A stretch of 64,000 nucleotides of DNA from NCBI GenBank assembly GCA_041743715.1, contig JBGTMH010000059.1, positions 1,608 to 65,607 of the forward strand, written 5' to 3'. This DNA comes from Patescibacteria group bacterium. GTDB lineage: Bacteria; Patescibacteriota; Microgenomatia; Levybacterales; UBA12049. Below the pieces are notes generated by a model, which was given only the letters and a program-made list of their open reading frames with translations, was not told the DNA's origin and did not search any database. This document shows positions 1-64,000 of the stretch, in pieces (positions within the stretch are counted from its first letter, which is position 1; each line of letters begins with the position of its first letter). The position numbers and the translations under genes were made by a program.

Positions 1-414
1 ATGTGTAGAGTAATCGCCGCTTGCGCGTTCTACATAGGGGTCACTTTTTAGTTTTTCAATAATAGCATTTTCTTGACCTACCGGAACTTTAACAACTGTG
101 AGATTAATTCCTTCTATCTTTCGAATAACGCTCGCGTCATATTGTATTAGGTGATCAGCTATCTGCGCGTCTGTGAAGCCTGGTTTGAATTTGACCATAA
201 TTTGACCTTCAATTTGTTTGTCAGGAGGGATAGGTGGAGTTGCCCCTTCGAGATTTGTCTGGGGTGATGTAGGTGCGGGTGTCGGTGTTGGTGTCTGTTG
301 TTTTGTTTGCGAGATATTAAAAACGAGCAGTAAAGCACTCACAATAATTACCAACCCAAGGCCAATTGCTACAAATTTAGGCGTAATGAACTTTCCAGAA
401 TTACTTTTTTCCAT
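1..414 (-). CDS. Subtilisin-like (S8) serine protease, N-terminal part only (runs off the window start)
   Basis: Not in the ORF track because no stop lies in the window. Reverse-strand ATG at 414-412 gives MEKSNSGKFITPKFVAIGLGLVIIVSALLL (signal anchor), a TP-rich linker, then an I9-type propeptide (IMVKFKPGF...VVKVP...KLKSDPYVERA). This is colinear with the propeptides of the S8 proteases at 8962-12206. Confidence 0.7.
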   Translation of the reverse strand, partial: MEKSNSGKFITPKFVAIGLGLVIIVSALLLVFNISQTKQQTPTPTPAPTSPQTNLEGATPPIPPDKQIEGQIMVKFKPGFTDAQIADHLIQYDASVIRKIEGINLTVVKVPVGQENAIIEKLKSDPYVERASGDYSTH

Positions 415-604
415 CTATATTAACAGTAAATAAAAAGCAAGTAGGTTGTCAAGAGGGAGGACAGGGCCTATAGTATAAGGATGGGATAACAGTAATGCTA
501 TAGGATATAAATATTAATTGATATTATGGAGTTTTACACGGGAATTGAATAAAATTAAAAGATGTGTTATAATACTATAGTCCTCTTTTTGGGACAAGAT
601 TTTT

Positions 605-2428
605 ATGAATAAAATCAAACATGTAACAAAACAAGTATGGTCGCTGAGAAAGGATACATTGTATCAAAACTCACTTTTTATGATGGCGAGTACCGCAGTT
701 GTCTCTGGAAGTGGATTTTTTTTCTGGATTATTGTAGCAAATTTATATAAAGATTCCCAGGTCGGTCTTGCTACGGCTATCATCTCCGCTGTGACATTTA
801 TTATGAACCTGAGTATTTTAGGACTTAATTACAGTATTATCCGTTTTCTCTCCAAAACCAAAAATAAAACACAATTATTGAGTGATAGTTTTAGCGCAAT
901 TAGTCTCGCAGCTGCAATTTTTGCCGGTATGTTTTTGCTCTTTTTGCCTTTTTTCTCGCCAAGTCTGGCGTTTGTCCGGGAAGGACCAACAGCATGGGTA
1001 TTTATACTATTTACCATATTGGTTACGCTTGACTACTTTACAGAGAGTATCTTTATCGCGTACCGGGCAGGGAAGTATATTTTCTATAAAAATATTGTGG
1101 TTTCGATTTCCAAGCTTCTTTTGCCAGCACTTTTTGTCGGGTTTGGAGCAGTCGGTATATTTTTCGCTTGGTCGCTTGCCCTCTCAAGCGCACTTATCGT
1201 GAGCTTTTTTATTCTCGTTAAAAAGTTCCATTTCAAATTTACTCCAGCATTTCGCAGGACCAAACTCAAGGAGCTCGTGAGTTTTTCTTTTGTTAACTTT
1301 CTTGTAGGACTTTTGGGAATAGCACCAGGACTTCTCTTGCCGATACTTATCACCAATACAATAAATTCCCAAACCGCAGCGTATTTTTACATAGCGTACA
1401 TGATTGCCAATCTGTTGTATGTCATACCATATGCTACGACACAGTCACTTTTTGCCGAAGGATCGTATGATGAAAAAAGTTTTTGGCACAGTGTCGGAAA
1501 AGCACTCAAGCTTATTTTTACCCTTCTTATTCCTGCAATTATTGTCCTTCTTCTCTTGAGTAATTTTATCTTACTCTTTTTCGGTAAATCATATTCGGTT
1601 GAAGGAGTCCGCTTTTTGCATCTGCTAGCGCTTGCAGGTATCCCGGTTTCACTTAATTATCTTGGACTCACTATTCTTAATGTCAAACGTAAGATGAAAG
1701 CGCTTCTTATTATTTGCATAATCGGAACTGTCACGATTCTCTGGTTGAGTTATGCCCTGAGGGAATATTCACTTGCTGGAATAGGTGTCGCTTGGTTGGC
1801 CGGACATCTTGTTAAAAATGTTCTGTATGGAGGATATATTGGTTTGGTACTTAATAAAGATAAAATTGGGGCAGGTCTTATGAACACCTATATCAAAGCC
1901 AAATACTTTACAGCACGGCTTCGGTCAGTGCATATGGGTATGCGGTTGTCTCATTTCAAAAAACATATTTATATTATGCCGGACTGCAAATTTGAAAACG
2001 TCCGCAATATGGATTTTGGGAAAAATATTTTTGTAAATCACAACACGACTTTCTCGACACCCCACGGCATGAAAATCGGGGACTATGTGATGATAGGCCC
2101 CTATTGTCTTTTTGCAACAGTGCATCATGGAATAGCAGACTGGAAAAAACCGATGATGTTCCAAGAAACGGTAGAAAAACCAATCGTTATTGAAGATGAT
2201 GTATGGATCGGCGCCAATGTAACTGTTCTAGGGGGCGTTACCATCGGACGGGGAGCAGTCGTTGCCGCGGGTGCTGTGGTAAGTCGCGATGTCGAGCCTT
2301 ATGCAATTGTCGGTGGGGTACCAGCAAAATTAATTCGGTATAGATTCGACGAAAAAACGGTATCGAAAGCAAAAAGGCTTGATCTACATAAAATTGCTGA
2401 GCAAAGTAAGTCGGGGTTGTGGGGATGA
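605..2428 (+). CDS. Polysaccharide flippase (MOP/Wzx-like, about 12 TM) fused to a C-terminal hexapeptide-repeat O-acetyltransferase
   Basis: The N-terminal ~420 aa are polytopic and Wzx-like. The C-terminus has left-handed beta-helix repeats typical of WbbJ/LacA-type acetyltransferases: [11 protein letters not shown]...[51 protein letters not shown]. Confidence 0.8.
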
Positions 2429-2728
2429 GTAGAAATGAGAGTTGAAAAATGAGAGATGAGAAATAATTTTTAATTTGACTCCTGTTTGCGCAACTCGCTG
2501 AACACTTACAAGTCGAACCACGAGATTGAGCCACATGTTAAAGATGCCATACGCGTACTGTTACGCGGGATAACACAATATTTACCTCAAGGTGCTTGAG
2601 GCGATTGTTAGGAATGGATAGATGCATTGGGTAAGCACATGTAATATTTGACATGACAAAGACAATTCGAATACTTGAAAAGAATCAAACATTGACTTCT
2701 CAATTGACGAGTTGTATGATCTTTTTTT

Positions 2729-3501
2729 ATGGCATTTACAGAGTTACGAAGAGGCGCCAGAGAATTTAAATTCCGAACATGGGCTTCGAAAAAAGCGCAA
2801 GGAATGCCAGGTACTCCAGAAACACCAACCCAGCCTGTATTTTCGGAAGCTTTTCTGGTGCAAGCTGGCATTCAGGCGGAACTTGATAAAAGATACGCAA
2901 GTCTTACTCCTACCAGGCCAGTAGAATATGTAAGTTTTGGACAAGATCGAGTTGTAAATTTAATGCATACTGATAGAGGAGATCTAGTACTCAAAACTCT
3001 CAAACCAACTTCGCGATTTAATCTTTTATTTGGTCTCGGTTTACCGGCGGTAGATATACCACCAGATACAGAACTAACAGCGAGAGAACGAATTGTAGCA
3101 GCACATCATGGAGTTACTGTCGTACACACGCAGTCACTGAAAAAGTGCGGCTTGTACATATACTGGCTTCCACGTACCTTGGTCAGGGTACCGACGTGAT
3201 TTGGCCGACAGGAATATTTGAAGACGGGGATCAAATACATAATGTACAGAGGTATCTACCTCCATATAATCTGATGCCATTTGTAGAAATAGATATACGA
3301 GAGAATGAGTTACAACAACGAGAAAAAGCAAAACTATTTTTTACTTTCCGTGAACGATGGAGAAGTATGCTTGAATCTCCAGATTTTAGGGCAACGCCTT
3401 CTGATGTGCAGGATTATTGGCGTACTTTCCCACCTGATTCAGGTTTTGGTACTAATGCTAAATTTTTAGGTTTGGGTAGAGTTGTGGCAATTGATTATTG
3501 A
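2729..3501 (+). pseudogene. Hypothetical protein split into two frames at an A5 run (2729-3199 and 3145-3501)
   Basis: The two ORFs overlap by 55 nt. Frame 2 reads ...CAG TCA CTG AAA AAG TGC. Frame 1 continues GTG CGG CTT... from 3145. One extra A in the run at 3140-3144, or a -1 slip on G-AAA-AAG, gives one continuous 257-codon ORF. Confidence 0.4.
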
Positions 3502-3504
3502 AGA

Positions 3505-4209
3505 TTAGAAAAAAGGAACAAACGGTTTTTTATGGGAAGCAGATCTAATTCTGCAGATAACCGGAACTCTTTGCAACTCAGATTTTCGCACTTCCTCAGC
3601 TCTACGATATTCCATTATGAATTCTATATCATTTCCAATATTCATTCGTCGTCGTTCTTGTGTTGGAAAAATAGGGGAGTCGATAGGTTGTGCTTTTTCA
3701 TAGAGTCTTTCATAACCTTCTTTGAAATTTCCATCACCATTCTCAAGAATAGTGGTAAGAATCTCTCTAACAACAAGTGCATCAACCTCTTTTTCCGGTC
3801 CTCCTAACTCAATAAATACTAATCCGCCAATATCAACTGGCTTATCCCACATGCCGTCTCCAACGACTACCATATGTGCACGTTTTTGTTCATCAGTATA
3901 ATATCTTGCGACAGGTCTGTAGTGTTTCCCGTGTGGTGTTTGGTTAACAGTGTCATTATCATAGATTTCTGAGAAATTACTATCGAGGTGAGTCCTCCGT
4001 AAAGCCTCAGTAATATATCCGACACTAGCTCCAGAAGTAATATAATGTCTATATCCTGATTCTTCTGAGAAATCATTTAAGAGGTCTGTTATACCATAGC
4101 GCAAGAATATCGGTTGAGAGTTTTCTGGGTTTATTGCCCGCATACCTCTAAAATCTCCCACAGTATCATCAAGATCCCAGCAAATTATTTTTTTGCCACG
4201 TTCTGCCAT
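3505..4209 (-). CDS. HAD-superfamily hydrolase
   Basis: Motif I is WDLDDTVGDF (DxDxT) near the N-terminus. Motif IV-like is VVVGDGMWDKP. Confidence 0.75.
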   Translation of the reverse strand: MAERGKKIICWDLDDTVGDFRGMRAINPENSQPIFLRYGITDLLNDFSEESGYRHYITSGASVGYITEALRRTHLDSNFSEIYDNDTVNQTPHGKHYRPVARYYTDEQKRAHMVVVGDGMWDKPVDIGGLVFIELGGPEKEVDALVVREILTTILENGDGNFKEGYERLYEKAQPIDSPIFPTQERRRMNIGNDIEFIMEYRRAEEVRKSELQRVPVICRIRSASHKKPFVPFF

Positions 4210-4345
4210 GTTGGATGAGATTTTACCAGATAATTGAGCAAATAGGTAGTTTTAGGAAGTTATGACTACGAAAGTAAATGAAGAGTGATAGCTACGTTTT
4301 CTAAAAGACTTCCACTCTCGTCCCGTTGTCGGCTCAGTCGATGGA

Positions 4346-5062
4346 TTATCTAGTTGGAGGAGTAGGAACTTTAAAATAAGCTTCAAATAAGCCTTGTCCT
4401 TGGGTGTCAATAAATACTGTAAAAATAGGATTGTTGTTATCTTCGACAAAACGACGCGTGTGTTCCTCTAGGATAGTATATGGGTTTGGTTCGGGAGAAC
4501 ATCCAAAACTCCCTCCACCATTTTGTATTAGATCAGTTACGACTGCAGGCGTCTGGGTGGTAAATACAGTTTGGGCCGAAGGAAAAGCGTCCGGATTGGA
4601 AGTCCAACTCTCTGAGGCATATTTATTATTAATTAGCTTATTAACTCCACCCTCCATTTTTTTACCTGGTGTATCTGTTTTTCCAATTGCTAGATGAGTA
4701 GCATCTGCGACCAATACTACAGTCTCTGTATCCGGTTTGGAGGGATGAAGTGCCTGAGTAGGATTTGTTATACAATCAACCACTTCTACATGTGGCGGGA
4801 GGGGGCCATGAGGGTCTATTCCAAATAGTTTGCCTGGTTGTTGTGGTACCGGTATTTCAGTAGGTGGTAAAAATGGAGTTGATGTGGCATCAGGACGAGG
4901 TTTTGTATCAGGTCCGGCTGTTTGGTTACCATATGCGCATGCTTCTGGTGCTATAGCCAACGCTGCTGCAAGCATTACCATTCGAATTCTTCTTCTTGGT
5001 TCTCTGGCGAGTCTTATCATATGCGTAGTGGGAAGTATAATAAACTTTTGGAAAATGTGCAA
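4346..5062 (-). CDS. Hypothetical secreted protein
   Basis: Long ORF with an N-terminal basic and hydrophobic segment (RRRIRMVMLAAALAIAPEACAYG). No recognisable catalytic motif. Confidence 0.5.
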   Translation of the reverse strand: MHIFQKFIILPTTHMIRLAREPRRRIRMVMLAAALAIAPEACAYGNQTAGPDTKPRPDATSTPFLPPTEIPVPQQPGKLFGIDPHGPLPPHVEVVDCITNPTQALHPSKPDTETVVLVADATHLAIGKTDTPGKKMEGGVNKLINNKYASESWTSNPDAFPSAQTVFTTQTPAVVTDLIQNGGGSFGCSPEPNPYTILEEHTRRFVEDNNNPIFTVFIDTQGQGLFEAYFKVPTPPTR

Positions 5063-5073
5063 GAGTTACGGAC

Positions 5074-5520
5074 TTAGAAAACTTCCACTCTGGTGCCATT
5101 ATCAGCCCAGTCATAGAGCCATTTTGAGGCGGGGATGGGGACGTTGACGCAGCCGTGGGTGCGGCGTGTTCCGAAGGAGTTATGCCAGTAGGCGCCATGG
5201 ATGGCATAGGCTCCGGTAAAATACATGACATTGGGGACGTTTTTTAGTGAATACGGTTCATATGGACGATAGTGGCCTTTCATGTCTTGCAGGGGAAGTT
5301 TGCGGTAAATTTTGAAACTTCCCTTGACAGTCGGTGTGTAGCGCATGCCTGTTGAGACTGGTGTTTGAAATTGTATTTTCCCCCCATCCCATGCATAAAG
5401 CATCTGTTTGCCGGTATCGACTGTAATGAGTTTGCCACTCGTGATGATATCTGCTGATGCGGGTTGGGGGAGGAGAAAAAAGAGGGAAAGTATGATAAAG
5501 AAGAGCATGAAGCGTTTCAT
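5074..5520 (-). CDS. L,D-transpeptidase (YkuD domain), secreted
   Basis: Signal peptide MKRFMLFFIILSLFFLLPQPASA. Catalytic motif YAIHGAYWHNSFGTRRTHGCVNVP (His...HGC). Confidence 0.85.
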   Translation of the reverse strand: MKRFMLFFIILSLFFLLPQPASADIITSGKLITVDTGKQMLYAWDGGKIQFQTPVSTGMRYTPTVKGSFKIYRKLPLQDMKGHYRPYEPYSLKNVPNVMYFTGAYAIHGAYWHNSFGTRRTHGCVNVPIPASKWLYDWADNGTRVEVF

Positions 5521-5636
5521 AATAATAAAGTAGCATATTATTATTAACTTGTCTACGTTTAATATACATCTTATACATTTATTTCCCTAGGTCGCGTAGC
5601 TATAGCACCTCCCAGGTTAAAGATCTCTTTGTTATC

Positions 5637-6983
5637 CTATTGTGCTTGCACTGCTTTTTCAAACAATGTTGGCTGTAAGCCATGTGGGTCGTACTTTTTT
5701 TTTAATTTTGTGTATGCCGCACCGTTATAGATTCGATTAAATTCGGGTTTGGTAACAAACGTTGTTGAATATAACATTTTAATTCCATCGTGATCAAAAC
5801 AAAACTTGTCAATGATTTTGGTATTGTAATAGTGTGGTTGTGATGGGTTCTTTTTTACAAAACTATAACTACCGATATTGAGATACAGCTGTTTTTCTTT
5901 TATAGGGTAGCATGTTGCACTTTTGGGGACTTTGACGAGTACTATGGCGAGAGGTTTACCGTTAAGATCAACAGTATCGAGAACAAAGTTTAGCAAAGAG
6001 TTGGCGTGTCGCCAAGGTACCTCCCAGTCCTGAATTAAATGCTCTAGTCGCTCATTTTCATCTTCCTTGTTAACGAATGGTAGGTGGACACGTTGCTTCG
6101 TGTAGTGAGTATAAAAGCCAGAATTTCTGAAACGGTGTGACGCGAGCTTACGAAATATTTGAAAAAATGGAGATTCAGGTATATTCCAAAACCACTCAGG
6201 ATCATAACGGAATAAATAATCTTTGGTGATAAACGTTAGTTGTCCTGGCCGACTGATTTCTTTATAAAAAATTGTGCTGCCATAGATACTTTTTATTTGC
6301 GGGGCAGTATCTGTTTCTCTTCCTATGGTGAGATAAAGTTTATTTTTGGAGTATGCCAAACCTTCAATGACATCATTTAATGGTTCATCTGTGGCTGCTT
6401 CTGAGGCAGTAAGGAGTGCCGCTGGTGTATTAAACCGTTCTGTAGTGAGCGTCATGTACGGTTTTGCTCTTCGCAGTTTAATTTTCACTCTGAGAATATA
6501 CCCTAGTGTGCCGTAAGAATTGGGGAGACCATGAAATAAGTCAGCATATTGATTTTTTGCAGAACAGGTAACTATGCGGCCGTCTGGTAAGAGCACGTCT
6601 GCTTCCAAGAGGGCATTATGAACAAATCCAAACTTGTAACTGTTGGCTTCAATACCGATGCCAACAGTAGCACCGCCAATAGTGATATGTTTTAACTCTG
6701 GTGTGATTGTGGGCAAAAAGCCATGAGGCAGGACAAAATTGACGATGTTTTCGTACGTGGTCAGGCCTTGTGTTTCAAGCGTCAGGTTGGAGGGATCGAG
6801 ATATAAGGGCTGAGTAAATTGACTCAAATCAACTTCCCGGCTTTGGATATTCTTACGTCCAGTATACCGAAATAGATTGGAGATAGTATTTTTTTTAACT
6901 CGTAATCTTTGGGTATTTCCGGTGAGACTTGCCTCTAATTGTTTCAGTAGTTTTTTGTGATGGTCTCGTAAGTCAATGTGCAT
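5637..6983 (-). CDS. FAD-binding (PCMH-type) oxidoreductase, partner of the upstream methyltransferase
   Basis: FAD-binding region ITIGGATVGIGIEANSYKFGFVHNALLEADVLLPDGRIV...DLFHGLPNSYGTLGYILRVKIKL. I place the start at ATG 6983, 19 nt after the upstream stop. The ORF-track start at 7391 would overlap the upstream gene by 390 nt. Confidence 0.8.
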   Translation of the reverse strand: MHIDLRDHHKKLLKQLEASLTGNTQRLRVKKNTISNLFRYTGRKNIQSREVDLSQFTQPLYLDPSNLTLETQGLTTYENIVNFVLPHGFLPTITPELKHITIGGATVGIGIEANSYKFGFVHNALLEADVLLPDGRIVTCSAKNQYADLFHGLPNSYGTLGYILRVKIKLRRAKPYMTLTTERFNTPAALLTASEAATDEPLNDVIEGLAYSKNKLYLTIGRETDTAPQIKSIYGSTIFYKEISRPGQLTFITKDYLFRYDPEWFWNIPESPFFQIFRKLASHRFRNSGFYTHYTKQRVHLPFVNKEDENERLEHLIQDWEVPWRHANSLLNFVLDTVDLNGKPLAIVLVKVPKSATCYPIKEKQLYLNIGSYSFVKKNPSQPHYYNTKIIDKFCFDHDGIKMLYSTTFVTKPEFNRIYNGAAYTKLKKKYDPHGLQPTLFEKAVQAQ

Positions 6984-7002
6984 ACAAGAAGAATTTATGA
7001 TT

Positions 7003-8163
7003 CTAGCGTACTGCTTGATACACCGTAGGTATTGTGCTTTTGGAGTAGACAAATTGCCACAGCTGCATACCCCGTGCTTTAAAACCTCCCGCTGATCCAT
7101 GTAAGTAAAATTTCCACATCCGGTAGAACCGTTCGTCATATTTCTCAGGATACTTACTCGATAGTGTTTTCCAATGTTTGTCAAAATTATAAAACCATGC
7201 CATACACGTAGGATAGTAATATGCCCCGAAGTTGTGTAGGTCTTCAAGAATAAATCTCTTTTCAGCTGCTTTACCGATCTGGGCGATCGATGGCAGGTGT
7301 GAGTTTGGAAATGTGTACTTTTCTGTCCAAGGATCGTTGGCAATGACTGATTCGTTTGACCCGATCGTATGCAGCAAAAAGAGACCATCATCTTTTAAGC
7401 AATCTTTCATAAGCTTCATAAAGGTATCATAATTTTTGTATGTCACGTGTTCCATCATGCCGATTGAGACAATCCGGTCATACTTTTCTATTTTCAGATC
7501 CCGGTAATCCTGATGTCTGATATCAACTGGTAACCCTTTGCAACGTTTTTTGGCAAAGGCGGCTTGTTCTTTCGAAACAGTATAGCCGACAACATGTACG
7601 CCATAATTGGCTGCGGCAAAGTAAGCAAAATTGCCGAATCCGCAACCAGGTTCTAAGACTTTCATACCGGGTTTTAGATACAATTTCCGGCAAATAAGAT
7701 CGAGTTTGGCAAGCTGGGCAATGTGGAGATTTTTGGGGTCTTTCCAGGCAGTATCGAGATTGGGAATGTCCTTCCAATACCCACATGTGTAATTCATGTC
7801 GGGGTCAAGCATGAGTTCATAGAGCTCATTGCCGATATCATAATGTTTTTCTCCAACTATATATGCTCGACGTTGATCAGCGATATTGATAATTTTATTC
7901 CTGACAAAGAGAAAAAGCGTTTGCGGTGTTCTCTCGACATCATGATGTGCTTTTGCCCGAACTATTTTCGCTGTCGTTTCTTCAAGATGGTCTGAGTCCC
8001 ACCAACCATCCATGTATGATTCGCCAAAACCAAGTATGCCATCTACAAAAACACGTCTATAAAAACGCGTATCATGGACTTGTATATCTCCTTTATTTTT
8101 GCCATTGACCGTGATATTAGCTTTGGCGAGCAGTCTTGTGATTACTTTTTCGGATTGGCTCAT
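7003..8163 (-). CDS. Cyclopropane-fatty-acyl-phospholipid synthase family SAM methyltransferase (CMAS family)
   Basis: SAM motif VLEPGCGFGNFAYFAA. Family-typical blocks are HYDIGNELYELMLDPDMNYTCGYW and SIGMMEHVTYKNYDTFM. TGCTATAAT lies 6 nt upstream of the ATG. Confidence 0.9.
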   Translation of the reverse strand: MSQSEKVITRLLAKANITVNGKNKGDIQVHDTRFYRRVFVDGILGFGESYMDGWWDSDHLEETTAKIVRAKAHHDVERTPQTLFLFVRNKIINIADQRRAYIVGEKHYDIGNELYELMLDPDMNYTCGYWKDIPNLDTAWKDPKNLHIAQLAKLDLICRKLYLKPGMKVLEPGCGFGNFAYFAAANYGVHVVGYTVSKEQAAFAKKRCKGLPVDIRHQDYRDLKIEKYDRIVSIGMMEHVTYKNYDTFMKLMKDCLKDDGLFLLHTIGSNESVIANDPWTEKYTFPNSHLPSIAQIGKAAEKRFILEDLHNFGAYYYPTCMAWFYNFDKHWKTLSSKYPEKYDERFYRMWKFYLHGSAGGFKARGMQLWQFVYSKSTIPTVYQAVR

Positions 8164-8212
8164 GCAGGTATTATAGCAAAAAGATCTTTGAAATAAATAG
8201 AGATCGTTATAC

Positions 8213-8551
8213 TTAAAATCCCAACTGATCTAGGGCAGTGAGCCAAAGTTTTTTGAGTGGCGATGCTGCTTGTATCTGGAGATAACGCGCGCGTTTTTTT
8301 GCATCCTTTGTACCGGGATATGGAGGGTTGACCCAACAAGACACGACAATCTTTTCTCCGTTGTCTTTTATCTTAACAATTGCTGCGACAGTTTTGCCTT
8401 CTATACGTTTTTGTAATTCAATGAGATTATCGTCTTTTGCGGTGGTTTTATCAGGATGCGATAGTGCTATATCAATAAGCGATTGTGGAATTTTGCGATC
8501 AGACAATCGTTTAAGCGCATGCTTGGTCCAGATGTAAGAGTTGGAAGCCAT
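8213..8551 (-). CDS. DUF4258-like small protein (toxin-like fold family)
   Basis: N-terminal IWTKHALKRLSDRKIPQSLIDIAL matches the H-A-x-x-R-x-x-x-R signature I associate with DUF4258. TGCTATAAT lies 6 nt upstream of the ATG. Confidence 0.55.
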   Translation of the reverse strand: MASNSYIWTKHALKRLSDRKIPQSLIDIALSHPDKTTAKDDNLIELQKRIEGKTVAAIVKIKDNGEKIVVSCWVNPPYPGTKDAKKRARYLQIQAASPLKKLWLTALDQLGF

Positions 8552-8961
8552 AAAGTTATTATAGCAGGGTGTTCAAAAGGTTTGGGTTTTGAGAAGAGGA
8601 CACCTGAGGGTAAAATTGTGAAAGAGATTTCACGGATCTGCGGAAACCGCAAGGCTTGCCTATTGGCAACCACGATCCAAAAATCGCTCCACACCCCCAG
8701 GTGTCCGACTCCTCGTACTTATTAAATTGTAATGCGAAAATGCATACGGATCCTCCTTTCTAGAGAGACGATACTGTGCCGGTCGGCCCAGTGATTGCTC
8801 AGTTGAGCAAGTTGATGATCAGTACGCCTGCATTGGTGACTATGTGGACAAGTCCAATTGTCATTGCAATGAGCGCACCTGGGTACTCGTCATAGACCTT
8901 TCCGAAGACATCCCGGAATGGCCAAACGGTTGCTGCTCCACAGGACTATTTGTTGCAGTAA

Positions 8962-10599
8962 TTATTGTACAAGGAGGGTTTGGGAAGTCGTAGTGGGGTG
9001 ATATGTGTAGGAAGATTTTGTGACATCGGTAATTGTGGTTGTGAATGTTCCTTTTTCATTGGATCTAAGGGTGAATGTTACTTTTTCTGAACTATTTGTA
9101 TTGCCAGTAAAGTTGGTCACCTTGCCAGTTGGTGTCGTGATTTTTGCCTTTACAGATGCTGTTGCAAGTGGTGCCCGTGTCGATTCATTTATTACTGTTA
9201 TTACTGATGAGATCTGTCTTCCCAAGAATGAATTGGAAGAGGACATGGTGATGTTTGAAACAGTCATCGTCAGTGCAGGTGTTGTTGTGGGTGTCGGAGT
9301 TGCTGTTGGAATAACAGTTGGACCAGCAGTTGGGCTTGGCGTCGGAGTAATAGTCGGAGTTGGAGTGAGAGTAGGTGTTGGCGTTATGGTGCCTGTTGAT
9401 ACGGCATTGTATGCATTAATTCTGCCCCAGGTCCATAAGCTGCCAGTTCCTGATATTTTGTCTGCTGTAGACTCGAGTTTTTGTCGGACACAGGTGTTGG
9501 TCGCACATTCTCCTTTTGCCCAAATTAATGCTGCAGTACCCGCAGCAAATGGTGAGGCCATGGATGTACCTGAGAGAGTTGCATATGAGTTTCCTTTATA
9601 TGTCGAGTAGATTGAGGCACCGGGAGCCGCGACATCTACCCAGGAACCGTAGGTTGAAAAGCTTGCTTTTGCGTCATTGCTTTCTGTTGCGGCAACTGCA
9701 ATCGAGTTTTGAATATATGCTGGATAGCTTGGAGCAGTGTTATTATTGTTGCCTGCTGCAACTACCACGACAACGTTTTTGTTCCACGCGTAGTTCACTG
9801 CGTCTGTCAAGGCTTGTGAGGAAGAATTTCCGACAAGACTCATGTTAATAACGTGTGCTCCATTATCAGTAGCCCATACGATACCATTTGCCCACCAAGA
9901 ATAATATCCGAAATTATCTGCTCGAAGGACTTTACCGTTGAGGAGGGATGTGTTGTAACCGGTCCCAGCAACCCCTGTACCATTGTTTGTGGTTGCTGAT
10001 GCGATACCTGCGACGTGTGTCCCATGTCCATTTTCGTCTGTGACGGTTGGGTCTGTTGTGAAATTGGCACTACCGACAACTTTTCCTGAAAGGTCAGGGT
10101 GGGTGCTTTCGATACCACTATCAAGAATAGCAATTTTTACAGTGGGACTTCCTTGGGTGACATCCCAGGCACTTTGTGCTGTTGAATTAGCGGCATTTAT
10201 CTTGAAGAGTCCCCACTGTTGGGGGAGCGACGTATCATTGGTTACCGCTGCTGCGTACCCTTTATAGTTGGGTTCAGCATATTCGACGAACGGATTACTT
10301 TCATACTGCTTGATTTTATCAGTTATTGTTCCATCTTGTATTGTAACGACTTCTACGCGAAGCTTTTCAATTTTTTGTTTGAGAAGTGTCTTATGTTTTT
10401 TTCGAAGATTTTCTTTTTCATTTTCAGGGGTAGCATTTTTATACTTCACAATAATTTCATCGGGTGAGGCAGACGCTGGGTCAAATTGTGGGGGAGTGGC
10501 TGCCCCTGCATTATTTATGAAAAAGGCGGAAAAAATAAGTGTGAAAAAGAGAAAACCACCAAAGAGAAAGAGAGAAGAAACGCGTTTTTTGAGTTTCAT
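8962..10599 (-). CDS. Secreted subtilisin-like serine protease (S8) with I9 propeptide, TP-rich linker and C-terminal beta-sandwich-like domain
   Basis: Catalytic triad blocks are AILDSGI (Asp), HGTHVAGI (His) and SGTSMASP (Ser). Propeptide is IIVKYKNA...VEYAEPNY. Linker is TPTPTLTPTPTITPTPSPT. I prefer the start MKLKKRVSSLFLF at 10599. Confidence 0.9.
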   Translation of the reverse strand: MKLKKRVSSLFLFGGFLFFTLIFSAFFINNAGAATPPQFDPASASPDEIIVKYKNATPENEKENLRKKHKTLLKQKIEKLRVEVVTIQDGTITDKIKQYESNPFVEYAEPNYKGYAAAVTNDTSLPQQWGLFKINAANSTAQSAWDVTQGSPTVKIAILDSGIESTHPDLSGKVVGSANFTTDPTVTDENGHGTHVAGIASATTNNGTGVAGTGYNTSLLNGKVLRADNFGYYSWWANGIVWATDNGAHVINMSLVGNSSSQALTDAVNYAWNKNVVVVVAAGNNNNTAPSYPAYIQNSIAVAATESNDAKASFSTYGSWVDVAAPGASIYSTYKGNSYATLSGTSMASPFAAGTAALIWAKGECATNTCVRQKLESTADKISGTGSLWTWGRINAYNAVSTGTITPTPTLTPTPTITPTPSPTAGPTVIPTATPTPTTTPALTMTVSNITMSSSNSFLGRQISSVITVINESTRAPLATASVKAKITTPTGKVTNFTGNTNSSEKVTFTLRSNEKGTFTTTITDVTKSSYTYHPTTTSQTLLVQ

Positions 10600-10670
10600 A
10601 ATTAAGTTACCTAGTTCTACAGGAATCAAAATGGATTGTCAAGGTCATGCATGCAATTGTCATGCACACA

Positions 10671-12206
10671 TTATTGCACCAGAAGTGATTGGGTGGTCTT
10701 GGTGGGATGGTATGTGTGAGAAGTTTTGGAGACGCTGGTGATTGTTGTGATGAAAGTTCCTTTTTCTCGTGAACGAAGTTGCAATGTGACTTTTCCGCTT
10801 GAATTCGTTTGTCCAGAGAATGTGGTAGCAATGCCGCTTGGTGAAGTTATGGTTGCTTTGACTGTTGCTGATGAAAGTGGTGTGGATGTGGCTTCATTGA
10901 CGACCGTGATTGTCGAGTTAATTCTTCGTTGTGTACTGGAGAGGTACGTTGAGGACATGGAAAGAGCTGAAACTGTCATTAGTGGTAGAGGCGTCGGTGT
11001 CGGTGTGGGAGTAGGGGTAGGAAGAACTGTTGAGACTGCTTTGTATGCATTGATGCGTCCCCACTTCCAATTCGGACCTGTTCCGTCAATTGGGTCCGCT
11101 GTTTTTTCTATGTACTCTCGGACACAAACATTTGTAGTACAGGTTCCTTTTGCCCAAACCAAAGCCGCTAAGCCGGCGGTGAATGGTGTTGCCATTGAGG
11201 TGCCGGACCACGTAGCGTACGAATTGCCATTAACTGTTGAATAGATGGCGACACCAGGAGACGCGACATCGACCCAGGAACCGTAATTGGAAAAGGATGC
11301 TTTAGAATCATTACTATCTGTTGCGGCAACAGCTATACTATTTTGGTAATAAGCAGGATAACTGGGTGAGCTTGAGTTGTTGTTACCAGCCGCGGCAGTG
11401 ATAACAACTCCTTTGCTCCACGCATAATTCACGGCGTCTTGCAAGGCAAAGGACGAAGAAGGGCCACCAAGACTCAGGTTAATCACGTTTGCCCCATTAT
11501 CAGCAGCCCAGATAATACCATTTGCAATCCAAGAATAGTATCCTGACCCAGTATCGTCAAGCACTTTAGCGTTCAGAAGTGATGCATTATAACCGGTTCC
11601 CGCTATGCCATTGTTATTATTTGTTGCTGCTGCGGCAATTCCAGCAACATGTGTCCCATGACCGTCTTGGTCAATAACAGTCGGGCTACTCGTGAAATTA
11701 GCGCTGCCTACTACTTTTCCTGAAAGATCACTATGTGACTCTTCAATACCCGTATCAAGAATCGCGATTTTAATATTTGTATTTCCTGTCGTTACATCCC
11801 AAACACTTTGTGAAGTTGCATTTGCAGCATTGATCTTGAAGAGTCCCCACTGTTGGGAAAGGGAAACGTCATTACTGATTGCAAATGCAGTGGCCTGGTA
11901 ATTTGGCTCGGCATATTCTATATTTGGATCTTTTTTATACCGTTGTATTCGATCCTCGATTTTTCTATCTGGTACTCTGACAACTTCAGCGCGGATTTTT
12001 TCTATGCGGTGTTTCAGTGGTGTGCCATGGGTTTGTCGAAGTCGTTGTTTGGTAGTTTCTGATACAGCGGGTTTGTATTTCACAATTATTTCGTCGGGGG
12101 CAGAAGCTGCTTCTGCGTATTGGAGAAATACATCATTTGTCGCGAAAAAAAAACCAAGTATCAGAAAAACTGGAAGTGCCAGATATGAGCCTATTTTCCG
12201 TTTCAT
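10671..12206 (-). CDS. Secreted subtilisin-like serine protease (S8), tandem paralog of 8962-10599
   Basis: Triad blocks are AILDTGI, HGTHVAGI and SGTSMATP. The propeptide, TP linker and C-terminal domain are colinear with the neighbouring gene. Confidence 0.9.
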   Translation of the reverse strand: MKRKIGSYLALPVFLILGFFFATNDVFLQYAEAASAPDEIIVKYKPAVSETTKQRLRQTHGTPLKHRIEKIRAEVVRVPDRKIEDRIQRYKKDPNIEYAEPNYQATAFAISNDVSLSQQWGLFKINAANATSQSVWDVTTGNTNIKIAILDTGIEESHSDLSGKVVGSANFTSSPTVIDQDGHGTHVAGIAAAATNNNNGIAGTGYNASLLNAKVLDDTGSGYYSWIANGIIWAADNGANVINLSLGGPSSSFALQDAVNYAWSKGVVITAAAGNNNSSSPSYPAYYQNSIAVAATDSNDSKASFSNYGSWVDVASPGVAIYSTVNGNSYATWSGTSMATPFTAGLAALVWAKGTCTTNVCVREYIEKTADPIDGTGPNWKWGRINAYKAVSTVLPTPTPTPTPTPLPLMTVSALSMSSTYLSSTQRRINSTITVVNEATSTPLSSATVKATITSPSGIATTFSGQTNSSGKVTLQLRSREKGTFITTITSVSKTSHTYHPTKTTQSLLVQ

Positions 12207-12809
12207 TGTGTATTTTTATTACCTCATAAAACCTGATTGGCAACCAGGTGTACTACCATTGTACTATACCCGCAAAATGTAAATTGGCCTCGGATTTAAC
12301 CTTGCCATTACTTTAGATCTGGATACTAATCTATCAGATAACCAGACGGAAAACAAGAAGAATTATGAGGCGCTAGCTTGAAACCGCGTATGAGATAAGA
12401 TTTATTAATCTCACGGCGGAAAAACTTTGTGCTTTAACCGAACTTGGGTATATATTCCAACCTAAGTTGAAAATACAACATTGGTCTATCAGTCAAAATC
12501 TTTTTATACCTTTTGTGATTACTTGAGGACGTTTCATGAAATACTGAATCAGCCTTAAAAGAAGAGAAGTCCCTTACGATTTTTATCGCAAATTGTCTGT
12601 TTTAGTGGCTTGTTGAAATTTCAAACGGTTATCGCATCCAGGTCTGTCTTTACTGCTACCGCTTGCTTTAGCCTACCGCCTATCAGTTTCAGGTATAGGG
12701 ACTCAGGACGCTTGTTATCATCTGGAAAACACCTGCATCGGCTTCTAGCCTATTCTACGACATGGCTGCGTTTAAAGTTTAATGATATAATAGTAAGGTA
12801 GAACTTCAA

Positions 12810-13802
12810 ATGCAAATTGCTATTAACGAAATAAAGGAAACACTTGTTGCCATAATCCTTGCAAGAAGCAAGATGTCTAGGCAAGAAGCTGAAGTGCTAG
12901 CTAATGATTATCTTGAAGGTGAACTTCAGGGAAAAAAGAGTCACGGTCTTGCAGCCTTTCCCGCTATTGTGCCAGTCTTGGGTAAATCCAGACGCAAACT
13001 TGAAGTTCTCAAAGAAACTGAGGCTTTTTTGTATATTGAGGCTAATGAAGATTTTGGAGCAATTGTTGGCAGGTGGGTATCCGACTCTCTTCTTAAAAAA
13101 GCCAGTGCTCAGGGTGTAGCTGTAGCCATAATCCGTAACATGAAAACATGGTTACGTCCCGCTACAATATCACAATATATTGCAGAGCATGATTGTCTTT
13201 CCTTGGTCTTTAATACTGGTGGTCCACCTATGGTAGCTCCACCTGGTGGAAAAGAGCCAGTTGTTGGCACAAACCCAATTGGTATAGGTATTCCCGCTGG
13301 TGATGTACCAACCGTTATGGATATGTCGACAGCAACCCGTGCATGGGGGGAAGTGCGTTTAGCCAAGAGATTTAATCATGACCTACCGCAAAACAGTTTT
13401 TTGGATAGTGACGGCAATGTTACCTTAGATCCCGATAAAGCTCATGCTGCAGTCCCAATGGGTGGATATAAAGGATTTGGGCTGGGTTTGTTAATAGAAA
13501 TACTTGGTGGGTCACTTGCAGGTATGACTATGGGGAAAGGTGATCCGCATGAAGCCTATCGCACTCGCACTAGAGGAGCAACGATAATTGTTATCAACCC
13601 AACAATGACAGTGGGCGTTGAACGGTTCAAAAAAGAAAACGAAACATTTATTGATTCTATTCGCAACTCACCTCCAGCTCCTAATACCAAGGTTACTATA
13701 CCTGGCGATAGAGCAATCCACAATCGCAAAATCAATGTAAAAAATAACTATCTAGAACTTGATGCTGATCTGTGGCAAGAGATCAAAGGCTTGTCGCAAT
13801 AA
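12810..13802 (+). CDS. Ldh_2 family (malate/L-lactate/sulfolactate-type) dehydrogenase
   Basis: A 330-aa soluble protein with GKKSHGL, GTNPIGIGIP and GYKGFGLGLLIEILGG blocks, which are typical of the Ldh_2 fold family. Confidence 0.7.
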   Translation: MQIAINEIKETLVAIILARSKMSRQEAEVLANDYLEGELQGKKSHGLAAFPAIVPVLGKSRRKLEVLKETEAFLYIEANEDFGAIVGRWVSDSLLKKASAQGVAVAIIRNMKTWLRPATISQYIAEHDCLSLVFNTGGPPMVAPPGGKEPVVGTNPIGIGIPAGDVPTVMDMSTATRAWGEVRLAKRFNHDLPQNSFLDSDGNVTLDPDKAHAAVPMGGYKGFGLGLLIEILGGSLAGMTMGKGDPHEAYRTRTRGATIIVINPTMTVGVERFKKENETFIDSIRNSPPAPNTKVTIPGDRAIHNRKINVKNNYLELDADLWQEIKGLSQ

Positions 13803-13982
13803 AATAAAACCTACAGCTTTTACCTTATGTTGCCCTGTCTTTCGAAATCTTGACAAGCCCCTGCTTTAATTGCGCTCTTTTCATGAACCTTTGCCTTATT
13901 AGCAAGGTTCGAAATCTACGAGGCTCCAGTTGATTTTTTTACTGGTATCAACGAACCAGTTTACACGGGGTGTCCTGGTGGG

Positions 13983-14011
13983 TTGTCAAGTAATGAGGGA
14001 GCTTGTATCAT
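13983..14011 (+). promoter_or_regulatory. Sigma70-type promoter TTGTCA-17-TATCAT, 7 nt before ATG 14019
   Basis: TTGTCA at 13983-13988, TATCAT at 14006-14011, ATG at 14019. Confidence 0.6.
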
Positions 14012-14018
14012 ACAAAAT

Positions 14019-14723
14019 ATGCTCAGTCGATTACGAAAAGACATACAACAATTTGCTAATCCGGAAAAAGCGCAACTACTCTCGCGATTTTTCAAAACAG
14101 GAAAAGGGGAGTATGGAGAAGGGGATGTCTTCGTAGGAGTTGTGGTACCTGATTCGAGAAAGATTGCTGTGAAGTATAAGGATTTACCACTGAGTGAGGT
14201 TGCCACGTTGCTGCAATCAAAAGTACATGAGGAACGATTGATTGCGCTACTAATATTGGTTCACAAGTTCGGCAAAGGAGATGACAGCATCAAGAAGAAA
14301 ATTTGTGAATTCTATCTGTCCCATACCAACTCTATTAACAATTGGGATTTGGTGGATTTGTCAGCGGATAAGATTGTTGGAGAATATCTTAAAACACGAG
14401 AGCGGTCGATATTAGTAAAACTTGCGCGCTCAGAAAGTATCTGGGAGAGGCGTATCAGTATGCTTGCGACATTTGCTTTTATTAAAAATGGAGAATACAA
14501 GGATACATTTATCGTTGCTGATATTTTATTGCAAGATAAACACGATCTGATCCAAAAAGCAGTTGGTTGGATGTTGCGGGAAGTGGGGAAGCGGGTGTCG
14601 GAAGAAGCATTAGTAGAGTTCTTGCAGTCACGATACAAAACAATGCCTCGGACAGCTCTGCGATACGCGATTGAGCGGTTTTCCGATGAAAAACGAAAAA
14701 AATATCTTACTGGTAGCATGTAG
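14019..14723 (+). CDS. DNA alkylation repair protein (AlkD-like HEAT-repeat family)
   Basis: Blocks are RFFKTGKGEYGEGDVFVGV, INNWDLVDLSADKIVG, ESIWERRISMLATFAF and QKAVGWMLREVGK. The start is moved from 13983 to 14019 because the promoter lies inside the longer ORF. Confidence 0.8.
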   Translation: MLSRLRKDIQQFANPEKAQLLSRFFKTGKGEYGEGDVFVGVVVPDSRKIAVKYKDLPLSEVATLLQSKVHEERLIALLILVHKFGKGDDSIKKKICEFYLSHTNSINNWDLVDLSADKIVGEYLKTRERSILVKLARSESIWERRISMLATFAFIKNGEYKDTFIVADILLQDKHDLIQKAVGWMLREVGKRVSEEALVEFLQSRYKTMPRTALRYAIERFSDEKRKKYLTGSM

Positions 14724-14756
14724 AAGCTTGTTCTGAGTGTTTAATTATGCTATACA

Positions 14757-15473
14757 ATGCCTATGGCTATCGAGCGTAAATTAGGGACACAGATGGAACA
14801 TGCTTATTTGCATGAGCATAGTCCGTTTGATAGGATGATGGACACAGCTTTTGCAGCTGTTGGGGTAAAGCCAGAATTAATAAAGTCATATCTCGCCGGG
14901 CATAAAAAGGGAACTCGTATCGCAGCAAATACAATGAGTTTGACGAGAGTTGTATTGGGCGAGGTCGTGATCCGCAGGTATGAAAAGGCACGCACGGAAA
15001 AGAATGAAAAGGCAATTATTGGAAGCATTATCAGTCTTGCCGGGATTATGGTGACTGATGGGTTAGATGGTTATCTTTCCCGAAAAGCTGGAATCGACGA
15101 CAGCGTGAGTGGGAAGATAATCGATTCTGCATGCGATGTGTACTTGCGGGCACGTATAGCGAGGTCTTCAATCCTAGCAGAAGTAGACTTAATTGATAAA
15201 ACACGATTTGGTGCAGAAGCGCTTGTTGCCTGGTCTGCGATCCCTGATATGCTCATGGGAAAGTACACAAGCACAAGTCTTGGAAAAGTGAAAGTGCCGG
15301 CAGATGCTGTAGCGACTCTGGCTGATATGTTAAAAGATTTGGCTCCTGAAAAATCATCATATAGAACAACATTGGGTAATTTGTCTAAATACGCGAGAGA
15401 GATAGGAGCAGTATTGGCATTAGCTGATGGTGTTATACGATTTCAAGCCCGTCGTCGAAAAAATCGTAGTTAA
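14757..15473 (+). CDS. CDP-alcohol phosphatidyltransferase-like protein (divergent, weakly hydrophobic)
   Basis: TDGLDGYLSRKAGIDDSVSGKIIDSACD approximates D-x2-D-G-x2-A-R-x8-G-x3-D-x3-D. It differs by Ser for Ala and a 9-residue spacer. The rest has few clear TM helices. Confidence 0.4.
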   Translation: MPMAIERKLGTQMEHAYLHEHSPFDRMMDTAFAAVGVKPELIKSYLAGHKKGTRIAANTMSLTRVVLGEVVIRRYEKARTEKNEKAIIGSIISLAGIMVTDGLDGYLSRKAGIDDSVSGKIIDSACDVYLRARIARSSILAEVDLIDKTRFGAEALVAWSAIPDMLMGKYTSTSLGKVKVPADAVATLADMLKDLAPEKSSYRTTLGNLSKYAREIGAVLALADGVIRFQARRRKNRS

Positions 15474-15485
15474 TCATAATTAAAA

Positions 15486-15515
15486 TTGACAGGAAAATAA
15501 CGTTTTAGGTAAGCT
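15486..15515 (+). promoter_or_regulatory. Promoter TTGACA-18-TAAGCT, 6 nt before ATG 15522
   Basis: TTGACA at 15486-15491 and TAAGCT at 15510-15515. Confidence 0.55.
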
Positions 15516-15521
15516 AGCTAT

Positions 15522-16202
15522 ATGTTGATAATCGGACATAGAGGGGCAATGGGATATGAGCCAGAAAATACGCTTCGGTCATTTCGAAAAGCTATCGAAT
15601 TGGGAGTGGATATGATTGAGCTTGATGTTTACCTGCTCAATGATCGCTCACTCGTCGTCATTCATGACGATACAGTTGATAGAACAACCAATGGTAAAGG
15701 GTATGTCTTGGATCAGACGTTTGAAGAAATCAGGCAATTAGATGCAGGTCGGGGAGAAAAAATTCCTACGCTTCAAGAAGTACTTGATTTGGCTGATAGG
15801 AAAATCTCAGTCAATATTGAACTAAAAGGTGAACATACTGCAGGACCTGTCGCGCGCGTGATTCAGGAGTATGTTACGAATAATGGTTGGCAATTTGAGA
15901 AATTTTCGGTTTCCTCTTTTAATCACCATGAGCTGCAAGCTTTTAAAAAACTGCTGCCACAAGTAAAAATAGGAGCGCTTATCGTCGGAATCCCAGTTAC
16001 CTATGCAAAATTTGCTGAAGAGTTAGGAGCTTATTCTGTGAATGTCTCTTTAGAATTTATAAATCAAGCATTTGTTAATGATGCACACGAAAGGGGACTC
16101 AAGATCTTTGTCTTTACGGTTAATGAGAGGGATGACAGTGAAAGGATGAAAAGGCTTGGTGTTGACGGGATCTTTAGTAATTATCCGGATAAGGTGAGGT
16201 AG
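15522..16202 (+). CDS. Glycerophosphodiester phosphodiesterase (GDPD family)
   Basis: N-terminal IIGHRGAMGYEPENTLRSFRKAIELGVDMIELDV is the classic GDPD signature. Confidence 0.9.
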   Translation: MLIIGHRGAMGYEPENTLRSFRKAIELGVDMIELDVYLLNDRSLVVIHDDTVDRTTNGKGYVLDQTFEEIRQLDAGRGEKIPTLQEVLDLADRKISVNIELKGEHTAGPVARVIQEYVTNNGWQFEKFSVSSFNHHELQAFKKLLPQVKIGALIVGIPVTYAKFAEELGAYSVNVSLEFINQAFVNDAHERGLKIFVFTVNERDDSERMKRLGVDGIFSNYPDKVR

Positions 16203-16211
16203 AGGAATAAT

Positions 16212-16781
16212 TTATCTGTTGTTATACGTATAGATTTTTTGTTTGTCAGGATCTCCATCTCGTTTGCCAGATTGAGTAACAGTGTCCGCATCAACTGCAC
16301 CCCACGGATGTGTGTCAAGGAAGTTGTTAACTTGCTCTGTTGCTATATCCTGGAGCCGAGAAATGGGAGCACAAGTTACAGTGGCAGGACCATCAGTGTC
16401 TACATCAGCAGCACTGCCCTCGGAAACGAACAAACCAGCTGTGTTTGAACTAGGACCAGGGGTTTGTCCACTGGTACCTGCAGGTGTCGAATAATTAATT
16501 TTTCTGCCCCTGTCATTATCATCTAATCCCGAAAATATGACAAAACCGTGCGAAGGATCCCCATATATATGAGTTGGTGTACCGTCAATCTGTATATTTT
16601 GTGGATTTTCGTAAGTTCTACAATCAAGTTCATTGTTTGTTCCGGGTTGCACTGTATCAGTCACAGTGGCACGTGGAGAAGCACTCGCACTTTCACTACC
16701 GGCACCGTTTACAGCGCTCGGTGCGCTACATGCTGCTACTGCAAGAACTGCTGCGACTGCGGATGTTACTCTTGTTCTTAT
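16212..16781 (-). CDS. Putative lipoprotein with a non-canonical (ATA) start
   Basis: The ORF track starts at GTG 16664. The frame stays open upstream and encodes (I)RTRVTSAVAAVLAVAACSAPS, a textbook lipoprotein signal with lipobox VAAC. The only start-like codon is ATA at 16781-16779, which overlaps the TAA of the upstream ORF (ATAA). Confidence 0.45.
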   Translation of the reverse strand: MRTRVTSAVAAVLAVAACSAPSAVNGAGSESASASPRATVTDTVQPGTNNELDCRTYENPQNIQIDGTPTHIYGDPSHGFVIFSGLDDNDRGRKINYSTPAGTSGQTPGPSSNTAGLFVSEGSAADVDTDGPATVTCAPISRLQDIATEQVNNFLDTHPWGAVDADTVTQSGKRDGDPDKQKIYTYNNR

Positions 16782-16975
16782 GCTAACTGGTCAATTAAAG
16801 GAGGTGAAGTTTGAGTTGCCGCACCCACACTGTCTACTCCAGCAGGATTGGTTGCTGTAGATGAGTTGTTATTTTCTAAGTAAGATGGTCGTACACCAAA
16901 TGCAGGTGATCTATATCCTCGAAATGGAACGCCTGCATCTGGTTGAGGTCTTGGCTGAACTACTTCTCTTAACAT
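16778..16975 (-). CDS. Small hypothetical protein (65 aa), apparently coupled to the downstream lipoprotein
   Basis: Preceded on the minus strand by TTGACA-18-TAGAAT, ending 9 nt before the ATG. Its stop overlaps the ATA of the next ORF. Confidence 0.4.
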   Translation of the reverse strand: MLREVVQPRPQPDAGVPFRGYRSPAFGVRPSYLENNNSSTATNPAGVDSVGAATQTSPPLIDQLA

Positions 16976-17032
16976 AATGCTGGAATTCTAACACGGCTTA
17001 TAACGTATTGTCAACTTTGGGTTTAATTGGGT

Positions 17033-17716
17033 TTAATTGAGAATTTTAAAAAGGTGGTAGTAGTCTTTTAGTGTGTGGATTTTTGCTAATTCTATAGCTG
17101 TGTTGTTGGCTTTTTGTTCAATTGATACTTTTGTGATGGTATTTTGTTTGAGACTTATATAATTTTTCCACGCTTTGGATCTCCAGCGTTTGATGAGAAA
17201 GGCCATAAAAGGGGAGTAAAAAGTGGGTTCGTGAACGTACGTAACAACTTCAGGTATGCTGTCGGTGATAATTTTGTTTACCTTGTCGTAGTCTTGTTTA
17301 AAATCCGCTTGCCCGACACTGTCTAAGAGGGAGAGTGGTAGGTCGTTATTGACGTGCGCGTTGGCTCCGAGGGCAAGATAGATGAGAGGCAGAGGTGTGT
17401 CTGTTTTGCAGAAATCAAAAGTAACTTTCCAGGCAGGTGTTGTTTTTTTGTTGTCGACATAATTTTTTAGCGCATTGAAGTAATAGTGAGCAAAATTGAT
17501 ATCAAAATTATTCATTACATCATTGTCAGAAAAATGACCTGTGCCCATTTTTGCAAAAACATGTTTGGAGATAATGAGATATGTTTGGTTAAAGTATTCC
17601 AGTGGAGCGAGTGAACTGTTTGCTAATTCATGCTGTAACTCTTCCATGTGATCTATCACTTCAGGGATCGATTTGAATGTCTCTTTATAACAGGAGTAAG
17701 TAAATTGACGAGTCAT
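17033..17716 (-). CDS. Hypothetical protein (DUF5995-like, tentative)
   Basis: The block LALGANAHVNNDLPLSL resembles the conserved A-H-I-N-x-D-L core I recall for DUF5995. The start is set at ATG 17716 because TATAAT lies 6 nt upstream. The ORF-track start is a GTG inside the -10 box. Confidence 0.45.
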   Translation of the reverse strand: MTRQFTYSCYKETFKSIPEVIDHMEELQHELANSSLAPLEYFNQTYLIISKHVFAKMGTGHFSDNDVMNNFDINFAHYYFNALKNYVDNKKTTPAWKVTFDFCKTDTPLPLIYLALGANAHVNNDLPLSLLDSVGQADFKQDYDKVNKIITDSIPEVVTYVHEPTFYSPFMAFLIKRWRSKAWKNYISLKQNTITKVSIEQKANNTAIELAKIHTLKDYYHLFKILN

Positions 17717-18056
17717 GCAACGATTATACACAAGGAATAATGATGGTGATTAAAGGAGAATAAAGAAGGCAAAAGCTGCCAACATAAGAGCAGCGCTTGC
17801 AGCACCAGCTGTCGTAAATAAAGTTCCAAGCAATGCGCTGTCTTTATGTTCTTCTTTTAGATACAATTTAGGAAAGTGGTGTTTGCTTTTGTTAAATTGC
17901 AGGAATGATAGTTGATGTGAAGAAGTCAGGGATAACATATAATCAACATACAGCATTAGTTGCAACATTTGATAAGAAGCCTGTGAGAAAAAAGTAAGAA
18001 AGACTCGGTGGTTCGGTTGACAATAGCTGAGAATTCTGTTTTTATAATTTGAGATC

Positions 18057-19214
18057 ATGCATTATTTAAGAAAAAATCTTTCCGTTATTATAATTGTCTT
18101 CATTATTTCTACTCTGGTGATTACAATCTCTTTCCTTCATTCCGATGAGATATATAGTCTTATGGCGCGAGGACAACATCCTTCTCTGCAAATGAAAACA
18201 TTTGAACCACCTACAAGCGCTCCTACCTTGACAAGTACTCCTGTACCGACACGCGCCCCCACTGCCACAAATGCTCCAGCACCCAATAGTAATCCTGGCG
18301 GCAACAATAATCCTGGTTCAAGCGGGGGTACTGCGCCTGCGATCGACCCTAACACATCACAATCCAACCCTACAACTCCTGTTGTCGCGTCCAGCTGTTC
18401 TGATCAAGAAATTCAAAAACTCGTCGATAGTGTCTCAGAGCAAAATCTCAGAACCAATTTAGAAAATATAGCAGGGGGAAACGTCAGTCGGTATGTCGGT
18501 CAGCCTGGTAATCAGCAAAAAGCTGAGGTTATTAAACAATATATGGAAAGTGTCGGGTTAGCTTCATCTTTCCAACAATTTCAAGGAAACGGTCAAGCGC
18601 TTAATAATGTTATAGGTGACCTCCCCGGTCAGAATACAAATGAATACTTTGTTGTGTCAGCACATATAGACAGTATATCGGGTCCTAAAACACCTGCACC
18701 GGGCGCGGACGACAATGGTAGTGGTACGGTTGTGTTTATGGAAGCGGCGCGGGTGTTAAAAGGTTTTTCGCAGTGTATGAAAACCTCAGTTCAATTTGTC
18801 GGCTTTAACGCTGAAGAAGTCGGATTACTCGGCAGCAGACATTATGTACAAAATCTCGGTGGTAAAACAGTCAAAGGAAATTTCAATATTGATATGGTAG
18901 GCAATTCAACCGGCACAGATTGTGTCGATCATAATTATGTAGGGGGTACCAACAGTGAAACAATCAGTAATAAAATGCTGGAAGTTATTAAAAAATATAA
19001 TATTGGGCTCCAAGGGAAAACAAATCAGTTCTCAGCACCCAGTGACAATAAATCTTTCTCGAATAAAGGATTACCTGCGGTTTCTCTCCATGAATGTGTT
19101 CACAATCAAAAATTGCATACACTTGATGATACAACTCAAAATATCACATATAGTCAGATAACCAAAACAACAAAAGCTATTGTTGCGGCTGTCGCAGAAT
19201 TGGGAAGTAAATAA
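18057..19214 (+). CDS. M28-family zinc aminopeptidase, membrane-anchored/secreted
   Basis: Metal-ligand blocks are VVSAHIDS, PGADDNGSG and GFNAEEVGLLGSRHY. The N-terminus has a TM helix and a P/T/N-rich linker. Confidence 0.85.
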   Translation: MHYLRKNLSVIIIVFIISTLVITISFLHSDEIYSLMARGQHPSLQMKTFEPPTSAPTLTSTPVPTRAPTATNAPAPNSNPGGNNNPGSSGGTAPAIDPNTSQSNPTTPVVASSCSDQEIQKLVDSVSEQNLRTNLENIAGGNVSRYVGQPGNQQKAEVIKQYMESVGLASSFQQFQGNGQALNNVIGDLPGQNTNEYFVVSAHIDSISGPKTPAPGADDNGSGTVVFMEAARVLKGFSQCMKTSVQFVGFNAEEVGLLGSRHYVQNLGGKTVKGNFNIDMVGNSTGTDCVDHNYVGGTNSETISNKMLEVIKKYNIGLQGKTNQFSAPSDNKSFSNKGLPAVSLHECVHNQKLHTLDDTTQNITYSQITKTTKAIVAAVAELGSK

Positions 19215-19216
19215 CT

Positions 19217-19903
19217 ATGAAACTGAAATTAATTATCATAACAATTATCACGCTGCTTTCAGTACTCGTACCTGCGTCTATTCAAGCACAAGGAGCACAA
19301 AAAAATCTCTTTATTGCAACTGAATACCAGAATCGTCAAGAGTTAGATTTCTTATTTGTTACTAGTGTTCATCCGGTCGATACAATTCAAAGCCCATCAT
19401 TAAAAACTCCTTTTTTCATATCTATTGTGACACCGCAACAAAAAGCGGCAATAGAAAAAGCAGGGTATACTCCCAAAGTCATTGATGACGACGCAGGGGA
19501 ACTGACACGATATTATCTTTTTGAAAGTGAATTAGGAGGTGCTTTTCCTTCAAATACCGGATTTGAAATAGTTTACCCTTTTACTGATGTTATAACGTTG
19601 GTCAAATTGCCGCAAGGTGCGGATATGGAAGAATTACGCTCAGAGCCTCTCATCAGAATGCACATGATGCAATACGCATTCGATTTGGTTCTCCCAAAAA
19701 TTACTCAAGCTGCAGGAAGTGTTACTCCTTCTCTTATGCCTTCGCTAAAAGAAACTCCAAAAGAAAATAAAGGAATAATAATGTTGATTGTCGGTGTATT
19801 CGTTGTATCAATTGCGGCAATTGCTGTATATATTTATTACCGAAGAAAACAGCTGCGTCATGTTCATGAAACGAATACTATCCCTCCCGCACCTAAAGAG
19901 TAA
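19217..19903 (+). CDS. Hypothetical exported protein with C-terminal membrane anchor
   Basis: Signal peptide MKLKLIIITIITLLSVLVPASIQA and a C-terminal TM helix IIMLIVGVFVVSIAAIAVYIYY. Starts 3 nt after the M28 gene. Confidence 0.6.
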   Translation: MKLKLIIITIITLLSVLVPASIQAQGAQKNLFIATEYQNRQELDFLFVTSVHPVDTIQSPSLKTPFFISIVTPQQKAAIEKAGYTPKVIDDDAGELTRYYLFESELGGAFPSNTGFEIVYPFTDVITLVKLPQGADMEELRSEPLIRMHMMQYAFDLVLPKITQAAGSVTPSLMPSLKETPKENKGIIMLIVGVFVVSIAAIAVYIYYRRKQLRHVHETNTIPPAPKE

Positions 19904-19921
19904 TCAGTACCCCTCACTGAT

Positions 19922-21310
19922 TTATTTGTGAGGCTGTTTGATAAGAGTAATAGCCAGTATCATCGCTGTAACTACAAAGATTACGCCAGCCATAAATGCC
20001 CGGTCATAACCTTGAACCAACGCGGCTGTGCTATCTAGATGTGTTGCAGATGCTGTGGTAGAGGCGGCTATACCGGTGAGTACTGCCAGTCCCAGTGCGC
20101 CACCCATTTGTTGTGAGGTATTGATTAACCCAGATGCAAGACCTGAATCTTTCGGTGGTACACCTGTTGTTGCGGCGACGATGAGTGGCATAAAGGTCAT
20201 GCCGACACCGATCGGCATGAGGATGAGCGTAGGGAGGAGATCAATCAGATAGTTTCCTTCAACTGGAAGTCTGGTGAGCCACGCCATGGCAATTGCAACC
20301 AAAAGAGGACCGATGATCAAGAAAGGTTTGTATCCGAATTGAGAAACATACCGTGGTATTCGATTGGATACAAAGCCAAGTATTATTGGAAAAGGTAAAA
20401 AGCTCAGTCCCGTCATAACTGGCGAGTAGTGCATGACTTCCTGAATATAGAGTGAAGTGAGAAAGAACATTCCCATCATTCCAGCCATTATAGGTGCCAT
20501 CATGACATTGGCACCTGTCACATTACTAATTTTAAAAATCGTCAGAGGCATGAGGGGATGCTTGCTTCGTGATTCGTTAAAAACAAATGCGGCGAGTAAG
20601 ACGAGCGCTCCTGCAATAGTGCCCAGCGTTGCACCACTCAACCATCCCCAAACAGGAGCCTGACTGAGCGCAAAGACAAGCGTGATTAAACCGCTTGTAA
20701 CCAGGATCGCGCCTGGCAAGTCTAAATTGGTATGTTTGTTTTCTTTTTTCTCAACAGGAACGAATTTCAGAATTCCGATCATGACAAGAATACCAATCGG
20801 AACATTAACAAAGAAATCCCATCGCCAGCCCAAGTATTGCGTTAAGACACCACCAAGAAGCAGACCTACAGCGGCCCCTCCAGTTGATACTAATGTCCAA
20901 TATCCTAATGCTTTGTTACGTTCTGCCCCCTCACTGAAGGTCGTTAGTACAATTGACAGTGCAGAAGGTGACATAAACGCTCCAGCGAGACCCTGGAGCG
21001 CGCGTAGGACAATTAACATGACCGCTGATTGCGCGAGCCCGATCAGTAATGAAAATAACGTAAAGCCGGCCGTCCCAATCAGTAATACGCGCCTCCGTCC
21101 AAATAAATCAGCCGCTCGACCACCGAAAAGTAAAAAGCCACCAAAAGTAAGTGCGTATGCAGTAATGACCCATTGTAATGAACTGTCGCTAAAGTTCAGA
21201 TCTTGTTTTATTGTCAGAAGCGCGACGTTGGCAATTGCAACATCAAGCACAACCATGAATTGTGATACTGCCATGAGGATGAAGATAAGCCAGGGTGATT
21301 GCTGTTTCAT
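19922..21310 (-). CDS. MFS transporter, DHA2 (EmrB/QacA-like, 14-TM) drug:H+ antiporter family
   Basis: Polytopic protein with GGRAADLFGRRRVLL (MFS motif A-like) and a length typical of 14-TMS DHA2 members. Confidence 0.85.
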   Translation of the reverse strand: MKQQSPWLIFILMAVSQFMVVLDVAIANVALLTIKQDLNFSDSSLQWVITAYALTFGGFLLFGGRAADLFGRRRVLLIGTAGFTLFSLLIGLAQSAVMLIVLRALQGLAGAFMSPSALSIVLTTFSEGAERNKALGYWTLVSTGGAAVGLLLGGVLTQYLGWRWDFFVNVPIGILVMIGILKFVPVEKKENKHTNLDLPGAILVTSGLITLVFALSQAPVWGWLSGATLGTIAGALVLLAAFVFNESRSKHPLMPLTIFKISNVTGANVMMAPIMAGMMGMFFLTSLYIQEVMHYSPVMTGLSFLPFPIILGFVSNRIPRYVSQFGYKPFLIIGPLLVAIAMAWLTRLPVEGNYLIDLLPTLILMPIGVGMTFMPLIVAATTGVPPKDSGLASGLINTSQQMGGALGLAVLTGIAASTTASATHLDSTAALVQGYDRAFMAGVIFVVTAMILAITLIKQPHK

Positions 21311-21362
21311 AGGTATATTTATTAGTTGAGACCAAAAACTATTTAACTATAAATAATTGAAG

Positions 21363-21392
21363 TTGTCAAGTATTGATGCAGTGTAGTATAAT
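21363..21392 (+). promoter_or_regulatory. marR promoter TTGTCA-18-TATAAT ending 6 nt before GTG 21399
   Basis: TTGTCA at 21363-21368 and TATAAT at 21387-21392. It lies in the divergent MFS/MarR intergenic region. Confidence 0.6.
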
Positions 21393-21398
21393 GCAGAC

Positions 21399-21836
21399 GT
21401 GACGAATCTCCAATTATATGATAATTTGAACTGGTTGTTACTGCGTGTATCTGTTCGCGCCAAACAAGGATTAATTAAATTATCTGAGGAGTATAATTTG
21501 ACCGTCATGCAAGCTTTTACGCTCTGTTTGCTTACACCCGGGAATTCAGTGCCAATGCATTCTATTTCTGGCATGTTGTGTTGTGATGCTTCAAACGTAA
21601 CAGGTATCGTTGATCGACTGGTGAAGAATTCATACATTGAACGTAAAGAAAGCAATACAGACCGCCGTGTCAATAGCATTACTTTGACTCAAAAAGGGAT
21701 CGAGGTCCGTTCTGAGTTCCTAAAAAAAATTACAGAAAAAGATTTGCCAAGTTTTAAAAGCCTCACACACGATGAAATCAAAACCCTTAAGAGTTTATTA
21801 ATCAAGGCCTCAACAGATCTCCCGAATGCTCAATAG
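21399..21836 (+). CDS. MarR-family transcriptional regulator (divergent from the MFS pump)
   Basis: Winged-helix block LTVMQAFTLCLL...DASNVTGIVDRLVKNSYIERKESNTDRRVNSITLTQKG. GTG start. Confidence 0.85.
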   Translation: MTNLQLYDNLNWLLLRVSVRAKQGLIKLSEEYNLTVMQAFTLCLLTPGNSVPMHSISGMLCCDASNVTGIVDRLVKNSYIERKESNTDRRVNSITLTQKGIEVRSEFLKKITEKDLPSFKSLTHDEIKTLKSLLIKASTDLPNAQ

Positions 21837-21967
21837 TCGCTCCGTTGAAACGTACTGTTAGGTATGCAATAACTTGTCAGTATTTTGCGGCTTTCAAAAC
21901 AGAAATTTTCATGTTAGAATTAATCCTATAGCTCGCTTATTGAGGGTATTTTTGCTATAATACCCGT

Positions 21968-24238
21968 ATGTCTATAATGCTTACGAACACAGTTGGAAAT
22001 ATTTCAATTATTGTCGCAGTTGGTAAAAAGAAAATTAATGTTCCGTCGTATATTGAAACTATTAAACATGCGTTATCTGAGCTAAATAATGAGCAAAAAT
22101 ATCCCATAACGTATGAAATTATCTTTGTTACAAACGACCCCAAGACAATAGCTTTAGAAGATGTTGAAGTGTATCCACTGAGTGGGTCAATTCGTATATA
22201 TGTTGAAAAAGAACATGTAGGAAAGGCGATGCTCTTTACCAAAGGTGTGGTTCTCGCAAAACATGATATAGTAATTGCTCTTGATGTCGGATTACAACTA
22301 CCGCATGCGACCTTAAAGGATATACTGAGTGAGATACAGAATGGTACTGACGTGGTTGCTGCTTTGCAGAATGAACAAACCCCGGGTGAAAAAAGTAACG
22401 TTTTCCAACAAATAACAAATTCATTTTTATTGAGAGTACAGAAGAATCCTCAAGCAGGAGCATTAGTTTTTAAAAAGTATGTTTGGGAAACGCTGAAGCA
22501 GACCACATTTTTAGATAAAACATTCGCAATCGAATTCCTTCATAAAGCGAATGAGGCAGGATTCAGTGTTATCCGCTATGATATTGCTCACGAGAATCGT
22601 GTTGTATTACCCCGCGTTAGAAAAGTCACGCGTACTATCAACGCTGCATTTTTACTTTTACTAATGAAATTGAAAAAAGTCCGACCTATCCCGACTCTTT
22701 CTACTGAAAAAGGCTCCCAAGTAAACGCTGGTGTCCGGTATAAAAAACAACATTATATTACGCATTCCACACTTTCATATAAAGATTCTGCTATCGATTC
22801 ATTTACTTTGAACCAAGTATTTTTTTATCTTTTGTGTTTTGAATTAATTCTTCTTGGATTTCGATATAATATCATTTTGTTAGCACAAGTTATTTTTGCC
22901 TGTCTGAGTTTTATTTACTTACTCGATGTCGTTTTTAATATTTTCCTGGTTTATAAAACCATCCGCGGATCAAGTGAAATAACATTTACAAAAGAAGAGC
23001 TTGCACAGCTACCTGACTCAACACTTCCTATCTATACGATTCTCTGCCCACTGTATAAAGAAGCTCATATGCTTGCGCCATTTATAGAAGGTATCGCAAA
23101 AATAGAATATCCCAAAGACAAACTCGATGTCATGCTTCTTTTGGAGGAAGATGATGTTGCTAGTATCCAAACAATCGGAAAAATGCATTTGCCAGGATAT
23201 GTGCGAACACTGGTTGTGCCTGCTTCGCAACCGAAAACCAAACCAAAGGCATGTAATTATGGACTGGCTTTTGCTCGCGGTGAATACGTCGTTATCTTTG
23301 ATGCCGAAGATATACCTGACCCAATGCAATTAAAAAAAGCATATATTGGTTTCCAAAAATCTGATAGAAAGGTGGTATGTTTACAGGCAAAATTAAATTA
23401 TCATAATACCAATCAAAATCTCCTCACACGATTTTTTACCGCTGAATATTCATGGTTATTTGATGTCTCACTTCCTGGTCTTCAGTCATTAAGCACAATT
23501 ATTCCGCTCGGAGGAACGAGTAATCATTTCAGGACTGTTGATTTGAATACTCTGAATGGTTGGGATCCATTTAATGTTACTGAAGATGCTGATTTGGGAC
23601 TGAGGATATTTAAAAAAGGGTATCGTACAGCAATTATTGATTCGGTAACGCTCGAAGAAGCAAATAGTAATGTAGGAAATTGGATCAGACAACGGTCACG
23701 TTGGGTAAAAGGGTATATGCAAACCTATCTCGTGCATACCCGGGAAACATTGCCATTTATTAGACAGAGAGGATTTCAAGCACTGATGTTGCATGTTGTC
23801 ATCGGACAAAGGATATTATTTATTTTTGTTAACCCCCTGTTGTGGATTGTGACAATTGCGTATTTTACATTTCATGGTGTTTTTGGAACTATCATCGAGC
23901 AGACATACCCTCCAATAATTTTATATACCGCCGTAATATCACTTGTTTTTGGAAATTATTTGTATATTTTGGGGTATATTTTAGGATGTGTAAAACGTGG
24001 GCAGTGGGGACTTATAAAATATGTGTATTTTATCCCATTCTATTTATTATTGATAAGTGTTGCAGGTTGTATGGCATTTTATCAACTCATCTTCAAACCC
24101 CATTATTGGGAAAAAACAGTTCATGGGCTCCATCTTGTTCAGAAAAAGAAGAAATCTTCAGGTGGTCTTAAATTACCTGATTTTTCATTGCCCACAATTA
24201 CTCCAGAAAGACCAGCACTCGCGGATAAATTAGCATAA
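21968..24238 (+). CDS. Processive family-2 glycosyltransferase (cellulose/chitin/hyaluronan-synthase-like) with an extra N-terminal GT2-like domain
   Basis: Motifs are YTILCPLYKE, DAEDIPDP (DxD), TEDADLGLR (TED) and QRSRWVKG (QxxRW), plus flanking TM helices. The N-terminal ~230 aa form a degenerate second GT-A-like domain. Confidence 0.85.
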   Translation: MSIMLTNTVGNISIIVAVGKKKINVPSYIETIKHALSELNNEQKYPITYEIIFVTNDPKTIALEDVEVYPLSGSIRIYVEKEHVGKAMLFTKGVVLAKHDIVIALDVGLQLPHATLKDILSEIQNGTDVVAALQNEQTPGEKSNVFQQITNSFLLRVQKNPQAGALVFKKYVWETLKQTTFLDKTFAIEFLHKANEAGFSVIRYDIAHENRVVLPRVRKVTRTINAAFLLLLMKLKKVRPIPTLSTEKGSQVNAGVRYKKQHYITHSTLSYKDSAIDSFTLNQVFFYLLCFELILLGFRYNIILLAQVIFACLSFIYLLDVVFNIFLVYKTIRGSSEITFTKEELAQLPDSTLPIYTILCPLYKEAHMLAPFIEGIAKIEYPKDKLDVMLLLEEDDVASIQTIGKMHLPGYVRTLVVPASQPKTKPKACNYGLAFARGEYVVIFDAEDIPDPMQLKKAYIGFQKSDRKVVCLQAKLNYHNTNQNLLTRFFTAEYSWLFDVSLPGLQSLSTIIPLGGTSNHFRTVDLNTLNGWDPFNVTEDADLGLRIFKKGYRTAIIDSVTLEEANSNVGNWIRQRSRWVKGYMQTYLVHTRETLPFIRQRGFQALMLHVVIGQRILFIFVNPLLWIVTIAYFTFHGVFGTIIEQTYPPIILYTAVISLVFGNYLYILGYILGCVKRGQWGLIKYVYFIPFYLLLISVAGCMAFYQLIFKPHYWEKTVHGLHLVQKKKKSSGGLKLPDFSLPTITPERPALADKLA

Positions 24239-24240
24239 AA

Positions 24241-25878
24241 ATGAAAAAATTCCTATCCATTATCAAAAAGTATTGTAGTGAGCATACCGATACAGTGTTA
24301 TTTATTATCACATCTGTTATTAGTCTCAGTGCAATTATTTATTTTGTCCTTAATGGTAATCAGAATTTAGGAAATTATGATGCTGTTGCCCGGCTTAATA
24401 TTTCTCGTAAAATTATCGATAGTCTGACGCCTGGGGTTGGGCAGCTCGGTGGTGTTTGGTTACCATTTCCACAAATTTTGATGACACCACTGGTCAGAAT
24501 TGACTATCTCTGGCATACAGGGCTTGCCGGCGCTATTGTCTCAGGTACATCATTTGTCTTCGGTGCTGTGTATTTGCAAAAAACTGCTTATCTATTAACA
24601 AAGAATATACAAGCATCACTTCTAGTGTGGTTTATGTTTATTGCCAACATCAATATCCTTTTTCTGCAGACAATGGCCCTGAGTGAGATGTTCTTTATGA
24701 TGTGTCTTATTATGATTTTGTATTTTTTGACGAAGTGGGTTGAGAGTCAAAGTTTGGTCCATTTTTTATCAGCAGCTTTTTTTGTTATGTTGATTACACT
24801 CACTCGGTATGAAGGGTATTTTGTTTTGGTTGGGTCCGCGCTTGCTGTTTTGATTATATGCATACAGTCATACTGGAAGGAAGGTTGGCAAAAGATAGAG
24901 GGTATGGTTTTGTTGTATCTGACAGTCGCTGGTTTGGGTGTTGTGCTATGGTGTATCTATTGTTTTCTCTTTTACAATGATCCTTTACATTGGCTTCATC
25001 TCTATTCGGAAGGAAAAATGCAAGTCTCCACGGCGACACAATCAGTTCTCGATACGAACGCGCCTGTTTTTGAGGTCACCGGTTTTTCGCTAGCCACTGC
25101 ATTTACAACATATTCGGATGCTATTTTATGGACGAATGGCAAAATAACAACCTTTCTGGGCATTTTTGGTTTTCTGACACTACTCTTTGTGGCAGGGAAA
25201 AATCTTTGGAGAAAAAAATCGATAAGGAAATATGTGCCACTTTTAATAATTAGTGTCGCTTTATTTGGATTTTTGGTCTATGGGTATCAGAAAGGATTTA
25301 TTCCACCTATGGATCTGCCCCCTACACTTATTCCGGTAGAGGCAAGGAAGTCATTTACTATTTATTCGGATTCAAACATCAGGTATGGTATAATTCTAGC
25401 TCCGTGCATTATTTTGTTAGCCGGTTTTGCAGCCTCAAGAGGGAGATTGCTTTATTTTATCGTTATAATATTATTTGGTGTTCAGATATTTGCAAATGCG
25501 TACAGACCACAATCATTACAGTATTCCTTACCGATATTATGGCCATATTCGACAGTTGCAGGTGTGCAGGCATTTACCGTTCTTTATGATCAGGGGCTAA
25601 TCCTGATTAGTGCAAACGCACACGAGGATTTTATGTTCCAGGCAAAATTGCCTTACGACAGATTTATTTATGAAGGATCGCGTGACTACTGGACAGAATC
25701 ACTTAACAATCCCGCAAAATATGCTGAGTGGGTTATCTTTGACGATGATATTCAGGGAGATACAGTAAATTACTTTTTAACACCAGAGGCACGAGGTATA
25801 CTCGATGCAAAGTTTGATCTATTATATAATAATGATGGCTTTCAAATATATCGTTTACGGGAAACAGCTATAAAATAA
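24241..25878 (+). CDS. Polytopic membrane protein, GT-C/ArnT-PMT-like (tentative)
   Basis: At least 10 predicted TM helices followed by a C-terminal soluble domain. Starts 3 nt after the synthase gene. No catalytic motif was verified. Confidence 0.5.
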   Translation: MKKFLSIIKKYCSEHTDTVLFIITSVISLSAIIYFVLNGNQNLGNYDAVARLNISRKIIDSLTPGVGQLGGVWLPFPQILMTPLVRIDYLWHTGLAGAIVSGTSFVFGAVYLQKTAYLLTKNIQASLLVWFMFIANINILFLQTMALSEMFFMMCLIMILYFLTKWVESQSLVHFLSAAFFVMLITLTRYEGYFVLVGSALAVLIICIQSYWKEGWQKIEGMVLLYLTVAGLGVVLWCIYCFLFYNDPLHWLHLYSEGKMQVSTATQSVLDTNAPVFEVTGFSLATAFTTYSDAILWTNGKITTFLGIFGFLTLLFVAGKNLWRKKSIRKYVPLLIISVALFGFLVYGYQKGFIPPMDLPPTLIPVEARKSFTIYSDSNIRYGIILAPCIILLAGFAASRGRLLYFIVIILFGVQIFANAYRPQSLQYSLPILWPYSTVAGVQAFTVLYDQGLILISANAHEDFMFQAKLPYDRFIYEGSRDYWTESLNNPAKYAEWVIFDDDIQGDTVNYFLTPEARGILDAKFDLLYNNDGFQIYRLRETAIK

Positions 25879-26909
25879 TGAAAAAAAAATATTTATATAT
25901 TATACTAATACTTGTGTTTCTTTTTTTATGTATTACGATTCTTTCGAGTATGTCAAATACTAATGTGCCAGATAATTTTGTTACAGCAAAAGGGAAAGAT
26001 TTATATATCGGTTCTCAAAAATATCGTTCAGTCGGTGTCAATAGATATAATCTTTTAACCCATGAGACTCGAAACGGGAGACTCGGTTGCGCCAGTCCCT
26101 TTACAGAAGAAGAAATAGATACGATGTTTTCCCAAATGCAACAGTTGGGGATAACGACCGTGAGATTTTGGTTATTCCAAAGCGCGACAAAAAGCGGTGA
26201 AGATTTGACGCGACTCGATTATGTCATAACAGTTGCAGATAAATATGGCATAAAACTGATTCCGGTCTTTGAAAACCATTGGCATAATTGTACAGAAGGA
26301 GCTGATAAAACTCCTTCATGGTACGCATCAGGATATCTTTCTCCCTCTGGAGGAGACCCGCTTTCTCTCAAGGATTATATGGGAAAAATTATACCAAGGT
26401 ATAAAAATAATCCGACAATTTTAAGTTGGGAGATTATTAACGAAGCGCGGGAGGCGGACGAGCGCGATCTTTACGCATTTGCACAAGATGTCAGTCAATA
26501 TATCAAATCGCTTGATTCTGCGCATATGGTAAGTCTCAGTATGAGCACTCCCAAAGAAGCAAAGTCTGATTATAAAACCATACGCACGATTGAGACTATC
26601 GATATCCTTGACTATCATGATTATCATGAGGATACAGATCCATTACCAGCCAGCCTGTTGGATCATCTTAAAGACTCAAAAGCGCATAATAAGCCATTAC
26701 TCGTTGGTGAGTCAGGAATTAAAATAACGGAAAGTGACAGACCCAATTTATTTCGCGCAAAAATGAATGCCTTTTTCGAAAATGGGGGAGATATCTACAT
26801 GATATGGTCCTATGGCGAAAGCTATGTAACCAATGATGGTTACAATTTTGACATCTCCGATCCTCTTGCTGAAGTAGTTAAAAATACTGCAAGAGAAATT
26901 AAAAAATAA
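25878..26909 (+). CDS. Glycoside hydrolase family 5 (endo-beta-glycanase), signal-anchored
   Basis: ILSWEIINEAR carries the acid/base Glu in an N-E context. LLVGESG carries the nucleophile Glu. Its start overlaps the stop of the upstream gene. Confidence 0.8.
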   Translation: MKKKYLYIILILVFLFLCITILSSMSNTNVPDNFVTAKGKDLYIGSQKYRSVGVNRYNLLTHETRNGRLGCASPFTEEEIDTMFSQMQQLGITTVRFWLFQSATKSGEDLTRLDYVITVADKYGIKLIPVFENHWHNCTEGADKTPSWYASGYLSPSGGDPLSLKDYMGKIIPRYKNNPTILSWEIINEAREADERDLYAFAQDVSQYIKSLDSAHMVSLSMSTPKEAKSDYKTIRTIETIDILDYHDYHEDTDPLPASLLDHLKDSKAHNKPLLVGESGIKITESDRPNLFRAKMNAFFENGGDIYMIWSYGESYVTNDGYNFDISDPLAEVVKNTAREIKK

Positions 26910-26935
26910 GTTAGAATTTTATATACAACTAACAT

Positions 26936-27643
26936 ATGGATAAATCCTTGATAAAGATTTGGAATGAGAGTTCAAAAGGGATTCCTTTCGATAAAGATCC
27001 ATCATATTATGCCATAGAACAGGAAAAACTATTTCATCAAAACTCTTTAGTAGTGGATTTAGGTGGGGGACAGGGTGATGACGCAATTTATTTCGTCAAG
27101 AGGGGTCATAAAGTAACGATTATTGATATATCCGATGCTGCTCTGAAAAATGCTAAGAGAAAATTCAAAGAAAAGAAGTTAGATGTAAATCTCTTAAAGA
27201 CGATACAATGTGATTTAAGCGAGGGAGAGATTCCATTAGAGGATGAAATAGCAGATGTTGTTTATGCAAGGCTTTCTTTGCACTATTTTCCTCGGGACAT
27301 AACAGTCCATTTGTTTACAGAAATATTTAGGGTTTTAAAGATGAATGGTATTGCCTTTATAACGCTAAAATCTTCTAAAGATGAGGAAGAAATGAGTTTT
27401 TTAAAAAAGAGCACGAACGAAATAGCGCCAGGCATATTTCAAGAAAAAGATGGACAGATAAAAAGTAGATATACTATGAAGCAACTGGAAGCGATGTTGT
27501 CAGAAGCAAAAGCTTTGCATCATGTTACAAAAATCGGTGACTATGTAGAAAAATTTGCTGGAAGGAAAGACAGAGTTAAATCAGGAAAAAACGAGCTTAT
27601 TCTTACTGAAATAATTTTAGAAAAACGGATTGCGGTTGAGTAA
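26936..27643 (+). CDS. Class I SAM-dependent methyltransferase
   Basis: Motif I VVDLGGGQGDDAIYF, followed by an acidic residue (IIDISD). Confidence 0.8.
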   Translation: MDKSLIKIWNESSKGIPFDKDPSYYAIEQEKLFHQNSLVVDLGGGQGDDAIYFVKRGHKVTIIDISDAALKNAKRKFKEKKLDVNLLKTIQCDLSEGEIPLEDEIADVVYARLSLHYFPRDITVHLFTEIFRVLKMNGIAFITLKSSKDEEEMSFLKKSTNEIAPGIFQEKDGQIKSRYTMKQLEAMLSEAKALHHVTKIGDYVEKFAGRKDRVKSGKNELILTEIILEKRIAVE

Positions 27644-27675
27644 TTCTATTTTTGAGACTATAGTTTCGCTTTCAA

Positions 27676-28119
27676 TTATAAAAATTTAGTCATCTCAATA
27701 AAATCTTTATGAAAGAAATGATTGGGGAGGTCTCCGGTTTTTTTGTATCCAAGTGATTTATAGAATGTAGTAGCTTCCCAATTTTCTCCTGTATGTAAGT
27801 ATATTTTATGAGCATTGTGTTTCTTTGCAATTTCTTCAGTTTTATTTAATAATAATTTCCCAATCCCTTTATTTCTTTTTTTTCTTGCTACAATAAACAT
27901 ATCAATGTACGCAACGTCTGCAATGATTACAAAAACTAATGAACCGGCGATTTCGTTATTATCATATATTTCTAAAGTAAAATGTTTGGATTTCCATGAT
28001 TCCCAGGGAGTTGGTTTACCATAATGTGCCAGATCTTCATGAGCCCATTCTTTTTTATGGAATTCCTCAAGCCCTTTACTTCCTTTTTTGGTTATCTTTA
28101 TTTTCATAAACATGTACAC
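27676..28119 (-). CDS. GNAT-family N-acetyltransferase
   Basis: Acetyl-CoA binding block VARKKRNKGIGKLLLNKTEEIAKK. Confidence 0.8.
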   Translation of the reverse strand: MYMFMKIKITKKGSKGLEEFHKKEWAHEDLAHYGKPTPWESWKSKHFTLEIYDNNEIAGSLVFVIIADVAYIDMFIVARKKRNKGIGKLLLNKTEEIAKKHNAHKIYLHTGENWEATTFYKSLGYKKTGDLPNHFFHKDFIEMTKFL

Positions 28120-28121
28120 AA

Positions 28122-28745
28122 TTAATCTTTAACGAAAGCGACAACTCGTACAGGTGCGCCATCGGCTTGTAGTTTTGCTGGCAGGGCTATAATTTCAAAT
28201 TTTTCGATACCAAGTAGTTGGTCTAAGTTGGTTAAATTTTCAAGGATCGTGATACCATTTCGCAGCAATATTTTATGAGTCGTCCATGGTTTATCATAAT
28301 CCGGGCCGGGCGTATCCATACCAACCATTTTTACACCCAACGCAACCATTTCTTGGGCAAAATCTTCTTTCAGTTCAGGGAAGCCTTTGAAGTAAGCGGC
28401 AGTTCGATATTTGATTCCAAAACCTGAGTAGAGGAGAACTATTGCATCTTTTTTTATCGTAATTCCTGTAAGAATGGATGCATCAATTTTCTTTTTGTTT
28501 CGAACATCTATCAAAATACCCTCCCCAAAAAATTTGTCTGGACTTATTTCATCAATTCTTTTACCATGTTGTATCATATGAAATGGAGCATCCATGTGTG
28601 TCCCAGTATGCGTGTTGATCGTTAATTGATGCACGTTTTCAGCACCTTTTTCAAGAAATTCCACCTGCTCAAGTCTGACCCTTGGGTCTCCAGGGTAAAC
28701 CGGCATGTCATCTGTAAACGTATGTGTCAGGTCAATAAATTTCAT
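28122..28745 (-). CDS. Cyclase-family protein / arylformamidase-like (kynurenine formamidase fold)
   Basis: The HTGTHMDAPFH metal-binding signature of the putative-cyclase family. Confidence 0.8.
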   Translation of the reverse strand: MKFIDLTHTFTDDMPVYPGDPRVRLEQVEFLEKGAENVHQLTINTHTGTHMDAPFHMIQHGKRIDEISPDKFFGEGILIDVRNKKKIDASILTGITIKKDAIVLLYSGFGIKYRTAAYFKGFPELKEDFAQEMVALGVKMVGMDTPGPDYDKPWTTHKILLRNGITILENLTNLDQLLGIEKFEIIALPAKLQADGAPVRVVAFVKD

Positions 28746-28749
28746 AAGA

Positions 28750-29292
28750 TTAGATAAAAAATTCAGGTTTTTCGAGCTGGGAAAGAGCCATGATAATTGA
28801 ATACTTTGTAAATTCTTCTCGAGTGAGCCTTTCTCCAGTGAGAACGCCTACGATACCGCCTTTTACAGCACCCAGCTTTTCATGCTGGGTTAGTCCGAGT
28901 TGTTTGAATGCCTGACTTGCGTCGGCTTTATTGCTGAGGATTAAGTCCGTTACTTTTTTTGGCCATTCAAAAGCAGGGGAGAGTCCCAAATAATAATTCT
29001 TGCCATCATAAATTGCGCAGGCCCCAACTTCCATAAAACCACTTTTGCTCAATGGAACTTTCATCAGACCTCCTTCTAAACCAAAGCTATAGTCACAATC
29101 ACTAAAAGCTTTTTTTGCCCGTTCTCTCGCGCCTCGCACTGTTTCTTTCAGATTCTTTGGATGTCCAAATAAGTCGATATCGACATCTACACCTCTAATT
29201 TCTGGTTTGGGGAAAAGCTTTGGATACAATGCAATAGCTTCCTCAACAGCCATCACTTTTGTTTGATTTTTGGATCCAACGTGGATTTTCAT
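28750..29292 (-). CDS. Non-canonical purine NTP phosphatase (YjjX/inosine-xanthosine triphosphatase-like)
   Basis: N-terminal MKIHVGSKNQTKVMAVEEA together with the size and acidic blocks typical of the NTPase_I-T family. Confidence 0.65.
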   Translation of the reverse strand: MKIHVGSKNQTKVMAVEEAIALYPKLFPKPEIRGVDVDIDLFGHPKNLKETVRGARERAKKAFSDCDYSFGLEGGLMKVPLSKSGFMEVGACAIYDGKNYYLGLSPAFEWPKKVTDLILSNKADASQAFKQLGLTQHEKLGAVKGGIVGVLTGERLTREEFTKYSIIMALSQLEKPEFFI

Positions 29293-29322
29293 TAGAAGAA
29301 TTATATCAAAAGCCGAAATACA

Positions 29323-29751
29323 TTATCTCCACAATGAGAATTTTTTCGTAAGTTCTTTTGACTTATTATCCTCAGTAAAGAAGCATATGCCGTAGTATTC
29401 AAGTTCTAATTCTGATGTCTCGCTCGTCCGTTTTTGTTGATCGGCATATGTCCCTTCTATCATTGTATTTGTAAAATCATTAAATGGGATACCTGCTTCA
29501 ATGAGTTTATTTCGTAATGTTCTGATTTGATTGGAGTTGTCACTGGATAGCACAATAAAAGGATTATCTGAAATACTCTTGTGTTTTCCACCATCTTTAT
29601 CTATATACGTATCAAAACGAAGAGAGTCTTTATCAGTAACAAGTGCAGAAAATCCGGCTGCCATATGTGCCAATGCATTCATCGCTTTTCCTGTTTCTAT
29701 TTTTTTATTCAGAACTGCAACAAATCGATGCGTTGTCGGTTGGTAATTCAT
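29323..29751 (-). CDS. DUF2000-like protein
   Basis: FVAVLNKKIETGKAMNALAHMAAGF resembles the conserved N-terminal block of DUF2000. TGGTATAAT lies 7 nt upstream of the ATG. Confidence 0.5.
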   Translation of the reverse strand: MNYQPTTHRFVAVLNKKIETGKAMNALAHMAAGFSALVTDKDSLRFDTYIDKDGGKHKSISDNPFIVLSSDNSNQIRTLRNKLIEAGIPFNDFTNTMIEGTYADQQKRTSETSELELEYYGICFFTEDNKSKELTKKFSLWR

Positions 29752-29811
29752 GAGTTCTATTATACCAAAAATTTCCTTTCACTTTTCACTTTTTTTTGTT
29801 AACATACTTCA

Positions 29812-30612
29812 ATGGTTGAGGAATCTAAATTTACAAGGCTACCTGAGAAATTCTTGGGAGAAATAATGAGCTCTGCGATTCGTGAAGAAGTTTCTGATCA
29901 GATACTTGCTGGTGTTGACTATTTTGATTATCCGGATTTGTTAGTAGATACAGGAGATGATGTATGTCAACGACTGACGGTAATGCCTCAAAATATTGTA
30001 GAGATACATGCTAGTTCTCAAGGAGGTATGTTAGATGATTATACTCAAGATGGTTATCGTCCAAGAACGTATTTAACGTATGAACCAACAGGCGACGAGC
30101 CTGTCATGCTTGTCGGGATTAATAAAGTGGGGCAAGTTCAAGAAGTTATCTATGCGCAAAGAAGCGCCAACGTAGTAGGAACGCCACCGGTGGAAACGAT
30201 ACAAGAAACCTCAGTAACTTTTTTTGGGTTGGATGGGGCAAGAAATTCAAAAGGTACTAAGAGATTGAGATTATACTACGCTCCTGCAAGTGGAAATACT
30301 GAAGTTGGTGATGATGAACTTCCCCCTATGGGAGTATTTGTTGATTTTAGAACATTAGACCGGTCAGGTGTAGTAAAAGCTCGAGTGTATGGGATAGTAG
30401 GATCTGATGTAGGTCAGGAACAATGGTTAGTAAGAGGTTTTCCTGGAAATAGGAAAATATTTCCATTACTCGGAGATCATATCCCACCAGACGGAAGTTT
30501 TGGTTTGATGGTAGACAATTCAATTCTTTTGCCAATAGGAAAGACCACAAATCCGGATTTTTATCAGAGACTTTTTACATGTAGTAGGCGTCTTCTTACA
30601 CACTCAAAATAA
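29812..30612 (+). CDS. Hypothetical protein
   Basis: Clean 266-codon ORF. TGTTAACAT ends 6 nt before the ATG. No motif recognised. Confidence 0.5.
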   Translation: MVEESKFTRLPEKFLGEIMSSAIREEVSDQILAGVDYFDYPDLLVDTGDDVCQRLTVMPQNIVEIHASSQGGMLDDYTQDGYRPRTYLTYEPTGDEPVMLVGINKVGQVQEVIYAQRSANVVGTPPVETIQETSVTFFGLDGARNSKGTKRLRLYYAPASGNTEVGDDELPPMGVFVDFRTLDRSGVVKARVYGIVGSDVGQEQWLVRGFPGNRKIFPLLGDHIPPDGSFGLMVDNSILLPIGKTTNPDFYQRLFTCSRRLLTHSK

Positions 30613-30632
30613 TAAACCATACTTAATTTTGT

Positions 30633-31214
30633 TTATCTCGAAAAGAGTGTTTTGAGGCGTTCATAGTCGGGCATTACTTCTTTGCGGATATCATCGAAGA
30701 AGATTTTATTGTGGTAATCACGCTCTATTTTCTTGAGTGTCCAGCTTTTTATTTCTGTAAGTGTCATCTCTTTTCCTAAGGCCCATGTTGCGAAAAGATA
30801 GAAATCTGTCTTCAGATGAGCTAAAGAGTCTGCAGTTGCTAATATCTTACCTTCTATTGACGCAGGATGTTCGTCATCATTACAACTATGAAAACGGATA
30901 GCGTCATCGACTACGAGTGCAATTTCATCTTTATTAAATCCAGCTTCATGCAAAAGCGCTCTTGCCATTTGTAAGCTTATTTCCCCGTGCTTCTTATCAC
31001 TCCGTTTTGTATTGACATCCGCAATATCATGAAGCAGAGCAGCTGCTTTGGCAAGTTCTACATGAGCATTATATTTTTTAGCCAACTCATTTGCATAATC
31101 TGCAACGACAAGTACATGATTATCTAGAAGCCAATCAGCCCAGTCTGCACGGTTTGGATTTTTTTCTTGATAAAGAGATTTTACTTTTTCTTCAAGCTTA
31201 TTTAGTCTATTCAT
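30633..31214 (-). CDS. HD-domain phosphohydrolase
   Basis: An H...HD signature (NHVLVVADYANE...AALLHDIADV). Confidence 0.8.
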   Translation of the reverse strand: MNRLNKLEEKVKSLYQEKNPNRADWADWLLDNHVLVVADYANELAKKYNAHVELAKAAALLHDIADVNTKRSDKKHGEISLQMARALLHEAGFNKDEIALVVDDAIRFHSCNDDEHPASIEGKILATADSLAHLKTDFYLFATWALGKEMTLTEIKSWTLKKIERDYHNKIFFDDIRKEVMPDYERLKTLFSR

Positions 31215-31233
31215 TTAAAGCTATTATAACAAA

Positions 31234-32247
31234 TTATAGTGAAGCTTGTTCAGTGGACAGATTGCATTTCCAGTAGCAAAAAGCCACTTTACTAATGATA
31301 TCATCTTGCATAAGAAATCCCCATTCACGGGAATCCGAACTAAAAGGACGGTTATCTCCCAATACTATATATTTTCCAGCAGGGATTGTAACTGGTTCGT
31401 TTTCTCTCAAAAAGCTGCCTCCATACGTCAGTACATCCCGGCTGAGGTAGGCTTGTTCATCAAGCTTTGATCCATTTACATACACAAATCCTTCTTTAAG
31501 AATGACGGTATCTCCGGGAAGACCTATGATCCTTTTGATAAAGTTTTTACTCCCGTCCATTGGCGCCTTATGAACGATCACGTCACCTCTTGTCAGGACA
31601 CCATAGTGCTTACTGGTAATATAATATTGCCCTGTTATGTAGTTTGGATCCATTGCGTTCCCGCTAATTTGAAACGGACGGAAGAGATAGACATAGATAA
31701 TAAGAAATACACAGGCAATGGTTCCGGGATTAAAAAGAACGAGTATCCAGAAGGCTTGTTTGCGGTTTCTTGTCACTATCTCATTACTGCCAGATGGGGT
31801 AAGTTTTCCTGTTTTATCGAGTTTGACAACAAACGTATCCGCGAGTTTGTCATGCCACGTCTGGTTCTTTTTATCTATCAGCATCCAGAGATTTCCTAAT
31901 CCAAATGCAAGTGTTGATATATCTTTCGCTATGCTTTCACGAAGTAATGCATGTCAAAATCCGACAGGTTCATACTTGGAAGATACAACTTTTAGTTTGA
32001 GCAACATTTTGCCAGGTGTTGCTCCCTTGATCCAAACAAAAATCGTTCCATAAAGAGAGGCGAATATATAGTTCATAAATGGTATTTGGATATGAAGAGA
32101 TTCCAAGAGTGCCGATAATATATAGTATAAGACCAAGACTATTATCAAATCGATAAGAAAAGCCACAAATCTTTCAAGAAAACTAGCTTTCTTGTAGGCT
32201 GTATGATTCGTATTGATGGATGGGGATTGTGTTTGCTGATTCGGCAT
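31234..32247 (-). pseudogene. RDD-domain / signal peptidase I fusion, interrupted by one in-frame TGA (31956-31954)
   Basis: ORFs 31954-32247 and 31234-31884 share one frame. Reading through the TGA gives a continuous RDD domain (...KYEPVGF*HALLRESIAKDISTLAFGLGNLWMLIDKKNQTWHDKLADTFVV). Next come a TM helix and SPase I boxes (KRIIGLPGDTV, GDNRPFSSDSREWGF). Box B reads ISGNAMDP where S-M is expected. Confidence 0.6.
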
Positions 32248-32310
32248 CTCTTTAGATCTAGTATTACAGCTCAGATTACTGAAGTCAACGTCGATGAGTA
32301 TATATGATGA

Positions 32311-32550
32311 TTATTTTCGTGTGGATTTGCTTTTGCCCCAGGTTATTCTATTCCAGACTCTTTCATGGAAATAATAAAAAAGGAGTTTTAACAATCCATC
32401 TATGCCTCCTACAGTTAACGCAAGCTCCCATCTATGAGTGAAAAATAAGACAAGAAGGGTAGTAGTCAGCGTTGCAATAATTCTCCAGCTGATAGTTTTT
32501 ACAATACTTCTGATTCTTTTTTCTTTCATGAGATGTGTCAGTAATCTCAA
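32311..32550 (-). CDS. DUF2061 small membrane protein
   Basis: KTISWRIIATLTT...YYFHERVWNRITWG matches the DUF2061 pattern. Confidence 0.7.
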   Translation of the reverse strand: MRLLTHLMKEKRIRSIVKTISWRIIATLTTTLLVLFFTHRWELALTVGGIDGLLKLLFYYFHERVWNRITWGKSKSTRK

Positions 32551-32574
32551 CGATAAAGTATTCAGTTAGTTGTG

Positions 32575-33912
32575 TCAAGATTTGGGGTTCGCTTGGAAGA
32601 TTATTATTGGTTGGGTTGGTGAGAATTTACGGTGAGGTTTATGGCTCTTTCGCAAGAACAAGTTTTTCATCCACTTCGAATGATACATTGTTTTTATTCC
32701 AGCTTGGCTCAATATAAAGAGAATGAAAGTAATACCGAGTGCGGGAAGCAGAATGATAAGTAGTTGTAGAGTTTGTATAACTGCCAGAAGATACTCTCCA
32801 TATCCAACACTTTCAGCCATTGTTTGTATTTGGATTATTGCTGAATCTTTGGCAGTTAGATACATTTGTGGCAAATTTACTAGCATGAGAATCAAGAAAA
32901 AGGCAAGAAGCGGTATGGTAAGCAGTATCCAGCTACTCACAACCCATCGTGCCCAGGGTTTGAGGTCTTTGACAGCATTTTTTTCTTGACCTGGCATGAG
33001 GCTTTTGAGGAGCGGTTTAATCCTAGTAAAAAGATCAGGGATGCCGATAATGTCTGACACGATAAAATATCCATCCAAACGCACAAACGGCATCAGCTGA
33101 TGGAGGATTTCCATATCCTGTATGAAAATAAGCAAGAGAAGTGGTTCAAATTGTGTGAGGAAATAGACACCTGTGATAAAGAGCGCAAAGACAGCATTGA
33201 AGTAAATACCACCGACATCAGTACGGAGTTTGGCAACTCTATTCAGTCGATACACATCAGTGACATCAGTAAAAAAAGCCGGCCAGATAAGATACATACC
33301 ACATCCAATTCGACCAGGTTTGCTACCGCCATATTTACATGCAGCGGCATGACCTATTTCATGAAAAAGTGTCGACAGCAGTAATAATCCGATAATCAGA
33401 AGGAAGGAAAAGGGTTGATTATACATCTGATCAAAAGCTGTGTTGACGCCATGTATCGCAAACGCCCAGATATTTACTGCTATAAATCCTACTATGACAG
33501 CGATCATAACTGGCGGATAAAAGAGTGGACGAAAGATGTTTGCTACGATGTTAGAAGTCCACTCATTCATGAATGTGAAGCGGTATTTGAGCCCAAGTAA
33601 CATATCTGGAGCTTTTCTTATGACCTTTTCTGTACGTGAATTGCTGTCAGTTATGATTCCCAAAGGCATAAGTTTTTCTTTAATAAGAAATGCAATAGCT
33701 TGAACTCCTACTTCTTTTTTCTCCAAATTGCTGACTTTTGATGCAACAACGGTCAAATCTGTATCGTGTTTGAGTGCAGCAACAGTGTGGAATAAGAGTC
33801 CTGTTAACTGGATATAATTTTTGTCTGGGGTTCTGATGAGGTAAGTCGGTCTTTTATACCCTGAATCTTTTGCCCGACCGATAATTTCAATGTCTGGGAT
33901 GAGAGTATACAT
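32575..33912 (-). CDS. Polytopic membrane zinc-metalloprotease-like protein (HExxH; M50-like 'peptide zinc metalloprotease' type) with N-terminal soluble domain
   Basis: LFHEIGHAAACKYGG (HExxH) sits in a TM helix. Downstream is DVTDVYRL...LRTDVGGIYFN and at least 8 TM helices. The N-terminal ~130 aa are non-membrane. Confidence 0.7.
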   Translation of the reverse strand: MYTLIPDIEIIGRAKDSGYKRPTYLIRTPDKNYIQLTGLLFHTVAALKHDTDLTVVASKVSNLEKKEVGVQAIAFLIKEKLMPLGIITDSNSRTEKVIRKAPDMLLGLKYRFTFMNEWTSNIVANIFRPLFYPPVMIAVIVGFIAVNIWAFAIHGVNTAFDQMYNQPFSFLLIIGLLLLSTLFHEIGHAAACKYGGSKPGRIGCGMYLIWPAFFTDVTDVYRLNRVAKLRTDVGGIYFNAVFALFITGVYFLTQFEPLLLLIFIQDMEILHQLMPFVRLDGYFIVSDIIGIPDLFTRIKPLLKSLMPGQEKNAVKDLKPWARWVVSSWILLTIPLLAFFLILMLVNLPQMYLTAKDSAIIQIQTMAESVGYGEYLLAVIQTLQLLIILLPALGITFILFILSQAGIKTMYHSKWMKNLFLRKSHKPHRKFSPTQPIIIFQANPKS

Positions 33913-33947
33913 AAAATGTGAATTATTGTTTTGTTTTTAAATAGGCA

Positions 33948-33986
33948 ATACGAGGGCGAAAAGTGTGGACTTATCCGCCCTCGTAT
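33948..33986 (-). terminator. Perfect 11-bp-stem hairpin between the peptide gene and the protease gene (attenuator/partial terminator candidate)
   Basis: ATACGAGGGCG at 33948-33958 pairs with CGCCCTCGTAT at 33976-33986, with a 17-nt loop. On the minus strand it is followed by TGCCTATTTAAAAA. Confidence 0.5.
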
Positions 33987-34000
33987 ATCAAAAACTCACC

Positions 34001-34288
34001 TTAATCGCACCACTTATCGTTGTAATTATTTTGTGGTTGATCGTACCAATAGTTGCTCGACTGCTGATACTGTGGCTCACAGTACTGTGGACTGTAATCC
34101 TGTGGTGGACAGTATTGTGTTTGTTGATAGCAATCAACGGCTTGCCAATTACAATCATATGACGCATAAGCCGAAGCACCTTGTATAACGCTCAATTCTT
34201 CGCGACTTGGTAATAGGGTAGCGCTTTCATTTAATAAATCCTCTTGAGAAAGCATACCTTTTGTTGAAAATATAGTTGTACCTACCAT
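34001..34288 (-). CDS. Candidate secreted/modified peptide precursor: double-glycine-type leader plus a Cys/Tyr/Gln-rich 57-aa core
   Basis: GGAGGTG (34300-34294) lies 5 nt upstream of the ATG. The leader ends ...LPSREELSVIQGA. The core is SAYASYDCNWQAVDCYQQTQYCPPQDYSPQYCEPQYQQSSNYWYDQPQNNYNDKWCD. Confidence 0.6.
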   Translation of the reverse strand: MVGTTIFSTKGMLSQEDLLNESATLLPSREELSVIQGASAYASYDCNWQAVDCYQQTQYCPPQDYSPQYCEPQYQQSSNYWYDQPQNNYNDKWCD

Positions 34289-34420
34289 TTACTCACCTCC
34301 TTTCTTACCATGCTAGAAATGTAACAGGGAAAAATAATAATTTCACAAGAATTATGTAAGAAGTCCATAGTAGTTAACTATGAGTACGAATTGTTGAACC
34401 TATGCATATGCTTTTTCTAC

Positions 34421-34457
34421 ATAGGGTAGGGGTCAGTATTATGTTTGAACTTATTAT
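34421..34457 (+). repeat. Intergenic repeat family, copy g
   Basis: ATAGGGTAGGGGTCAGTATTATGTTTGAACTTATTAT, compared with the consensus AGCAGGGGCTGAGCAACTATGTTGGAACTTATTAT. Confidence 0.6.
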
Positions 34458-34780
34458 AGTAACTCAAACCAAATAATTTTTACAAGAGTTTGAGAAGTTA
34501 CTTCTTTTTTGTAGTATTTTGTATAAGTCTTATATATCTGTTCGATAGTCACAAAGTGTTCATGTCCTTTTTTATCTTCATCCGTTAGTTTTCCAAATGG
34601 CTTTTCTATAACTTTGGTGAGCTTTCCAGTCGCAAAATGTGTTGCGGTTCTATACTCGATAAAATCGACACTATCTCCAACAACTAAATCTTTATCATCC
34701 CACAGTCGCCATGTAGATATTTTTTCGTGGGAAAGGATAAGTGGTACTAACTCTTGAGCAAATTTTATTTTTTTATTCAT
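34454..34780 (-). CDS. ASCH-domain protein (PUA-like fold)
   Basis: FAQELVPLILSHEKISTWRLWDDKDLVVGDSVDF is a typical ASCH N-terminal block. The start is set at ATG 34780, with TGATATAAT 8 nt upstream. Confidence 0.7.
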   Translation of the reverse strand: MNKKIKFAQELVPLILSHEKISTWRLWDDKDLVVGDSVDFIEYRTATHFATGKLTKVIEKPFGKLTDEDKKGHEHFVTIEQIYKTYTKYYKKEVTSQTLVKIIWFELL

Positions 34781-34807
34781 CAATTGGAATTATATCAGAG
34801 TCCGATT

Positions 34808-34838
34808 CTCCCTCGATTGCTTAGTTTGAAGTATTATT
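34808..34838 (+). repeat. Intergenic repeat family, copy h (diverged)
   Basis: CTCCCTCGATTGCTTAGTTTGAAGTATTATT. Confidence 0.45.
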
Positions 34839-36336
34839 GAGAATTTTCTAAAAGCATTTTTGCTTGTTCGTAATTTATAACCCAACTGGTGTGGAGGATG
34901 CTTCGATAGAAGAGTGTTTGGTATAAATTGCCTTGTTTGTCATAGAGTTCTGGATACCCGCCGTTCTTTTCTATATTAGTTCTATAAGCTGAAAGATGTG
35001 TGCTTGCCAACTTTTTATACTGTGGTTGATCTACGGATAAGAGAATGAGGGCTTTAATATACTCAATACCCCAGTGACTCCAAATAGTTTCTCCCGTGTA
35101 GGAGGTAGCAAACGTTTTCACCGGTGTATAAAGTTTGTCCACGTGATCGGTTTTTGCATAAAAGAGTGGGAAAGGCTCTGATAATCCGTTTGCTTCGACA
35201 TACGTTATCATTTTTTGGAGTTTTCTTTTGTCTTCATCGTTACTTACTGTAAAAAATCCGCTGCCGAGGACGATAAATGAGTCACCTGAGAAGATTTTAG
35301 AATCACGTGATTCAGTAGAGAGATCATCGAGAAAAATACCTGACTTCTCATCCCAAAAGGTTTTTGTAATATTATTTTTCCATGCAACAAAATCACATGT
35401 GTCATCCAAAGTGTAAAGAGACGGACAAGTAACTGCAATATCCAAATCCCGGGCAAATTTTATTGTAGACCAGAGAATCACATTGTCATAAAAAGATGAT
35501 TCTCTTTTTATACCGTCTCTTGCGCTCGAGAGCGTAATGTCTTTTTTTATAAATCCTGTTTTTTGATCTATTGCTGCTTGGTGGTAATCGTTAATAGCTT
35601 TTTGTAAAGAAGACGTATGCTCTTTGAGGAGTTCATCCGCTGCTTTTTGTGTCTTGAGTGGATATTTTTGCGGTGTTTTAGCCGGGAACAAGGTGTGAAT
35701 AAATGAATCATCCTTGAGTGCAGAAAGAGCATAGAGTACGCCAAATAATGAATCTGAAGGGTCCGTGAATACATTGGCTGCTGAGTATGTCGTATGTATT
35801 ATTGGTATGAATGTTGTGTATTCTTTTTCGGTTTGTTTGAGTAGTTCAAGATTGAGCGCTAAGCCTTGAAGATAAATTTTTTGTCGATTCAACCAATCTT
35901 CCTCGGAGGTCCGTAGACGATTATCCATTACCGCGTTATAAAATATACCTAAATTACGGACATAAATATCTGCAAATTGGGCTCCCGAAATAATGTATGG
36001 CCGCTGCGGATTAAATCCTTTTTTGTGAATGGAAGTAATAATTTCATCCTCAGTGCCATTAAAAGGTCTTTCAGGGAAAAGTGCAAATAAAACAAGACGT
36101 GTGCCCTTATTTAATTCTGCAAATTTTTGGGCAAAAAGATTCTGGGTAAAGTGAACTGGGTACTGCTGTTGTAAGGTGATTGCACCTGTTTTATCAACAG
36201 ACGCATGAAATGGTTTCTCAATAACTGTTGGTGTCCCATATGGGTTAGTAATAGTTGCCAGGAGAAGGAGCATGCCGATGAGTGTGGCTAAAATGATAAG
36301 AGGGACAAAAATCTTTTTCAATTGTGCTCGCTGCAT
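34834..36336 (-). CDS. Hypothetical membrane-anchored protein, possibly an (alpha/alpha)6-barrel glycosidase-like fold
   Basis: N-terminal TM helix. The C-terminal GGYPELYD...SILHTSWVINYEQA resembles the ends of six-hairpin glycosidases. The assignment is weak. Confidence 0.45.
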   Translation of the reverse strand: MQRAQLKKIFVPLIILATLIGMLLLLATITNPYGTPTVIEKPFHASVDKTGAITLQQQYPVHFTQNLFAQKFAELNKGTRLVLFALFPERPFNGTEDEIITSIHKKGFNPQRPYIISGAQFADIYVRNLGIFYNAVMDNRLRTSEEDWLNRQKIYLQGLALNLELLKQTEKEYTTFIPIIHTTYSAANVFTDPSDSLFGVLYALSALKDDSFIHTLFPAKTPQKYPLKTQKAADELLKEHTSSLQKAINDYHQAAIDQKTGFIKKDITLSSARDGIKRESSFYDNVILWSTIKFARDLDIAVTCPSLYTLDDTCDFVAWKNNITKTFWDEKSGIFLDDLSTESRDSKIFSGDSFIVLGSGFFTVSNDEDKRKLQKMITYVEANGLSEPFPLFYAKTDHVDKLYTPVKTFATSYTGETIWSHWGIEYIKALILLSVDQPQYKKLASTHLSAYRTNIEKNGGYPELYDKQGNLYQTLFYRSILHTSWVINYEQAKMLLENSQ

Positions 36337-36556
36337 TGTAGGTAATGCAAGTAGTTTAACATAAAAGAATCTGAAAATGATTGGAAAATTGCGTAGAGGT
36401 TATGTATCTTTAAAGTCCAGCTATGCTACGACTAGTGGAACAACAGTCGTTGTTCGTATAACCGCAACGCAGATATATATGGTAAAATGGCCTTCTTACA
36501 TATTTGGAGCTTCGTTCTTACTATTACAAGATACTTTTCTTAGAGAATACATAGGT

Positions 36557-38722
36557 ATGAAAACATTTATGAATCACTATACAGGAGTCCTTATTCTTAT
36601 TGCAGTTTTAGTTGCGATACTGCTCGTTACCTCTCCAAAGATTACGCAGGCGAAATACTCAGATGATGTCGCAAGCAAAGAGACAATAGTTAATAAAAAT
36701 AAGAAAGGCGTCGTGCTCATTGACCGCAACGGAAAGAGTTTTTTTTCATTTTACGATGGGAAAGACAAAGTCTATACACCTCTTTCTGCTATTTCTCCTC
36801 ATGTACAGAATGCTGTGATAGTCGCTGAGGATGAAAAATTTTACCAGCACAATGGTGTTTCCTTCAATGCAATTTTTGGTGCTCTGATTGCAAATTTTAG
36901 AAAAGGTGATATTGCATTTGGTGGTTCAACGATTACTCAGCAATTGGTTAAGAACACGCTTCTTGACTCAAAAAGGAATATGTTTCGTAAATACGAAGAA
37001 TTTGTCTTGGCTCGAGAGATTGAAAAGCGTTTTAGTAAAAAGGAGATTCTTGAGATGTATCTTAATTCTGTATATTTTGGAGAAGGATCTTATGGGATTG
37101 AAGAGGCCGCATCGAGATATTTTGGCAAACGTGCAGTCGATTTAGATATAAGTGAAGCAAGTATGCTCGCTGGGATAATTGCAGCTCCATCAAATCTTTC
37201 TCCAATCACTGGTGACACCACAAAGGCAAAATCGAGGCAACAAAATGTGCTTGAGGAAATGGTCGAGGATAAATATATTACCCAAGACCAAAAACAAGCT
37301 GCACAAAAAGATCTGTCTTATACCAATGGAAGAAAACAAGAAGCTTTCCAAGCACCACATTTTGCTCTTCTGGTGAAGGAACAACTCATCAAACAATATG
37401 GAGAAGACAATCTGGCACAATCAGGTATGAAAGTACATACGACACTTGACCTGACAGCACAATCACATACTGAGCATGCAGTCGGGGAACAGGTACAAAA
37501 ACTAGCAGGTAATAATGGGACAAATGCCAGTGTCGTTGTCATGGATCCCAAAACAGGGGAGGTACTAACATTGGTAGGCAGTGCAGACTGGCATAATGAA
37601 CGATTTGGCAAAGTAAATATGGCTGTAGCACCAAGGCAGCCAGGATCTGCATTTAAACCAGTTGTCTTTCTTGCAGGATTTGAAAAGCAAATGGTAACTC
37701 CGGCAAGTATTTTGATGGATGCGCCGAGGAAATTTGAAAATAACTACAAGCCGAAGAATTATGATGAAAAATTCCGTGGTCCAGTCTCCGCACGATATGC
37801 GCTTGCAAATTCCTTAAATGTCCCGTCAGTTGAACTCATGACAAAAGTTGGTACTGAGAACACGCTTGAGATGGCAAAACGCATGGGTATTACGACATTA
37901 AAATCATCATCGGATTATGGTCCCTCACTCGTCTTAGGTACCGGTGAAGTGCCTCTGCTTGAGTTAACAAATGCATACGCAACACTTGCCAATCAAGGTG
38001 AAAAACATAATCCAAAGTTCGTCTCTTCAATTGAAGATAAATATGGAAAAGTAATTTATAAGGAGCAATCAGTTGGTGAAGAAGCTGTAGATCCAAAATA
38101 TGTTTTTCTTATTTCCTCAATTCTTTCCGATAGGAAAATTCGTAGCGATGTTTTTGGTCGAGAACTTGATATTTCGAGGCCTGCTGCTGTTAAGACCGGG
38201 ACAACGGAATATTACAAAGATGCATGGACAGTTGGCTATACCCCAAATCTTACTGTTGGTGTATGGGTAGGTAATAATAATAATGCGTCCATGGATAAGA
38301 TTGCAGGATCACTGGGTGCTGCACCAATTTGGAAAAATGTCATGGAGAAGCTATCAGCTGGAACACCAGTCGAAGAATTCTCCGCACCATCAGGAGTAAT
38401 TGCACATGCCGTTTGTGCTAACTATGGAAAAAGGTCGTATAGAGGTAACTCAGTCAATACTGAATACTTTGCAGAAGGAACGGAACCCAAAGGATGTATC
38501 CCATCTAGTGGAGCAAATTTTGGATTGGGAGAAGACCTTGATAAATTCTTAGCATCGCTACTTGATAAAGAAGACTATGAACAGGGGCAAGACAGTATAG
38601 GTAGAAGTAGCCAACAAGAAATAAATTTACGAAGACAAAGAATTGAATTCTTTTTTCCTCAACGAGATACGGAGAAAGATGGAGAACGTCGTAATGGAAG
38701 AGGTAGGGGGAGAGAGGATTAA
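36557..38722 (+). CDS. Class A penicillin-binding protein (PBP1A-type transglycosylase/transpeptidase)
   Basis: GT51 motifs are EDEKFYQHNGV, GGSTITQQLVKN and RKYEEFVLAREIE. Transpeptidase motifs are GSAFKP (SxxK), SLN (SxN) and KTGT. I prefer the start at ATG 36557 (MKTFMNHYTGVLILIAVL). Confidence 0.9.
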   Translation: MKTFMNHYTGVLILIAVLVAILLVTSPKITQAKYSDDVASKETIVNKNKKGVVLIDRNGKSFFSFYDGKDKVYTPLSAISPHVQNAVIVAEDEKFYQHNGVSFNAIFGALIANFRKGDIAFGGSTITQQLVKNTLLDSKRNMFRKYEEFVLAREIEKRFSKKEILEMYLNSVYFGEGSYGIEEAASRYFGKRAVDLDISEASMLAGIIAAPSNLSPITGDTTKAKSRQQNVLEEMVEDKYITQDQKQAAQKDLSYTNGRKQEAFQAPHFALLVKEQLIKQYGEDNLAQSGMKVHTTLDLTAQSHTEHAVGEQVQKLAGNNGTNASVVVMDPKTGEVLTLVGSADWHNERFGKVNMAVAPRQPGSAFKPVVFLAGFEKQMVTPASILMDAPRKFENNYKPKNYDEKFRGPVSARYALANSLNVPSVELMTKVGTENTLEMAKRMGITTLKSSSDYGPSLVLGTGEVPLLELTNAYATLANQGEKHNPKFVSSIEDKYGKVIYKEQSVGEEAVDPKYVFLISSILSDRKIRSDVFGRELDISRPAAVKTGTTEYYKDAWTVGYTPNLTVGVWVGNNNNASMDKIAGSLGAAPIWKNVMEKLSAGTPVEEFSAPSGVIAHAVCANYGKRSYRGNSVNTEYFAEGTEPKGCIPSSGANFGLGEDLDKFLASLLDKEDYEQGQDSIGRSSQQEINLRRQRIEFFFPQRDTEKDGERRNGRGRGRED

Positions 38723-38769
38723 TAATTTAGCAGCCCTTATTTTATTATGTGGTTTGTTATAATTCAGTA

Positions 38770-39564
38770 GTGGCTGACCTATTTGTCCTCAAGCTTATTG
38801 TATCCTTTCTTGTTGGAGGTTCGTATACACTCGTTTCAACTGTTGCAGCTGATAAGCTTGGGTCGAAGATTGGTGGGTTAATAAGTGGATTGCCATCAAC
38901 CGTACTCTTTGGATTATTATTTATTGGTTGGACACAAACTCCAGAGGCCAGTGTTGAAGCGACCACACTGATCCCAGCTGTTATCGGTCTTGCGTGTCTT
39001 TTTTTAATCACCTATATCTATTTTGTAAAACAAAACGTTTGGCTTGCTCTTTTTGCAGCATTTGGTGTATGGAGTATCTCAGCATATGGCTTACTAGCGA
39101 TTCGTCTCACTGATTTTTTCGTGTCTATTATACTATTTTTTGTCTTATATTTTGTTGCGTATGTCTTTGTAACGCGTATCTTTACCATCACATCATCGAA
39201 AGGAAACAAGATAATGTATTCTTCAAGAATACTGTTAGTGAGGGGACTTATTAGTGGGTCTATTGTAGCTCTATCGGTTATCTTGGCAAAAGTAGAGGGA
39301 CCGGTACTTGGAGGTATGGTTTCAACGTTTCCGGCAATGCTCAGTAGTACGCTTCTTATTACTTATTTTGCTCACGGTCACGCATTCTCATCAGCCGTTG
39401 CTAAAAGTACATTATTTGCTTGGGTGAGTACACTCATTTTTGTGATTGTCGCGAGATACACATATCTGCCATTTGGAATTGTATTTGGAACAATCATTGC
39501 TTTAGTAGCTTGCTATATAAGTGCCTATCTCCTCTACACATATATCATAAAAAAACACGCCTAA
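38770..39564 (+). CDS. Integral membrane protein (about 8 TM, internal duplication)
   Basis: Hydrophobic throughout. The start is set at GTG 38770 because TGTTATAAT (38758-38763) ends 6 nt upstream. Confidence 0.55.
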   Translation: MADLFVLKLIVSFLVGGSYTLVSTVAADKLGSKIGGLISGLPSTVLFGLLFIGWTQTPEASVEATTLIPAVIGLACLFLITYIYFVKQNVWLALFAAFGVWSISAYGLLAIRLTDFFVSIILFFVLYFVAYVFVTRIFTITSSKGNKIMYSSRILLVRGLISGSIVALSVILAKVEGPVLGGMVSTFPAMLSSTLLITYFAHGHAFSSAVAKSTLFAWVSTLIFVIVARYTYLPFGIVFGTIIALVACYISAYLLYTYIIKKHA

Positions 39565-39587
39565 ATTACAGTTATTGAAGGATGCGT

Positions 39588-40076
39588 TTATGAAGCAGCA
39601 GCGCTTGCATCATCGATATGTTTTATCTGGTATAAGCCGAGTACAACTAACAAGTCACGGTTTGTATTGTTAAACTTTCCGTCTGTTACTTCAATTTCGC
39701 CATTCATTTTCAGAAATCCACCTGTTCTATAACGAATAAGTTCTTTGCCGTTTTTATCAAGCCATGAATAGTGTGATTTCCACCAACTTGTACTTTTAAA
39801 GGCATACTGTTCGTTCTCATGAAATTTTATTGTTCCTCCATTACTGAAGGCACCAGAATAAAAAGTGGCCACAATTTTGTTTGATTTACTATCTTTAATC
39901 AAGACTTTTGTATGAAACAATCCTTTTTGTTCAAACTCCCATTTTTTCTCTCCAGCTTCAACTGTTGCTAGAGAACGGATAAATCCTCTACAAGTTAACC
40001 GAGCAACTAGTTTATCGTTTTTGCAAACTTCATACGTGCTCGATAGAGCTTTTGGTTGTTTAATTAAAAGTTTCAT
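39588..40076 (-). CDS. Hypothetical protein
   Basis: Clean 162-codon ORF with no motif recognised. Confidence 0.5.
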   Translation of the reverse strand: MKLLIKQPKALSSTYEVCKNDKLVARLTCRGFIRSLATVEAGEKKWEFEQKGLFHTKVLIKDSKSNKIVATFYSGAFSNGGTIKFHENEQYAFKSTSWWKSHYSWLDKNGKELIRYRTGGFLKMNGEIEVTDGKFNNTNRDLLVVLGLYQIKHIDDASAAAS

Positions 40077-40130
40077 TCCATTTCAAGTATTTCAATTAGA
40101 AGAAAGGAAAGCAAGAGTAAGATGAGGGTT

Positions 40131-40163
40131 GGCTGGGCTTGAGTAACTTTGTTGGAACGTATT
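40131..40163 (+). repeat. Intergenic repeat family, copy a
   Basis: GGCTGGGCTTGAGTAACTTTGTTGGAACGTATT. Confidence 0.6.
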
Positions 40164-40166
40164 TTG

Positions 40167-40784
40167 CTACTGTGTCAATTGAATTGAAGAAAGAACAGCG
40201 TTGATAGCTTCTTTATATTGGTCTTCGTACTTTGCGAGTGGAGAGGTTATGGTTATTGTCCAGAGGTCAGTTCCATGCTGAACGACATATGTATGCAAGT
40301 ACCCATCATAATCGCTGTAATAAGAAATAGCTGGAAGGCCGGCAACTGTTGTTATTGTAAGATCTCGGCTAATTACGCCAAGGGGATTCGCTATATCGTC
40401 GTTTACATTCTGATAGACTTCATCGAGCGCGTCTTGGCTTTGGTTGGATTTTACTTCAAATGTTATTATAACAGCATTTGTTTCCGGTCCACCTGAAGTG
40501 CCAGGTACAAGATCGGGTGAGAGTAACTGATACTCTCCTGAATCCGCTTTTTCTGTCCACCCAGAAGGCATTTGCAGTTGCACTAAGTCTTTAATAGGAG
40601 CTTGTGGAACAGTTTGAGATTCCTTTACATTTGTCGGGGATGTCTGCTGTACTTGTTGGACATTTGGTTGCGATTGTTGATTCTTTACTGTATATATGCC
40701 AAATAAAGCAAGCCCTACTATAACAACTACTCCAATAATAAAAACCGGTGTATTAGATTTTTTCGACTGTTTAGCTTCTTCCAT
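40167..40784 (-). CDS. Hypothetical membrane-anchored exported protein
   Basis: N-terminal TM helix (PVFIIGVVVIVGLALFGIY) followed by a Q-rich linker. Confidence 0.55.
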   Translation of the reverse strand: MEEAKQSKKSNTPVFIIGVVVIVGLALFGIYTVKNQQSQPNVQQVQQTSPTNVKESQTVPQAPIKDLVQLQMPSGWTEKADSGEYQLLSPDLVPGTSGGPETNAVIITFEVKSNQSQDALDEVYQNVNDDIANPLGVISRDLTITTVAGLPAISYYSDYDGYLHTYVVQHGTDLWTITITSPLAKYEDQYKEAINAVLSSIQLTQ

Positions 40785-40874
40785 AGCTCATTTAGTATTT
40801 CAAAGAATGGATAGCAAGTCAACTCTGAATCAGAATCCCTTTAGAGGTGAGTATAGTTTGATATGGTTCAGCGA

Positions 40875-40910
40875 GGCTAGGGGTTGAGTAATTATGTTGG
40901 TATGTATTAT
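40875..40910 (+). repeat. Intergenic repeat family, copy b
   Basis: GGCTAGGGGTTGAGTAATTATGTTGGTATGTATTAT. Confidence 0.6.
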
Positions 40911-40952
40911 TTTATTACATAGAGAATCCATGAGATGTTTTATTATAGATTC

Positions 40953-41534
40953 ATGAACAATCAAGAACTTTTTATTAAAGCTAATCAAGCACTTGCAGAT
41001 GTGATTCGTCAAATAAAGGACGAACAATTAGATATGAATATTCCAGAGAATATGGGATGGCGGTCCAAGCAGACGGTTCGCGCTGTTATGAATGGTCTCG
41101 CGTATGAAAATGCATGTGTACCGGATGTTCTTGCGGGTCGGGAAAAGCAGCAGAGCAATGATGAGTTTGATGGAGATTTGCTCGGAGACGATCCGCAGGA
41201 GAATTATAAAAAATTAAGTGATGCAGCAAATAAAGCTGCGAAAGATTTGGATGATCCTGAGCGCATTGTGCATATTTCGTATGGTGATTTTCCCGCGAAG
41301 GATTATCTGCATGACATTATTATTCAAAGAGGATTAAGCGCATACGATATTGCAAAGTTTATCGGTGCTGATACGAAATTGCCTGATGATCTTGTACAGG
41401 GACTTTGGGAGTTTGTTGTACCCGCTGCAGAATATCTGCGAAGTATAGGAGTATTTAAAGCAAAAGTTGAAGTGCCTGAAAACGAGTCTCTTCAAAACCG
41501 TCTGCTTGGATTAACCGGACGAAATCCCCACTAG
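40953..41534 (+). CDS. DinB/mycothiol-maleylpyruvate-isomerase-N-like protein (TIGR03086-like, actinobacterial flavour)
   Basis: The C-terminal ...LQNRLLGLTGRNP resembles the family-typical ...LLAFLGRDP ending. The N-terminal helix bundle is DinB-like. The start is set at ATG 40953, with TATTAT 6 nt upstream. Confidence 0.5.
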   Translation: MNNQELFIKANQALADVIRQIKDEQLDMNIPENMGWRSKQTVRAVMNGLAYENACVPDVLAGREKQQSNDEFDGDLLGDDPQENYKKLSDAANKAAKDLDDPERIVHISYGDFPAKDYLHDIIIQRGLSAYDIAKFIGADTKLPDDLVQGLWEFVVPAAEYLRSIGVFKAKVEVPENESLQNRLLGLTGRNPH

Positions 41535-41564
41535 GGGCCAAAATGGATTTGTTGGAACGTATTA
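41531..41564 (+). repeat. Intergenic repeat family, copy c (left half diverged)
   Basis: CTAGGGGCCAAAATGGATTTGTTGGAACGTATTA. It overlaps the TAG stop of the upstream gene. Confidence 0.5.
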
Positions 41565-41589
41565 CTTTCAAAATTCTTAGACACTAAGA

Positions 41590-42150
41590 TTATCGCTCTT
41601 TGATGTATTTTACTGCGACAATTGATCCATTCATAATGACAACATACAAAGGATATATCATGAGGATCCAATCATTACGGGGAACTGCAAGAAGGGTCAA
41701 TAATCCTGCAATTCCAGCAAGGCACCATTGGATGTATGTTTCAGTTTTGGGATGATGATAGGTTTTGAGTAAAGTAGGTATTGCTCCGATTGCATCGATA
41801 GTCACCGCTAATACTGTAGATATTCGAGTTTCCTGAACCGTAACCCAATAAATCAACAATAGTAATGCTAGCATGAGACACAATTGATCAATTTTTGACG
41901 CGCCACCTGTTCCAAAACGAAATGATAAGACAAAAACAATTGTGACGAGTAAGGCAGTGCTAATAAAGAAAAGCGAAGAATAGCCACCGTCGTTAGACAC
42001 CTGATTGAAGGCCATAATTGTCGTCAGAATCGTCCAGATTCCCCAAGTGATGCGGTGAGGTTTTACTTTTCTACGCAAGACATCTCTTATATAAGGTATG
42101 TATCCAATAAGGTTCAACAGAAGTGCTAAAAATCCTACTGTAAATTGCAT
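41590..42150 (-). CDS. Integral membrane protein (6 TM)
   Basis: Six hydrophobic helices. TGATATAAT ends 6 nt upstream of the ATG. Confidence 0.6.
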   Translation of the reverse strand: MQFTVGFLALLLNLIGYIPYIRDVLRRKVKPHRITWGIWTILTTIMAFNQVSNDGGYSSLFFISTALLVTIVFVLSFRFGTGGASKIDQLCLMLALLLLIYWVTVQETRISTVLAVTIDAIGAIPTLLKTYHHPKTETYIQWCLAGIAGLLTLLAVPRNDWILMIYPLYVVIMNGSIVAVKYIKER

Positions 42151-42180
42151 TATTCAATTATATCAAAGACCCGAGCCTGT

Positions 42181-42216
42181 TTGGCAGGGGCTAAGCAACT
42201 CTGTTGGAACCTAATT
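42181..42216 (+). repeat. Intergenic repeat family, copy d
   Basis: TTGGCAGGGGCTAAGCAACTCTGTTGGAACCTAATT. Confidence 0.65.
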
Positions 42217-42225
42217 CTATAAAAA

Positions 42226-42837
42226 CTATGCTGATTTCACAATTTTATACCCATTCTCATCGACAATGATTGCTTGTTCGTCTGTCAGTGTAATCAATTT
42301 GTATTTTTTGCCATACTCATCCATGATCTTTTTATACAAATTAGCATATTTTTCTTTGCCATAATGAGGAAGAATAACAAAGTTTACTAATCCAAGGCCA
42401 TCTGTTGATTGTAAGTGAGGTGCTTTGGAAGGATCATCTAGTAATGCAACTGGTTGGATGGATATACCTGCTATTGCTGCCCCTGCACTTCCACCGATAT
42501 AGACAATGCCTTTTTCAACAAGTTCATTTATTACCTCAGTAAATCCACTTTCTTGTGCTTTTTCAAGTAAATAAAACGTGTTCCCACCTGTGAGATAGAG
42601 TGCATCAAAGGTTTTTAATTCATCAAAGAGCTGGTCTTTCTTTTTTTGTTTAATATCATATTCAATTAATTGGAATCCCATTGCAGCTAGTTTTTGTCTA
42701 TCTTCTTCAACAAAGTATTTGTTGTCGTATGGGTCAGCAGCGGTGGTAATAAATGCGATTTTGTAATTTGATGGGTTCTTTGGAAGAACATCAGTAATTG
42801 CACCTATTCCTTTGGAAAGAAGTAACAACGTTTTCAT
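42226..42837 (-). CDS. Peptidase S51 (dipeptidase E-like)
   Basis: ALYLTGGNTFYLL and VYIGGSAGAAIAG (nucleophile Ser context). The start is set at ATG 42837, with TGTTATAAT 8 nt upstream. Confidence 0.8.
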   Translation of the reverse strand: MKTLLLLSKGIGAITDVLPKNPSNYKIAFITTAADPYDNKYFVEEDRQKLAAMGFQLIEYDIKQKKKDQLFDELKTFDALYLTGGNTFYLLEKAQESGFTEVINELVEKGIVYIGGSAGAAIAGISIQPVALLDDPSKAPHLQSTDGLGLVNFVILPHYGKEKYANLYKKIMDEYGKKYKLITLTDEQAIIVDENGYKIVKSA

Positions 42838-42898
42838 GTATTGCAATTATAACAGGTTCGAATCTGTACACGGGTGTATAAAATTTCAGGCTAAAGTC

Positions 42899-42935
42899 GT
42901 AGCAGGGGTTGAGCAACTATGTTAGAATTTGTTAT
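42899..42935 (+). repeat. Intergenic repeat family, copy e
   Basis: GTAGCAGGGGTTGAGCAACTATGTTAGAATTTGTTAT. Confidence 0.65.
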
Positions 42936-42983
42936 GTGTATTTCTTGGTAGAGTAATGTGTAAAAATTTGCTACTATGGAAAA

Positions 42984-43532
42984 ATGGAAGTTGCATTTTC
43001 AATCCTCTTAGACTCTGCTGGTTATAATCTTGTTCGGAAATATCAATTGAAAATTCGACAATTGTTTCAAGCTAAGGAAACACTTTTACTTGAGCCTCAC
43101 TCGACAATTAAATACGCATTTGAAACAAATAATTTTGAAGGGATAGAAAAATATTTTGATGACGTAGCACGAACAACAGAAGTATTTGAAATAGATATAG
43201 ATGGCATTTCTGCCTTTGAAGAAAATACTGTGGTATTTCTCAATATCGCTAAATCGGAACAATTAACCAATATGCATCTAAGAATACTTATGGACTTAAA
43301 GCAAAATTTCAATGCTTCACAAGCAGAGTTTGAAGGGCCATCATTTCATTTCCATATAACCTTGGCATATAAAGATATTACGAAGGAGACCTTCAAGAAG
43401 ATTATGGAACATTTCAAAGATGAGAATACACAGGTAAAGCTTGCAGTGAAACAGTTAGGCTTGTGGGTAAGAATAGCTCCAGAAGATAGGTGGTTTCTCT
43501 ATAAAATCTCAAGCCTTTCACAACATCAGTAA
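42984..43532 (+). CDS. 2H phosphoesterase superfamily protein (LigT / 2'-5' RNA ligase-like)
   Basis: Two H-x-T/S motifs, LEPHSTIKY and FHFHITLAY. Confidence 0.7.
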   Translation: MEVAFSILLDSAGYNLVRKYQLKIRQLFQAKETLLLEPHSTIKYAFETNNFEGIEKYFDDVARTTEVFEIDIDGISAFEENTVVFLNIAKSEQLTNMHLRILMDLKQNFNASQAEFEGPSFHFHITLAYKDITKETFKKIMEHFKDENTQVKLAVKQLGLWVRIAPEDRWFLYKISSLSQHQ

Positions 43533-43550
43533 ATACATCAATCTGTATCC

Positions 43551-43587
43551 ATAGCAGGGGCTGAGCAACTATGTTGGAACTTATTAT
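43551..43587 (+). repeat. Intergenic repeat family, copy f (closest to consensus)
   Basis: ATAGCAGGGGCTGAGCAACTATGTTGGAACTTATTAT. Confidence 0.65.
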
Positions 43588-43626
43588 AGATATAATTTTG
43601 CTTACAAAATGCTTTATAATTAACCT

Positions 43627-44499
43627 ATGCCAGGAGAAGCTGATATGCCAGAAGGAGCTGATATACGACATGTTATATCAGATGAGAAAGTAGAGCCGGA
43701 CAATGTGCCTCCTTTTGTAAGAGCACTTACTGTTGATTATCCAGATGAGGCTGAAAGACTTAAGGGAGCAATTCCAGAGTGGTGTAAACAAGTTAATGCT
43801 AATCTTGGAGTTGAAAACGTTGCAGAAAGTATTCTTGAAACTACAGATTATATTTCAAGACAAGAAGAAGGAGAGTTTGTTGAAGGGATAGCAAGGGAAG
43901 TAGCCGAGCTTTTGGATTCTGAAGAAAAGATATACTTCGTTCAGCACGGCACAGATGCAAGAAGTGGAAGGTATTTTTTTGATCAGATTAAAAACCTAAT
44001 ACCAGAAGAATTAAGAAGTAAAATTCAGTTAGAAAGCAGTTTTTTTAAAATATTTGAGGCAGGTTCAACTCCTAAGCATTTCTTTTTTGTTGATGACGCA
44101 ATAAACTCAGGGCAACAAGCTAGTGAGGCCTTGGGTCACCTAGCTTTTGTTGCTCAACAGGCAGGAGTAAGCGAATCAACGTCAGTACATGTGAGGGCAT
44201 TACGCGCAACAGACAGTGGAAGTGAAAGAATTGCAGGTTTAGATAGTGCTTTTCCTGGTGCAACGTGGGATATTAATGCCAAGCGAATGCCCACTGTTGG
44301 AAATGCTTTAACAAAAAATAATGCAGAGTCTTTAGCCAATCATCATCTTTTGTTACCAAGTCATGCTTTACCAGATACCACTGCTACACTTGGTATTTTT
44401 TATCATAGACTACAAGATAATTTGCCTGCAATGTATACATCTGCAGAAAACGGACTCTTTCAGAATACTTTAATGCAACCATATCCTCTTAATAACTAA
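43627..44499 (+). CDS. Hypothetical protein with a phosphoribosyltransferase-like nucleotide/PRPP loop
   Basis: HFFFVDDAINSGQQASEA resembles the type I PRTase motif (hydrophobic x4, D-D, x2, S/T-G). TATAAT ends 6 nt before the ATG. Confidence 0.4.
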   Translation: MPGEADMPEGADIRHVISDEKVEPDNVPPFVRALTVDYPDEAERLKGAIPEWCKQVNANLGVENVAESILETTDYISRQEEGEFVEGIAREVAELLDSEEKIYFVQHGTDARSGRYFFDQIKNLIPEELRSKIQLESSFFKIFEAGSTPKHFFFVDDAINSGQQASEALGHLAFVAQQAGVSESTSVHVRALRATDSGSERIAGLDSAFPGATWDINAKRMPTVGNALTKNNAESLANHHLLLPSHALPDTTATLGIFYHRLQDNLPAMYTSAENGLFQNTLMQPYPLNN

Positions 44500-44518
44500 T
44501 CCTTAAGAATTAAAGTTA

Positions 44519-44917
44519 CTAGTTTGAATCGTTACAGAAAGAACTGTTTAATGCAGTTTTTTGAGTCTGTGGGTTCCCACTCTTGGGGTTAAATGGCTTC
44601 CAACCTCGTGTTACAGACAGTCTTTTGTAGTGAGAGTTACATGGTGGTAAGCTAGCTTGGCACTTTTTCTTTAATGTATTTTCAAGCATTTTATGGATTC
44701 TTTTCCAGCCTGCTGTACTTTTGAAGTATTGTTCACAGTTTATTGCATCTTGTTTGTTTTGGAAGGCAGAGTAGGAAATTAGTTCGTAAGGTATATAAGG
44801 CTTGGTCGCTTTATTTGCACCATCATTGTGAGATTTCAATCTAGTTTTTAAATCTGGTGTATAGCCCAAATAAAGTTTGCCATTTTTGAGACTGCGGAGG
44901 ATGTAGAAGTAATACTG
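44519..44917 (-). pseudogene. GIY-YIG nuclease-family gene lacking a canonical start codon
   Basis: The frame reads ...NNQYYFYILRSLKNGKLYLGYTPDLKTRLKSHNDG.... There is no ATG/GTG/TTG between the upstream stop (44959-44957) and the YYFYIL motif. The ORF-track start is an internal TTG. A long non-family C-terminal tail follows. Confidence 0.5.
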
Positions 44918-44936
44918 ATTATTCCTGGAGGGTGAA

Positions 44937-45218
44937 TTAGGATTGCACCTTTTCCTTTATGATACTCTTAATCATTTCTGACACTATTAAATGTTTCTTC
45001 CGAAATGCTTTGCCGGATCCACTTTTTAGATATAACTCAAATTGTAGTGCTTGTGATTTAGTAAGGAAGGCGCAGTAGTAGACAAGTCTTAATGGACGGA
45101 ACGGTTTGGTTGAGATATTCTTTCCATCCTGATGATCTTTAACTCGTTGCTTTAAATCACTTGTAGAACCCGTGTAATAGTCTTTGTTAGAAAGTTTAAG
45201 GATATAGGTGTAATACAT
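44937..45218 (-). CDS. GIY-YIG nuclease-family protein (UPF0213-like)
   Basis: MYYTYILKLSNKDYYTGSTSDLKQRVKDHQDG...LVYYCAFLTKSQALQFELYLK. Confidence 0.8.
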   Translation of the reverse strand: MYYTYILKLSNKDYYTGSTSDLKQRVKDHQDGKNISTKPFRPLRLVYYCAFLTKSQALQFELYLKSGSGKAFRKKHLIVSEMIKSIIKEKVQS

Positions 45219-45227
45219 TGTGATGCT

Positions 45228-45254
45228 CCCTCCTTCGCGTAAAGCTACGGAGGG
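45228..45254 (+). repeat. GC-rich hairpin repeat, copy 1
   Basis: CCCTCC-TTCGCGTAAAGCTAC-GGAGGG. Confidence 0.5.
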
Positions 45255-45315
45255 CCAACTTCGTAGTCCTTTTACTCAACTTTATCTATCAATAAAGCTA
45301 GTTGTGTTGGAGCTT

Positions 45316-45343
45316 GCCCAACGAAGCCTTGGCGAAGTTGGGC
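45316..45343 (+). repeat. GC-rich hairpin repeat, copy 2 (core in opposite orientation)
   Basis: GCCCAAC-GAAGCCTTGGCGAA-GTTGGGC. The core CGAAGCCTTGGCGAAG is the reverse complement of 55162-55177. Confidence 0.5.
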
Positions 45344-45374
45344 AGGGCTTGACCGAGAAACTTCGAACTTTATG
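45341..45374 (+). repeat. Intergenic repeat family, possible copy j (diverged)
   Basis: GGCAGGGCTTGACCGAGAAACTTCGAACTTTATG. Confidence 0.35.
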
Positions 45375-45418
45375 GCACGAAGTGAACTCATACGACATCG
45401 AAAAACTGTATCGAGCCT

Positions 45419-46192
45419 TTAATCTTCTGCCTCATTTAACTCAATAGAATTTAATTTTTTAACTAATTTGTCAAACTGTGTTTTTAATTTTTCCGTTTCT
45501 TCATAAAATTCTTTATTCACACAATTAGGATGATAATTTTTATAAAAATCTTCTAAGATACCAATACAATAGTTAGCTCCATCCAGCATAATCCCTAATC
45601 TTTTGGATAATGCACCCTCTTGTTCGTAGAATGCTGTGGCAATTCGAGCATAACGCTTTTTTTGAAAAACAAAAGTCCGCTGAGCTATTCTCTTAGGGTT
45701 AAAGTGACTGGCTAAATTAGATAATGTGGCTAGATGCTTAACGAGTTTTCTATCGGATTCAATACGCTTATCAATATGTTTTTGTCTTAGCTTTTCCTCT
45801 TGGAGAAGTTTATTGATGACCTCAAATTCATTATTTTCCGCTACATTATTAATGAATCCTAGTCCTTCCATTACGTTTCTAAAAATAGAATAAGAATCTG
45901 TAGCTGCTCCCCAAAAACCGACACGAATACTCACTATGAAGCTCGATAGTATCTCTGGAAATAGAACCTCAAATACATCAAGACTTTCCTTATTGCAATC
46001 ATCAGCATCAGATGTAAATTCGTTTCGGTTGAGAGAAAGCTCAATTATATTTTGTAAATATGAATAGGCTTCATTATTGTTGTTAACATGCGCATCAAAG
46101 GCTCCGTCTTGTAATGCAAAAACTTTTCTTATTGAAACCTTACCTTGTTTCTTATGGATCATACAAGCTTTATTCTCCTTTCTGGAAGGCAT
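45419..46192 (-). CDS. Hypothetical protein (257 aa), last gene of the cyclase-side operon
   Basis: Clean ORF. Its ATG overlaps the end of the small upstream ORF. Confidence 0.55.
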   Translation of the reverse strand: MPSRKENKACMIHKKQGKVSIRKVFALQDGAFDAHVNNNNEAYSYLQNIIELSLNRNEFTSDADDCNKESLDVFEVLFPEILSSFIVSIRVGFWGAATDSYSIFRNVMEGLGFINNVAENNEFEVINKLLQEEKLRQKHIDKRIESDRKLVKHLATLSNLASHFNPKRIAQRTFVFQKKRYARIATAFYEQEGALSKRLGIMLDGANYCIGILEDFYKNYHPNCVNKEFYEETEKLKTQFDKLVKKLNSIELNEAED

Positions 46193-46337
46193 CTGTTTTT
46201 TTAGATGTCCTTTGTATAGCTGAATCTATAGCAATATCAGCTACTTTAATAAGCATATTAAGAACATCTTGAACTTGCTCATCTGTATAGAGCTCAGATC
46301 TCTTTCCTAATAGCTTTCTAGCCCGTTCTATAGTCAT
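46170..46337 (-). CDS. Small ORF (55 aa), below the ORF-track cutoff
   Basis: GAGGAAAGGAAG precedes ATG 46337. Product is MTIERARKLLGKRSELYTDEQVQDVLNMLIKVADIAIDSAIQRTSKKTDAFQKGE. It overlaps the start of 45419-46192. Confidence 0.3.
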   Translation of the reverse strand: MTIERARKLLGKRSELYTDEQVQDVLNMLIKVADIAIDSAIQRTSKKTDAFQKGE

Positions 46338-46596
46338 CTTCCTTTCCTCACAGTGTCCGCTAGGTCTTCTTCCATTGTCATAGTACTGCTTAGCGCCGGA
46401 TCAGGTGGCGTTAATTGTTGTGTGTCATCTGTAGGTTGTATAGGTTGATTCTGATCTGAATTATTTGGTTGCTGCGACGGTTTATCATCTTCAAAAAAAA
46501 TAACTATCACCTCCTACTAAAAACTGTAATGCCATTAATAAAATACCTATGGCAGTTAAGATCGATGCATTATTTGCTGTTCCTGCCACACTCTGA

Positions 46597-46629
46597 ATTA
46601 TCTTTTCATTATCTTTTCATTATCTTTGT
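46597..46629. repeat. 11-bp tandem repeat x3 (ATTATCTTTTC, ATTATCTTTTC, ATTATCTTTGT) at the 3' end of a CDS
   Basis: Read directly from the sequence. The unit length is not a multiple of 3. Confidence 0.9.
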
Positions 46630-46969
46630 AGTCTTCAATCCAATTAGCAAGAATTTGATCCTGTGTTTTTTCAGATGGTTGATGTAGAAATTTCTTTCTT
46701 AATTCTTCAGGGAATGGGCTTAATTTTAGGTTTTTTGGCCTAATTTCCAAAAGCGCAATAAGTGTTGAAATTACTACTAAAAAAAGGCTAATGAAGGTTA
46801 TAGAGTGAATTGGGAGATTGTTTCCAGTTTCAAAGATTGCCGTTATAAATATAGCGTTAAATCCAATAAGGATCTGCAGTCTGGTATTCAAGTGGTTAAT
46901 TGACTCAAATTGGTAATGGAGTTTAGTTTTTGTGGCATCATAAATTAATTGTAACGAATTTTTTTCCAT
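46598..46969 (-). CDS. Two-TM protein, apparently truncated by the 11-bp repeat (third TM helix is out of frame)
   Basis: Ends ...EDYKDNEKIMKR*. Removing one 11-bp unit extends the frame to ...KIIQSVAGTANNASILTAIGILLMALQFLVGGDSYFF* (stop at 46491). Confidence 0.55.
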   Translation of the reverse strand: MEKNSLQLIYDATKTKLHYQFESINHLNTRLQILIGFNAIFITAIFETGNNLPIHSITFISLFLVVISTLIALLEIRPKNLKLSPFPEELRKKFLHQPSEKTQDQILANWIEDYKDNEKIMKR

Positions 46970-46973
46970 ATCA

Positions 46974-47504
46974 TTAATTCATCCATGGCAATAATACTAG
47001 TGAAATTAACCAAAAAGCTGCTGCGATCACGAAATTAACGATAGCAATTCGAATACTAATCATCTTTTTATTTGCGATTGTTGAGTTAATGTAAACTTGA
47101 CTATTAAGTTCATCTAGTGTCATCTCCTCAGACATGCTTTTAAAATTATTATTAAATTCCTCTTCCTTTATTTGGGCTATGCTTGCAAAGAAAAACAATG
47201 ACGGTTTTCGGATAGTTATGTCTGGAAAAAGAGTTCTAAATGAATAAATCATTGACTTGATGATAAAAAAAATGAAGAGGAAAATTGAGAAATACAAAAT
47301 TATTTCAACAAGAAAAATATTTTTCTTGAGCAATATATTTTTAATTTCAGTACCCTTCGTGGCAAGAAACGCCACCAGTGCTATTTGAAATGTAATTACG
47401 AAGCCAATTTTGGTGTCACTATTTGCAATCCATTCATTGACGCGCTGCAAATTGTTTTCTGCGAGTTCTACTTTATTATTAATGGAAATTTTTTGAGGCT
47501 TCAT
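46974..47504 (-). CDS. Multi-TM effector-like protein (Pycsar-effector/DUF5706-like, tentative)
   Basis: An N-terminal helix with WIANSDTKIGFVITFQIALVAF (the A-D-T-K-like motif I associate with that family). It has 3-4 TM helices and lies 4 nt downstream of the cyclase gene. Confidence 0.5.
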   Translation of the reverse strand: MKPQKISINNKVELAENNLQRVNEWIANSDTKIGFVITFQIALVAFLATKGTEIKNILLKKNIFLVEIILYFSIFLFIFFIIKSMIYSFRTLFPDITIRKPSLFFFASIAQIKEEEFNNNFKSMSEEMTLDELNSQVYINSTIANKKMISIRIAIVNFVIAAAFWLISLVLLPWMN

Positions 47505-47507
47505 ATT

Positions 47508-48341
47508 TTACAATCGGCCTGCCCATTGATAAATGGTACCCAGATCTACGTTTTTACTCGGAATCCAAATGCAGTCATCGTTTTTCAGGTTTGGCGCCAT
47601 AAAATCAAAAACATTTTGAGATACGAAGACTCCGCTACCATAATCAGCTAACTTGGATGCTCTATTCATTGCGACTCCTGTCCAGACAAGGTCATTATTA
47701 TCAGCCCCTGTTTGACCAACTTTACCAACAAACATTTGTCCATAATCTACTCCAATGCCAAAATCGAAAGAATAACCTATCGTGTTTTCGATAAGCGGAT
47801 TTATAGAATTTTGGAGCACATCTTCCATCATTTGTGCAGTTTCGACCGCGATTGATCTCTGACGCTCTTCATGTAAGTCGAAAACAACACCAATACGATC
47901 TCCAGCAAAAGTTCGTATCCTGCCTTTCCTATAACGGGCTACTGCGACAAGTGCAGCATGAAAAATTTTATATATTCGAAGTGCTGTTACTGCATCATGA
48001 TTTTCTAATATTTGTGAGGATTTTCGCATATCAACATGCAGAACAGAAGTCGTAATTATTTTAGCTTCGTTATTTGCCACCTCTGAGACTGCAGGAACTT
48101 TTCGTGCTTTAACCAGCTGCACATTCATATTCAATAAGCTTCGGGTTTGAGTTTGTATCCTGCTTATTAGCTCTGAGCGGTTTTTTGGAGGGAGTGGAAT
48201 AATCTTTAGCGGAACTCCTTTAGGCTTAGGAGGAAGAGGCGGTAATCCAAAAAAATCAATTAATGGCGACTTTGGCGCCGGAGGCAACTTCAGCCGTCCA
48301 TTGAGGACAAATTCCTTAAGTAAATCATTATTTCCTGCCAT
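47508..48341 (-). CDS. Class III nucleotidyl (adenylate/guanylate/pyrimidine) cyclase-domain protein
   Basis: VLHVDMRKSS (metal Asp 1), RTFAGDRIGVVF (metal Asp 2), FGIGVDYGQMFVGKVG and LVWTGVAMNRASKLADYG (the N-x-x-x-R-L-type block). The N-terminus is Pro-rich. Confidence 0.75.
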   Translation of the reverse strand: MAGNNDLLKEFVLNGRLKLPPAPKSPLIDFFGLPPLPPKPKGVPLKIIPLPPKNRSELISRIQTQTRSLLNMNVQLVKARKVPAVSEVANNEAKIITTSVLHVDMRKSSQILENHDAVTALRIYKIFHAALVAVARYRKGRIRTFAGDRIGVVFDLHEERQRSIAVETAQMMEDVLQNSINPLIENTIGYSFDFGIGVDYGQMFVGKVGQTGADNNDLVWTGVAMNRASKLADYGSGVFVSQNVFDFMAPNLKNDDCIWIPSKNVDLGTIYQWAGRL

Positions 48342-48434
48342 ATCATCTCCATCTTATTTGCTAAATACTATCATACGTTTTTGTCGGATGCAAACTTATT
48401 TGAAGCAAGATATATGAGATAATACTTTCACATA

Positions 48435-48950
48435 ATGGATATAAATAAAGTTGCGCAGAAATTGAAAAATTTGGTGGAAAATGATGAATTTATTAACGAG
48501 ATGCACGTTGGATATCCTCAAGTTTCTCTAAAAGGTAGGCCTTCCGTAATGACAAAAAGTGTGGTCGGAAAACTACGTACTGCTTTTCTGATGGGATGTA
48601 GTGATAGAGAAGCTTGTGCTTACGCACAAATTAATAAAGATACATTGTATGATTTCCAGAAGAAGAATCCGGAATTTTCCGACCAGAAGGAGCTTTGGAA
48701 GCAAAATCCGATTCTGAAGGCAAGAATTACTGTATTTAAATCTCTTAATCAACCAAAAATAGCTATGTGGTATCTTGAGAGAAAAAAGCCGGAAGAGTTC
48801 TCTCTCCGGTATCATACTTCTCAGTCGTCTACACAATTAACGATTCAATATGTAATTCCAAAAACCAATTATGAAGACATGGCTAAGAAAGCTGAAGAAG
48901 CGTTGAATTTGCAGGAGAGTGAGGGGAAAATGCTTGGTAATTTAAATTAA
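48435..48950 (+). CDS. Phage-type HTH protein (terminase small-subunit-like)
   Basis: GRPSVMTKSVVGKLRTAFLMGCSDREACAYAQINKDTLYDF...WYLERKKPEEF resembles TerS-type HTH proteins. Assigned from memory, not verified. Confidence 0.4.
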   Translation: MDINKVAQKLKNLVENDEFINEMHVGYPQVSLKGRPSVMTKSVVGKLRTAFLMGCSDREACAYAQINKDTLYDFQKKNPEFSDQKELWKQNPILKARITVFKSLNQPKIAMWYLERKKPEEFSLRYHTSQSSTQLTIQYVIPKTNYEDMAKKAEEALNLQESEGKMLGNLN

Positions 48951-49183
48951 AAATTAAAGAGATCCTTTACTTGAACGTGAAGTCCACGTGATAGCTTTAT
49001 CAAATACCTCACAGTTGTATTAACGTAGCCATTTTCAATTTTCGCCAGATACGACACATTAATATGTGCTTTATCAGCTAAATCTTCTTGAGTCATGTTG
49101 GCTTTCTCTCTCAATACCCTAATCGTTTCACCTAGCAACTTGCGTTCTCTCTGAAATGGATTGTCTTCGGAATATCCTCGCAT
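48947..49183 (-). CDS. XRE-family HTH transcriptional regulator
   Basis: LREKANMTQEDLADKAHINVSYLAKIENGYVNTTVRYLIKLSRGL. Confidence 0.85.
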   Translation of the reverse strand: MRGYSEDNPFQRERKLLGETIRVLREKANMTQEDLADKAHINVSYLAKIENGYVNTTVRYLIKLSRGLHVQVKDLFNF

Positions 49184-49218
49184 GAGGTAATTATTCGAGA
49201 AGTAGCACTATATTACCA

Positions 49219-49247
49219 TTCCATATATGGAAACTTTCTGATATAAT
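49219..49247 (+). promoter_or_regulatory. 14-bp perfect palindrome TTCCATATATGGAA (operator candidate) plus a TATAAT box 7 nt before ATG 49255
   Basis: Palindrome at 49219-49232 and TATAAT at 49242-49247. They lie in the XRE-divergent intergenic region. Confidence 0.5.
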
Positions 49248-49254
49248 CTCATCA

Positions 49255-49827
49255 ATGAATAGTTCGAAAAAATGGTATCAAAAATCATTCGGTATTATTG
49301 CGCTGCTAATTCTTTTCTTTCCTGCAGGGTTATTTTTGATGTGGAAATACGCGAATTGGAACAAGTACATCAAAATAGGTATTACAGCCGTATTTGCGCT
49401 ATTCCTGCTTACTGGAGCAATTACAGATGATAACAAGGAGCAAGGCACTGCTACTCCAGCAGATACAACAGTCAACAAACCGGAAGAAAGACCAACCGAG
49501 AAGCCGAAACCGACTGAATCAGCTCAGCATGAGTTAAAAGCAGATATAAAGTTCAGTGAGGATGCATATCTGATAACAAATGAGGACGGAAAAGTTTGGA
49601 TTGATTGCAAGCTAGAAATGAATTCAGGAATCATAAGAGGTGGATATGTATACAATACAGAGCTTATAGACACGGACAAGCCAGTTATTATCCCTTTCAG
49701 AGAATTTACTAAAGGTGATGGAACTCGATTCAACTCAGATGCCACAAAGCCACAAAGTCTATCTATTTCTTGCGCTGATGTAGGAGGTTCTGGAAAACGT
49801 GGCTTTGGATACTTTGGAGCAAACTAA
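49255..49827 (+). CDS. Membrane-anchored hypothetical protein
   Basis: Two N-terminal TM helices followed by a soluble domain. Confidence 0.55.
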   Translation: MNSSKKWYQKSFGIIALLILFFPAGLFLMWKYANWNKYIKIGITAVFALFLLTGAITDDNKEQGTATPADTTVNKPEERPTEKPKPTESAQHELKADIKFSEDAYLITNEDGKVWIDCKLEMNSGIIRGGYVYNTELIDTDKPVIIPFREFTKGDGTRFNSDATKPQSLSISCADVGGSGKRGFGYFGAN

Positions 49828-49912
49828 CCTCTTTACTACTCATATTACAAGTTCTTGATTTTAACTCTTGCATGATCGATAGGGGCGAGAGTATATTCAT
49901 CAATATATTGAG

Positions 49913-50359
49913 ATGAATATGGCTAATCTAATTAATGAATTCCAAACTGCTGTTTTGGGTATAAAGAATATAATTGAAGAAGTTAAGAATACTGATTTGT
50001 CTAAAGCTATCGGTTCTCCGGATGAGCAAATACTTGCGATACTAAATAAACCATCTCAGCATAAAGCCACAAGCTTCAAACAGATACCCGTTAGACGAGA
50101 ATTAATTACAACTATGTTGACACATAATTATTTCTCTAAAAAACAAGTTAAATTGCTTAAAGCCCTTATTAATAAACCGCTTAGCAAAATTGATATTAAA
50201 GTAAAAATTGGAAGCAAGAATGTACCAAGTTTGGTACGTGATACAAATAAGCGATTAAAAAAATATGGATTACACTTGCAGGTCAAAATTGAGTCATGTA
50301 GGGTCAACAAAATGAAAGGTTTCTACAAGCTTTTAATTTCTCCAATTCCTTTTAGCTAA
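49913..50359 (+). CDS. Hypothetical protein (basic, possibly DNA-binding)
   Basis: Clean ORF with no motif recognised. Confidence 0.45.
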   Translation: MNMANLINEFQTAVLGIKNIIEEVKNTDLSKAIGSPDEQILAILNKPSQHKATSFKQIPVRRELITTMLTHNYFSKKQVKLLKALINKPLSKIDIKVKIGSKNVPSLVRDTNKRLKKYGLHLQVKIESCRVNKMKGFYKLLISPIPFS

Positions 50360-50504
50360 TTTTCATAATTCTAGCTTTAAAAACGCATATTCCCTTAAAA
50401 GTTCCTTATAATCCTATTTTCATCTGAATTCATTTTCGCATTTTGCGTTTTTGAAATCGCATATTATTTATTTCAAAATAACATCACTATAAAAATTAGT
50501 AGTT

Positions 50505-50675
50505 ATGGAAATTGAGATTAATAATCAAACAATACAGAAGTTACGCTCCACGTTTTCTCCTCAACTTAAAAGGGCATTATCACAGCCGGAAGTCAAAGAA
50601 ATTTATCTTAATCTCAAGGGTTTCGCTCAAACACTTCTCAAGATGAAAATGGAGGCAGCAAAGAATGAGAAATGA
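50505..50675 (+). CDS. Small ORF (56 aa), below the ORF-track cutoff
   Basis: ATG at 50505, giving MEIEINNQTIQKLRSTFSPQLKRALSQPEVKEIYLNLKGFAQTLLKMKMEAAKNEK. It overlaps the next start (50665). Confidence 0.3.
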   Translation: MEIEINNQTIQKLRSTFSPQLKRALSQPEVKEIYLNLKGFAQTLLKMKMEAAKNEK

Positions 50676-50901
50676 TACTTATAAAACCAGCTTATACTCT
50701 GCAGCATGTATTTACATGTATGGTATTAAGCTTATAAATGTTGAGCGTGATGGATATTCCTACATTTATACTTTTGAAAACAAAAAACTTTGTGAAGTCA
50801 TAGTAAGTAAATTTAACGAGCAAAGCTTAAATGGAAATATTACAGACTTTGTGAGTGCAATTCTAGATCTTGAGATAGAAGTAATGGAAAGGAATATATA
50901 A
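50665..50901 (+). CDS. DUF5659-like small protein
   Basis: TSLYSAACIYMYGIKLINVERDGYSYIYTFEN, paralogous to the next gene. Confidence 0.55.
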   Translation: MRNDTYKTSLYSAACIYMYGIKLINVERDGYSYIYTFENKKLCEVIVSKFNEQSLNGNITDFVSAILDLEIEVMERNI

Positions 50902-50902
50902 C

Positions 50903-51142
50903 ATGAACCTCGACAATGAATGTTTCGTAAAAGATATCTATGCAGCTTCATTTCTCCTAGTGTCCGGAAAGAGATTATTAAGGTTACAAAAAGAAAATAG
51001 CTACTATTGGTTCGTATTTGAAGGAAAGAATGAATCTGAGGAGCTGCTTAATGTTTATTGGCAAGGAGATGGAGCAGTAAAACCACGAATATATGCTGAT
51101 GCTTGTAGGACGTTGAAGGATCGAGTTTTTGCACAAAGGTAA
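50903..51142 (+). CDS. DUF5659-like small protein
   Basis: KDIYAASFLLVSGKRLLRLQKENSYYWFVFEGK...ACRTLKDRVF. Confidence 0.6.
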   Translation: MNLDNECFVKDIYAASFLLVSGKRLLRLQKENSYYWFVFEGKNESEELLNVYWQGDGAVKPRIYADACRTLKDRVFAQR

Positions 51143-51156
51143 AAGATGGAAAATAG

Positions 51157-51531
51157 ATGGATAAAAAGTCTCACTTATTTTTACAACTTTGGCATACAGC
51201 CATAAGAGAAGGTGTATTGGCAACGCTAGGTGCAACAAATCTTCATACTCTTATCGGATTAGCCTATTTTATGAATGAACAAGGTGAATGTTATCCCTCT
51301 GAATCTCGTCTTATGTCACTTCTAGGACTGAGTGACGTCTCTTCAGTAAGCGACAGAATCACTAAATTAAGGAAAGCTCAATGGAATAATAAACCTGTTA
51401 TTCAGGTAAAAACGGGAGAAAGAACTAAAGATAAAAGTGGAAAATATAAATGGGGAAATAATTATTACAAGCTTAATATGGAGATTATCAGTATCTTTTC
51501 GGGATGGCAAAATAACCAAACGGAAACTTGA
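51157..51531 (+). CDS. HTH_36-like helix-turn-helix protein (replication/regulation of mobile elements)
   Basis: LIGLAYFMNEQGECYPSESRLMSLLGLSDVSSVSDRITKLRK. Confidence 0.55.
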   Translation: MDKKSHLFLQLWHTAIREGVLATLGATNLHTLIGLAYFMNEQGECYPSESRLMSLLGLSDVSSVSDRITKLRKAQWNNKPVIQVKTGERTKDKSGKYKWGNNYYKLNMEIISIFSGWQNNQTET

Positions 51532-51688
51532 AGCTAATGCATGGCGTGTTTCCGATACGGAAAAAGACCAAGTAAACAATACTCAGATTATTAACGATAC
51601 TTTCAAATATACGATTTCAATTAAGAAAGAGTTCGAAAATGGTTATTGAAACTTCGAACCTCATTCTTTATGATGGTTTGAGATTTAG

Positions 51689-53197
51689 ATGAATATGAAA
51701 GCTGCATTATATGCTCGGGTAAGTTCCCGAGAACAAAAAGAAGGCTATTCCCTAGAGGCTCAGATTAAGCTAGGAAGAGAATATTCTGAGAAACAAGGAA
51801 TAGAGTTAGTAAGAGAATTTGCGGTTGCTGAAAGTGCGAAGAAAAGCGGAAGAGAACAATTTGAGCAAATGATTACCTTCTTGCGAGATAATCCAGATAT
51901 AAAAGTTATTATCTGTGAGAAAGTTGATCGACTACTTAGGGGTGATCTTAAAGATCGAGTAGCACTCGATGATCTTCTCAGAGAGAACGATAAAGAAATT
52001 CACTTCATAAAAGAGAATATTATCTTGAGCAAAGACTCAAAATCCTTTCAAAAGCTATATTATGGAATCCAAGCAGAGTTTGCTCGATTTTATCTGAATA
52101 ATCTTTCAGACGAGGTTAGGAAGTCTTACGAAATAATGGTTGATGATGGTAAATATCCACATCCGCCTCCAGTTGGCTATAAAGCGAAGCTTGAAAATCA
52201 CCTCTCTGTAGCAGATCCGGATAGAGCAGGTTTTATACCCAAAGCATTTCAATTAGCTTCTACTGGTAACTATAGTGAGAAAGCAATAAGTGACCTTTTA
52301 TATAAGGAAGGCTTCAGAAGTCGGACTGGTAAGCAAGTCGGAAAATCTGATATTGGAGGCATCTTGCATAACCCTTTCTACTATGGTGATTTTAGGTGGA
52401 AGGGAGAACTAAAAAAAGGAATTCATCAACCGCTGATACCTAAAAGTCTATTTGATAGAGTGCAAGAAGTGCTTTCTCCTCGAGGAAAGAATAAAGGAGT
52501 TAAACATCGATTTACTTATGCTGGCGGACTATTAACGTGTGGTTATTGTGGTAATGGGATCACAGCAGAAACTCAGAAGGGACACGTATATTATCGTTGT
52601 ACAAAGCCTAAGGGTGCAAAGAACTGTCCTCAAAAATATATTCGGGAAGAAACAATAGAAGAGCAATTAAGAGCCATAGTGAAAGCGATTAGTCTCAATT
52701 CGGAAACAGTAAATCTTATTAAGGACATACTGCACCAAAGCCATGATGAGGAGCAGGAATACCATAAGCAATCTCTTGAGGCTCTACAAAGCCGGTACAG
52801 TGCCATTAAAGCAAAGTTAGATAAACTTCTTAATGTGTACATTGACGAAGGTATTAGTAAGGAGATTTATACAGATAAATCACAAGAACTTGAGAAGGAA
52901 AGAAATGAAATTAATAGTCAGATTAACAGACATAAGAATGCGGATAAAGAGTATTTTGAGCAGGTAGAAAATTTTCTAGAAGTAGCATATCAAGCTCCGG
53001 CTTTATACAAGGGTTCGAGTACAGCATTAAAGAGAGAGTTTCTCAGGTTTATCGTCTCGAACCTCATTTTGAAGGATAAAAATGTCATTCCTAGCTTCAG
53101 ATTACCCTTTAGTTTACTAGTAGAGTATAAAGAAAATGAAAACTGGCAGGGGTGCACGGACTCGAACCGTGAAAAGCAGTTTTGGAGACTGCTGTGA
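51689..53197 (+). CDS. Large serine recombinase (resolvase domain + recombinase domain + zinc ribbon + coiled coil)
   Basis: AALYARVSSREQKEGYSLEAQ holds the catalytic Ser. The zinc ribbon is LLTCGYCGNGITAE...YYRCTKPKGAKNCPQ. The last 54 nt are antisense to tRNA-Trp. Confidence 0.9.
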   Translation: MNMKAALYARVSSREQKEGYSLEAQIKLGREYSEKQGIELVREFAVAESAKKSGREQFEQMITFLRDNPDIKVIICEKVDRLLRGDLKDRVALDDLLRENDKEIHFIKENIILSKDSKSFQKLYYGIQAEFARFYLNNLSDEVRKSYEIMVDDGKYPHPPPVGYKAKLENHLSVADPDRAGFIPKAFQLASTGNYSEKAISDLLYKEGFRSRTGKQVGKSDIGGILHNPFYYGDFRWKGELKKGIHQPLIPKSLFDRVQEVLSPRGKNKGVKHRFTYAGGLLTCGYCGNGITAETQKGHVYYRCTKPKGAKNCPQKYIREETIEEQLRAIVKAISLNSETVNLIKDILHQSHDEEQEYHKQSLEALQSRYSAIKAKLDKLLNVYIDEGISKEIYTDKSQELEKERNEINSQINRHKNADKEYFEQVENFLEVAYQAPALYKGSSTALKREFLRFIVSNLILKDKNVIPSFRLPFSLLVEYKENENWQGCTDSNREKQFWRLL

Positions 53198-53218
53198 TAA
53201 CCATTTCACCACACCCCT
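53144..53218 (-). tRNA. tRNA-Trp (anticodon CCA), CCA end encoded
   Basis: Folded by hand: acceptor AGGGGTG/CACCCCT, D stem GTGA/TCAC, anticodon stem GCAGT/ACTGC with loop CTCCAAA, T arm CACGG-TTCGAGT-CCGTG. Confidence 0.9.
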
Positions 53219-53332
53219 AGGTAGTCATCTAACTAATATCTAACAAAGGTAAGCTCTATTCTAACGCATTGTGACTAAATTCTCCAGTATTTTTGTCCGT
53301 GCAATTTTTTTTAACTTTGCTATAATATTTTT

Positions 53333-53788
53333 ATGGACGATTTAAAAGGAATCTCGGATGCACCTCTTGACCCTCGGGATATACATGTTATAGCATCTGG
53401 ACTAATTTCTGGACTTACAAATGCAGTGAAGGGATGGAAAATAAAAAAAGAGCTGACGTATGAAGGCAAAACATACCGAAATTACAGCATAACTATCGCT
53501 GACCCCAACATCAATGCAGGGGCAATTTTTACACAAGTACAACTGATTTATGATAATCCTGACTCTGGTAATCCAATCGGAGGGAGCTTGACGGAAACGG
53601 CACCTGATGCAAATGGTTCATTACGCGAATATCATTTTGTGGCAAACCTACAAACAGGTACTGAATCTGAAATAAGGTATGTTGAATATCCTTATCGTCA
53701 AGAAGAATCTGGTCAACCATTGGTAAATACAAAAGCAGCGGTTTCTACAGCTGAAAGTATGATTCAACGCCTTCCTCAATCTGATTAA
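53333..53788 (+). CDS. Hypothetical protein
   Basis: Clean ORF. TGCTATAAT ends 6 nt before the ATG. Confidence 0.5.
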   Translation: MDDLKGISDAPLDPRDIHVIASGLISGLTNAVKGWKIKKELTYEGKTYRNYSITIADPNINAGAIFTQVQLIYDNPDSGNPIGGSLTETAPDANGSLREYHFVANLQTGTESEIRYVEYPYRQEESGQPLVNTKAAVSTAESMIQRLPQSD

Positions 53789-53816
53789 CTTCACTCTACT
53801 GGGAACACAAAGGGGA

Positions 53817-53993
53817 TTATTTGAGCTTATCGTTTTCTTTATGGTCTGTAACTTTTCTACAATGTTTACAGAATTTTTTTAACACCAATTTCTCAGGAGT
53901 TTCCATTTTATTTTTCTGCGTGATGTAATTTCTGTTTTTACAGATCTGACACACAAGTCCGATTTTGATACGATGTTCGCCCTTTTTTGCCAT
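53817..53993 (-). CDS. rpmG: 50S ribosomal protein L33
   Basis: Not in the ORF track (58 aa). Product is MAKKGEHRIKIGLVCQICKNRNYITQKNKMETPEKLVLKKFCKHCRKVTDHKENDKLK, with the CxxC...CxxC and RNY signature of L33. Confidence 0.9.
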   Translation of the reverse strand: MAKKGEHRIKIGLVCQICKNRNYITQKNKMETPEKLVLKKFCKHCRKVTDHKENDKLK

Positions 53994-54035
53994 ACGAGTA
54001 ATTATACACTATTTGAGGCAGGAATAAAATAGTAG

Positions 54036-54107
54036 AGCCGGCTATGGGAATTGAACCCATGATCTAGTCATTACCAATGACTTGCTCTACCACTGAGCCA
54101 AGCCGGC
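54036..54107 (-). tRNA. tRNA-Thr (anticodon GGT)
   Basis: Acceptor GCCGGCT/AGCCGGC, anticodon stem AGTCA/TGACT with loop TTGGTAA, T arm ATGGG-TTCAATT-CCCAT. Confidence 0.9.
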
Positions 54108-54216
54108 GATGTTATAAACGATTTGACTATTTTACCATTTTTTTCATAAGGCTGCTAGCAATAGTCTTTGGGGTTGCTCAAGCTCGCTGCGTTTGCTAAA
54201 ATCGAATATACTTATT

Positions 54217-54288
54217 GCCGACATAGCTCAGTGGTAGAGCAATGCTTTTGTAAAGCATGGGTCGGGGGTTCAAATCCCTCTGTCGGCT
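54217..54288 (+). tRNA. tRNA-Thr (anticodon TGT)
   Basis: Acceptor GCCGACA/TGTCGGC, anticodon stem ATGCT/AGCAT with loop TTTGTAA, T arm GGGGG-TTCAAAT-CCCTC. Confidence 0.9.
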
Positions 54289-54306
54289 CAAGTTAGTTAT
54301 AATAAA

Positions 54307-54393
54307 AGCTGGATTGGCGGAGTAGTCAATCGCACCTCGCTGTAGACGAGGCGGCCTTCGGCCTACGGGAGTGCAAATCTCTCATCCAGCACC
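54307..54393 (+). tRNA. tRNA-Tyr (anticodon GTA), class II with long variable arm, CCA encoded
   Basis: Acceptor GCTGGAT/ATCCAGC, anticodon stem CCTCG/CGAGG with loop CTGTAGA, variable arm GGCC-TTCG-GGCC. The T loop reads TGCAAAT, with G where the near-universal U55 is expected. Confidence 0.8.
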
Positions 54394-54403
54394 AATCAAC
54401 TTT

Positions 54404-54952
54404 TTATTCACTCTCTTTAAAGAAGTCATCTTTTTGTAATTCCATCAGGTAGCTCAGATCTTCTTCTTGCGGAATTTGTATCGTTCTTTTATACCTAAAA
54501 CCGGCCTTCTCATATGCTCTAATAGCCCGTTTATTCGTCGGTTCAGGATCGATTATGCAAAGTTGTATTGTTTTGTCCGCAAATACAATTTCTTTGAGAA
54601 ATTGTCTTATCATCAGTCTGCCAAAGCCTTTCCCTATATATTCAGGATTGCCGATGAATAGATCAATACCAGCAACACCTTCATTATATCCAGTAGCATC
54701 ACGGAATTCCGGCCAGTCCCGGGTTTTATACCATTGAATGTAACCGACAGGATTATTGTTGTACCATGCGATAAAACCGTCAGTCGGTTCGTTAATTTCT
54801 TTAAATGAATAGCGTTTGGTAACTTCAGCTAGGGTATTTTTTTCATTTTTATCGTACCATTCATGCACATGCGTTTCATTGAGCCATGTGGTTAGTAAGG
54901 AAAAATCCTGGGGCCGCAACGGTTTAAACGAAAGATGATCTGTATAAAACAT
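54404..54952 (-). CDS. GNAT-family N-acetyltransferase (Acetyltransf_8 / aminoglycoside 6'-N-acetyltransferase-like)
   Basis: LTTWLNETHVHEWY, IDLFIGNPEYIGKGFGRLMIRQFL and NKRAIRAYEKAGF. Confidence 0.8.
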   Translation of the reverse strand: MFYTDHLSFKPLRPQDFSLLTTWLNETHVHEWYDKNEKNTLAEVTKRYSFKEINEPTDGFIAWYNNNPVGYIQWYKTRDWPEFRDATGYNEGVAGIDLFIGNPEYIGKGFGRLMIRQFLKEIVFADKTIQLCIIDPEPTNKRAIRAYEKAGFRYKRTIQIPQEEDLSYLMELQKDDFFKESE

Positions 54953-55016
54953 ACATTTATTGTACCACCGAAGAGATTAAATATTATAGAAGTTAGACAA
55001 CTATCAATTACCTGCT

Positions 55017-55050
55017 ATTGCACAGGTTTGAGTGCTTTGTTGAAATGAGA
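55017..55050 (+). repeat. Intergenic repeat family, copy i (diverged)
   Basis: ATTGCACAGGTTTGAGTGCTTTGTTGAAATGAGA. Confidence 0.4.
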
Positions 55051-55154
55051 TAAGTTCAGTGCTCTTATGATATGGGACTGGTTGGAATTTTTCCCGGGCT
55101 TCAATTAGGAAGGTTATTTATCCCGACTCGTCGAAATAAAAATCCACCTCGTCC

Positions 55155-55180
55155 CCATCCTTCGCCAAGGCTTCGGAGGG
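55155..55180 (+). repeat. GC-rich hairpin repeat, copy 3
   Basis: CCATCC-TTCGCCAAGGCTTC-GGAGGG, homologous to 45228-45254. Confidence 0.5.
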
Positions 55181-55327
55181 TACCTCAGGATTTATGAAAT
55201 TGTAGAGAAAAATAATACAACCAATTCCAATATCAAAGAGCATGGATAGTATATTTCCCGTGCCGTGAAAAGTCAAGATCTTGACAAGCATTTGGGGGCG
55301 ATTCTTACATGATTGCTAATGTGTGAG

Positions 55328-55457
55328 CGTGGAATACACTTTTTTTGTCCGTGCTAATGGGTTGTTAGTAGCACTCGGGGTAATTCATGAGTACCTTATA
55401 TTTTTATAATAAATTCTTTGGTAGCATTCATTCCTACAAAAAAAGTGTATTTTCACG
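55328..55457. repeat. About 20-bp inverted repeat pair flanking 89 bp
   Basis: CGTGGAATACACTTTTTTTG (55328-55347) versus the reverse complement of CAAAAAAAGTGTATTTTCACG (55437-55457). They differ by one indel. Confidence 0.6.
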
Positions 55458-55486
55458 TTCTCTTTAAGCTAAGGTCAAACTTAAAT

Positions 55487-56158
55487 TTAAAACCCCAACA
55501 GAGTCAGTGAAGAAGTGATGAGGGTGGAGAGAAGAGAGGATAGTGAGAAGGGGCCGATTGGGAAGTAAAAAAGTATGACCAGTATCATGATCCCTAGACC
55601 CCCATTTCCAATTGCAAGGTAGGCACCCGCTGTTCTTTCTGGAAGCAGTAATGCAAAAAGTTTGGAGCCGTCAAGGGGAGGTATGGGAAGCAGATTAAGA
55701 ATAGCCAAGAGTAAATTCCATTTGACAAAGGTGGTAAGTATAAAACCAAGAAGTCCGCTGAGCGCAATTTCATTAAAGCCACTGTTAGGAAAGAGAGCAT
55801 GTATCATCAGGGCTGCGGTAATTGCGAGGAGAATATTGGTAATCGGTCCAGCAAGAGACACAAGTGCCAAATCTTTGATTCCGTCACGGAGATTAAAAAG
55901 ATCCACAGGGACAGGTTTGGCTCCGCCAAAAATAAAAGTACCGGCAGATCCTAAATATGTCATGAGCGGGATAAGAAGTGTCATAAATGGGTCAATATGT
56001 GGGATGGGATTGAGGGTGATTCGCCCAAGAATTTTGGCTGTAGGATCGCCAAGCCGGTAAGCCACATATCCATGCGCGATTTCGTGTAGGATGGAAGAGT
56101 AAATTAATATTAAGATGCTAATGATAGGTAAAAGTAAGTCCATAAAAAAATAACCCAA
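55487..56158 (-). CDS. Site-2 protease family (M50) membrane metalloprotease, short form
   Basis: ILHEIAHGYVAYRLGDPTA (HExxH) and a later LLPIPPLDGSK block. Confidence 0.85.
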   Translation of the reverse strand: MGYFFMDLLLPIISILILIYSSILHEIAHGYVAYRLGDPTAKILGRITLNPIPHIDPFMTLLIPLMTYLGSAGTFIFGGAKPVPVDLFNLRDGIKDLALVSLAGPITNILLAITAALMIHALFPNSGFNEIALSGLLGFILTTFVKWNLLLAILNLLPIPPLDGSKLFALLLPERTAGAYLAIGNGGLGIMILVILFYFPIGPFSLSSLLSTLITSSLTLLGF

Positions 56159-56307
56159 TAAACTAATAACCCAATAAACAAATCAATGAAAAATGATTTA
56201 ATGCAGAATTATTGATTTATTTTGCATTAGATAATTGATTGGTAGTATTTGTATATTGGGTTATTACCAGCTTGAGTTAAAGCTGGTTCTATGATATCAT
56301 ATCTTTT

Positions 56308-56544
56308 ATGGCAATGAAATGTATGAACTGTGGCAAGGGAGTTATGTATGGGCACAATGTGTCTCATTCCAAACGCCGCACACAAAAAATCTTTAAACCC
56401 AATCTTCATAGCGCTCGAATCTCAACGAGTAATGGCTTTGTCCGGCTAAAGCTGTGTACAAAATGTCTCCGAACCATCAAAAAAGTTCAGGAAGAAAAGC
56501 CTGAAGAGACTCCCACAAAAGAAGCCACACTAATAACCGCATAG
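56308..56544 (+). CDS. rpmB: 50S ribosomal protein L28
   Basis: KCMNCGKGVMYGHNVSHSKRRTQKIFKPNLH...LKLCTKCLR. TGATATCAT ends 7 nt before the ATG. Confidence 0.85.
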   Translation: MAMKCMNCGKGVMYGHNVSHSKRRTQKIFKPNLHSARISTSNGFVRLKLCTKCLRTIKKVQEEKPEETPTKEATLITA

Positions 56545-56863
56545 TATTTTAATTCATTAAAATCACAACAGTAAGAAGTTTTGCAAAAAGAGTTTTTAAA
56601 GAGAAAGAGGGTTTCAAAAATCCGCAAGTGGATTCCATACTTCTTCAGGTTGCGTGTCAGTTCTTCCCGTTTCGGCAGAAGTTGCGCCGAAAGTCAGGCT
56701 GTCTGTCGTTTGCCCATCCAAATCTGCTTCTGGAATTTCAAACATTCCACCAATAGTTGCATCCAATGCATCAGCGGTGCCATTTACTGAACCTTTCATA
56801 TACATTTATCTTAACACAATAGGCACAAATTGTCAAGTATTAAGGCCTGTAGTATAATCACTA

Positions 56864-57772
56864 TTAAGACAATATTTTTTTAATAACATCATGCATTTCT
56901 GGGTAGCCGTTTATAAAATCCTTCACAGTAACTGGATTTTTTCCTTCCATTTGAATGTTCTTTTCTGGTAAAAACTTTATTATTTTTTGAGTCTCTATCC
57001 CACTCACCCCGGGGGAGTCATGGCTTCCACTACGTTGCAGCCTGCCACCCCCGGGGTGGAGAGAAAGGCGAGTCCACACTACCGGCCAGGGATAGTACGC
57101 ACGGATCATTCGGTCGAGTCGGATTGCGTCAGGGGGATTTTCGAGATCAATAAAGCTGTCTGATTTTTTCATAAAAGATGTCTGAGATGCCTGGGCATCA
57201 GGTTGTTTTTTAGGGGTTATTTTTTTCGTAACAATTGCATTAATTACGTCGACAGTAAGTTCACCACCAAGTTTATTTAACTCTTTCAAGAGCGAATCAG
57301 TTGTCTCTGATGTTTTTAAAGTATATTTTTTTTGTGCATAGATATCACCTGCATCGACTTTCGAAGACATGCGAATAATAGATACACCTGATATTTTTTC
57401 TCCTGCAAGAATTGCAAATGGAGCAGGCGCTGGGCCACGGTATTTGGGAAGTAGTGAATGGTGGACGTTTAAGGGTGCATAGTTAGGAACGTTCAGTATA
57501 TCTTCAGGCAAGATTAATCCGTAATCTTCAACTACGAAGAAGTCAGGCCGTAAGGCTTTTATTTTTGAAATAGTTGATTCATTGAGGGTGTTACTTGTGA
57601 GAAAAGGAATATTTTGCTCTAAGGCAAAAGATTTGAGGGGGCTTGGAATCAAACGACCTTTTTTATCAGGCCTGTCGTTGATGGTGACTATAAACGCAAT
57701 GCCCAGTTTTTCATGAAGAATTTTTGCGCCGATGAGAGAGTAAGATGTGTTACCGAAAAAAATTATTCGCAT
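56864..57772 (-). CDS. fmt: Methionyl-tRNA formyltransferase
   Basis: MRIIFFGN...LNVHHSLLPKYRGPAPAPFAIL...SIIRMSSKVDAGDIY. It carries an in-frame GC-rich insert in the C-terminal domain. Confidence 0.9.
   Translation of the reverse strand: MRIIFFGNTSYSLIGAKILHEKLGIAFIVTINDRPDKKGRLIPSPLKSFALEQNIPFLTSNTLNESTISKIKALRPDFFVVEDYGLILPEDILNVPNYAPLNVHHSLLPKYRGPAPAPFAILAGEKISGVSIIRMSSKVDAGDIYAQKKYTLKTSETTDSLLKELNKLGGELTVDVINAIVTKKITPKKQPDAQASQTSFMKKSDSFIDLENPPDAIRLDRMIRAYYPWPVVWTRLSLHPGGGRLQRSGSHDSPGVSGIETQKIIKFLPEKNIQMEGKNPVTVKDFINGYPEMHDVIKKILS
57005..57058. repeat. GC-rich palindromic element inside fmt
   Basis: CACCCCGGGGG (57005-57015) and CCCCCGGGGTG (57048-57058) are perfect 11-bp inverted repeats 32 nt apart. 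They are translated as ...SLHPGGGRLQRSGSHDSPGVSG.... Confidence 0.8.
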
Positions 57773-57815
57773 GGTATTTAGTATTTTGTATCTAGTATTT
57801 GGTATAGCTTTAATA

Positions 57816-58406
57816 CTAAATTTCTATTTCATCAAACTCTATTTCACCCTTCTTATTTTTCGATGAGTGGTAGAGTTGGCTTTTTTGTTCAAGCACCCGT
57901 TTGGGAAATAAAACTCCCTGAAGGTGATCAAATTCGTGTTGGATGATGATGGATAAAAAGCCATCGAACTTTTTTTTATGTTTGGCACCTTTTTCATCCT
58001 GATAAGAAAGTACAACACCATATTGTCTTTTGACGACACCCCAAACATTGCGCAAGGAAAGACATCCTTCTAACTGTACCCCTTTATCAATTTTGGCCTT
58101 TTCTTTTCCTTTGGCTGTTTTTTCGTTCTGGGTTGAGGGCTGCTTTGTATCAGCGGGCGCGTCGAAAAATTCTTCAATGACGGGATTGATAAATGTCAGA
58201 AGAGGAGAGCGGGGGGACTGTCTGATAAGAAATATCTGAAGAGATTTGCCAATTTGTGGCGCAGCCAAACCAACACCTTCAGGATCTCGAGCATTCCCGA
58301 GTGTCTCTTCCATATCTTTGAGCAAAAGATGGATAGTTTTATCTAATTTTTCAACCGGCTTTGCCTGTTGAGTCAAAACCGAATCCGGCGCTTGAACAAT
58401 TCTCAT
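57816..58406 (-). CDS. def: Peptide deformylase
   Basis: GVGLAAPQIG, EGCLS and HEFDHLQG motifs. Lies immediately upstream of fmt. Confidence 0.9.
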   Translation of the reverse strand: MRIVQAPDSVLTQQAKPVEKLDKTIHLLLKDMEETLGNARDPEGVGLAAPQIGKSLQIFLIRQSPRSPLLTFINPVIEEFFDAPADTKQPSTQNEKTAKGKEKAKIDKGVQLEGCLSLRNVWGVVKRQYGVVLSYQDEKGAKHKKKFDGFLSIIIQHEFDHLQGVLFPKRVLEQKSQLYHSSKNKKGEIEFDEIEI

Positions 58407-58671
58407 AAGTCAGGAGTTTGATACTGTAAATTATAGCATATGAGTAGGGGAAAATGAGAATTTTTTAAAGAAAACAGTCAAAGCGCCTTTAAAAACAAGG
58501 AAAAAGGAAAACAAGAAATCGGTTCAATTTATTGTTGTCGATTTTTTACAACAGCTATTATATTATATAACGCAATTTCTTTGTTAAAAAGAAATTAGTT
58601 TTATGCAACAACTTGAAGCAAGGAAATCCCGATGTTCGAAGCTATATTCCATACTGTGTTAGAAGTTTAAA

Positions 58672-59904
58672 TTAATATGGACTCACTGTAAAAATAGTAT
58701 CCCTTGCTATATACGCTCCTAATATTGAAATGTTTTTTACCGCGTCAATTCTTCCATACGCAGGATCCTCAGATGATCTTTGAGGAAGCCCTGCTGTAAA
58801 TAGTAATCTCTCAGTAGTTTCTGCGCTTTTTTCATCTCTTGATTGAAACTCAATATTTCCTCCACAAAACCTAGGGACTGCATCATATAAATATAAAAAT
58901 TCCGGAGCTAATTCTAGAACAGGTGCTTCAAGTGGTCCTACTACAGTGAAAATTTGCCTCATATCCGCAAAAGGCTTCTGCACATATAGTGGGACAGATG
59001 ATTGATCAGGATCCTGTTTTTGCAGGTCAGGAAATTTTAAAATAAACTCTGCAGACTCCATATTTGCAGGTAGTGAAAATGTTTCAAGATTTCTCAGAAC
59101 AAGATTTACTACTTCATCGGGATGCGGTAAGCTATTAATTCCTTCGCTTTCAAGCCTTTGGATATAACCCATCTGAGCGGCAACTAATAACCTCATAGTT
59201 TCATTAAGATTTGCCAAAAATCTTGGCTGATACGATTCGAAATCCTCGTAAATTATATGTTTTCGACGTTTCTTAGAACCTTTTTTAGCATCATTTTCTT
59301 TTTGCTCACGAACCAAATTACCAAACTCAATATTTACCTCGTGAGTTGCAGTTAAAAGGGAATAATACTTATGTTCCGGGCCTTTTCTTTTTATAGAATC
59401 AAAAAAATCAGAAGCCTGTTGTTTAGTCCAATATACACCAGTAATCATGAAAACGTGATCTTGTCCCTGATAACGAGCATCTATCTCCTCACAGATATAG
59501 GCGTCATTATGCGGCACATCTTTGGCAGATGGAATCAAGGAATTTCCTTTCAAATTATTTTCAAGGGAGGGTAAAATTCCTTCTGTAATTCTTGCAAAAG
59601 CAAGGTGGGAAAGTGCTCCTCGAAGCGCTTGATGCATACCTCTGACAATCTTAAGTCGCGCCCCAACCGGACTGTTATTAAATCCTTCTTTGATTCCTTC
59701 TTCACTTTTACCCTGTAATTTAGGAATTTGATTCGTTGCCAAATCAAAAAAAAGCTGTTTCTTTATATCATCTGTCTGTCTTGGATTATCGACAAAAGCT
59801 TGGGAGGCTTTTACAATAATCGCACGACGTCTTTTTTTCTTTCCCGAATCTTTCTCTTCTAGATCTATAGTTGTAGATCTAGCTCTGCGACCTTCTTTAT
59901 CCAT
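58672..59904 (-). CDS. Hypothetical protein (410 aa)
   Basis: Clean long ORF with a basic N-terminus. No motif recognised. Confidence 0.55.
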   Translation of the reverse strand: MDKEGRRARSTTIDLEEKDSGKKKRRRAIIVKASQAFVDNPRQTDDIKKQLFFDLATNQIPKLQGKSEEGIKEGFNNSPVGARLKIVRGMHQALRGALSHLAFARITEGILPSLENNLKGNSLIPSAKDVPHNDAYICEEIDARYQGQDHVFMITGVYWTKQQASDFFDSIKRKGPEHKYYSLLTATHEVNIEFGNLVREQKENDAKKGSKKRRKHIIYEDFESYQPRFLANLNETMRLLVAAQMGYIQRLESEGINSLPHPDEVVNLVLRNLETFSLPANMESAEFILKFPDLQKQDPDQSSVPLYVQKPFADMRQIFTVVGPLEAPVLELAPEFLYLYDAVPRFCGGNIEFQSRDEKSAETTERLLFTAGLPQRSSEDPAYGRIDAVKNISILGAYIARDTIFTVSPY

Positions 59905-60135
59905 TTTATTCCACGCTATTATTCGACTGCATTATACAATTTAATTGAAAGTAAATCCAGATGAAGGAATATATTTAGTTTAAATCTGACTCTCGTGACT
60001 AACGATGAGAAATGAACGTGGTATATCCTATAGGTGGTATATAAATATAATGTTACACGAAGCGCTCTTTTTTCTGTTAAATCAATATAATCTATATTGT
60101 ATATGCTAAATGGTCGTCATATTACGACAACTCTA

Positions 60136-60164
60136 TTGACATATGCTGCTAAGCAGGGTATTAT
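60136..60164 (+). promoter_or_regulatory. Near-consensus promoter TTGACA-17-TATTAT upstream of the peptide gene
   Basis: TTGACA at 60136-60141 and TATTAT at 60159-60164. A leader follows with AAAGGAGGTGA, 8 nt before ATG 60190. The small palindrome GTCGTCATATTACGAC lies just upstream. Confidence 0.6.
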
Positions 60165-60189
60165 TTGAATGAAAGGAGGTGATTATATT

Positions 60190-60405
60190 ATGCCACCAAC
60201 AATGCAAGAACGTGGAATAAGACCAGCAGCGGCTGAATCGAGATTTAAATTAAAAGAAGTAATAAAAAGTTCTGGGACAGGGACTGAAAATTTTAAACCA
60301 GGGAGTATTACAGTGTTTGAAGAAAGCGCTTCTAGACTTGACAGAACAGGTTTATCTAAGACTGTCAACAGAACACCAATGTTTTCTAACCCGAGCGGCA
60401 ATTAA
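60190..60405 (+). CDS. Candidate graspetide (omega-ester/amide peptide) precursor, 71 aa
   Basis: MPPTMQERGIRPAAAESRFKLKEVIKSSGTGTENFKPGSITVFEESASRLDRTGLSKTVNRTPMFSNPSGN. The SD lies inside the longer ORF-track version, so ATG 60190 is preferred. It sits 73 nt upstream of an MvdD-type ATP-grasp on the same strand. Confidence 0.55.
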   Translation: MPPTMQERGIRPAAAESRFKLKEVIKSSGTGTENFKPGSITVFEESASRLDRTGLSKTVNRTPMFSNPSGN

Positions 60406-60478
60406 GTTTTTCCCCTGCTGTAAAAAAACAGTATATAAAAACTTTGTCAAATAAGGAAATCGCCTGACCCACCCGCAT

Positions 60479-61471
60479 ATGCAGGTGGGTTACGGCATTT
60501 ACTACCAGATGAAAAATATTCTCATTGCTTCAGATAGTTTTGATCGACCCTACACCAAACCTGTTGTGGAAGAGCTGACCCGCAGGGGATTTTCTGTAAT
60601 GGTTTTTGAGGGAGATAGAGTCTCACAATTGTCTGACTCCTTTACTATTAAAATTCTTCATAACGGTAAGGCCGAAATCCGATATAAAGACAGGGTGCTT
60701 GATCCTACTCTCGTCGCGGCAGCTTGGCAGCGGAGACCATTTTTCTTTACCAGTAATTTCGATGATCCAGCAAGAAATGAATCATTTGCTGTGCAGTATC
60801 GGGGGTTGCTGAGATATATTTGGGATTCGATTCCTGACAAATTATGGCTTAATGCTCCCGCGAATGTAATCCGTTCCGAAGGAAAGTTGTCCCAACTAAC
60901 ATTGGCACAATCTGTGGGATTTGCAATACCTGAGACAGTTGTGAGTAATAATTGGGAAGATATTCTGGCACTTCCAAGCGATTTCCTGACCTTTAAAATG
61001 GTAAATGGGCTCCTTCATACGAAAAATGAAACCAAATATCTTACTTCTCAGAAATTCCCTAATAGTTCTGATTCACTTCCTCTGCAAAATGCTCCCTATC
61101 CGGGTATTTGGCAATCGTATATTGAAAAAGCACGCGAATGGCGTATTACCGTAGTCGGTGAACAGACCTTTGATGCTGCTATCTATACAACGAAAGAGGC
61201 AAAAAATGATTGGCGTGAACATCAAGAAAGCCGGAATTTAGTACAATTCAAAGCCGAGCGTTTCCCTGATAAAGAAAGGGAAAAGTGTTTGAAGTTTATG
61301 CAGCAATGCGATCTTAAGTTTGGAGCTTTCGATTTCATTGAGCAACCCGATGGAAAAATATTTTTTCTAGAATTAAATCCTGATGGTGAATACGGATGGT
61401 TGCAAAAAGAACTTGGTTTTCCTATCTCTGCCGCCATCGCCTCTGAACTTGCCGCGATTACAAAGCACTAA
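60479..61471 (+). CDS. ATP-grasp ligase, MvdC/MvdD (microviridin/graspetide macrocyclase)-like
   Basis: N-terminal ILIASDSFDRPYTKPVVEELTRRGFSVMVFEGD and C-terminal FGAFDFIEQPDGKIFFLELNPDGEYGWL. An alternative start is ATG 60509 (MKNILIAS). Confidence 0.7.
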   Translation: MQVGYGIYYQMKNILIASDSFDRPYTKPVVEELTRRGFSVMVFEGDRVSQLSDSFTIKILHNGKAEIRYKDRVLDPTLVAAAWQRRPFFFTSNFDDPARNESFAVQYRGLLRYIWDSIPDKLWLNAPANVIRSEGKLSQLTLAQSVGFAIPETVVSNNWEDILALPSDFLTFKMVNGLLHTKNETKYLTSQKFPNSSDSLPLQNAPYPGIWQSYIEKAREWRITVVGEQTFDAAIYTTKEAKNDWREHQESRNLVQFKAERFPDKEREKCLKFMQQCDLKFGAFDFIEQPDGKIFFLELNPDGEYGWLQKELGFPISAAIASELAAITKH

Positions 61472-61757
61472 AGTGCTTTTTCGTTACAGTATCATTTATT
61501 TATGTTGCCAGAATCACCATATTCAGAAGCTGAGATTGCTACTATGGCTGCACTGCTCAGGATATCAGGAACAGTAACGACTATAGAGATGATAGGTAAT
61601 GGAATACATGATTCTGAATTAGATAAAGTCAAACAGGATCCGGCGCATACCTGCGGCAATTGAAGAAATTTTTAGATATCGTACATCTTTTAGAGGTTTG
61701 GAATGCTGCAATGGCTGGAATCAAAAAGGGGCCAGCAGAGCCCCATCTGCGAGATAA
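61472..61757 (+). pseudogene. Cytochrome P450 relic (I-helix to K-helix only, frameshifted)
   Basis: ...SEAEIATMAALLRISGTVTTIEMIGNGI...QDP (I-helix AGxxTT-like). After a frame change near 61640-61650 comes IPAAIEEIFRYRTSF (ExxR). There is no N-terminal half and no Cys-ligand loop. Confidence 0.4.
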
Positions 61758-61810
61758 ATTATTTTCATGCATCTCTTAAAGGCCCTATACGATACTTGCA
61801 TGAGAGTTTT

Positions 61811-63955
61811 TTACTTATTCTTCCATCCCTTCAAGGCTTTTTTGACTTCTTCATCTTTGGGATCGATCTTTTTTAGAACGAATTCGTAGATCTCGATTGC
61901 TTTTTGGTGTTTGTCGGGGTGGATGACTTTTTCGTCTTTGTCAACGGCTTGTTGATGATAAAAGAGTCCTAATGCGACATACGGGTCGCGATAGTCCGGT
62001 TTGAGTTTTATGGTTTCTTCAAGCATGGCTATGGCGCGATCCAGATCTCCAACTTGTCCATGCAAGATGCCTTGATTATAAGAAATTTTTGCGTCGTTAG
62101 GTGAAAGCTCTTTGGCGCGGTCTATGGCACGGAGGGCTTCTGTGAGGTATTGCTGCTGGTTGGTGGTACTGCTGGATGAAAGTGTATATAACAACCGAAC
62201 CCTATTTTTCCAATACACTACATTATTTGGGTGAGCTAAGACAACTTCGTCACTGAGGGAGACTGCATTCTGCGCGAATTGTGCTGCATTTTTGTCGTCT
62301 TTTTGCGCATAAAGACCAGCTGCGTGTGCACCCATATTAATTGCTAGCTCATCTTTAAACAATGCTTCATCGGGTTTGGCTTTATATGCCTGTAAAAGAT
62401 ACGGTTGCGCCTCATTAAATTGTCCTACTTTGTCGAGGTTGAATCCATATGCATAGGCAATATCTGCTTGGCGGTAGGTGATGAGGCTGAGGTGGAGCCA
62501 GAGAGATATGAGAATTAAAAGACCAATAAACGTCCATTGGTAAGGATTGACTTCTTTTGAACTTGCGTCAGAAAAAGAAAAAGTAAGTGTATGATTTTCT
62601 TTAAGGAGTCCAAAGAGAATGAAAACAAAAGCAGGAATCAGAAAGAGATAGATATTCGTGATGACGACCGAGAAGCCGAAAAAGTTGGTGATAAGAAGAG
62701 AGAGCCAACCGGCGAAGAGGGCAATAGCAAGAAGTGAGAGGTGAGAAGTAAGAGGTGAGAGTTGAGAATGGTTATGTTGTTTGATATAGAGATTTTTATG
62801 ATGCGTGGTTGGTGGACCTACGGGCTGTGCGTTCTTAAAGAGATATTTGAAAAAGAGAAATGTGAAAAAGGCGATGAAGGCGAGATATGTTCCTAGACCA
62901 AATATACCCGTTGTTGTCAGGTAATTCAGGTACTCATTGTGCGCTTTATTGTAGAGATAATCCCATTCGGAGGTGAGGTTGTGAGCTGGGGATTTGTGTT
63001 TGTAATACGCGAAAGCAAACGTTTCGACACCAGTACCGAAAATGGGATTTGCCTGCCATGCCGCGATCGCGCCGCTCCAAACATATTGTCTAATAACAGC
63101 GGAGTCAGTTATATTAATGCTACCGTGGAAAGCGTCGTAGACATCGCCACCTCCAGCTTGAGCTGATGCTGGTTGAGTTGAGGATGAGGTAGTTTTTGTG
63201 GGTTGGGCAGCGTTCATCCCAGGGAGTGTATATCTGTAGAATGAACCAATTGGTCCCCCTAAGATAAAAGTGCACAGGAGAAATGCAACGGTAAAGAATG
63301 CAAAGGGGCGGAGAAACTGATTGAGTGTGAATTCTTTTTTGAAGAAGACAACAGCCCAAAAGACTACGTATGCTACCCCGAAACCGATCAAACCTGCTCG
63401 TGTGTTGGCAAAGAGGAGATTGATATAGAAAGAAACAGAGAGGAATGCGAAAACCATCAATTTCCAATTGCTAACCGCTAATTTCATATGATTTTCTTTG
63501 AAATTATTCAATGCATATCCCATCGCGAGTGGGATGAGTAATGCTAAATATGCGGCGAACCACGCCGGCTGGCCGAGGGTTGAAAATGCTCTAACTGTAG
63601 GTTTGAATTGATCAGTCCAACATGCAGTATCGAACGTCCCCCTAAAGACAAAACATGTTGGGTCAGCGCCGAAGTGCGATGGAAAACCCCATAATACGGT
63701 TAGAAATCCAGCAGCAAGTGAGACGAGGAGCGTTTTGTAGACATGCTTCAGTTGGAGATTGGAAACAAAAGCGTAATATAAAAGAATATAGCTGATTGTC
63801 GAGAGCAAACCGCCGTTAAATCGTGAGTAAGATCCCCACCACGAGACTTGCTGATCAAGACTGAAAAGGGTTGAGATAATTTGCGAAGCGAGAAAAAGCA
63901 TAAGCAGTATATCAAGCGGAGTCCGTTGAATAAGAATTTTACGCTCAAGAATCAT
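61811..63955 (-). CDS. O-antigen ligase-like (Wzy_C) polytopic membrane protein with C-terminal TPR repeats
   Basis: AHNEYLNYLTTTGIFGLGTYLAF (Wzy_C core), at least 10 TM helices, and a C-terminal ~230 aa of TPR-like repeats. Confidence 0.8.
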   Translation of the reverse strand: MILERKILIQRTPLDILLMLFLASQIISTLFSLDQQVSWWGSYSRFNGGLLSTISYILLYYAFVSNLQLKHVYKTLLVSLAAGFLTVLWGFPSHFGADPTCFVFRGTFDTACWTDQFKPTVRAFSTLGQPAWFAAYLALLIPLAMGYALNNFKENHMKLAVSNWKLMVFAFLSVSFYINLLFANTRAGLIGFGVAYVVFWAVVFFKKEFTLNQFLRPFAFFTVAFLLCTFILGGPIGSFYRYTLPGMNAAQPTKTTSSSTQPASAQAGGGDVYDAFHGSINITDSAVIRQYVWSGAIAAWQANPIFGTGVETFAFAYYKHKSPAHNLTSEWDYLYNKAHNEYLNYLTTTGIFGLGTYLAFIAFFTFLFFKYLFKNAQPVGPPTTHHKNLYIKQHNHSQLSPLTSHLSLLAIALFAGWLSLLITNFFGFSVVITNIYLFLIPAFVFILFGLLKENHTLTFSFSDASSKEVNPYQWTFIGLLILISLWLHLSLITYRQADIAYAYGFNLDKVGQFNEAQPYLLQAYKAKPDEALFKDELAINMGAHAAGLYAQKDDKNAAQFAQNAVSLSDEVVLAHPNNVVYWKNRVRLLYTLSSSSTTNQQQYLTEALRAIDRAKELSPNDAKISYNQGILHGQVGDLDRAIAMLEETIKLKPDYRDPYVALGLFYHQQAVDKDEKVIHPDKHQKAIEIYEFVLKKIDPKDEEVKKALKGWKNK

Positions 63956-64000
63956 CTTTGATCCCCACGCTGTTGCAATAATAATTGTTAAACCAAAAGT

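Follow-up and report, generated by a model that had tools for sequence, protein, structure and literature searches.

An element of about 35 bp that recurs between single genes in the 64-kb stretch of DNA analysed here (the window) is probably the conserved half-site ('P arm') plus crossover core of an att site; its partner would be the 3′ end of tRNA-Trp, and a large serine recombinase (LSR) would drive serial integration there. The array that these elements punctuate is a new variant of tandem island accretion, miniaturised and integron-like. It is not an integron, and it appears to be a gene-capture array run by an LSR rather than by an integron integrase. It is poorly understood how CPR bacteria (Patescibacteria), with their tiny genomes, take up accessory genes and trade them.

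A co-oriented repeat family between single genes

We detected six strong copies between 40131 and 43587, which form one repeat family (D3; nhmmer E values from 1e-9 to 1.5e-5; Table 1). The exact consensus is present once in the window against 0 expected. An independent HMM, trained on 51 copies from other genomes and none from the window, finds five of the six at E <= 7e-4 and the sixth (40879) at E = 0.12. The original prediction had listed 11 copies, of which these six and a seventh at 34425-34457 stand. The seventh is real but diverged: the window-trained model scores it at E = 6e-4, in a test that is circular, and the independent model matches its right end only (E = 31). It is set off from the array by 5.7 kb that include a PBP1a gene, which counts against our explanation. 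The other four do not hold, those proposed at 34808-34838, 55017-55050 and 8561-8592 being absent or at E >= 94 in searches with the window-trained and independent HMMs, and that at 45341-45374 being instead the left att site of an LSR island, with a related but different arm. Judged by eye, 34808 may be a right-half relic. The seven copies lie inside 9.2 kb, six of them inside 3.5 kb, with none elsewhere in the 64 kb. A dispersed repeat of the REP or MITE type, made of palindromes scattered through a genome in either orientation, was rejected on this clustering, the lack of folding and the single orientation per source.

Table 1 Features of the element array, the LSR island and the tRNA-Trp gene in the window
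Feature	Coordinates	Strand	Remarks
Element copy 1	40131..40165	+	conserved arm and core; most distal copy in the contiguous array
Element copy 2	40876..40910	+	repeat family, nhmmer; independent HMM match at 40879
Element copy 3	41531..41565	+	left half diverged; found by window-trained and independent HMMs
Element copy 4	42183..42217	+	starts with TGGCAGGGG, the reverse complement of the tRNA-Trp 3′ end
Element copy 5	42901..42935	+	a-type variable arm upstream, at about 42840-42900
Element copy 6	43553..43587	+	equals consensus; copy closest to the tRNA
Diverged solitary copy	34425..34457	+	abuts stop codon of ASCH gene (34454-34783, - strand)
Five single-gene cassettes	40167..43532	both	gene calls, Pfam
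PsbP_2-like cassette gene	40167-40784	-	Pfam
Cassette gene, function not assigned	40935-41534	+	gene call
Cassette gene, function not assigned	41590-42150	-	gene call
S51 peptidase cassette gene	42226-42846	-	Pfam
2H phosphoesterase cassette gene	42984-43532	+	Pfam
tRNA-nearest units	43627..45218	both	no canonical element between them; Pfam
PRTase-CE gene	43627-44499	+	Pfam
Two GIY-YIG genes	44519-44869 and 44937-45218	-	recur as cassettes in L005, L022 and L039
Left att site of LSR island	45341..45375	+	core GGCAGGG (45341-45347), then island-type arm CTTGACCGAGAAACTTCGAACTTTATGG
Integrated island, 7.8 kb	45348..53143	.	Pycsar, two DUF5659 genes, HTH_36 gene, LSR
Pycsar system of island	46974-47504 and 47508-48341		PycTM and cyclase, respectively
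Large serine recombinase (LSR)	51689..53197	+	Resolvase, Recombinase and Zn_ribbon_recom domains
tRNA-Trp(cca)	53144..53218	-	3′ end 53144-53152 is TGGCAGGGG on the + strand

Two features of the layout proved as first described: each intergenic gap from 40077 to 43626 holds one copy and none is empty, and all copies point along the + strand, unlike the genes, which occur on both (six on - and three on + in the window's cassette region). Pfam identified the S51 peptidase, the 2H phosphoesterase and the PRTase-like protein named earlier, but did not confirm a 'DinB-like' one. A scan of Patescibacteria/CPR genomes and metagenomes returned 95 copies in 46 sequences, on one strand within each source. 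Elements are spaced at a median of 801 bp, and 32 of 49 intervals contain a single ORF, as the proposal that they bound single-gene cassettes implied. Cargo across the arrays consists of diverse accessory genes, and the genes adjoining an element are antisense to it in 55 cases and sense in 22.

The element sits just after a stop codon in 55 of 77 cases, as an expression signal (a terminator, promoter or small RNA) with no tie to recombination might, and by eye the a- and c-type variable arms described below have, at their distal ends, TGnTATAAT-like sequences that face the next gene. We give this reading very little credence. Orientation is fixed whatever the strand of the gene, there is no stable hairpin, Rfam holds no match, and promoter-like and terminator-like sites are neither enriched nor coincident with the elements. 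The window copies are, moreover, confined to one locus beside tRNA-Trp and share their core with the tRNA. We therefore agree with the earlier view that the element is no simple promoter or terminator.

Site anatomy and the tRNA-Trp target

In 12 independent loci (the window, L001, L002, L006, L008, L013, L014, L019, L022, L026, L042 and L045) the array lies 3′ of tRNA-Trp, and the reverse complement of the element reads in the tRNA direction. Read this way, the element consists of a stop codon or ATAATAG followed by GTTCCAAC-AAA-GTTGCTYAG, then CCCCTGC-YR, then a variable arm; the tRNA reads ...GGTTCGAGTCCGTGCA and then CCCCTGC(CA). The CCCCTGC core is the 3′ end of tRNA-Trp, and CCCCTGC(YR) is common to tRNA-Trp and every element. 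The tRNA-derived portion amounts to 7-9 nt, the other ~26 nt forming a strongly conserved, element-specific arm. Together they make a 35-nt block that is sharply bounded on either side. Most of its positions are 90-100% conserved among CPR MAGs, Levyibacteriota and Saccharimonadales included, and its flanks are unconstrained. The sequence TGACGATTTTAGCCTC... directly follows the tRNA's ...CCCCTGC in L045, L013, L001 and L026, and it follows the core in 26 array elements. The tRNA-Trp 3′ end (53144-53152) is the predicted shared crossover core, that is, the attB half-site. The suspected att link to this tRNA thus survives in the shared core and the location, but the elements are not decayed tRNA copies. 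A CAAC-N3-GTTG dyad noted in the element is present but not conserved, TGAATTGGTTG being a common variant.

The spacing of a motif within the arms points to a serine integrase. The distance from CAGG to the start of TT(C/G)GAAC is 19 nt in the canonical arms and in each of the four island arms; from CAGG to the start of NTCGAAC in four tRNAs it is 14 nt. In serine integrases, attP has the motif for the zinc-ribbon domain 5 bp more distant from the crossover than attB does (PMC3783163). We read the offset between arm and tRNA as this 5-bp attP/attB shift, and the GAAC likeness to the T-arm is best taken as a putative recombinase-binding motif that stands 5 bp outward of its place in the tRNA. 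The second arm is less regular: no a-, b- or c-type arm can be recognised in 54 of 92 copies. Of these types, the b-type arm is a mirror of the tRNA T-arm, and a c-type junction makes a 55-bp imperfect dyad; truncations or insertions affect several arms. This variability counts against LSR-driven integration because characterised serine integrases need both half-sites and, without a directionality factor, recombine only attP with attB (PMC3783163). Our explanation supposes that a single strong half-site would suffice for each partner, namely the tRNA side for one and the P arm for the other.

Some of the second arms give the elements a likeness to the sites of integrons. There, attC sites are imperfect palindromes (R″/R′ boxes RYYYAAC/GTTRRRY, plus L″/L′ boxes) that fold as single strands. 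In 29 of the 92 copies the conserved arm, together with an a- or c-type arm next to it, makes up an imperfect inverted repeat with paired boxes GGTTCYAAC/GTTGGAACC and GTTGC/GCAAC around an unpaired spacer, like attC R and L boxes, and these copies fold well single-stranded (-20 to -30 kcal/mol). With their single-gene cassettes and diverse accessory cargo, the arrays might then be integrons or CALINs, their elements being attC sites recombined as folded single strands by the IntI tyrosine recombinase. That they are is nevertheless highly improbable. The inverted repeat is made of arms from two different cassettes, and GTTCNAAC as an upstream partner occurs in a few copies only, the 29 being those whose a- or c-type arm supplies an inverted partner. 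Most copies lack one and fold no better than shuffled sequence; this includes the window copies (z between -0.6 and +1.3), so that the attC-like folding proposed as a check is not supported. Moreover, GTTGGAAC does not match the GTTRRRY consensus, the cassettes are not co-oriented, and the arrays are anchored at tRNA-Trp rather than at an intI or attI. No tyrosine recombinase was found by Pfam among 40 window ORFs, nor its box II pattern, a crude one, in any of the 46 sources, whose short loci comprise ~400 kb of array-flanking sequence.

Serine recombinase islands at the same core

The window's island is bracketed by GGCAGGG repeats, one at the tRNA and one at 45341. The 32 nt left of 45341 equal the L005 sequence that precedes a canonical element, and the match breaks off exactly where the core ends. 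The 3′ end of the LSR gene reaches through the att core into tRNA-Trp, on its antisense strand. Among eight homologue loci (53-65% identity), the gene 3′ end overlaps tRNA-Trp in seven (L046, L047, L048, L049, L050, L051 and L054); at the eighth, L052, tRNA-Trp overlaps the 3′ end of the recombinase gene by coordinates. At another LSR homologue locus, L053, we found no tRNA beside the recombinase, a point against our explanation. In the window and the eight homologue loci, an LSR with all three domains lies at the target-side edge of its island, and the cargo of these LSR-linked islands comprises Pycsar, CBASS-type cyclases, OLD-like nucleases and Schlafen-like proteins.

The cassettes themselves encode no recombinase. 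The link between cassettes and islands comes from L049 and L054, where a single-gene cassette (RibD_C and HIT, respectively) lies between two arms of the adjacent LSR island's type, and from L039, where a C-terminal LSR remnant is joined via the core to a canonical cassette arm. L026 has a possible LSR remnant beside an element, in a match that largely overlaps the antisense tRNA-Trp. An LSR of the family at 51689-53197 is the most likely enzyme to act on the cassettes, judging from these arms and the core; the neighbouring serine recombinase had been put forward as the enzyme to test, and LSR islands do use the same core. Against this, the arm of the window's island differs in allele from the canonical cassette arm and goes undetected by both element HMMs, and among the loci examined we found no LSR island with a canonical arm. 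The window is the only array-bearing locus with a full LSR, a scarcity that is weak counter-evidence because most array loci are only 1-13 kb long.

These absences could also mean that an unlinked recombinase, such as a phage or plasmid tyrosine integrase, moves the cassettes at tRNA-Trp att sites and that the LSR islands merely share a popular target. The 3′ ends of tRNAs are classic targets of tyrosine integrases, and the second half-site is variable. We consider this unlikely. Tyrosine integrases that target tRNAs usually carry a longer tRNA-identical segment than the 7-9 nt seen here, TTSGAAC stands at the same offset in cassette and island arms, the L049 and L054 cassettes bear exactly the island's arm type, and the crude tyrosine-recombinase pattern is missing from the ~400 kb of array-flanking sequence.

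Under LSR-driven integration, a circular DNA with a P arm and core would recombine with the tRNA-proximal core and land between the tRNA and the previous insert, regenerating the tRNA-core target. Repeated rounds would yield a co-oriented tandem array in which every unit ends in a P arm and core. The smallest units are single genes of 0.4-1.3 kb that encode no recombinase (cis-mobilisable cassettes), and the largest are 8-9 kb islands with the LSR gene beside the tRNA and anti-phage cargo. The LSR would act in trans on the cassettes, which may move one at a time or be excised with an island in a single block. The scheme presumes circular cassette intermediates; among the loci compared, no circular junction or empty site was seen.

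Cassette turnover and related systems

Strain comparison, proposed as a check on the cassette idea, revealed turnover. L043 and L045 show 99.6% identity on the far side of the array and 96% at the tRNA, yet their cassettes are completely different, with breakpoints at the tRNA's ...CCCCTGCT and the distal CTCAGCCCCT. Cassettes recur in different arrays (L012 8240-8751 and L028 419-930 at 89%; L008 5894-6931 and L030 234-1271 at 87%), and one occupies the second place from the tRNA in L045 but the fourth in L006. One comparison counts against our explanation: the extra 1.1 kb that distinguishes L018 and L037 has one breakpoint inside an arm, not at the core.

Turnover also bears on whether the units are dead relics, that is, deletion remnants of full-size islands with fossil att sites that change only via flanking homologous recombination. 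LSR remnants beside elements in L039 and possibly L026, the damaged arms and the lack of an LSR at most loci would fit such an origin. We regard it as distinctly unlikely, since fossils should decay and the 35-nt block is conserved across CPR MAGs between unconstrained flanks. The single genes are tightly packed, with stop codons abutting the arm, identical cassettes occupy different positions in different arrays, and a whole array differs between near-identical strains.

Accretion by LSR-driven integration has its closest counterpart in the Dehalococcoides ssrA-GIs, tandem islands downstream of a single-copy RNA gene (McMurdie et al. 2011, PMC3146451). As here, units are bounded by a short direct repeat of the RNA gene 3′ end, a conserved motif not derived from that gene adjoins the repeat, a large serine recombinase (CcrB-like there) is encoded at the RNA-gene-side edge, and units without an integration module are read as cis-mobilisable elements joining by accretion (PMC3146451). 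The arrays described here differ in targeting tRNA-Trp rather than tmRNA, in their CPR hosts, in integrase-less units that are mostly single genes (median element spacing about 0.8 kb), in a conserved arm of 26 nt common to phylum-level lineages and in having one LSR gene rather than a DsiA/DsiB pair.

SCCmec and pseudo-SCC composite islands at rlmH (orfX) likewise arise as LSRs (CcrAB/CcrC) insert one element after another at a conserved gene's 3′ end; short co-oriented repeats mark their arrays and bound ccr-less elements too, and the gene-side chromosomal half-site is the conserved one. PMC3146451 also draws the SCC parallel. SCC elements, however, measure 3-60 kb and lie in a protein-coding gene in Staphylococcaceae, unlike single genes at a tRNA. 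Like integrons, the arrays have a chromosomal platform on which numerous small cassettes pile up, most of them one gene long and unrelated in function; a conserved recombination site comes right behind the stop codon, and content varies between strains. They differ in that no IntI or tyrosine recombinase and no folded attC hairpins were found, the platform is a tRNA gene, and the genes lie on both strands, many seemingly with their own promoter. Streptococcal CIMEs, in ICE-IME accretion-mobilisation, are also integrase-less, att-flanked segments; they persist beside an element that shares their target and encodes an integrase, and the two can be mobilised together, but there the integrases are tyrosine integrases and the units one or two large ones, compared with six or more gene-sized units here. 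PMC3146451 takes up both cis-mobilisable elements and the concept of accretion.

We tentatively suggest, as a possibility somewhat short of probable, that CPR bacteria have an integron analogue in which a tRNA-Trp-specific LSR, usually from a defence-carrying island, captures and reshuffles promoter-bearing single-gene cassettes whose only need in cis would be the 26-nt arm and the 7-nt core. If true, this would give very small genomes a cross-phylum shared pool of mobile accessory genes. A tRNA-Trp-anchored system of gene-sized cassettes, common to Levyibacteriota, Saccharimonadales and other lineages and linked to defence islands, would be a general route of gene flux in the CPR radiation and a convergence with integrons via a serine instead of a tyrosine recombinase. 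To collect cassettes from metagenomes, the 35-bp arm can serve as a simple probe; the arrays explain the breaks in assemblies and bins at these regions, and the LSRs are candidate serine-integrase tools with a defined natural target.

Copies of the element in the window and in other genomes

The repeat noted in the window is real: six copies lie on the + strand, the six intergenic gaps from 40077 to 43626 holding exactly one each, and five of the six fell into one repeat family (D3) in a repeat search of the window. An HMM of these copies, run on the 64-kb window, returned the six at E = 1e-9 to 1.5e-5, with the next best match at E = 3.5. Because this model was trained on the window itself, we built a second, independent HMM from 51 non-redundant copies from other genomes only. 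It recovered the copies at 43552 (E = 1e-12), 42181, 40140, 42900 and 41548 (E = 7e-4), and more weakly the one at 40879 (E = 0.12). The additional copies originally proposed fared differently. One at 34425 stands as a diverged copy, with ~28 of 36 positions in common with the 43553 copy, and the independent HMM matches its right end only. Those at 34808, 55017 and 8561 found no support, and 45341, which both HMMs fail to detect as a canonical copy, is something else, the arm of a recombinase island. The 5.7 kb between the diverged copy and the array may stem from a large insertion of some age or from a rearrangement, or may belong to the chromosome proper (Table). The proposed site at 55017 has no element and sits at the border of a rearrangement (53800–55300), in which the tRNA-Tyr/tRNA-Thr(tgt) pair is inverted relative to three other loci (L001, L006 and L043) and a GNAT acetyltransferase gene (54404–54952) is inserted between tRNA-Tyr and the conserved flank.

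Folding like that of attC had been raised as a possibility, and was not borne out: none of seven window copies folded better, as single-stranded DNA, than shuffled sequence. The element had no Rfam match at the gathering score or at E <= 10, and promoter-like and terminator-like sites in the window were neither enriched nor coincident with its copies. These results speak against an attC hairpin, a terminator and a small RNA. That the array is an integron with attC sites is highly improbable, and none of the three integron membership features tested was found; an expression signal has an equally slim chance. Three other candidates were rejected: the 5' end or D-arm of a tRNA, with one of the variable arms (b-type) as its T-arm (ARAGORN finds no tRNA at elements); a hammerhead-like three-way junction (core motifs missing, no Rfam match); and a Xer/dif-like site (a resemblance to TATGTT by eye only, with no dyad of dif spacing seen).

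A degenerate core pattern located the element in species-representative genomes (10 loci) and in metagenome contigs (35 loci); viral contigs gave no match to the element motif. The single orientation seen in the window holds elsewhere: nhmmer found 95 copies in 46 sources, on one strand only within every source. Named hosts are Candidatus Levyibacteriota, Saccharimonadales and other Patescibacteria MAGs, and a few element-bearing MAGs are labelled Gammaproteobacteria or Sulfotelmatobacter. A tRNA-Trp/Thr/Tyr cluster syntenic with that of the window is also present on L001, L002 and L008. Because the contigs so labelled share the tRNA-cluster synteny of the window at 75–85% nucleotide identity, they are probably mis-binned or mislabelled CPR contigs.

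The conserved block is 35 nt long and has sharp edges, with information content falling to background directly left of GCAGGGG and directly right of TATTWT. Median spacing between elements is 801 bp, and 32 of 49 intervals hold a single ORF (of at least 80 aa). The gene on the TATTAT side is antisense in 55 cases, with its stop codon 0–30 nt from the element, and sense in 22, starting 25–50 nt from it. Cassette products are diverse and accessory (PsbP-like, alpha/beta hydrolases, GNAT, AHSA1, GIY-YIG, PIN, HAD, virginiamycin B lyase, MFS and S51 peptidase), and recurrent cassette families include no recombinase. In several arrays a GIY-YIG nuclease gene comes first after a core, and the window has two such genes in tandem; they may be no more than common cassettes, or else nucleases with a selfish or helper role. 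In some elements an insertion of 15–45 nt, TCGAAGATCCTGAGGAATCGAAGGG-like and in part repetitive, separates GGGGCTGAG from CAAC.

Features of the window and of loci from other genomes and metagenomes (L001–L045, array loci; L046–L054, loci of recombinase homologues)
Feature	Position or locus	Strand	Detail
Element copies	window 40131, 40876, 41531, 42183, 42901, 43553 (starts)	+	~35-nt repeat
Interval between diverged copy and array	window 34454–40076		ASCH gene; 500-aa unknown protein; class A PBP (36377–38722); DUF3147 protein; 162-aa protein
GIY-YIG cassette genes	window 44519–45218; L005 1111–1341 and 2663–2965; L022 3178–3450; L039 12–258		
Elements with 15–45-nt insertion	L045 8505; L021 949; L028 932; L006 544; L008 5550		
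a-/c-type arms with possible -10 promoter (examples)	L037 2347; L045 9065; L015 295; L028 413		
Contigs of probably mislabelled MAGs, with CPR-type arrays	L001, L002, L008, L010		labelled Candidatus Sulfotelmatobacter or uncultured Gammaproteobacteria
Pycsar-type effector	window 46974–47504		PycTM
Pycsar-type nucleotide cyclase	window 47508–48341		Pfam Guanylate_cyc match weak, 20.1 bits against a cut-off of 21.9
Sister-island cargo at tRNA-Trp	L050, L054		SMODS/CBASS cyclases
Sister-island cargo at tRNA-Trp	L049, L052		SLFN_AlbA_2
Sister-island cargo at tRNA-Trp	L051		OLD-like AAA/TOPRIM nuclease
Sister-island cargo at tRNA-Trp	L046		caspase and trypsin
Island-arm single-gene unit	L049 2–761		RibD_C
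Island-arm single-gene unit	L054 1692–2304		HIT family
Recurring cassettes (examples)	L012/L028; L008/L030; L008/L016/L021; L045/L035/L037		
L018/L037 comparison	L018 860–2160; L037 1480–1620		

Anchoring at tRNA-Trp and anatomy of the sites

A link between the elements and att scars at tRNA-Trp, first offered as speculation, gained support from a common core, CCCCTGC, and from the placement of the arrays: at 12 independent loci the array lies on the 3' side of tRNA-Trp, and the element, taken as its reverse complement, runs the same way as the tRNA. The tRNA near elements is tRNA-Trp(cca) in every case but one, a tRNA-His ~2 kb from the elements in L004. In the tRNA direction the element reads ATAATAG-GTTCCAACAAAGTTGCTYAG-CCCCTGC-YR-(variable), and the 3' end of tRNA-Trp reads ...GGTTCGAGTCCGTGCA-CCCCTGC(CA). 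The two thus have different sequences on the near side of the core, the tRNA body at the tRNA and the conserved 26-nt P arm at the elements. Beyond the core, TGACGATTTTAGCCTCAAATCGTGCCTAAAAAAGCCTTACYCGCAACGGTAYGTTAGAAC directly follows the CCCCTGC of the tRNA in L045, L013, L001 and L026, and also directly follows the core in 26 array elements (a-type arm). With CCCCTGC and TGACGATTTTAGCCTCAAATCGTGCCTAAAAAAGCCTTACYCGCAACGGTAYGTTAGAAC in common, tRNA and elements therefore share a crossover core and can share one arm. There are two other types of second arm: the b-type arm, TGCACAGACTCGAACC, repeats the T-arm of the tRNA in inverted form, and the c-type arm, TGCACACCGCAACGGTACGTTAGAACC, forms a 55-bp imperfect dyad with the P arm. 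No second arm is recognisable in 54 of 92 copies, several of which resemble decayed a-type arms. For the T-arm-like sequences, inverted copies of the half-site of the tRNA are a better explanation than a tRNA-like reading. Junctions of the attL, attR and attP type should have this shared-core anatomy once integration at the tRNA-proximal site has been repeated. A strong tRNA side, a strong P arm and variable partners suggest that one strong half-site per partner may suffice, which would be unusual for phage integrases and is reminiscent of Ccr-type enzymes. By eye, a- and c-type arms carry at their distal end GAACYTCTG(A/G)TATAAT or CTCTATTATCAC, read on the next gene's strand; this may be an extended -10 promoter, in which case every cassette would be an independent expression unit.

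The arms also have a regular geometry. TT(C/G)GAAC starts 19 nt downstream of the CAGG anchor in the canonical arm (the P arm of the 35-nt element) and in all four arms from recombinase islands, and NTCGAAC (T-loop) starts 14 nt downstream of CAGG in the reverse complement of four tRNA-Trp genes. The zinc-ribbon domain of serine integrases recognises a distal motif at positions 16–24 of attP and 11–19 of attB half-sites, a 5-bp shift (PMC3783163). The 5-bp shift observed here and the implied sizes (~40 bp for the B-type and 50–55 bp for the P-type) fit this att grammar. We infer that the protein contacts TT(C/G)GAAC and that strands cross over at a dinucleotide inside GCAGG. Kinship of the island and canonical arm types is drawn from position and this fixed-offset motif only.

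Serine recombinase islands at tRNA-Trp

The large serine recombinase (LSR) of the window (51689–53197) has Resolvase, Recombinase and zinc-ribbon domains, and its 3' end runs into the antisense tRNA-Trp. Its island is edged by GGCAGGG at 45341–45347 and at the tRNA (within 53144–53152), and carries a Pycsar cyclase and effector, two DUF5659 genes and an HTH gene. The 32 nt left of 45341 are identical to the L005 sequence upstream of a canonical element. The match stops precisely at the end of the core, beyond which the window runs into the island and L005 into the canonical P arm; it follows that the island went into the array at its tRNA-proximal core. Homologues of 53–65% identity have an LSR gene overlapping tRNA-Trp in L046–L051 and L054; in L052 the overlap is by coordinates, and L053 is an exception. 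The cargo (Table) suggests that these islands form a defence-related family within CPR genomes.

At the far ends of four islands the core is followed by a conserved arm, CAGG-CATTAGTAnnCGAnC-TTCGAAC-nnTTTGGCA. Just outside the islands of L049 and L054 lies a single-gene unit bounded by a second arm of island type, so that each unit has two ~55-nt arms of the same type as that of the adjoining island (CAGGCATTAGTAnnCGAnCTTCGAACnnTTTGGCA...). These are one-cassette arrays in lineages without the canonical 35-bp element, and integrase-less single-gene cassettes therefore exist beside LSR islands. In L039 the core links a C-terminal LSR remnant with a canonical arm.

We conclude that the elements are most likely P-arm-plus-core att sites of a tRNA-Trp-targeting LSR system. 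Arrays would lengthen as units integrate one after another at the tRNA end, and excision between cores would alter them, possibly taking out whole blocks along with an island (accretion-mobilisation). The window LSR carries a different arm allele from the canonical cassette arm, and none of the nine LSR loci has an island with a canonical arm of its own. No cognate LSR of the canonical arm was found among the nine. We consider it unlikely that another recombinase acts in trans. Most array loci do not extend far enough for an LSR to be seen. A box II pattern search of the 46 sources found no tyrosine recombinase.

Cassette turnover and related systems

The comparison between strains that the original prediction called for shows turnover of cassettes. 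L043 and L045 match at 99.6% identity along 5 kb on the far side of the array and at 96% at the tRNA, yet the DNA in between holds three cassettes in each, unrelated to those of the other. The breakpoints fall directly after CCCCTGCT of the tRNA and at a distal CTCAGCCCCT. Single cassettes turn up again, at 82–98% identity, in arrays not otherwise related and vary in rank from the tRNA, one being second in L045 and fourth in L006. We think it quite improbable that the elements are fossil sites. A less clean case is L018 vs L037: two cassettes that adjoin in L037 lie 1.1 kb apart in L018, one breakpoint falls inside the P arm, after GGTTCCAACAAAGTT, with a diverged arm at the other end, and an a-type 55-nt segment beside the same cassette is present in L037 and absent in L018. 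A simple crossover at the core does not account for the difference. No cassette circles or empty sites were seen in the loci compared.

SCCmec and pseudo-SCC composites and streptococcal CIMEs follow the same logic as ssrA islands and tRNA-Trp arrays. The closest described system is that of the Dehalococcoides ssrA genomic islands, in which tandem units lie downstream of an RNA gene, bounded by a repeat of its 3' end plus an adjoining conserved motif, a CcrB-like LSR lies beside the RNA gene, and integrase-less units are read as cis-mobilisable (PMC3146451). What sets the tRNA-Trp arrays apart is their host radiation, their tRNA-Trp target, their miniaturised, gene-sized cassettes (six consecutive ones in the window) and a single 35-bp site conserved across phylum-level lineages. 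The CPR host, the target, the miniaturisation and the site conservation together make for an integron-like working without an integron. A full-text literature search found no account of this array system in CPR.

Elsewhere in the window, 8962–12206 holds two tandem subtilase (S8) paralogues with 300-nt blocks 68–73% identical (repeat families D1 and D2) and short GTNGG-rich repeats; the first was assigned by Pfam and the second from the repeats. A borderline tRNA-like Rfam match lies at 12177–12273, its 29 bits equal to the threshold.

Follow-up and report, generated by a model that had tools for sequence, protein, structure and literature searches.

Whether a 71-aa open reading frame (ORF) and the ATP-grasp ligase gene downstream of it form a graspetide cassette, and whether the small peptide could still be cross-linked, are the questions raised by this part of the window (the whole 64,000-nucleotide stretch of Patescibacteria DNA analysed here). 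Graspetide synthetases use ATP to phosphorylate a side-chain carboxylate, which is then attacked by the side chain of Ser, Thr or Lys to form a lactone or a lactam. The reading favoured here, with a probability of about three in four, is that the locus forms a stand-alone graspetide (RiPP) cassette of two genes in a member of the Patescibacteria (CPR), with a precursor that has a deficit of acceptor residues. The source is a metagenome-assembled contig, and a local assembly error is a possible caveat for the cassette. The features of the locus are as follows.

60136..60164, plus strand: putative sigma-70-like promoter, TTGACA-17-TATTAT, matching 11 of 12 consensus positions
60172..60182, plus strand: Shine-Dalgarno (SD) site AAAGGAGGTGA, read from the sequence, 7 nt 5' of ATG 60190
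60190..60405, plus strand: gene predicted to encode the precursor peptide (71 codons and a stop), located 5' of the ligase gene on the same strand and carrying the clade leader motif
60307..60330, plus strand: leader recognition motif I40-T-V-F-E-E-S-A47, located by PSSM and leader HMM
60331..60402, plus strand: putative core S48-N71 (SRLDRTGLSKTVNRTPMFSNPSGN), its boundary set from conservation
60405..60443, plus strand: first spacer hairpin, directly 3' of the stop codon (-9.7 kcal/mol, z-score -5.1)
60462..60496, plus strand: strong GC-rich hairpin, 12 nt 5' of the ligase start (-24 kcal/mol, z-score -4.6)
60509..61471, plus strand: predicted graspetide synthetase (ATP-grasp macrocyclase), 320 aa, assigned by HMM, PDB sequence search and AlphaFold2/Foldseek
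61462..61479, plus strand: inverted repeat forming a small hairpin followed by a T-run and overlapping the ligase stop (-7.1 kcal/mol, z-score -2.1), a weak terminator-like site

The ligase was compared with the NCBIfam models, and matched MvdC (2.4e-48), SAV_5884 (1.2e-47), MvdD (2.4e-33) and grasp-with-spasm (2.4e-18), whereas the primary-metabolism families RimK (6.8e-6) and LysX (9e-5) were matched far more weakly. It fell short of every curated cutoff (165 bits, compared with 425 and 350), including those of TIGR04185 (165 bits against 425) and TIGR04184 (116 bits against 475), and the description of the enzyme as MvdD-type in an earlier, sequence-only reading of this DNA is thus correct at the superfamily level but not as an equivalog assignment. 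The match to PF21068, a domain carried by many of the relatives, was also sub-threshold (19 bits against 27). A PDB sequence search matched MdnB, AMdnB, MdnC, CdnC, PruB and PsnB only, and a profile built from the ligase clade reached only the six solved graspetide synthetases, and no RimK chain, in the PDB at E<=1e-3.

The AlphaFold2 model of the ligase (pLDDT 92.6) has a pre-ATP-grasp (MvdD-type N-terminal) domain and an ATP-grasp fold, and its top 32 Foldseek matches were all graspetide synthetases. The alignments to MdnC, AMdnB, CdnC, PruB and PsnB spanned approximately 320-330 columns (TM-scores 0.70-0.81), and RimK ranked behind. The N- and C-terminal strings cited in the sequence-only reading are present, and all 41 clade-invariant columns are kept, including D234-W235-R236 and E288/N290. 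In PsnB, docking of the leader LFIEDL, recognition of the ring-forming acid by Arg213, and a D(F/W)R loop have been described (bioRxiv 10.1101/2021.03.09.434688). R212 (in the segment EWRITV) and D275 of the window ligase are likewise present and clade-invariant, with a putative equivalence to Arg213/Arg72 of PsnB taken from motif context. The HMM, PDB and Foldseek comparisons place the protein with the RiPP macrocyclases and not with RimK or glutathione synthetase, and by sequence and model it is a graspetide synthetase of the MdnC/MdnB/CdnC/PruB/PsnB type.

A leader PSSM built from 45 relatives was used to score the 74,927 octamers of the six-frame translation of the window, and ITVFEESA ranked first with 20.1 bits, the next best octamer scoring 10.8 bits. 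The leader HMM also ranked the 71-aa ORF (MPPTMQERG...NPSGN) first among 1,869 fragments. As the ORF carries the clade-wide leader motif at the top rank, it is predicted from sequence to be the cognate precursor of the adjoining ATP-grasp enzyme, and both the placement of this ORF and the proposal of a minimal graspetide-type cassette (precursor plus ATP-grasp) were borne out.

It is nevertheless conceivable that the small ORF arose by chance or encodes an unrelated protein, and that the ATP-grasp enzyme acts elsewhere, for example in primary metabolism like RimK/LysX. ORFs of ~70 codons are not rare in AT-rich DNA, an antisense ORF of 72 aa exists here, and the peptide has no homologues. However, the best-scoring leader motif of the window lies exactly upstream of the ligase on the same strand, RimK scores far below MvdC and is out of reach of the clade profile, and the structural model matches six graspetide synthetases before RimK, making this explanation highly improbable. 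A word-index search with the peptide returned only the peptide itself, and two giant repeat proteins (18-29%, ~40% identity) found by exhaustive phmmer were rejected as artefacts with repeat-inflated scores. Conservation of the small ORF therefore holds for the motif and not for the ORF sequence, which is an orphan.

Approximately 100 relatives of the ligase with 35-58% identity were found, mostly in Saccharimonadia and some in actinobacteria. The same pairing recurs among them, with a motif-bearing small ORF detected under a strict filter in 52 of the 77 loci that have a complete ligase ORF. The clade leader motif is x-[T/S]-h-[F/L]-[E/D]-x-[L/I]-A, with variants such as ITVLEALA, ITVFEKLA and TAFEELS. 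The motif ORF lies either directly upstream of the ligase gene or behind a gene for an unknown protein of ~200 aa, and in one locus it is downstream. Loci with and without the ~200-aa partner gene occur. The middle ORFs were considered as PIMT-type (fuscimiditide-like) methyltransferases, but none gave a methyltransferase match and one weakly matched DUF6624 (3e-10). At least five unrelated core types are present in the clade (...DADDQ, ...DGQTVPDER, ...DQEHLYE, ...DFDD and ...TRGSD). No flanking gene is common to the window and the loci of the relatives, indicating that the two genes travel together as the mobile unit.

For this ligase clade, the point at which the leader gives way to the core, and the residues that form rings, were deduced from conservation alone, and on that basis 8 of the 24 core residues are potential Ser, Thr or Lys donors. 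The sole acid after the motif is D51 at position +4, and the last 20 residues include neither Asp nor Glu. The sequence-only reading had Thr/Ser interspersed with Glu/Asp and Lys as the cross-linking residues, and this was not upheld: the 36-aa string quoted for it does contain Glu, Asp and Lys, but all Glu residues of the peptide are at or before the leader motif (E33, E44 and E45 being before or inside it). Relatives have 4-11 Asp or Glu residues after the motif against one in the window peptide, and at least three acids beyond position +8 are found in 27 of 27 representative relatives against none here. The position of D51 is leader-proximal, and an acid is found there in every relative too. 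At the end of the tail, Asn takes the positions that are Asp in the closest relatives (SNPSGN* compared with SDPDTRGSD*).

As D51 is the only acid after the leader, the product could not carry more than a single canonical ring, which would join D51 to T53, S56, K57, T58 or T62, and may have none. The precursor is either degenerate or non-canonical. If the cassette has been identified correctly, a degenerate precursor with no cross-link would be the likeliest outcome at a little under even odds, a single ring at D51 is possible but rather doubtful, and a non-canonical use is unlikely.

Loss of acids could reflect a decaying cassette, in which a 3' rearrangement, or Asp-to-Asn or other substitutions, removed all acceptors, leaving an intact ligase and no modified peptide. 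The missing distal acids and the Asn residues of the tail fit this explanation, as do the orphan status of the peptide and the length of the spacer. The ligase start was assigned to ATG 60509 (MKNILIAS) and not to ATG 60479, as an equivalent start is found in 19 of 19 aligned homologues, and the gap between the two genes is therefore 103 nt and not the 73 nt given previously. In relatives with the precursor directly upstream the spacer is about 9-43 nt, and the atypical length is what would be expected if the 3' end of the precursor gene had been rearranged and perhaps damaged. A truncated precursor with its acidic tail left behind in the spacer was also considered, but three-frame translation, and tblastn of the peptides of 7 relatives against positions 60100-60560, revealed nothing beyond the ITVFE motif. 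A frameshift leading to a different C-terminus was rejected, as the alternative frames either contain many stop codons or encode no acidic stretch.

The spacer as a whole is structured (folding z-score -5.5). The hairpin at 60462..60496, which has ATG 60479 within its loop, is unique in the window, and 0 of 200 shuffled sequences folded as well. No Rfam family was matched in a search of the spacer. This hairpin is a candidate attenuator or stabiliser of an mRNA 3' end. A structured spacer of this kind would probably limit read-through or translation of the ligase, which would keep the precursor in excess over the enzyme.

Against decay, the leader motif still scores 20 bits, the ORF is intact, every invariant residue of the ligase is kept, and the combination of promoter and SD site is the best in the neighbourhood, whereas neutral decay would be expected to erode leader, ORF, signals and ligase as well. 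The promoter comprises TTGACA at 60136-60141 and TATTAT at 60159-60164, separated by 17 nt, and only four matches of equal quality (11/12) occur on both strands of the window. Transcription is predicted to start near 60170-60172. The 10-mer AAGGAGGTGA occurs only three times in the window, in which an SD core of at least 4 nt is lacking near the start of 46 of the 61 long ORFs, consistent with the earlier remark that both signals are unusual here. As the SD site overlaps an alternative start, ATG 60169, the 71-aa form of the peptide is favoured over a 78-aa form. Decay is a possible explanation, but less likely than not.

Alternatively, the precursor might supply donors only. The Ser, Thr and Lys residues of the core could be linked in reverse to E44, E45 or D51, to the C-terminal alpha-carboxylate, or to the acids of another molecule, or the peptide could act as a leader in trans, activating the ligase towards a substrate that has none of its own. 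The proportion of donors in the core, the conserved leader and the strong expression signals are in keeping with this, and the graspetide synthetase ThfB is reported (PMC12291112) to tolerate very diverse substrates and to cross-link separate protein chains. However, acids near the C-terminus are kept in every relative, indicating that the normal chemistry of the clade is canonical, and neither the leader HMM nor the PSSM revealed a second candidate substrate in the 64-kb window. A 53-aa ORF downstream of the ligase (61502-61663), beyond the small terminator-like hairpin, encodes a Thr cluster followed by acids, but was rejected as a second or real precursor, as it lacks the leader motif, does not resemble the 71-aa peptide and has no counterpart among the relatives. 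This donor-only use is quite improbable; if true, it would represent a previously undescribed mode of graspetide biosynthesis.

Other neighbouring genes were also excluded from the cassette. A GNAT gene is present on the minus strand (54404-54952), 5.2 kb from the cassette, but is separated from it by housekeeping genes (M50 peptidase, L28, fmt and def) and has no equivalent in the loci of the relatives. It was rejected as a microviridin-like acetyltransferase, and the earlier statement that no GNAT accompanies the pair is effectively right. A divergent 410-aa gene (58672-59904) matched no family and is absent from the loci of the relatives, and a Wzy_C/TPR gene (61811-63955), also absent from those loci, gave family matches that provide no link to the cassette.

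Under the favoured reading of a two-gene graspetide cassette, the strong promoter and SD site would drive expression of the 71-aa precursor, and the ligase, from what is known of the family, should dock on I40-A47. Should no ring be formed, the peptide would be either a recently degenerated substrate or one with a non-canonical role. Graspetides are a well-established class of RiPPs, and as their occurrence in candidate phyla was predicted by surveys in 2022 and 2026, finding such a cassette here was to be expected. The comparison delineates a large uncharacterised clade of ~100 or more loci that share one leader motif and include at least five core types. Within it, the window precursor is a natural test case, a donor-rich substrate for a graspetide synthetase in which the leader has been kept and all core acids but D51 lost, and the peptide is a scaffold for restoration of acids by changing N60, N67 and N71 to Asp.

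Among characterised systems, the microviridin enzymes MdnB and MdnC (group 1, with precursor MdnA) have the same fold as the window ligase (Foldseek against MdnC 5ig9, 6e-23, TM-score 0.79; phmmer against MdnB 5ig8, 4e-30) and follow the same logic of a leader-dependent ATP-grasp macrocyclase encoded beside its precursor. However, the window has one ligase and not two, the ligase is below the MvdC/MvdD equivalog cutoffs, and no GNAT or ABC transporter gene is linked. The PFFARFL leader and TxKYPSDWEEY core motifs are absent from the peptide, as had been noted previously. The plesiocin system PsnA2/PsnB (group 2) also uses a short hydrophobic-acidic docking leader (LFIEDL, compared with h-T-h-F/L-E-x-L-A here), and the D(F/W)R loop of PsnB is matched by D234-W235-R236. 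The similarity is remote (clade profile against 7drm, 1.6e-10; Foldseek identity 17-19%), and the plesiocin core is a repeated TTxxxxEE, whereas the window core has no Glu. No PIMT-like O-methyltransferase, as in graspimiditides (group 13, fuscimiditide type), is encoded in the window cassette.

Graspetide loci in CPR bacteria were described as branches 1 and 2 by Makarova et al. 2022 (PMC8939145), and group 42, from Komeilibacteria, with DUF6624, by Carter et al. 2026 (PMC13097080). These biosynthetic gene clusters have small, poorly conserved precursors, like the window, but differ in their 'Phhx(1,2)h' leader, in their TxxxTx(6-10)Dx(1-4)D cores, and in their accessory genes (cluster 23, TPR, peptidases, SPASM and DUF6624). 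The motif strings of the present clade did not occur in the accessible part of the supplementary files of Makarova et al. 2022 (PMC8939145), and no paper naming Saccharibacteria or Patescibacteria with graspetides was found in the literature searched.

Group 38 of Carter et al. 2026 (ACS Chem Biol, PMC13097080), predicted using RODEO, comprising 27 precursors and uncharacterised, is represented by Micromonospora sp. NPDC005172, with the precursor MNEQ...RRISVLEALADAARGVGPSRSNQSTVAAGDADDQ. The leader motif is shared (ISVLEALA compared with ITVFEESA in the window), and in both cases the precursor is upstream of the ligase. The DADDQ subtype of the clade, whose ligases (e.g. L118-L120, L110 and L035) are 37-40% identical to the window ligase over the full length, matches group 38, and seems to be the only subtype with a published group number. 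However, the representative is an actinobacterium and not a CPR bacterium, and both the core SRSNQSTxxxGDADDQ and the 'unknown' protein of ~200 aa between precursor and ligase are absent from the window.

The closest relatives are eight uncharacterised two-gene cassettes in Saccharimonadia and in soil or other metagenomes (L081-L086, L001 and L087), with ligases 47-58% identical to that of the window. Each has an ORF of 75-97 aa with an acid-rich tail (e.g. ...TARTSVTSPKTIWHSKTEPDKMSASDTRGSD), separated by only about 9-22 nt from the ligase start with the best support, whereas the window peptide has a shorter, acid-free tail followed by the 103-nt structured spacer. As in the window, the precursor is directly upstream of the ligase with no accessory gene, the leader is of the form T-A/V-F-E-E, and an acid follows the motif by 4-8 residues.

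The cassette is a genuine minimal graspetide-type unit of a kind already known from bioinformatic prediction, and its individual oddity is a predicted well-expressed, leader-bearing precursor with a core without acceptors. The 71-aa ORF, promoter and Shine-Dalgarno (SD) site described in the sequence-only reading were all present on reading the sequence, and the features are:

60136-60164, + strand, promoter TTGACA-17-TATTAT, 11 of 12 positions matching
60172-60182, + strand, SD AAAGGAGGTGA, 7 nt 5' of the precursor ATG
60190-60405, + strand, precursor ORF of 71 aa, from the sequence read
60405-60443, first spacer hairpin
60462-60496, second spacer hairpin, GC-rich, -24 kcal/mol
61462-61479, weak hairpin then T-run, overlapping the ligase stop codon

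Counting both strands, the 64-kb window has four promoter sites with 11/12 matches, that of the precursor included, the 10-mer AAGGAGGTGA occurs three times, and a recognisable SD is missing from 46 of the 61 long ORFs, so the precursor signals are unusual here, as had been claimed. Other (A)AGGAGGTGA sites are few and are located at 16799 (+), 34301 (-) and 46515 (-), each shortly ahead of an ATG or TTG codon, and strong SD sites seem to be kept for a handful of genes, most genes of the genome having none. The SD overlaps an alternative start, ATG 60169, with which the 78-aa database entry P0121 begins, and the likely product is therefore the 71-aa form. A 72-aa ORF antisense to the precursor gene (60183-60401, - strand) covers nearly its full length and is most likely a functionless mirror ORF.

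The ORF downstream of the precursor has 330 codons, and a start equivalent to ATG 60509 (MKNILIAS) was found in all 19 aligned homologues, hence the spacer is 103 nt rather than the 73 nt first proposed. Full-length NCBIfam matches were to MvdC (2.4e-48), SAV_5884 (1.2e-47), MvdD (2.4e-33) and grasp-with-spasm (2.4e-18), with RimK at just 6.8e-6, all below the curated equivalog cutoffs. A phmmer search of PDB with the ligase returned only MdnB, AMdnB, MdnC, CdnC and PruB, and a clade profile added PsnB and nothing further at E<=1e-3. The AlphaFold2 model (pLDDT 92.6, pTM 0.90) gave all six solved graspetide synthetases as the top 32 Foldseek matches (TM-scores 0.70-0.81), with RimK and LysX from rank 33 onward. 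Clustering with RimK or glutathione synthetase, which would have spoken against the sequence-only reading, was thus not seen, as the HMM, PDB and Foldseek comparisons favour graspetide synthetases. In an alignment with homologues the ligase kept 41 of 41 clade-invariant columns, among them R212 in EWRITV, the E288/N290 pair and D234-W235-R236, the putative counterpart of the D(F/W)R loop to which the PsnB study gives weight (bioRxiv 10.1101/2021.03.09.434688). The gene looks functional.

Approximately 100 ligase homologues (39-58% identity) were found in the protein database, the few with names belonging to Candidatus Saccharimonadales, and 160 loci came from scanning genomic and metagenomic contigs. 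Of these, 77 have a ligase ORF that is complete, and 52 of the 77 carry a small same-strand ORF that includes the leader motif under a strict filter, x-[T/S]-[V/A/I/L]-[F/L/M]-[E/D]-x-[L/I]-A; examples among relatives are ITVLEALA, ITVFEKLA, ISLFEALA, TAFEELS and TAFEALA. The window peptide contains I40-T-V-F-E-E-S-A47, which scored 20.1 bits with a PSSM made from the motifs of 45 relatives, window left out; among the 74,927 octamers of the whole window translated in six frames it ranked first (runner-up, 10.8 bits). A leader-region HMM also placed the precursor ORF first of 1,869 window fragments. These ranks, with position, strand and expression signals, identify the 71-aa ORF as the putative cognate precursor. 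Conservation of the small ORF does not extend beyond the leader motif: a word-index search recovered the peptide itself only, and exhaustive phmmer against 1.84 billion representatives added only two giant repeat proteins, rejected as homologues because their scores are repeat-inflated artefacts.

In relatives, the motif ORF lies directly upstream of the ligase or ~550-800 nt upstream behind an ORF of ~200-235 aa, with downstream placement at one Streptomyces locus. This middle ORF is conserved in many relatives (L003, L005, L010, L012, L029, L030, L036, L098-L104, L110 and L114-L120) and is not present in the window cassette; a DUF6624 match of the L012 copy (3e-10) was the only Pfam or NCBIfam assignment. 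Its product may act as a partner of the system or in tailoring. At the loci of the eight closest ligases (L081-L087 and L001; 47-58% identity), an ORF of 75-97 aa stops ~9-22 nt short of the ligase start that has the best support, and there is no accessory gene; a further close homologue, P0005 (53% identity), has a 76-aa ORF upstream. Flanking genes differ at every locus compared, and the genes next to the window cassette were not met again at relatives' loci; judged from these arrangements, the unit is the peptide-ligase pair. Two tandem motif-bearing precursors precede one ligase in L115 and L117 (1007-1695), and two separate ligase cassettes with different core types share a contig (L113 and L123, Ga0075366_10000147) or a MAG (L007 and L009). 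Within the clade, cassettes or precursors thus seem to have duplicated and their cores to have diversified. In the Saccharimonadales relative L001, what looks like a tRNA gene (...tggcgggatggacgggactcgaacccgcgacctcc...) lies in opposite orientation just past the ligase (~4990-5075), a possible sign of integration next to a tRNA.

The post-motif cores of relatives are of unrelated types, each acid-rich at the C-terminus (...SRSNxSTxxxGDADDQ, ...TRLPDGQTVPDER, ...DDQDxEHLYE, ...QGKVDFDD and ...SPKTIWHSKTEPDKMSASDTRGSD). The window peptide had been described as interspersing Thr/Ser with Glu/Asp and Lys, but E33, E44 and E45 precede or sit inside the leader motif, and the 24 residues that follow (SRLDRTGLSKTVNRTPMFSNPSGN) include eight donors and one acid, D51 at +4. 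In 45 relatives, 4-11 acids (median 6) follow the motif and 2-6 fall in the last 15 residues, against 1 and 0 in the window. All 27 representative relatives have a leader-proximal acid at +1 to +8, as does the window, and at least 3 beyond +8, where the window has 0. Closest relatives end in ...SDPDTRGSD or ...DTDPNQD and the window peptide in ...SNPSGN; that its Asn residues occupy their Asp positions is suggestive only. Canonical chemistry forms an acyl-phosphate on Asp/Glu, which Ser/Thr/Lys then attacks (PMC13097080; bioRxiv 10.1101/2021.03.09.434688). With D51 the sole post-motif acid, the peptide can therefore form at most one ring by this route, and perhaps none at all. The precursor is most likely a degenerate substrate or carries a single D51 ring; that a donor-only peptide is put to some non-canonical use is unlikely, though it would be the interesting outcome if true.

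The spacer may be a trace of rearrangement at the 3' end of the precursor gene. No acidic remnant was found in any frame of its 103 nt, and comparable structured spacers are absent from relatives. The 60400-60515 region folds at -35.8 kcal/mol (z-score -5.5). The second hairpin, whose folding energy 0 of 200 shuffles reached, has no other copy in the window and no Rfam match, ends 12 nt 5' of the ligase ATG and lacks a U-tract; its inferred role is to attenuate translation or read-through, or else to stabilise the precursor mRNA.

The host belongs to the CPR bacteria, the best named matches of the window fmt gene (50-62% identity) being from Patescibacteria including Curtissbacteria and Saccharimonadales. 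A large serine recombinase (51689-53197, + strand; Resolvase, Recombinase and Zn_ribbon_recom domains) is encoded 7 kb upstream of the cassette, and a tie to cassette mobility is not evident because housekeeping genes intervene. Just upstream of the precursor promoter, on the opposite strand, a 410-aa protein (58672-59904, - strand) could be assigned to no family, its sole match, to a Mu Gam/Gp157-like TOTE conflict-system domain, being insignificant (E=0.14), and it was not found near relatives' cassettes. Between the ligase and a convergent Wzy_C/TPR gene are 339 nt (61472-61810) without a convincing gene; a 53-aa ORF there (61502-61663) has a Thr cluster then acids (SGTVTTIEMIGNGIHDSELDKVKQD), lacks the leader motif and has no homologues at relatives' loci.

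In the literature searched, 'graspetide' was not found paired with Saccharibacteria or Patescibacteria. The CPR graspetide loci described by Makarova et al. 2022 (PMC8939145) have a leader signature and accessory genes unlike those of the present clade, and its motif strings were not found in the supplementary files searched. RODEO expansion gave 43 graspetide groups, of which 27 and 42 (group numbers) include members from candidate phyla, and DUF6624 was noted as a recurrent unexplained partner (Carter et al. 2026, PMC13097080). Members of group 38 are predicted, none being characterised, and its representative (MNEQ...RRISVLEALADAARGVGPSRSNQSTVAAGDADDQ) is encoded alongside a ligase and a protein labelled 'unknown' (PMC13097080). 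The middle ORF of relatives is probably this 'unknown' protein, and group 38, judged by its representative, plainly corresponds to the DADDQ subtype of the present clade.
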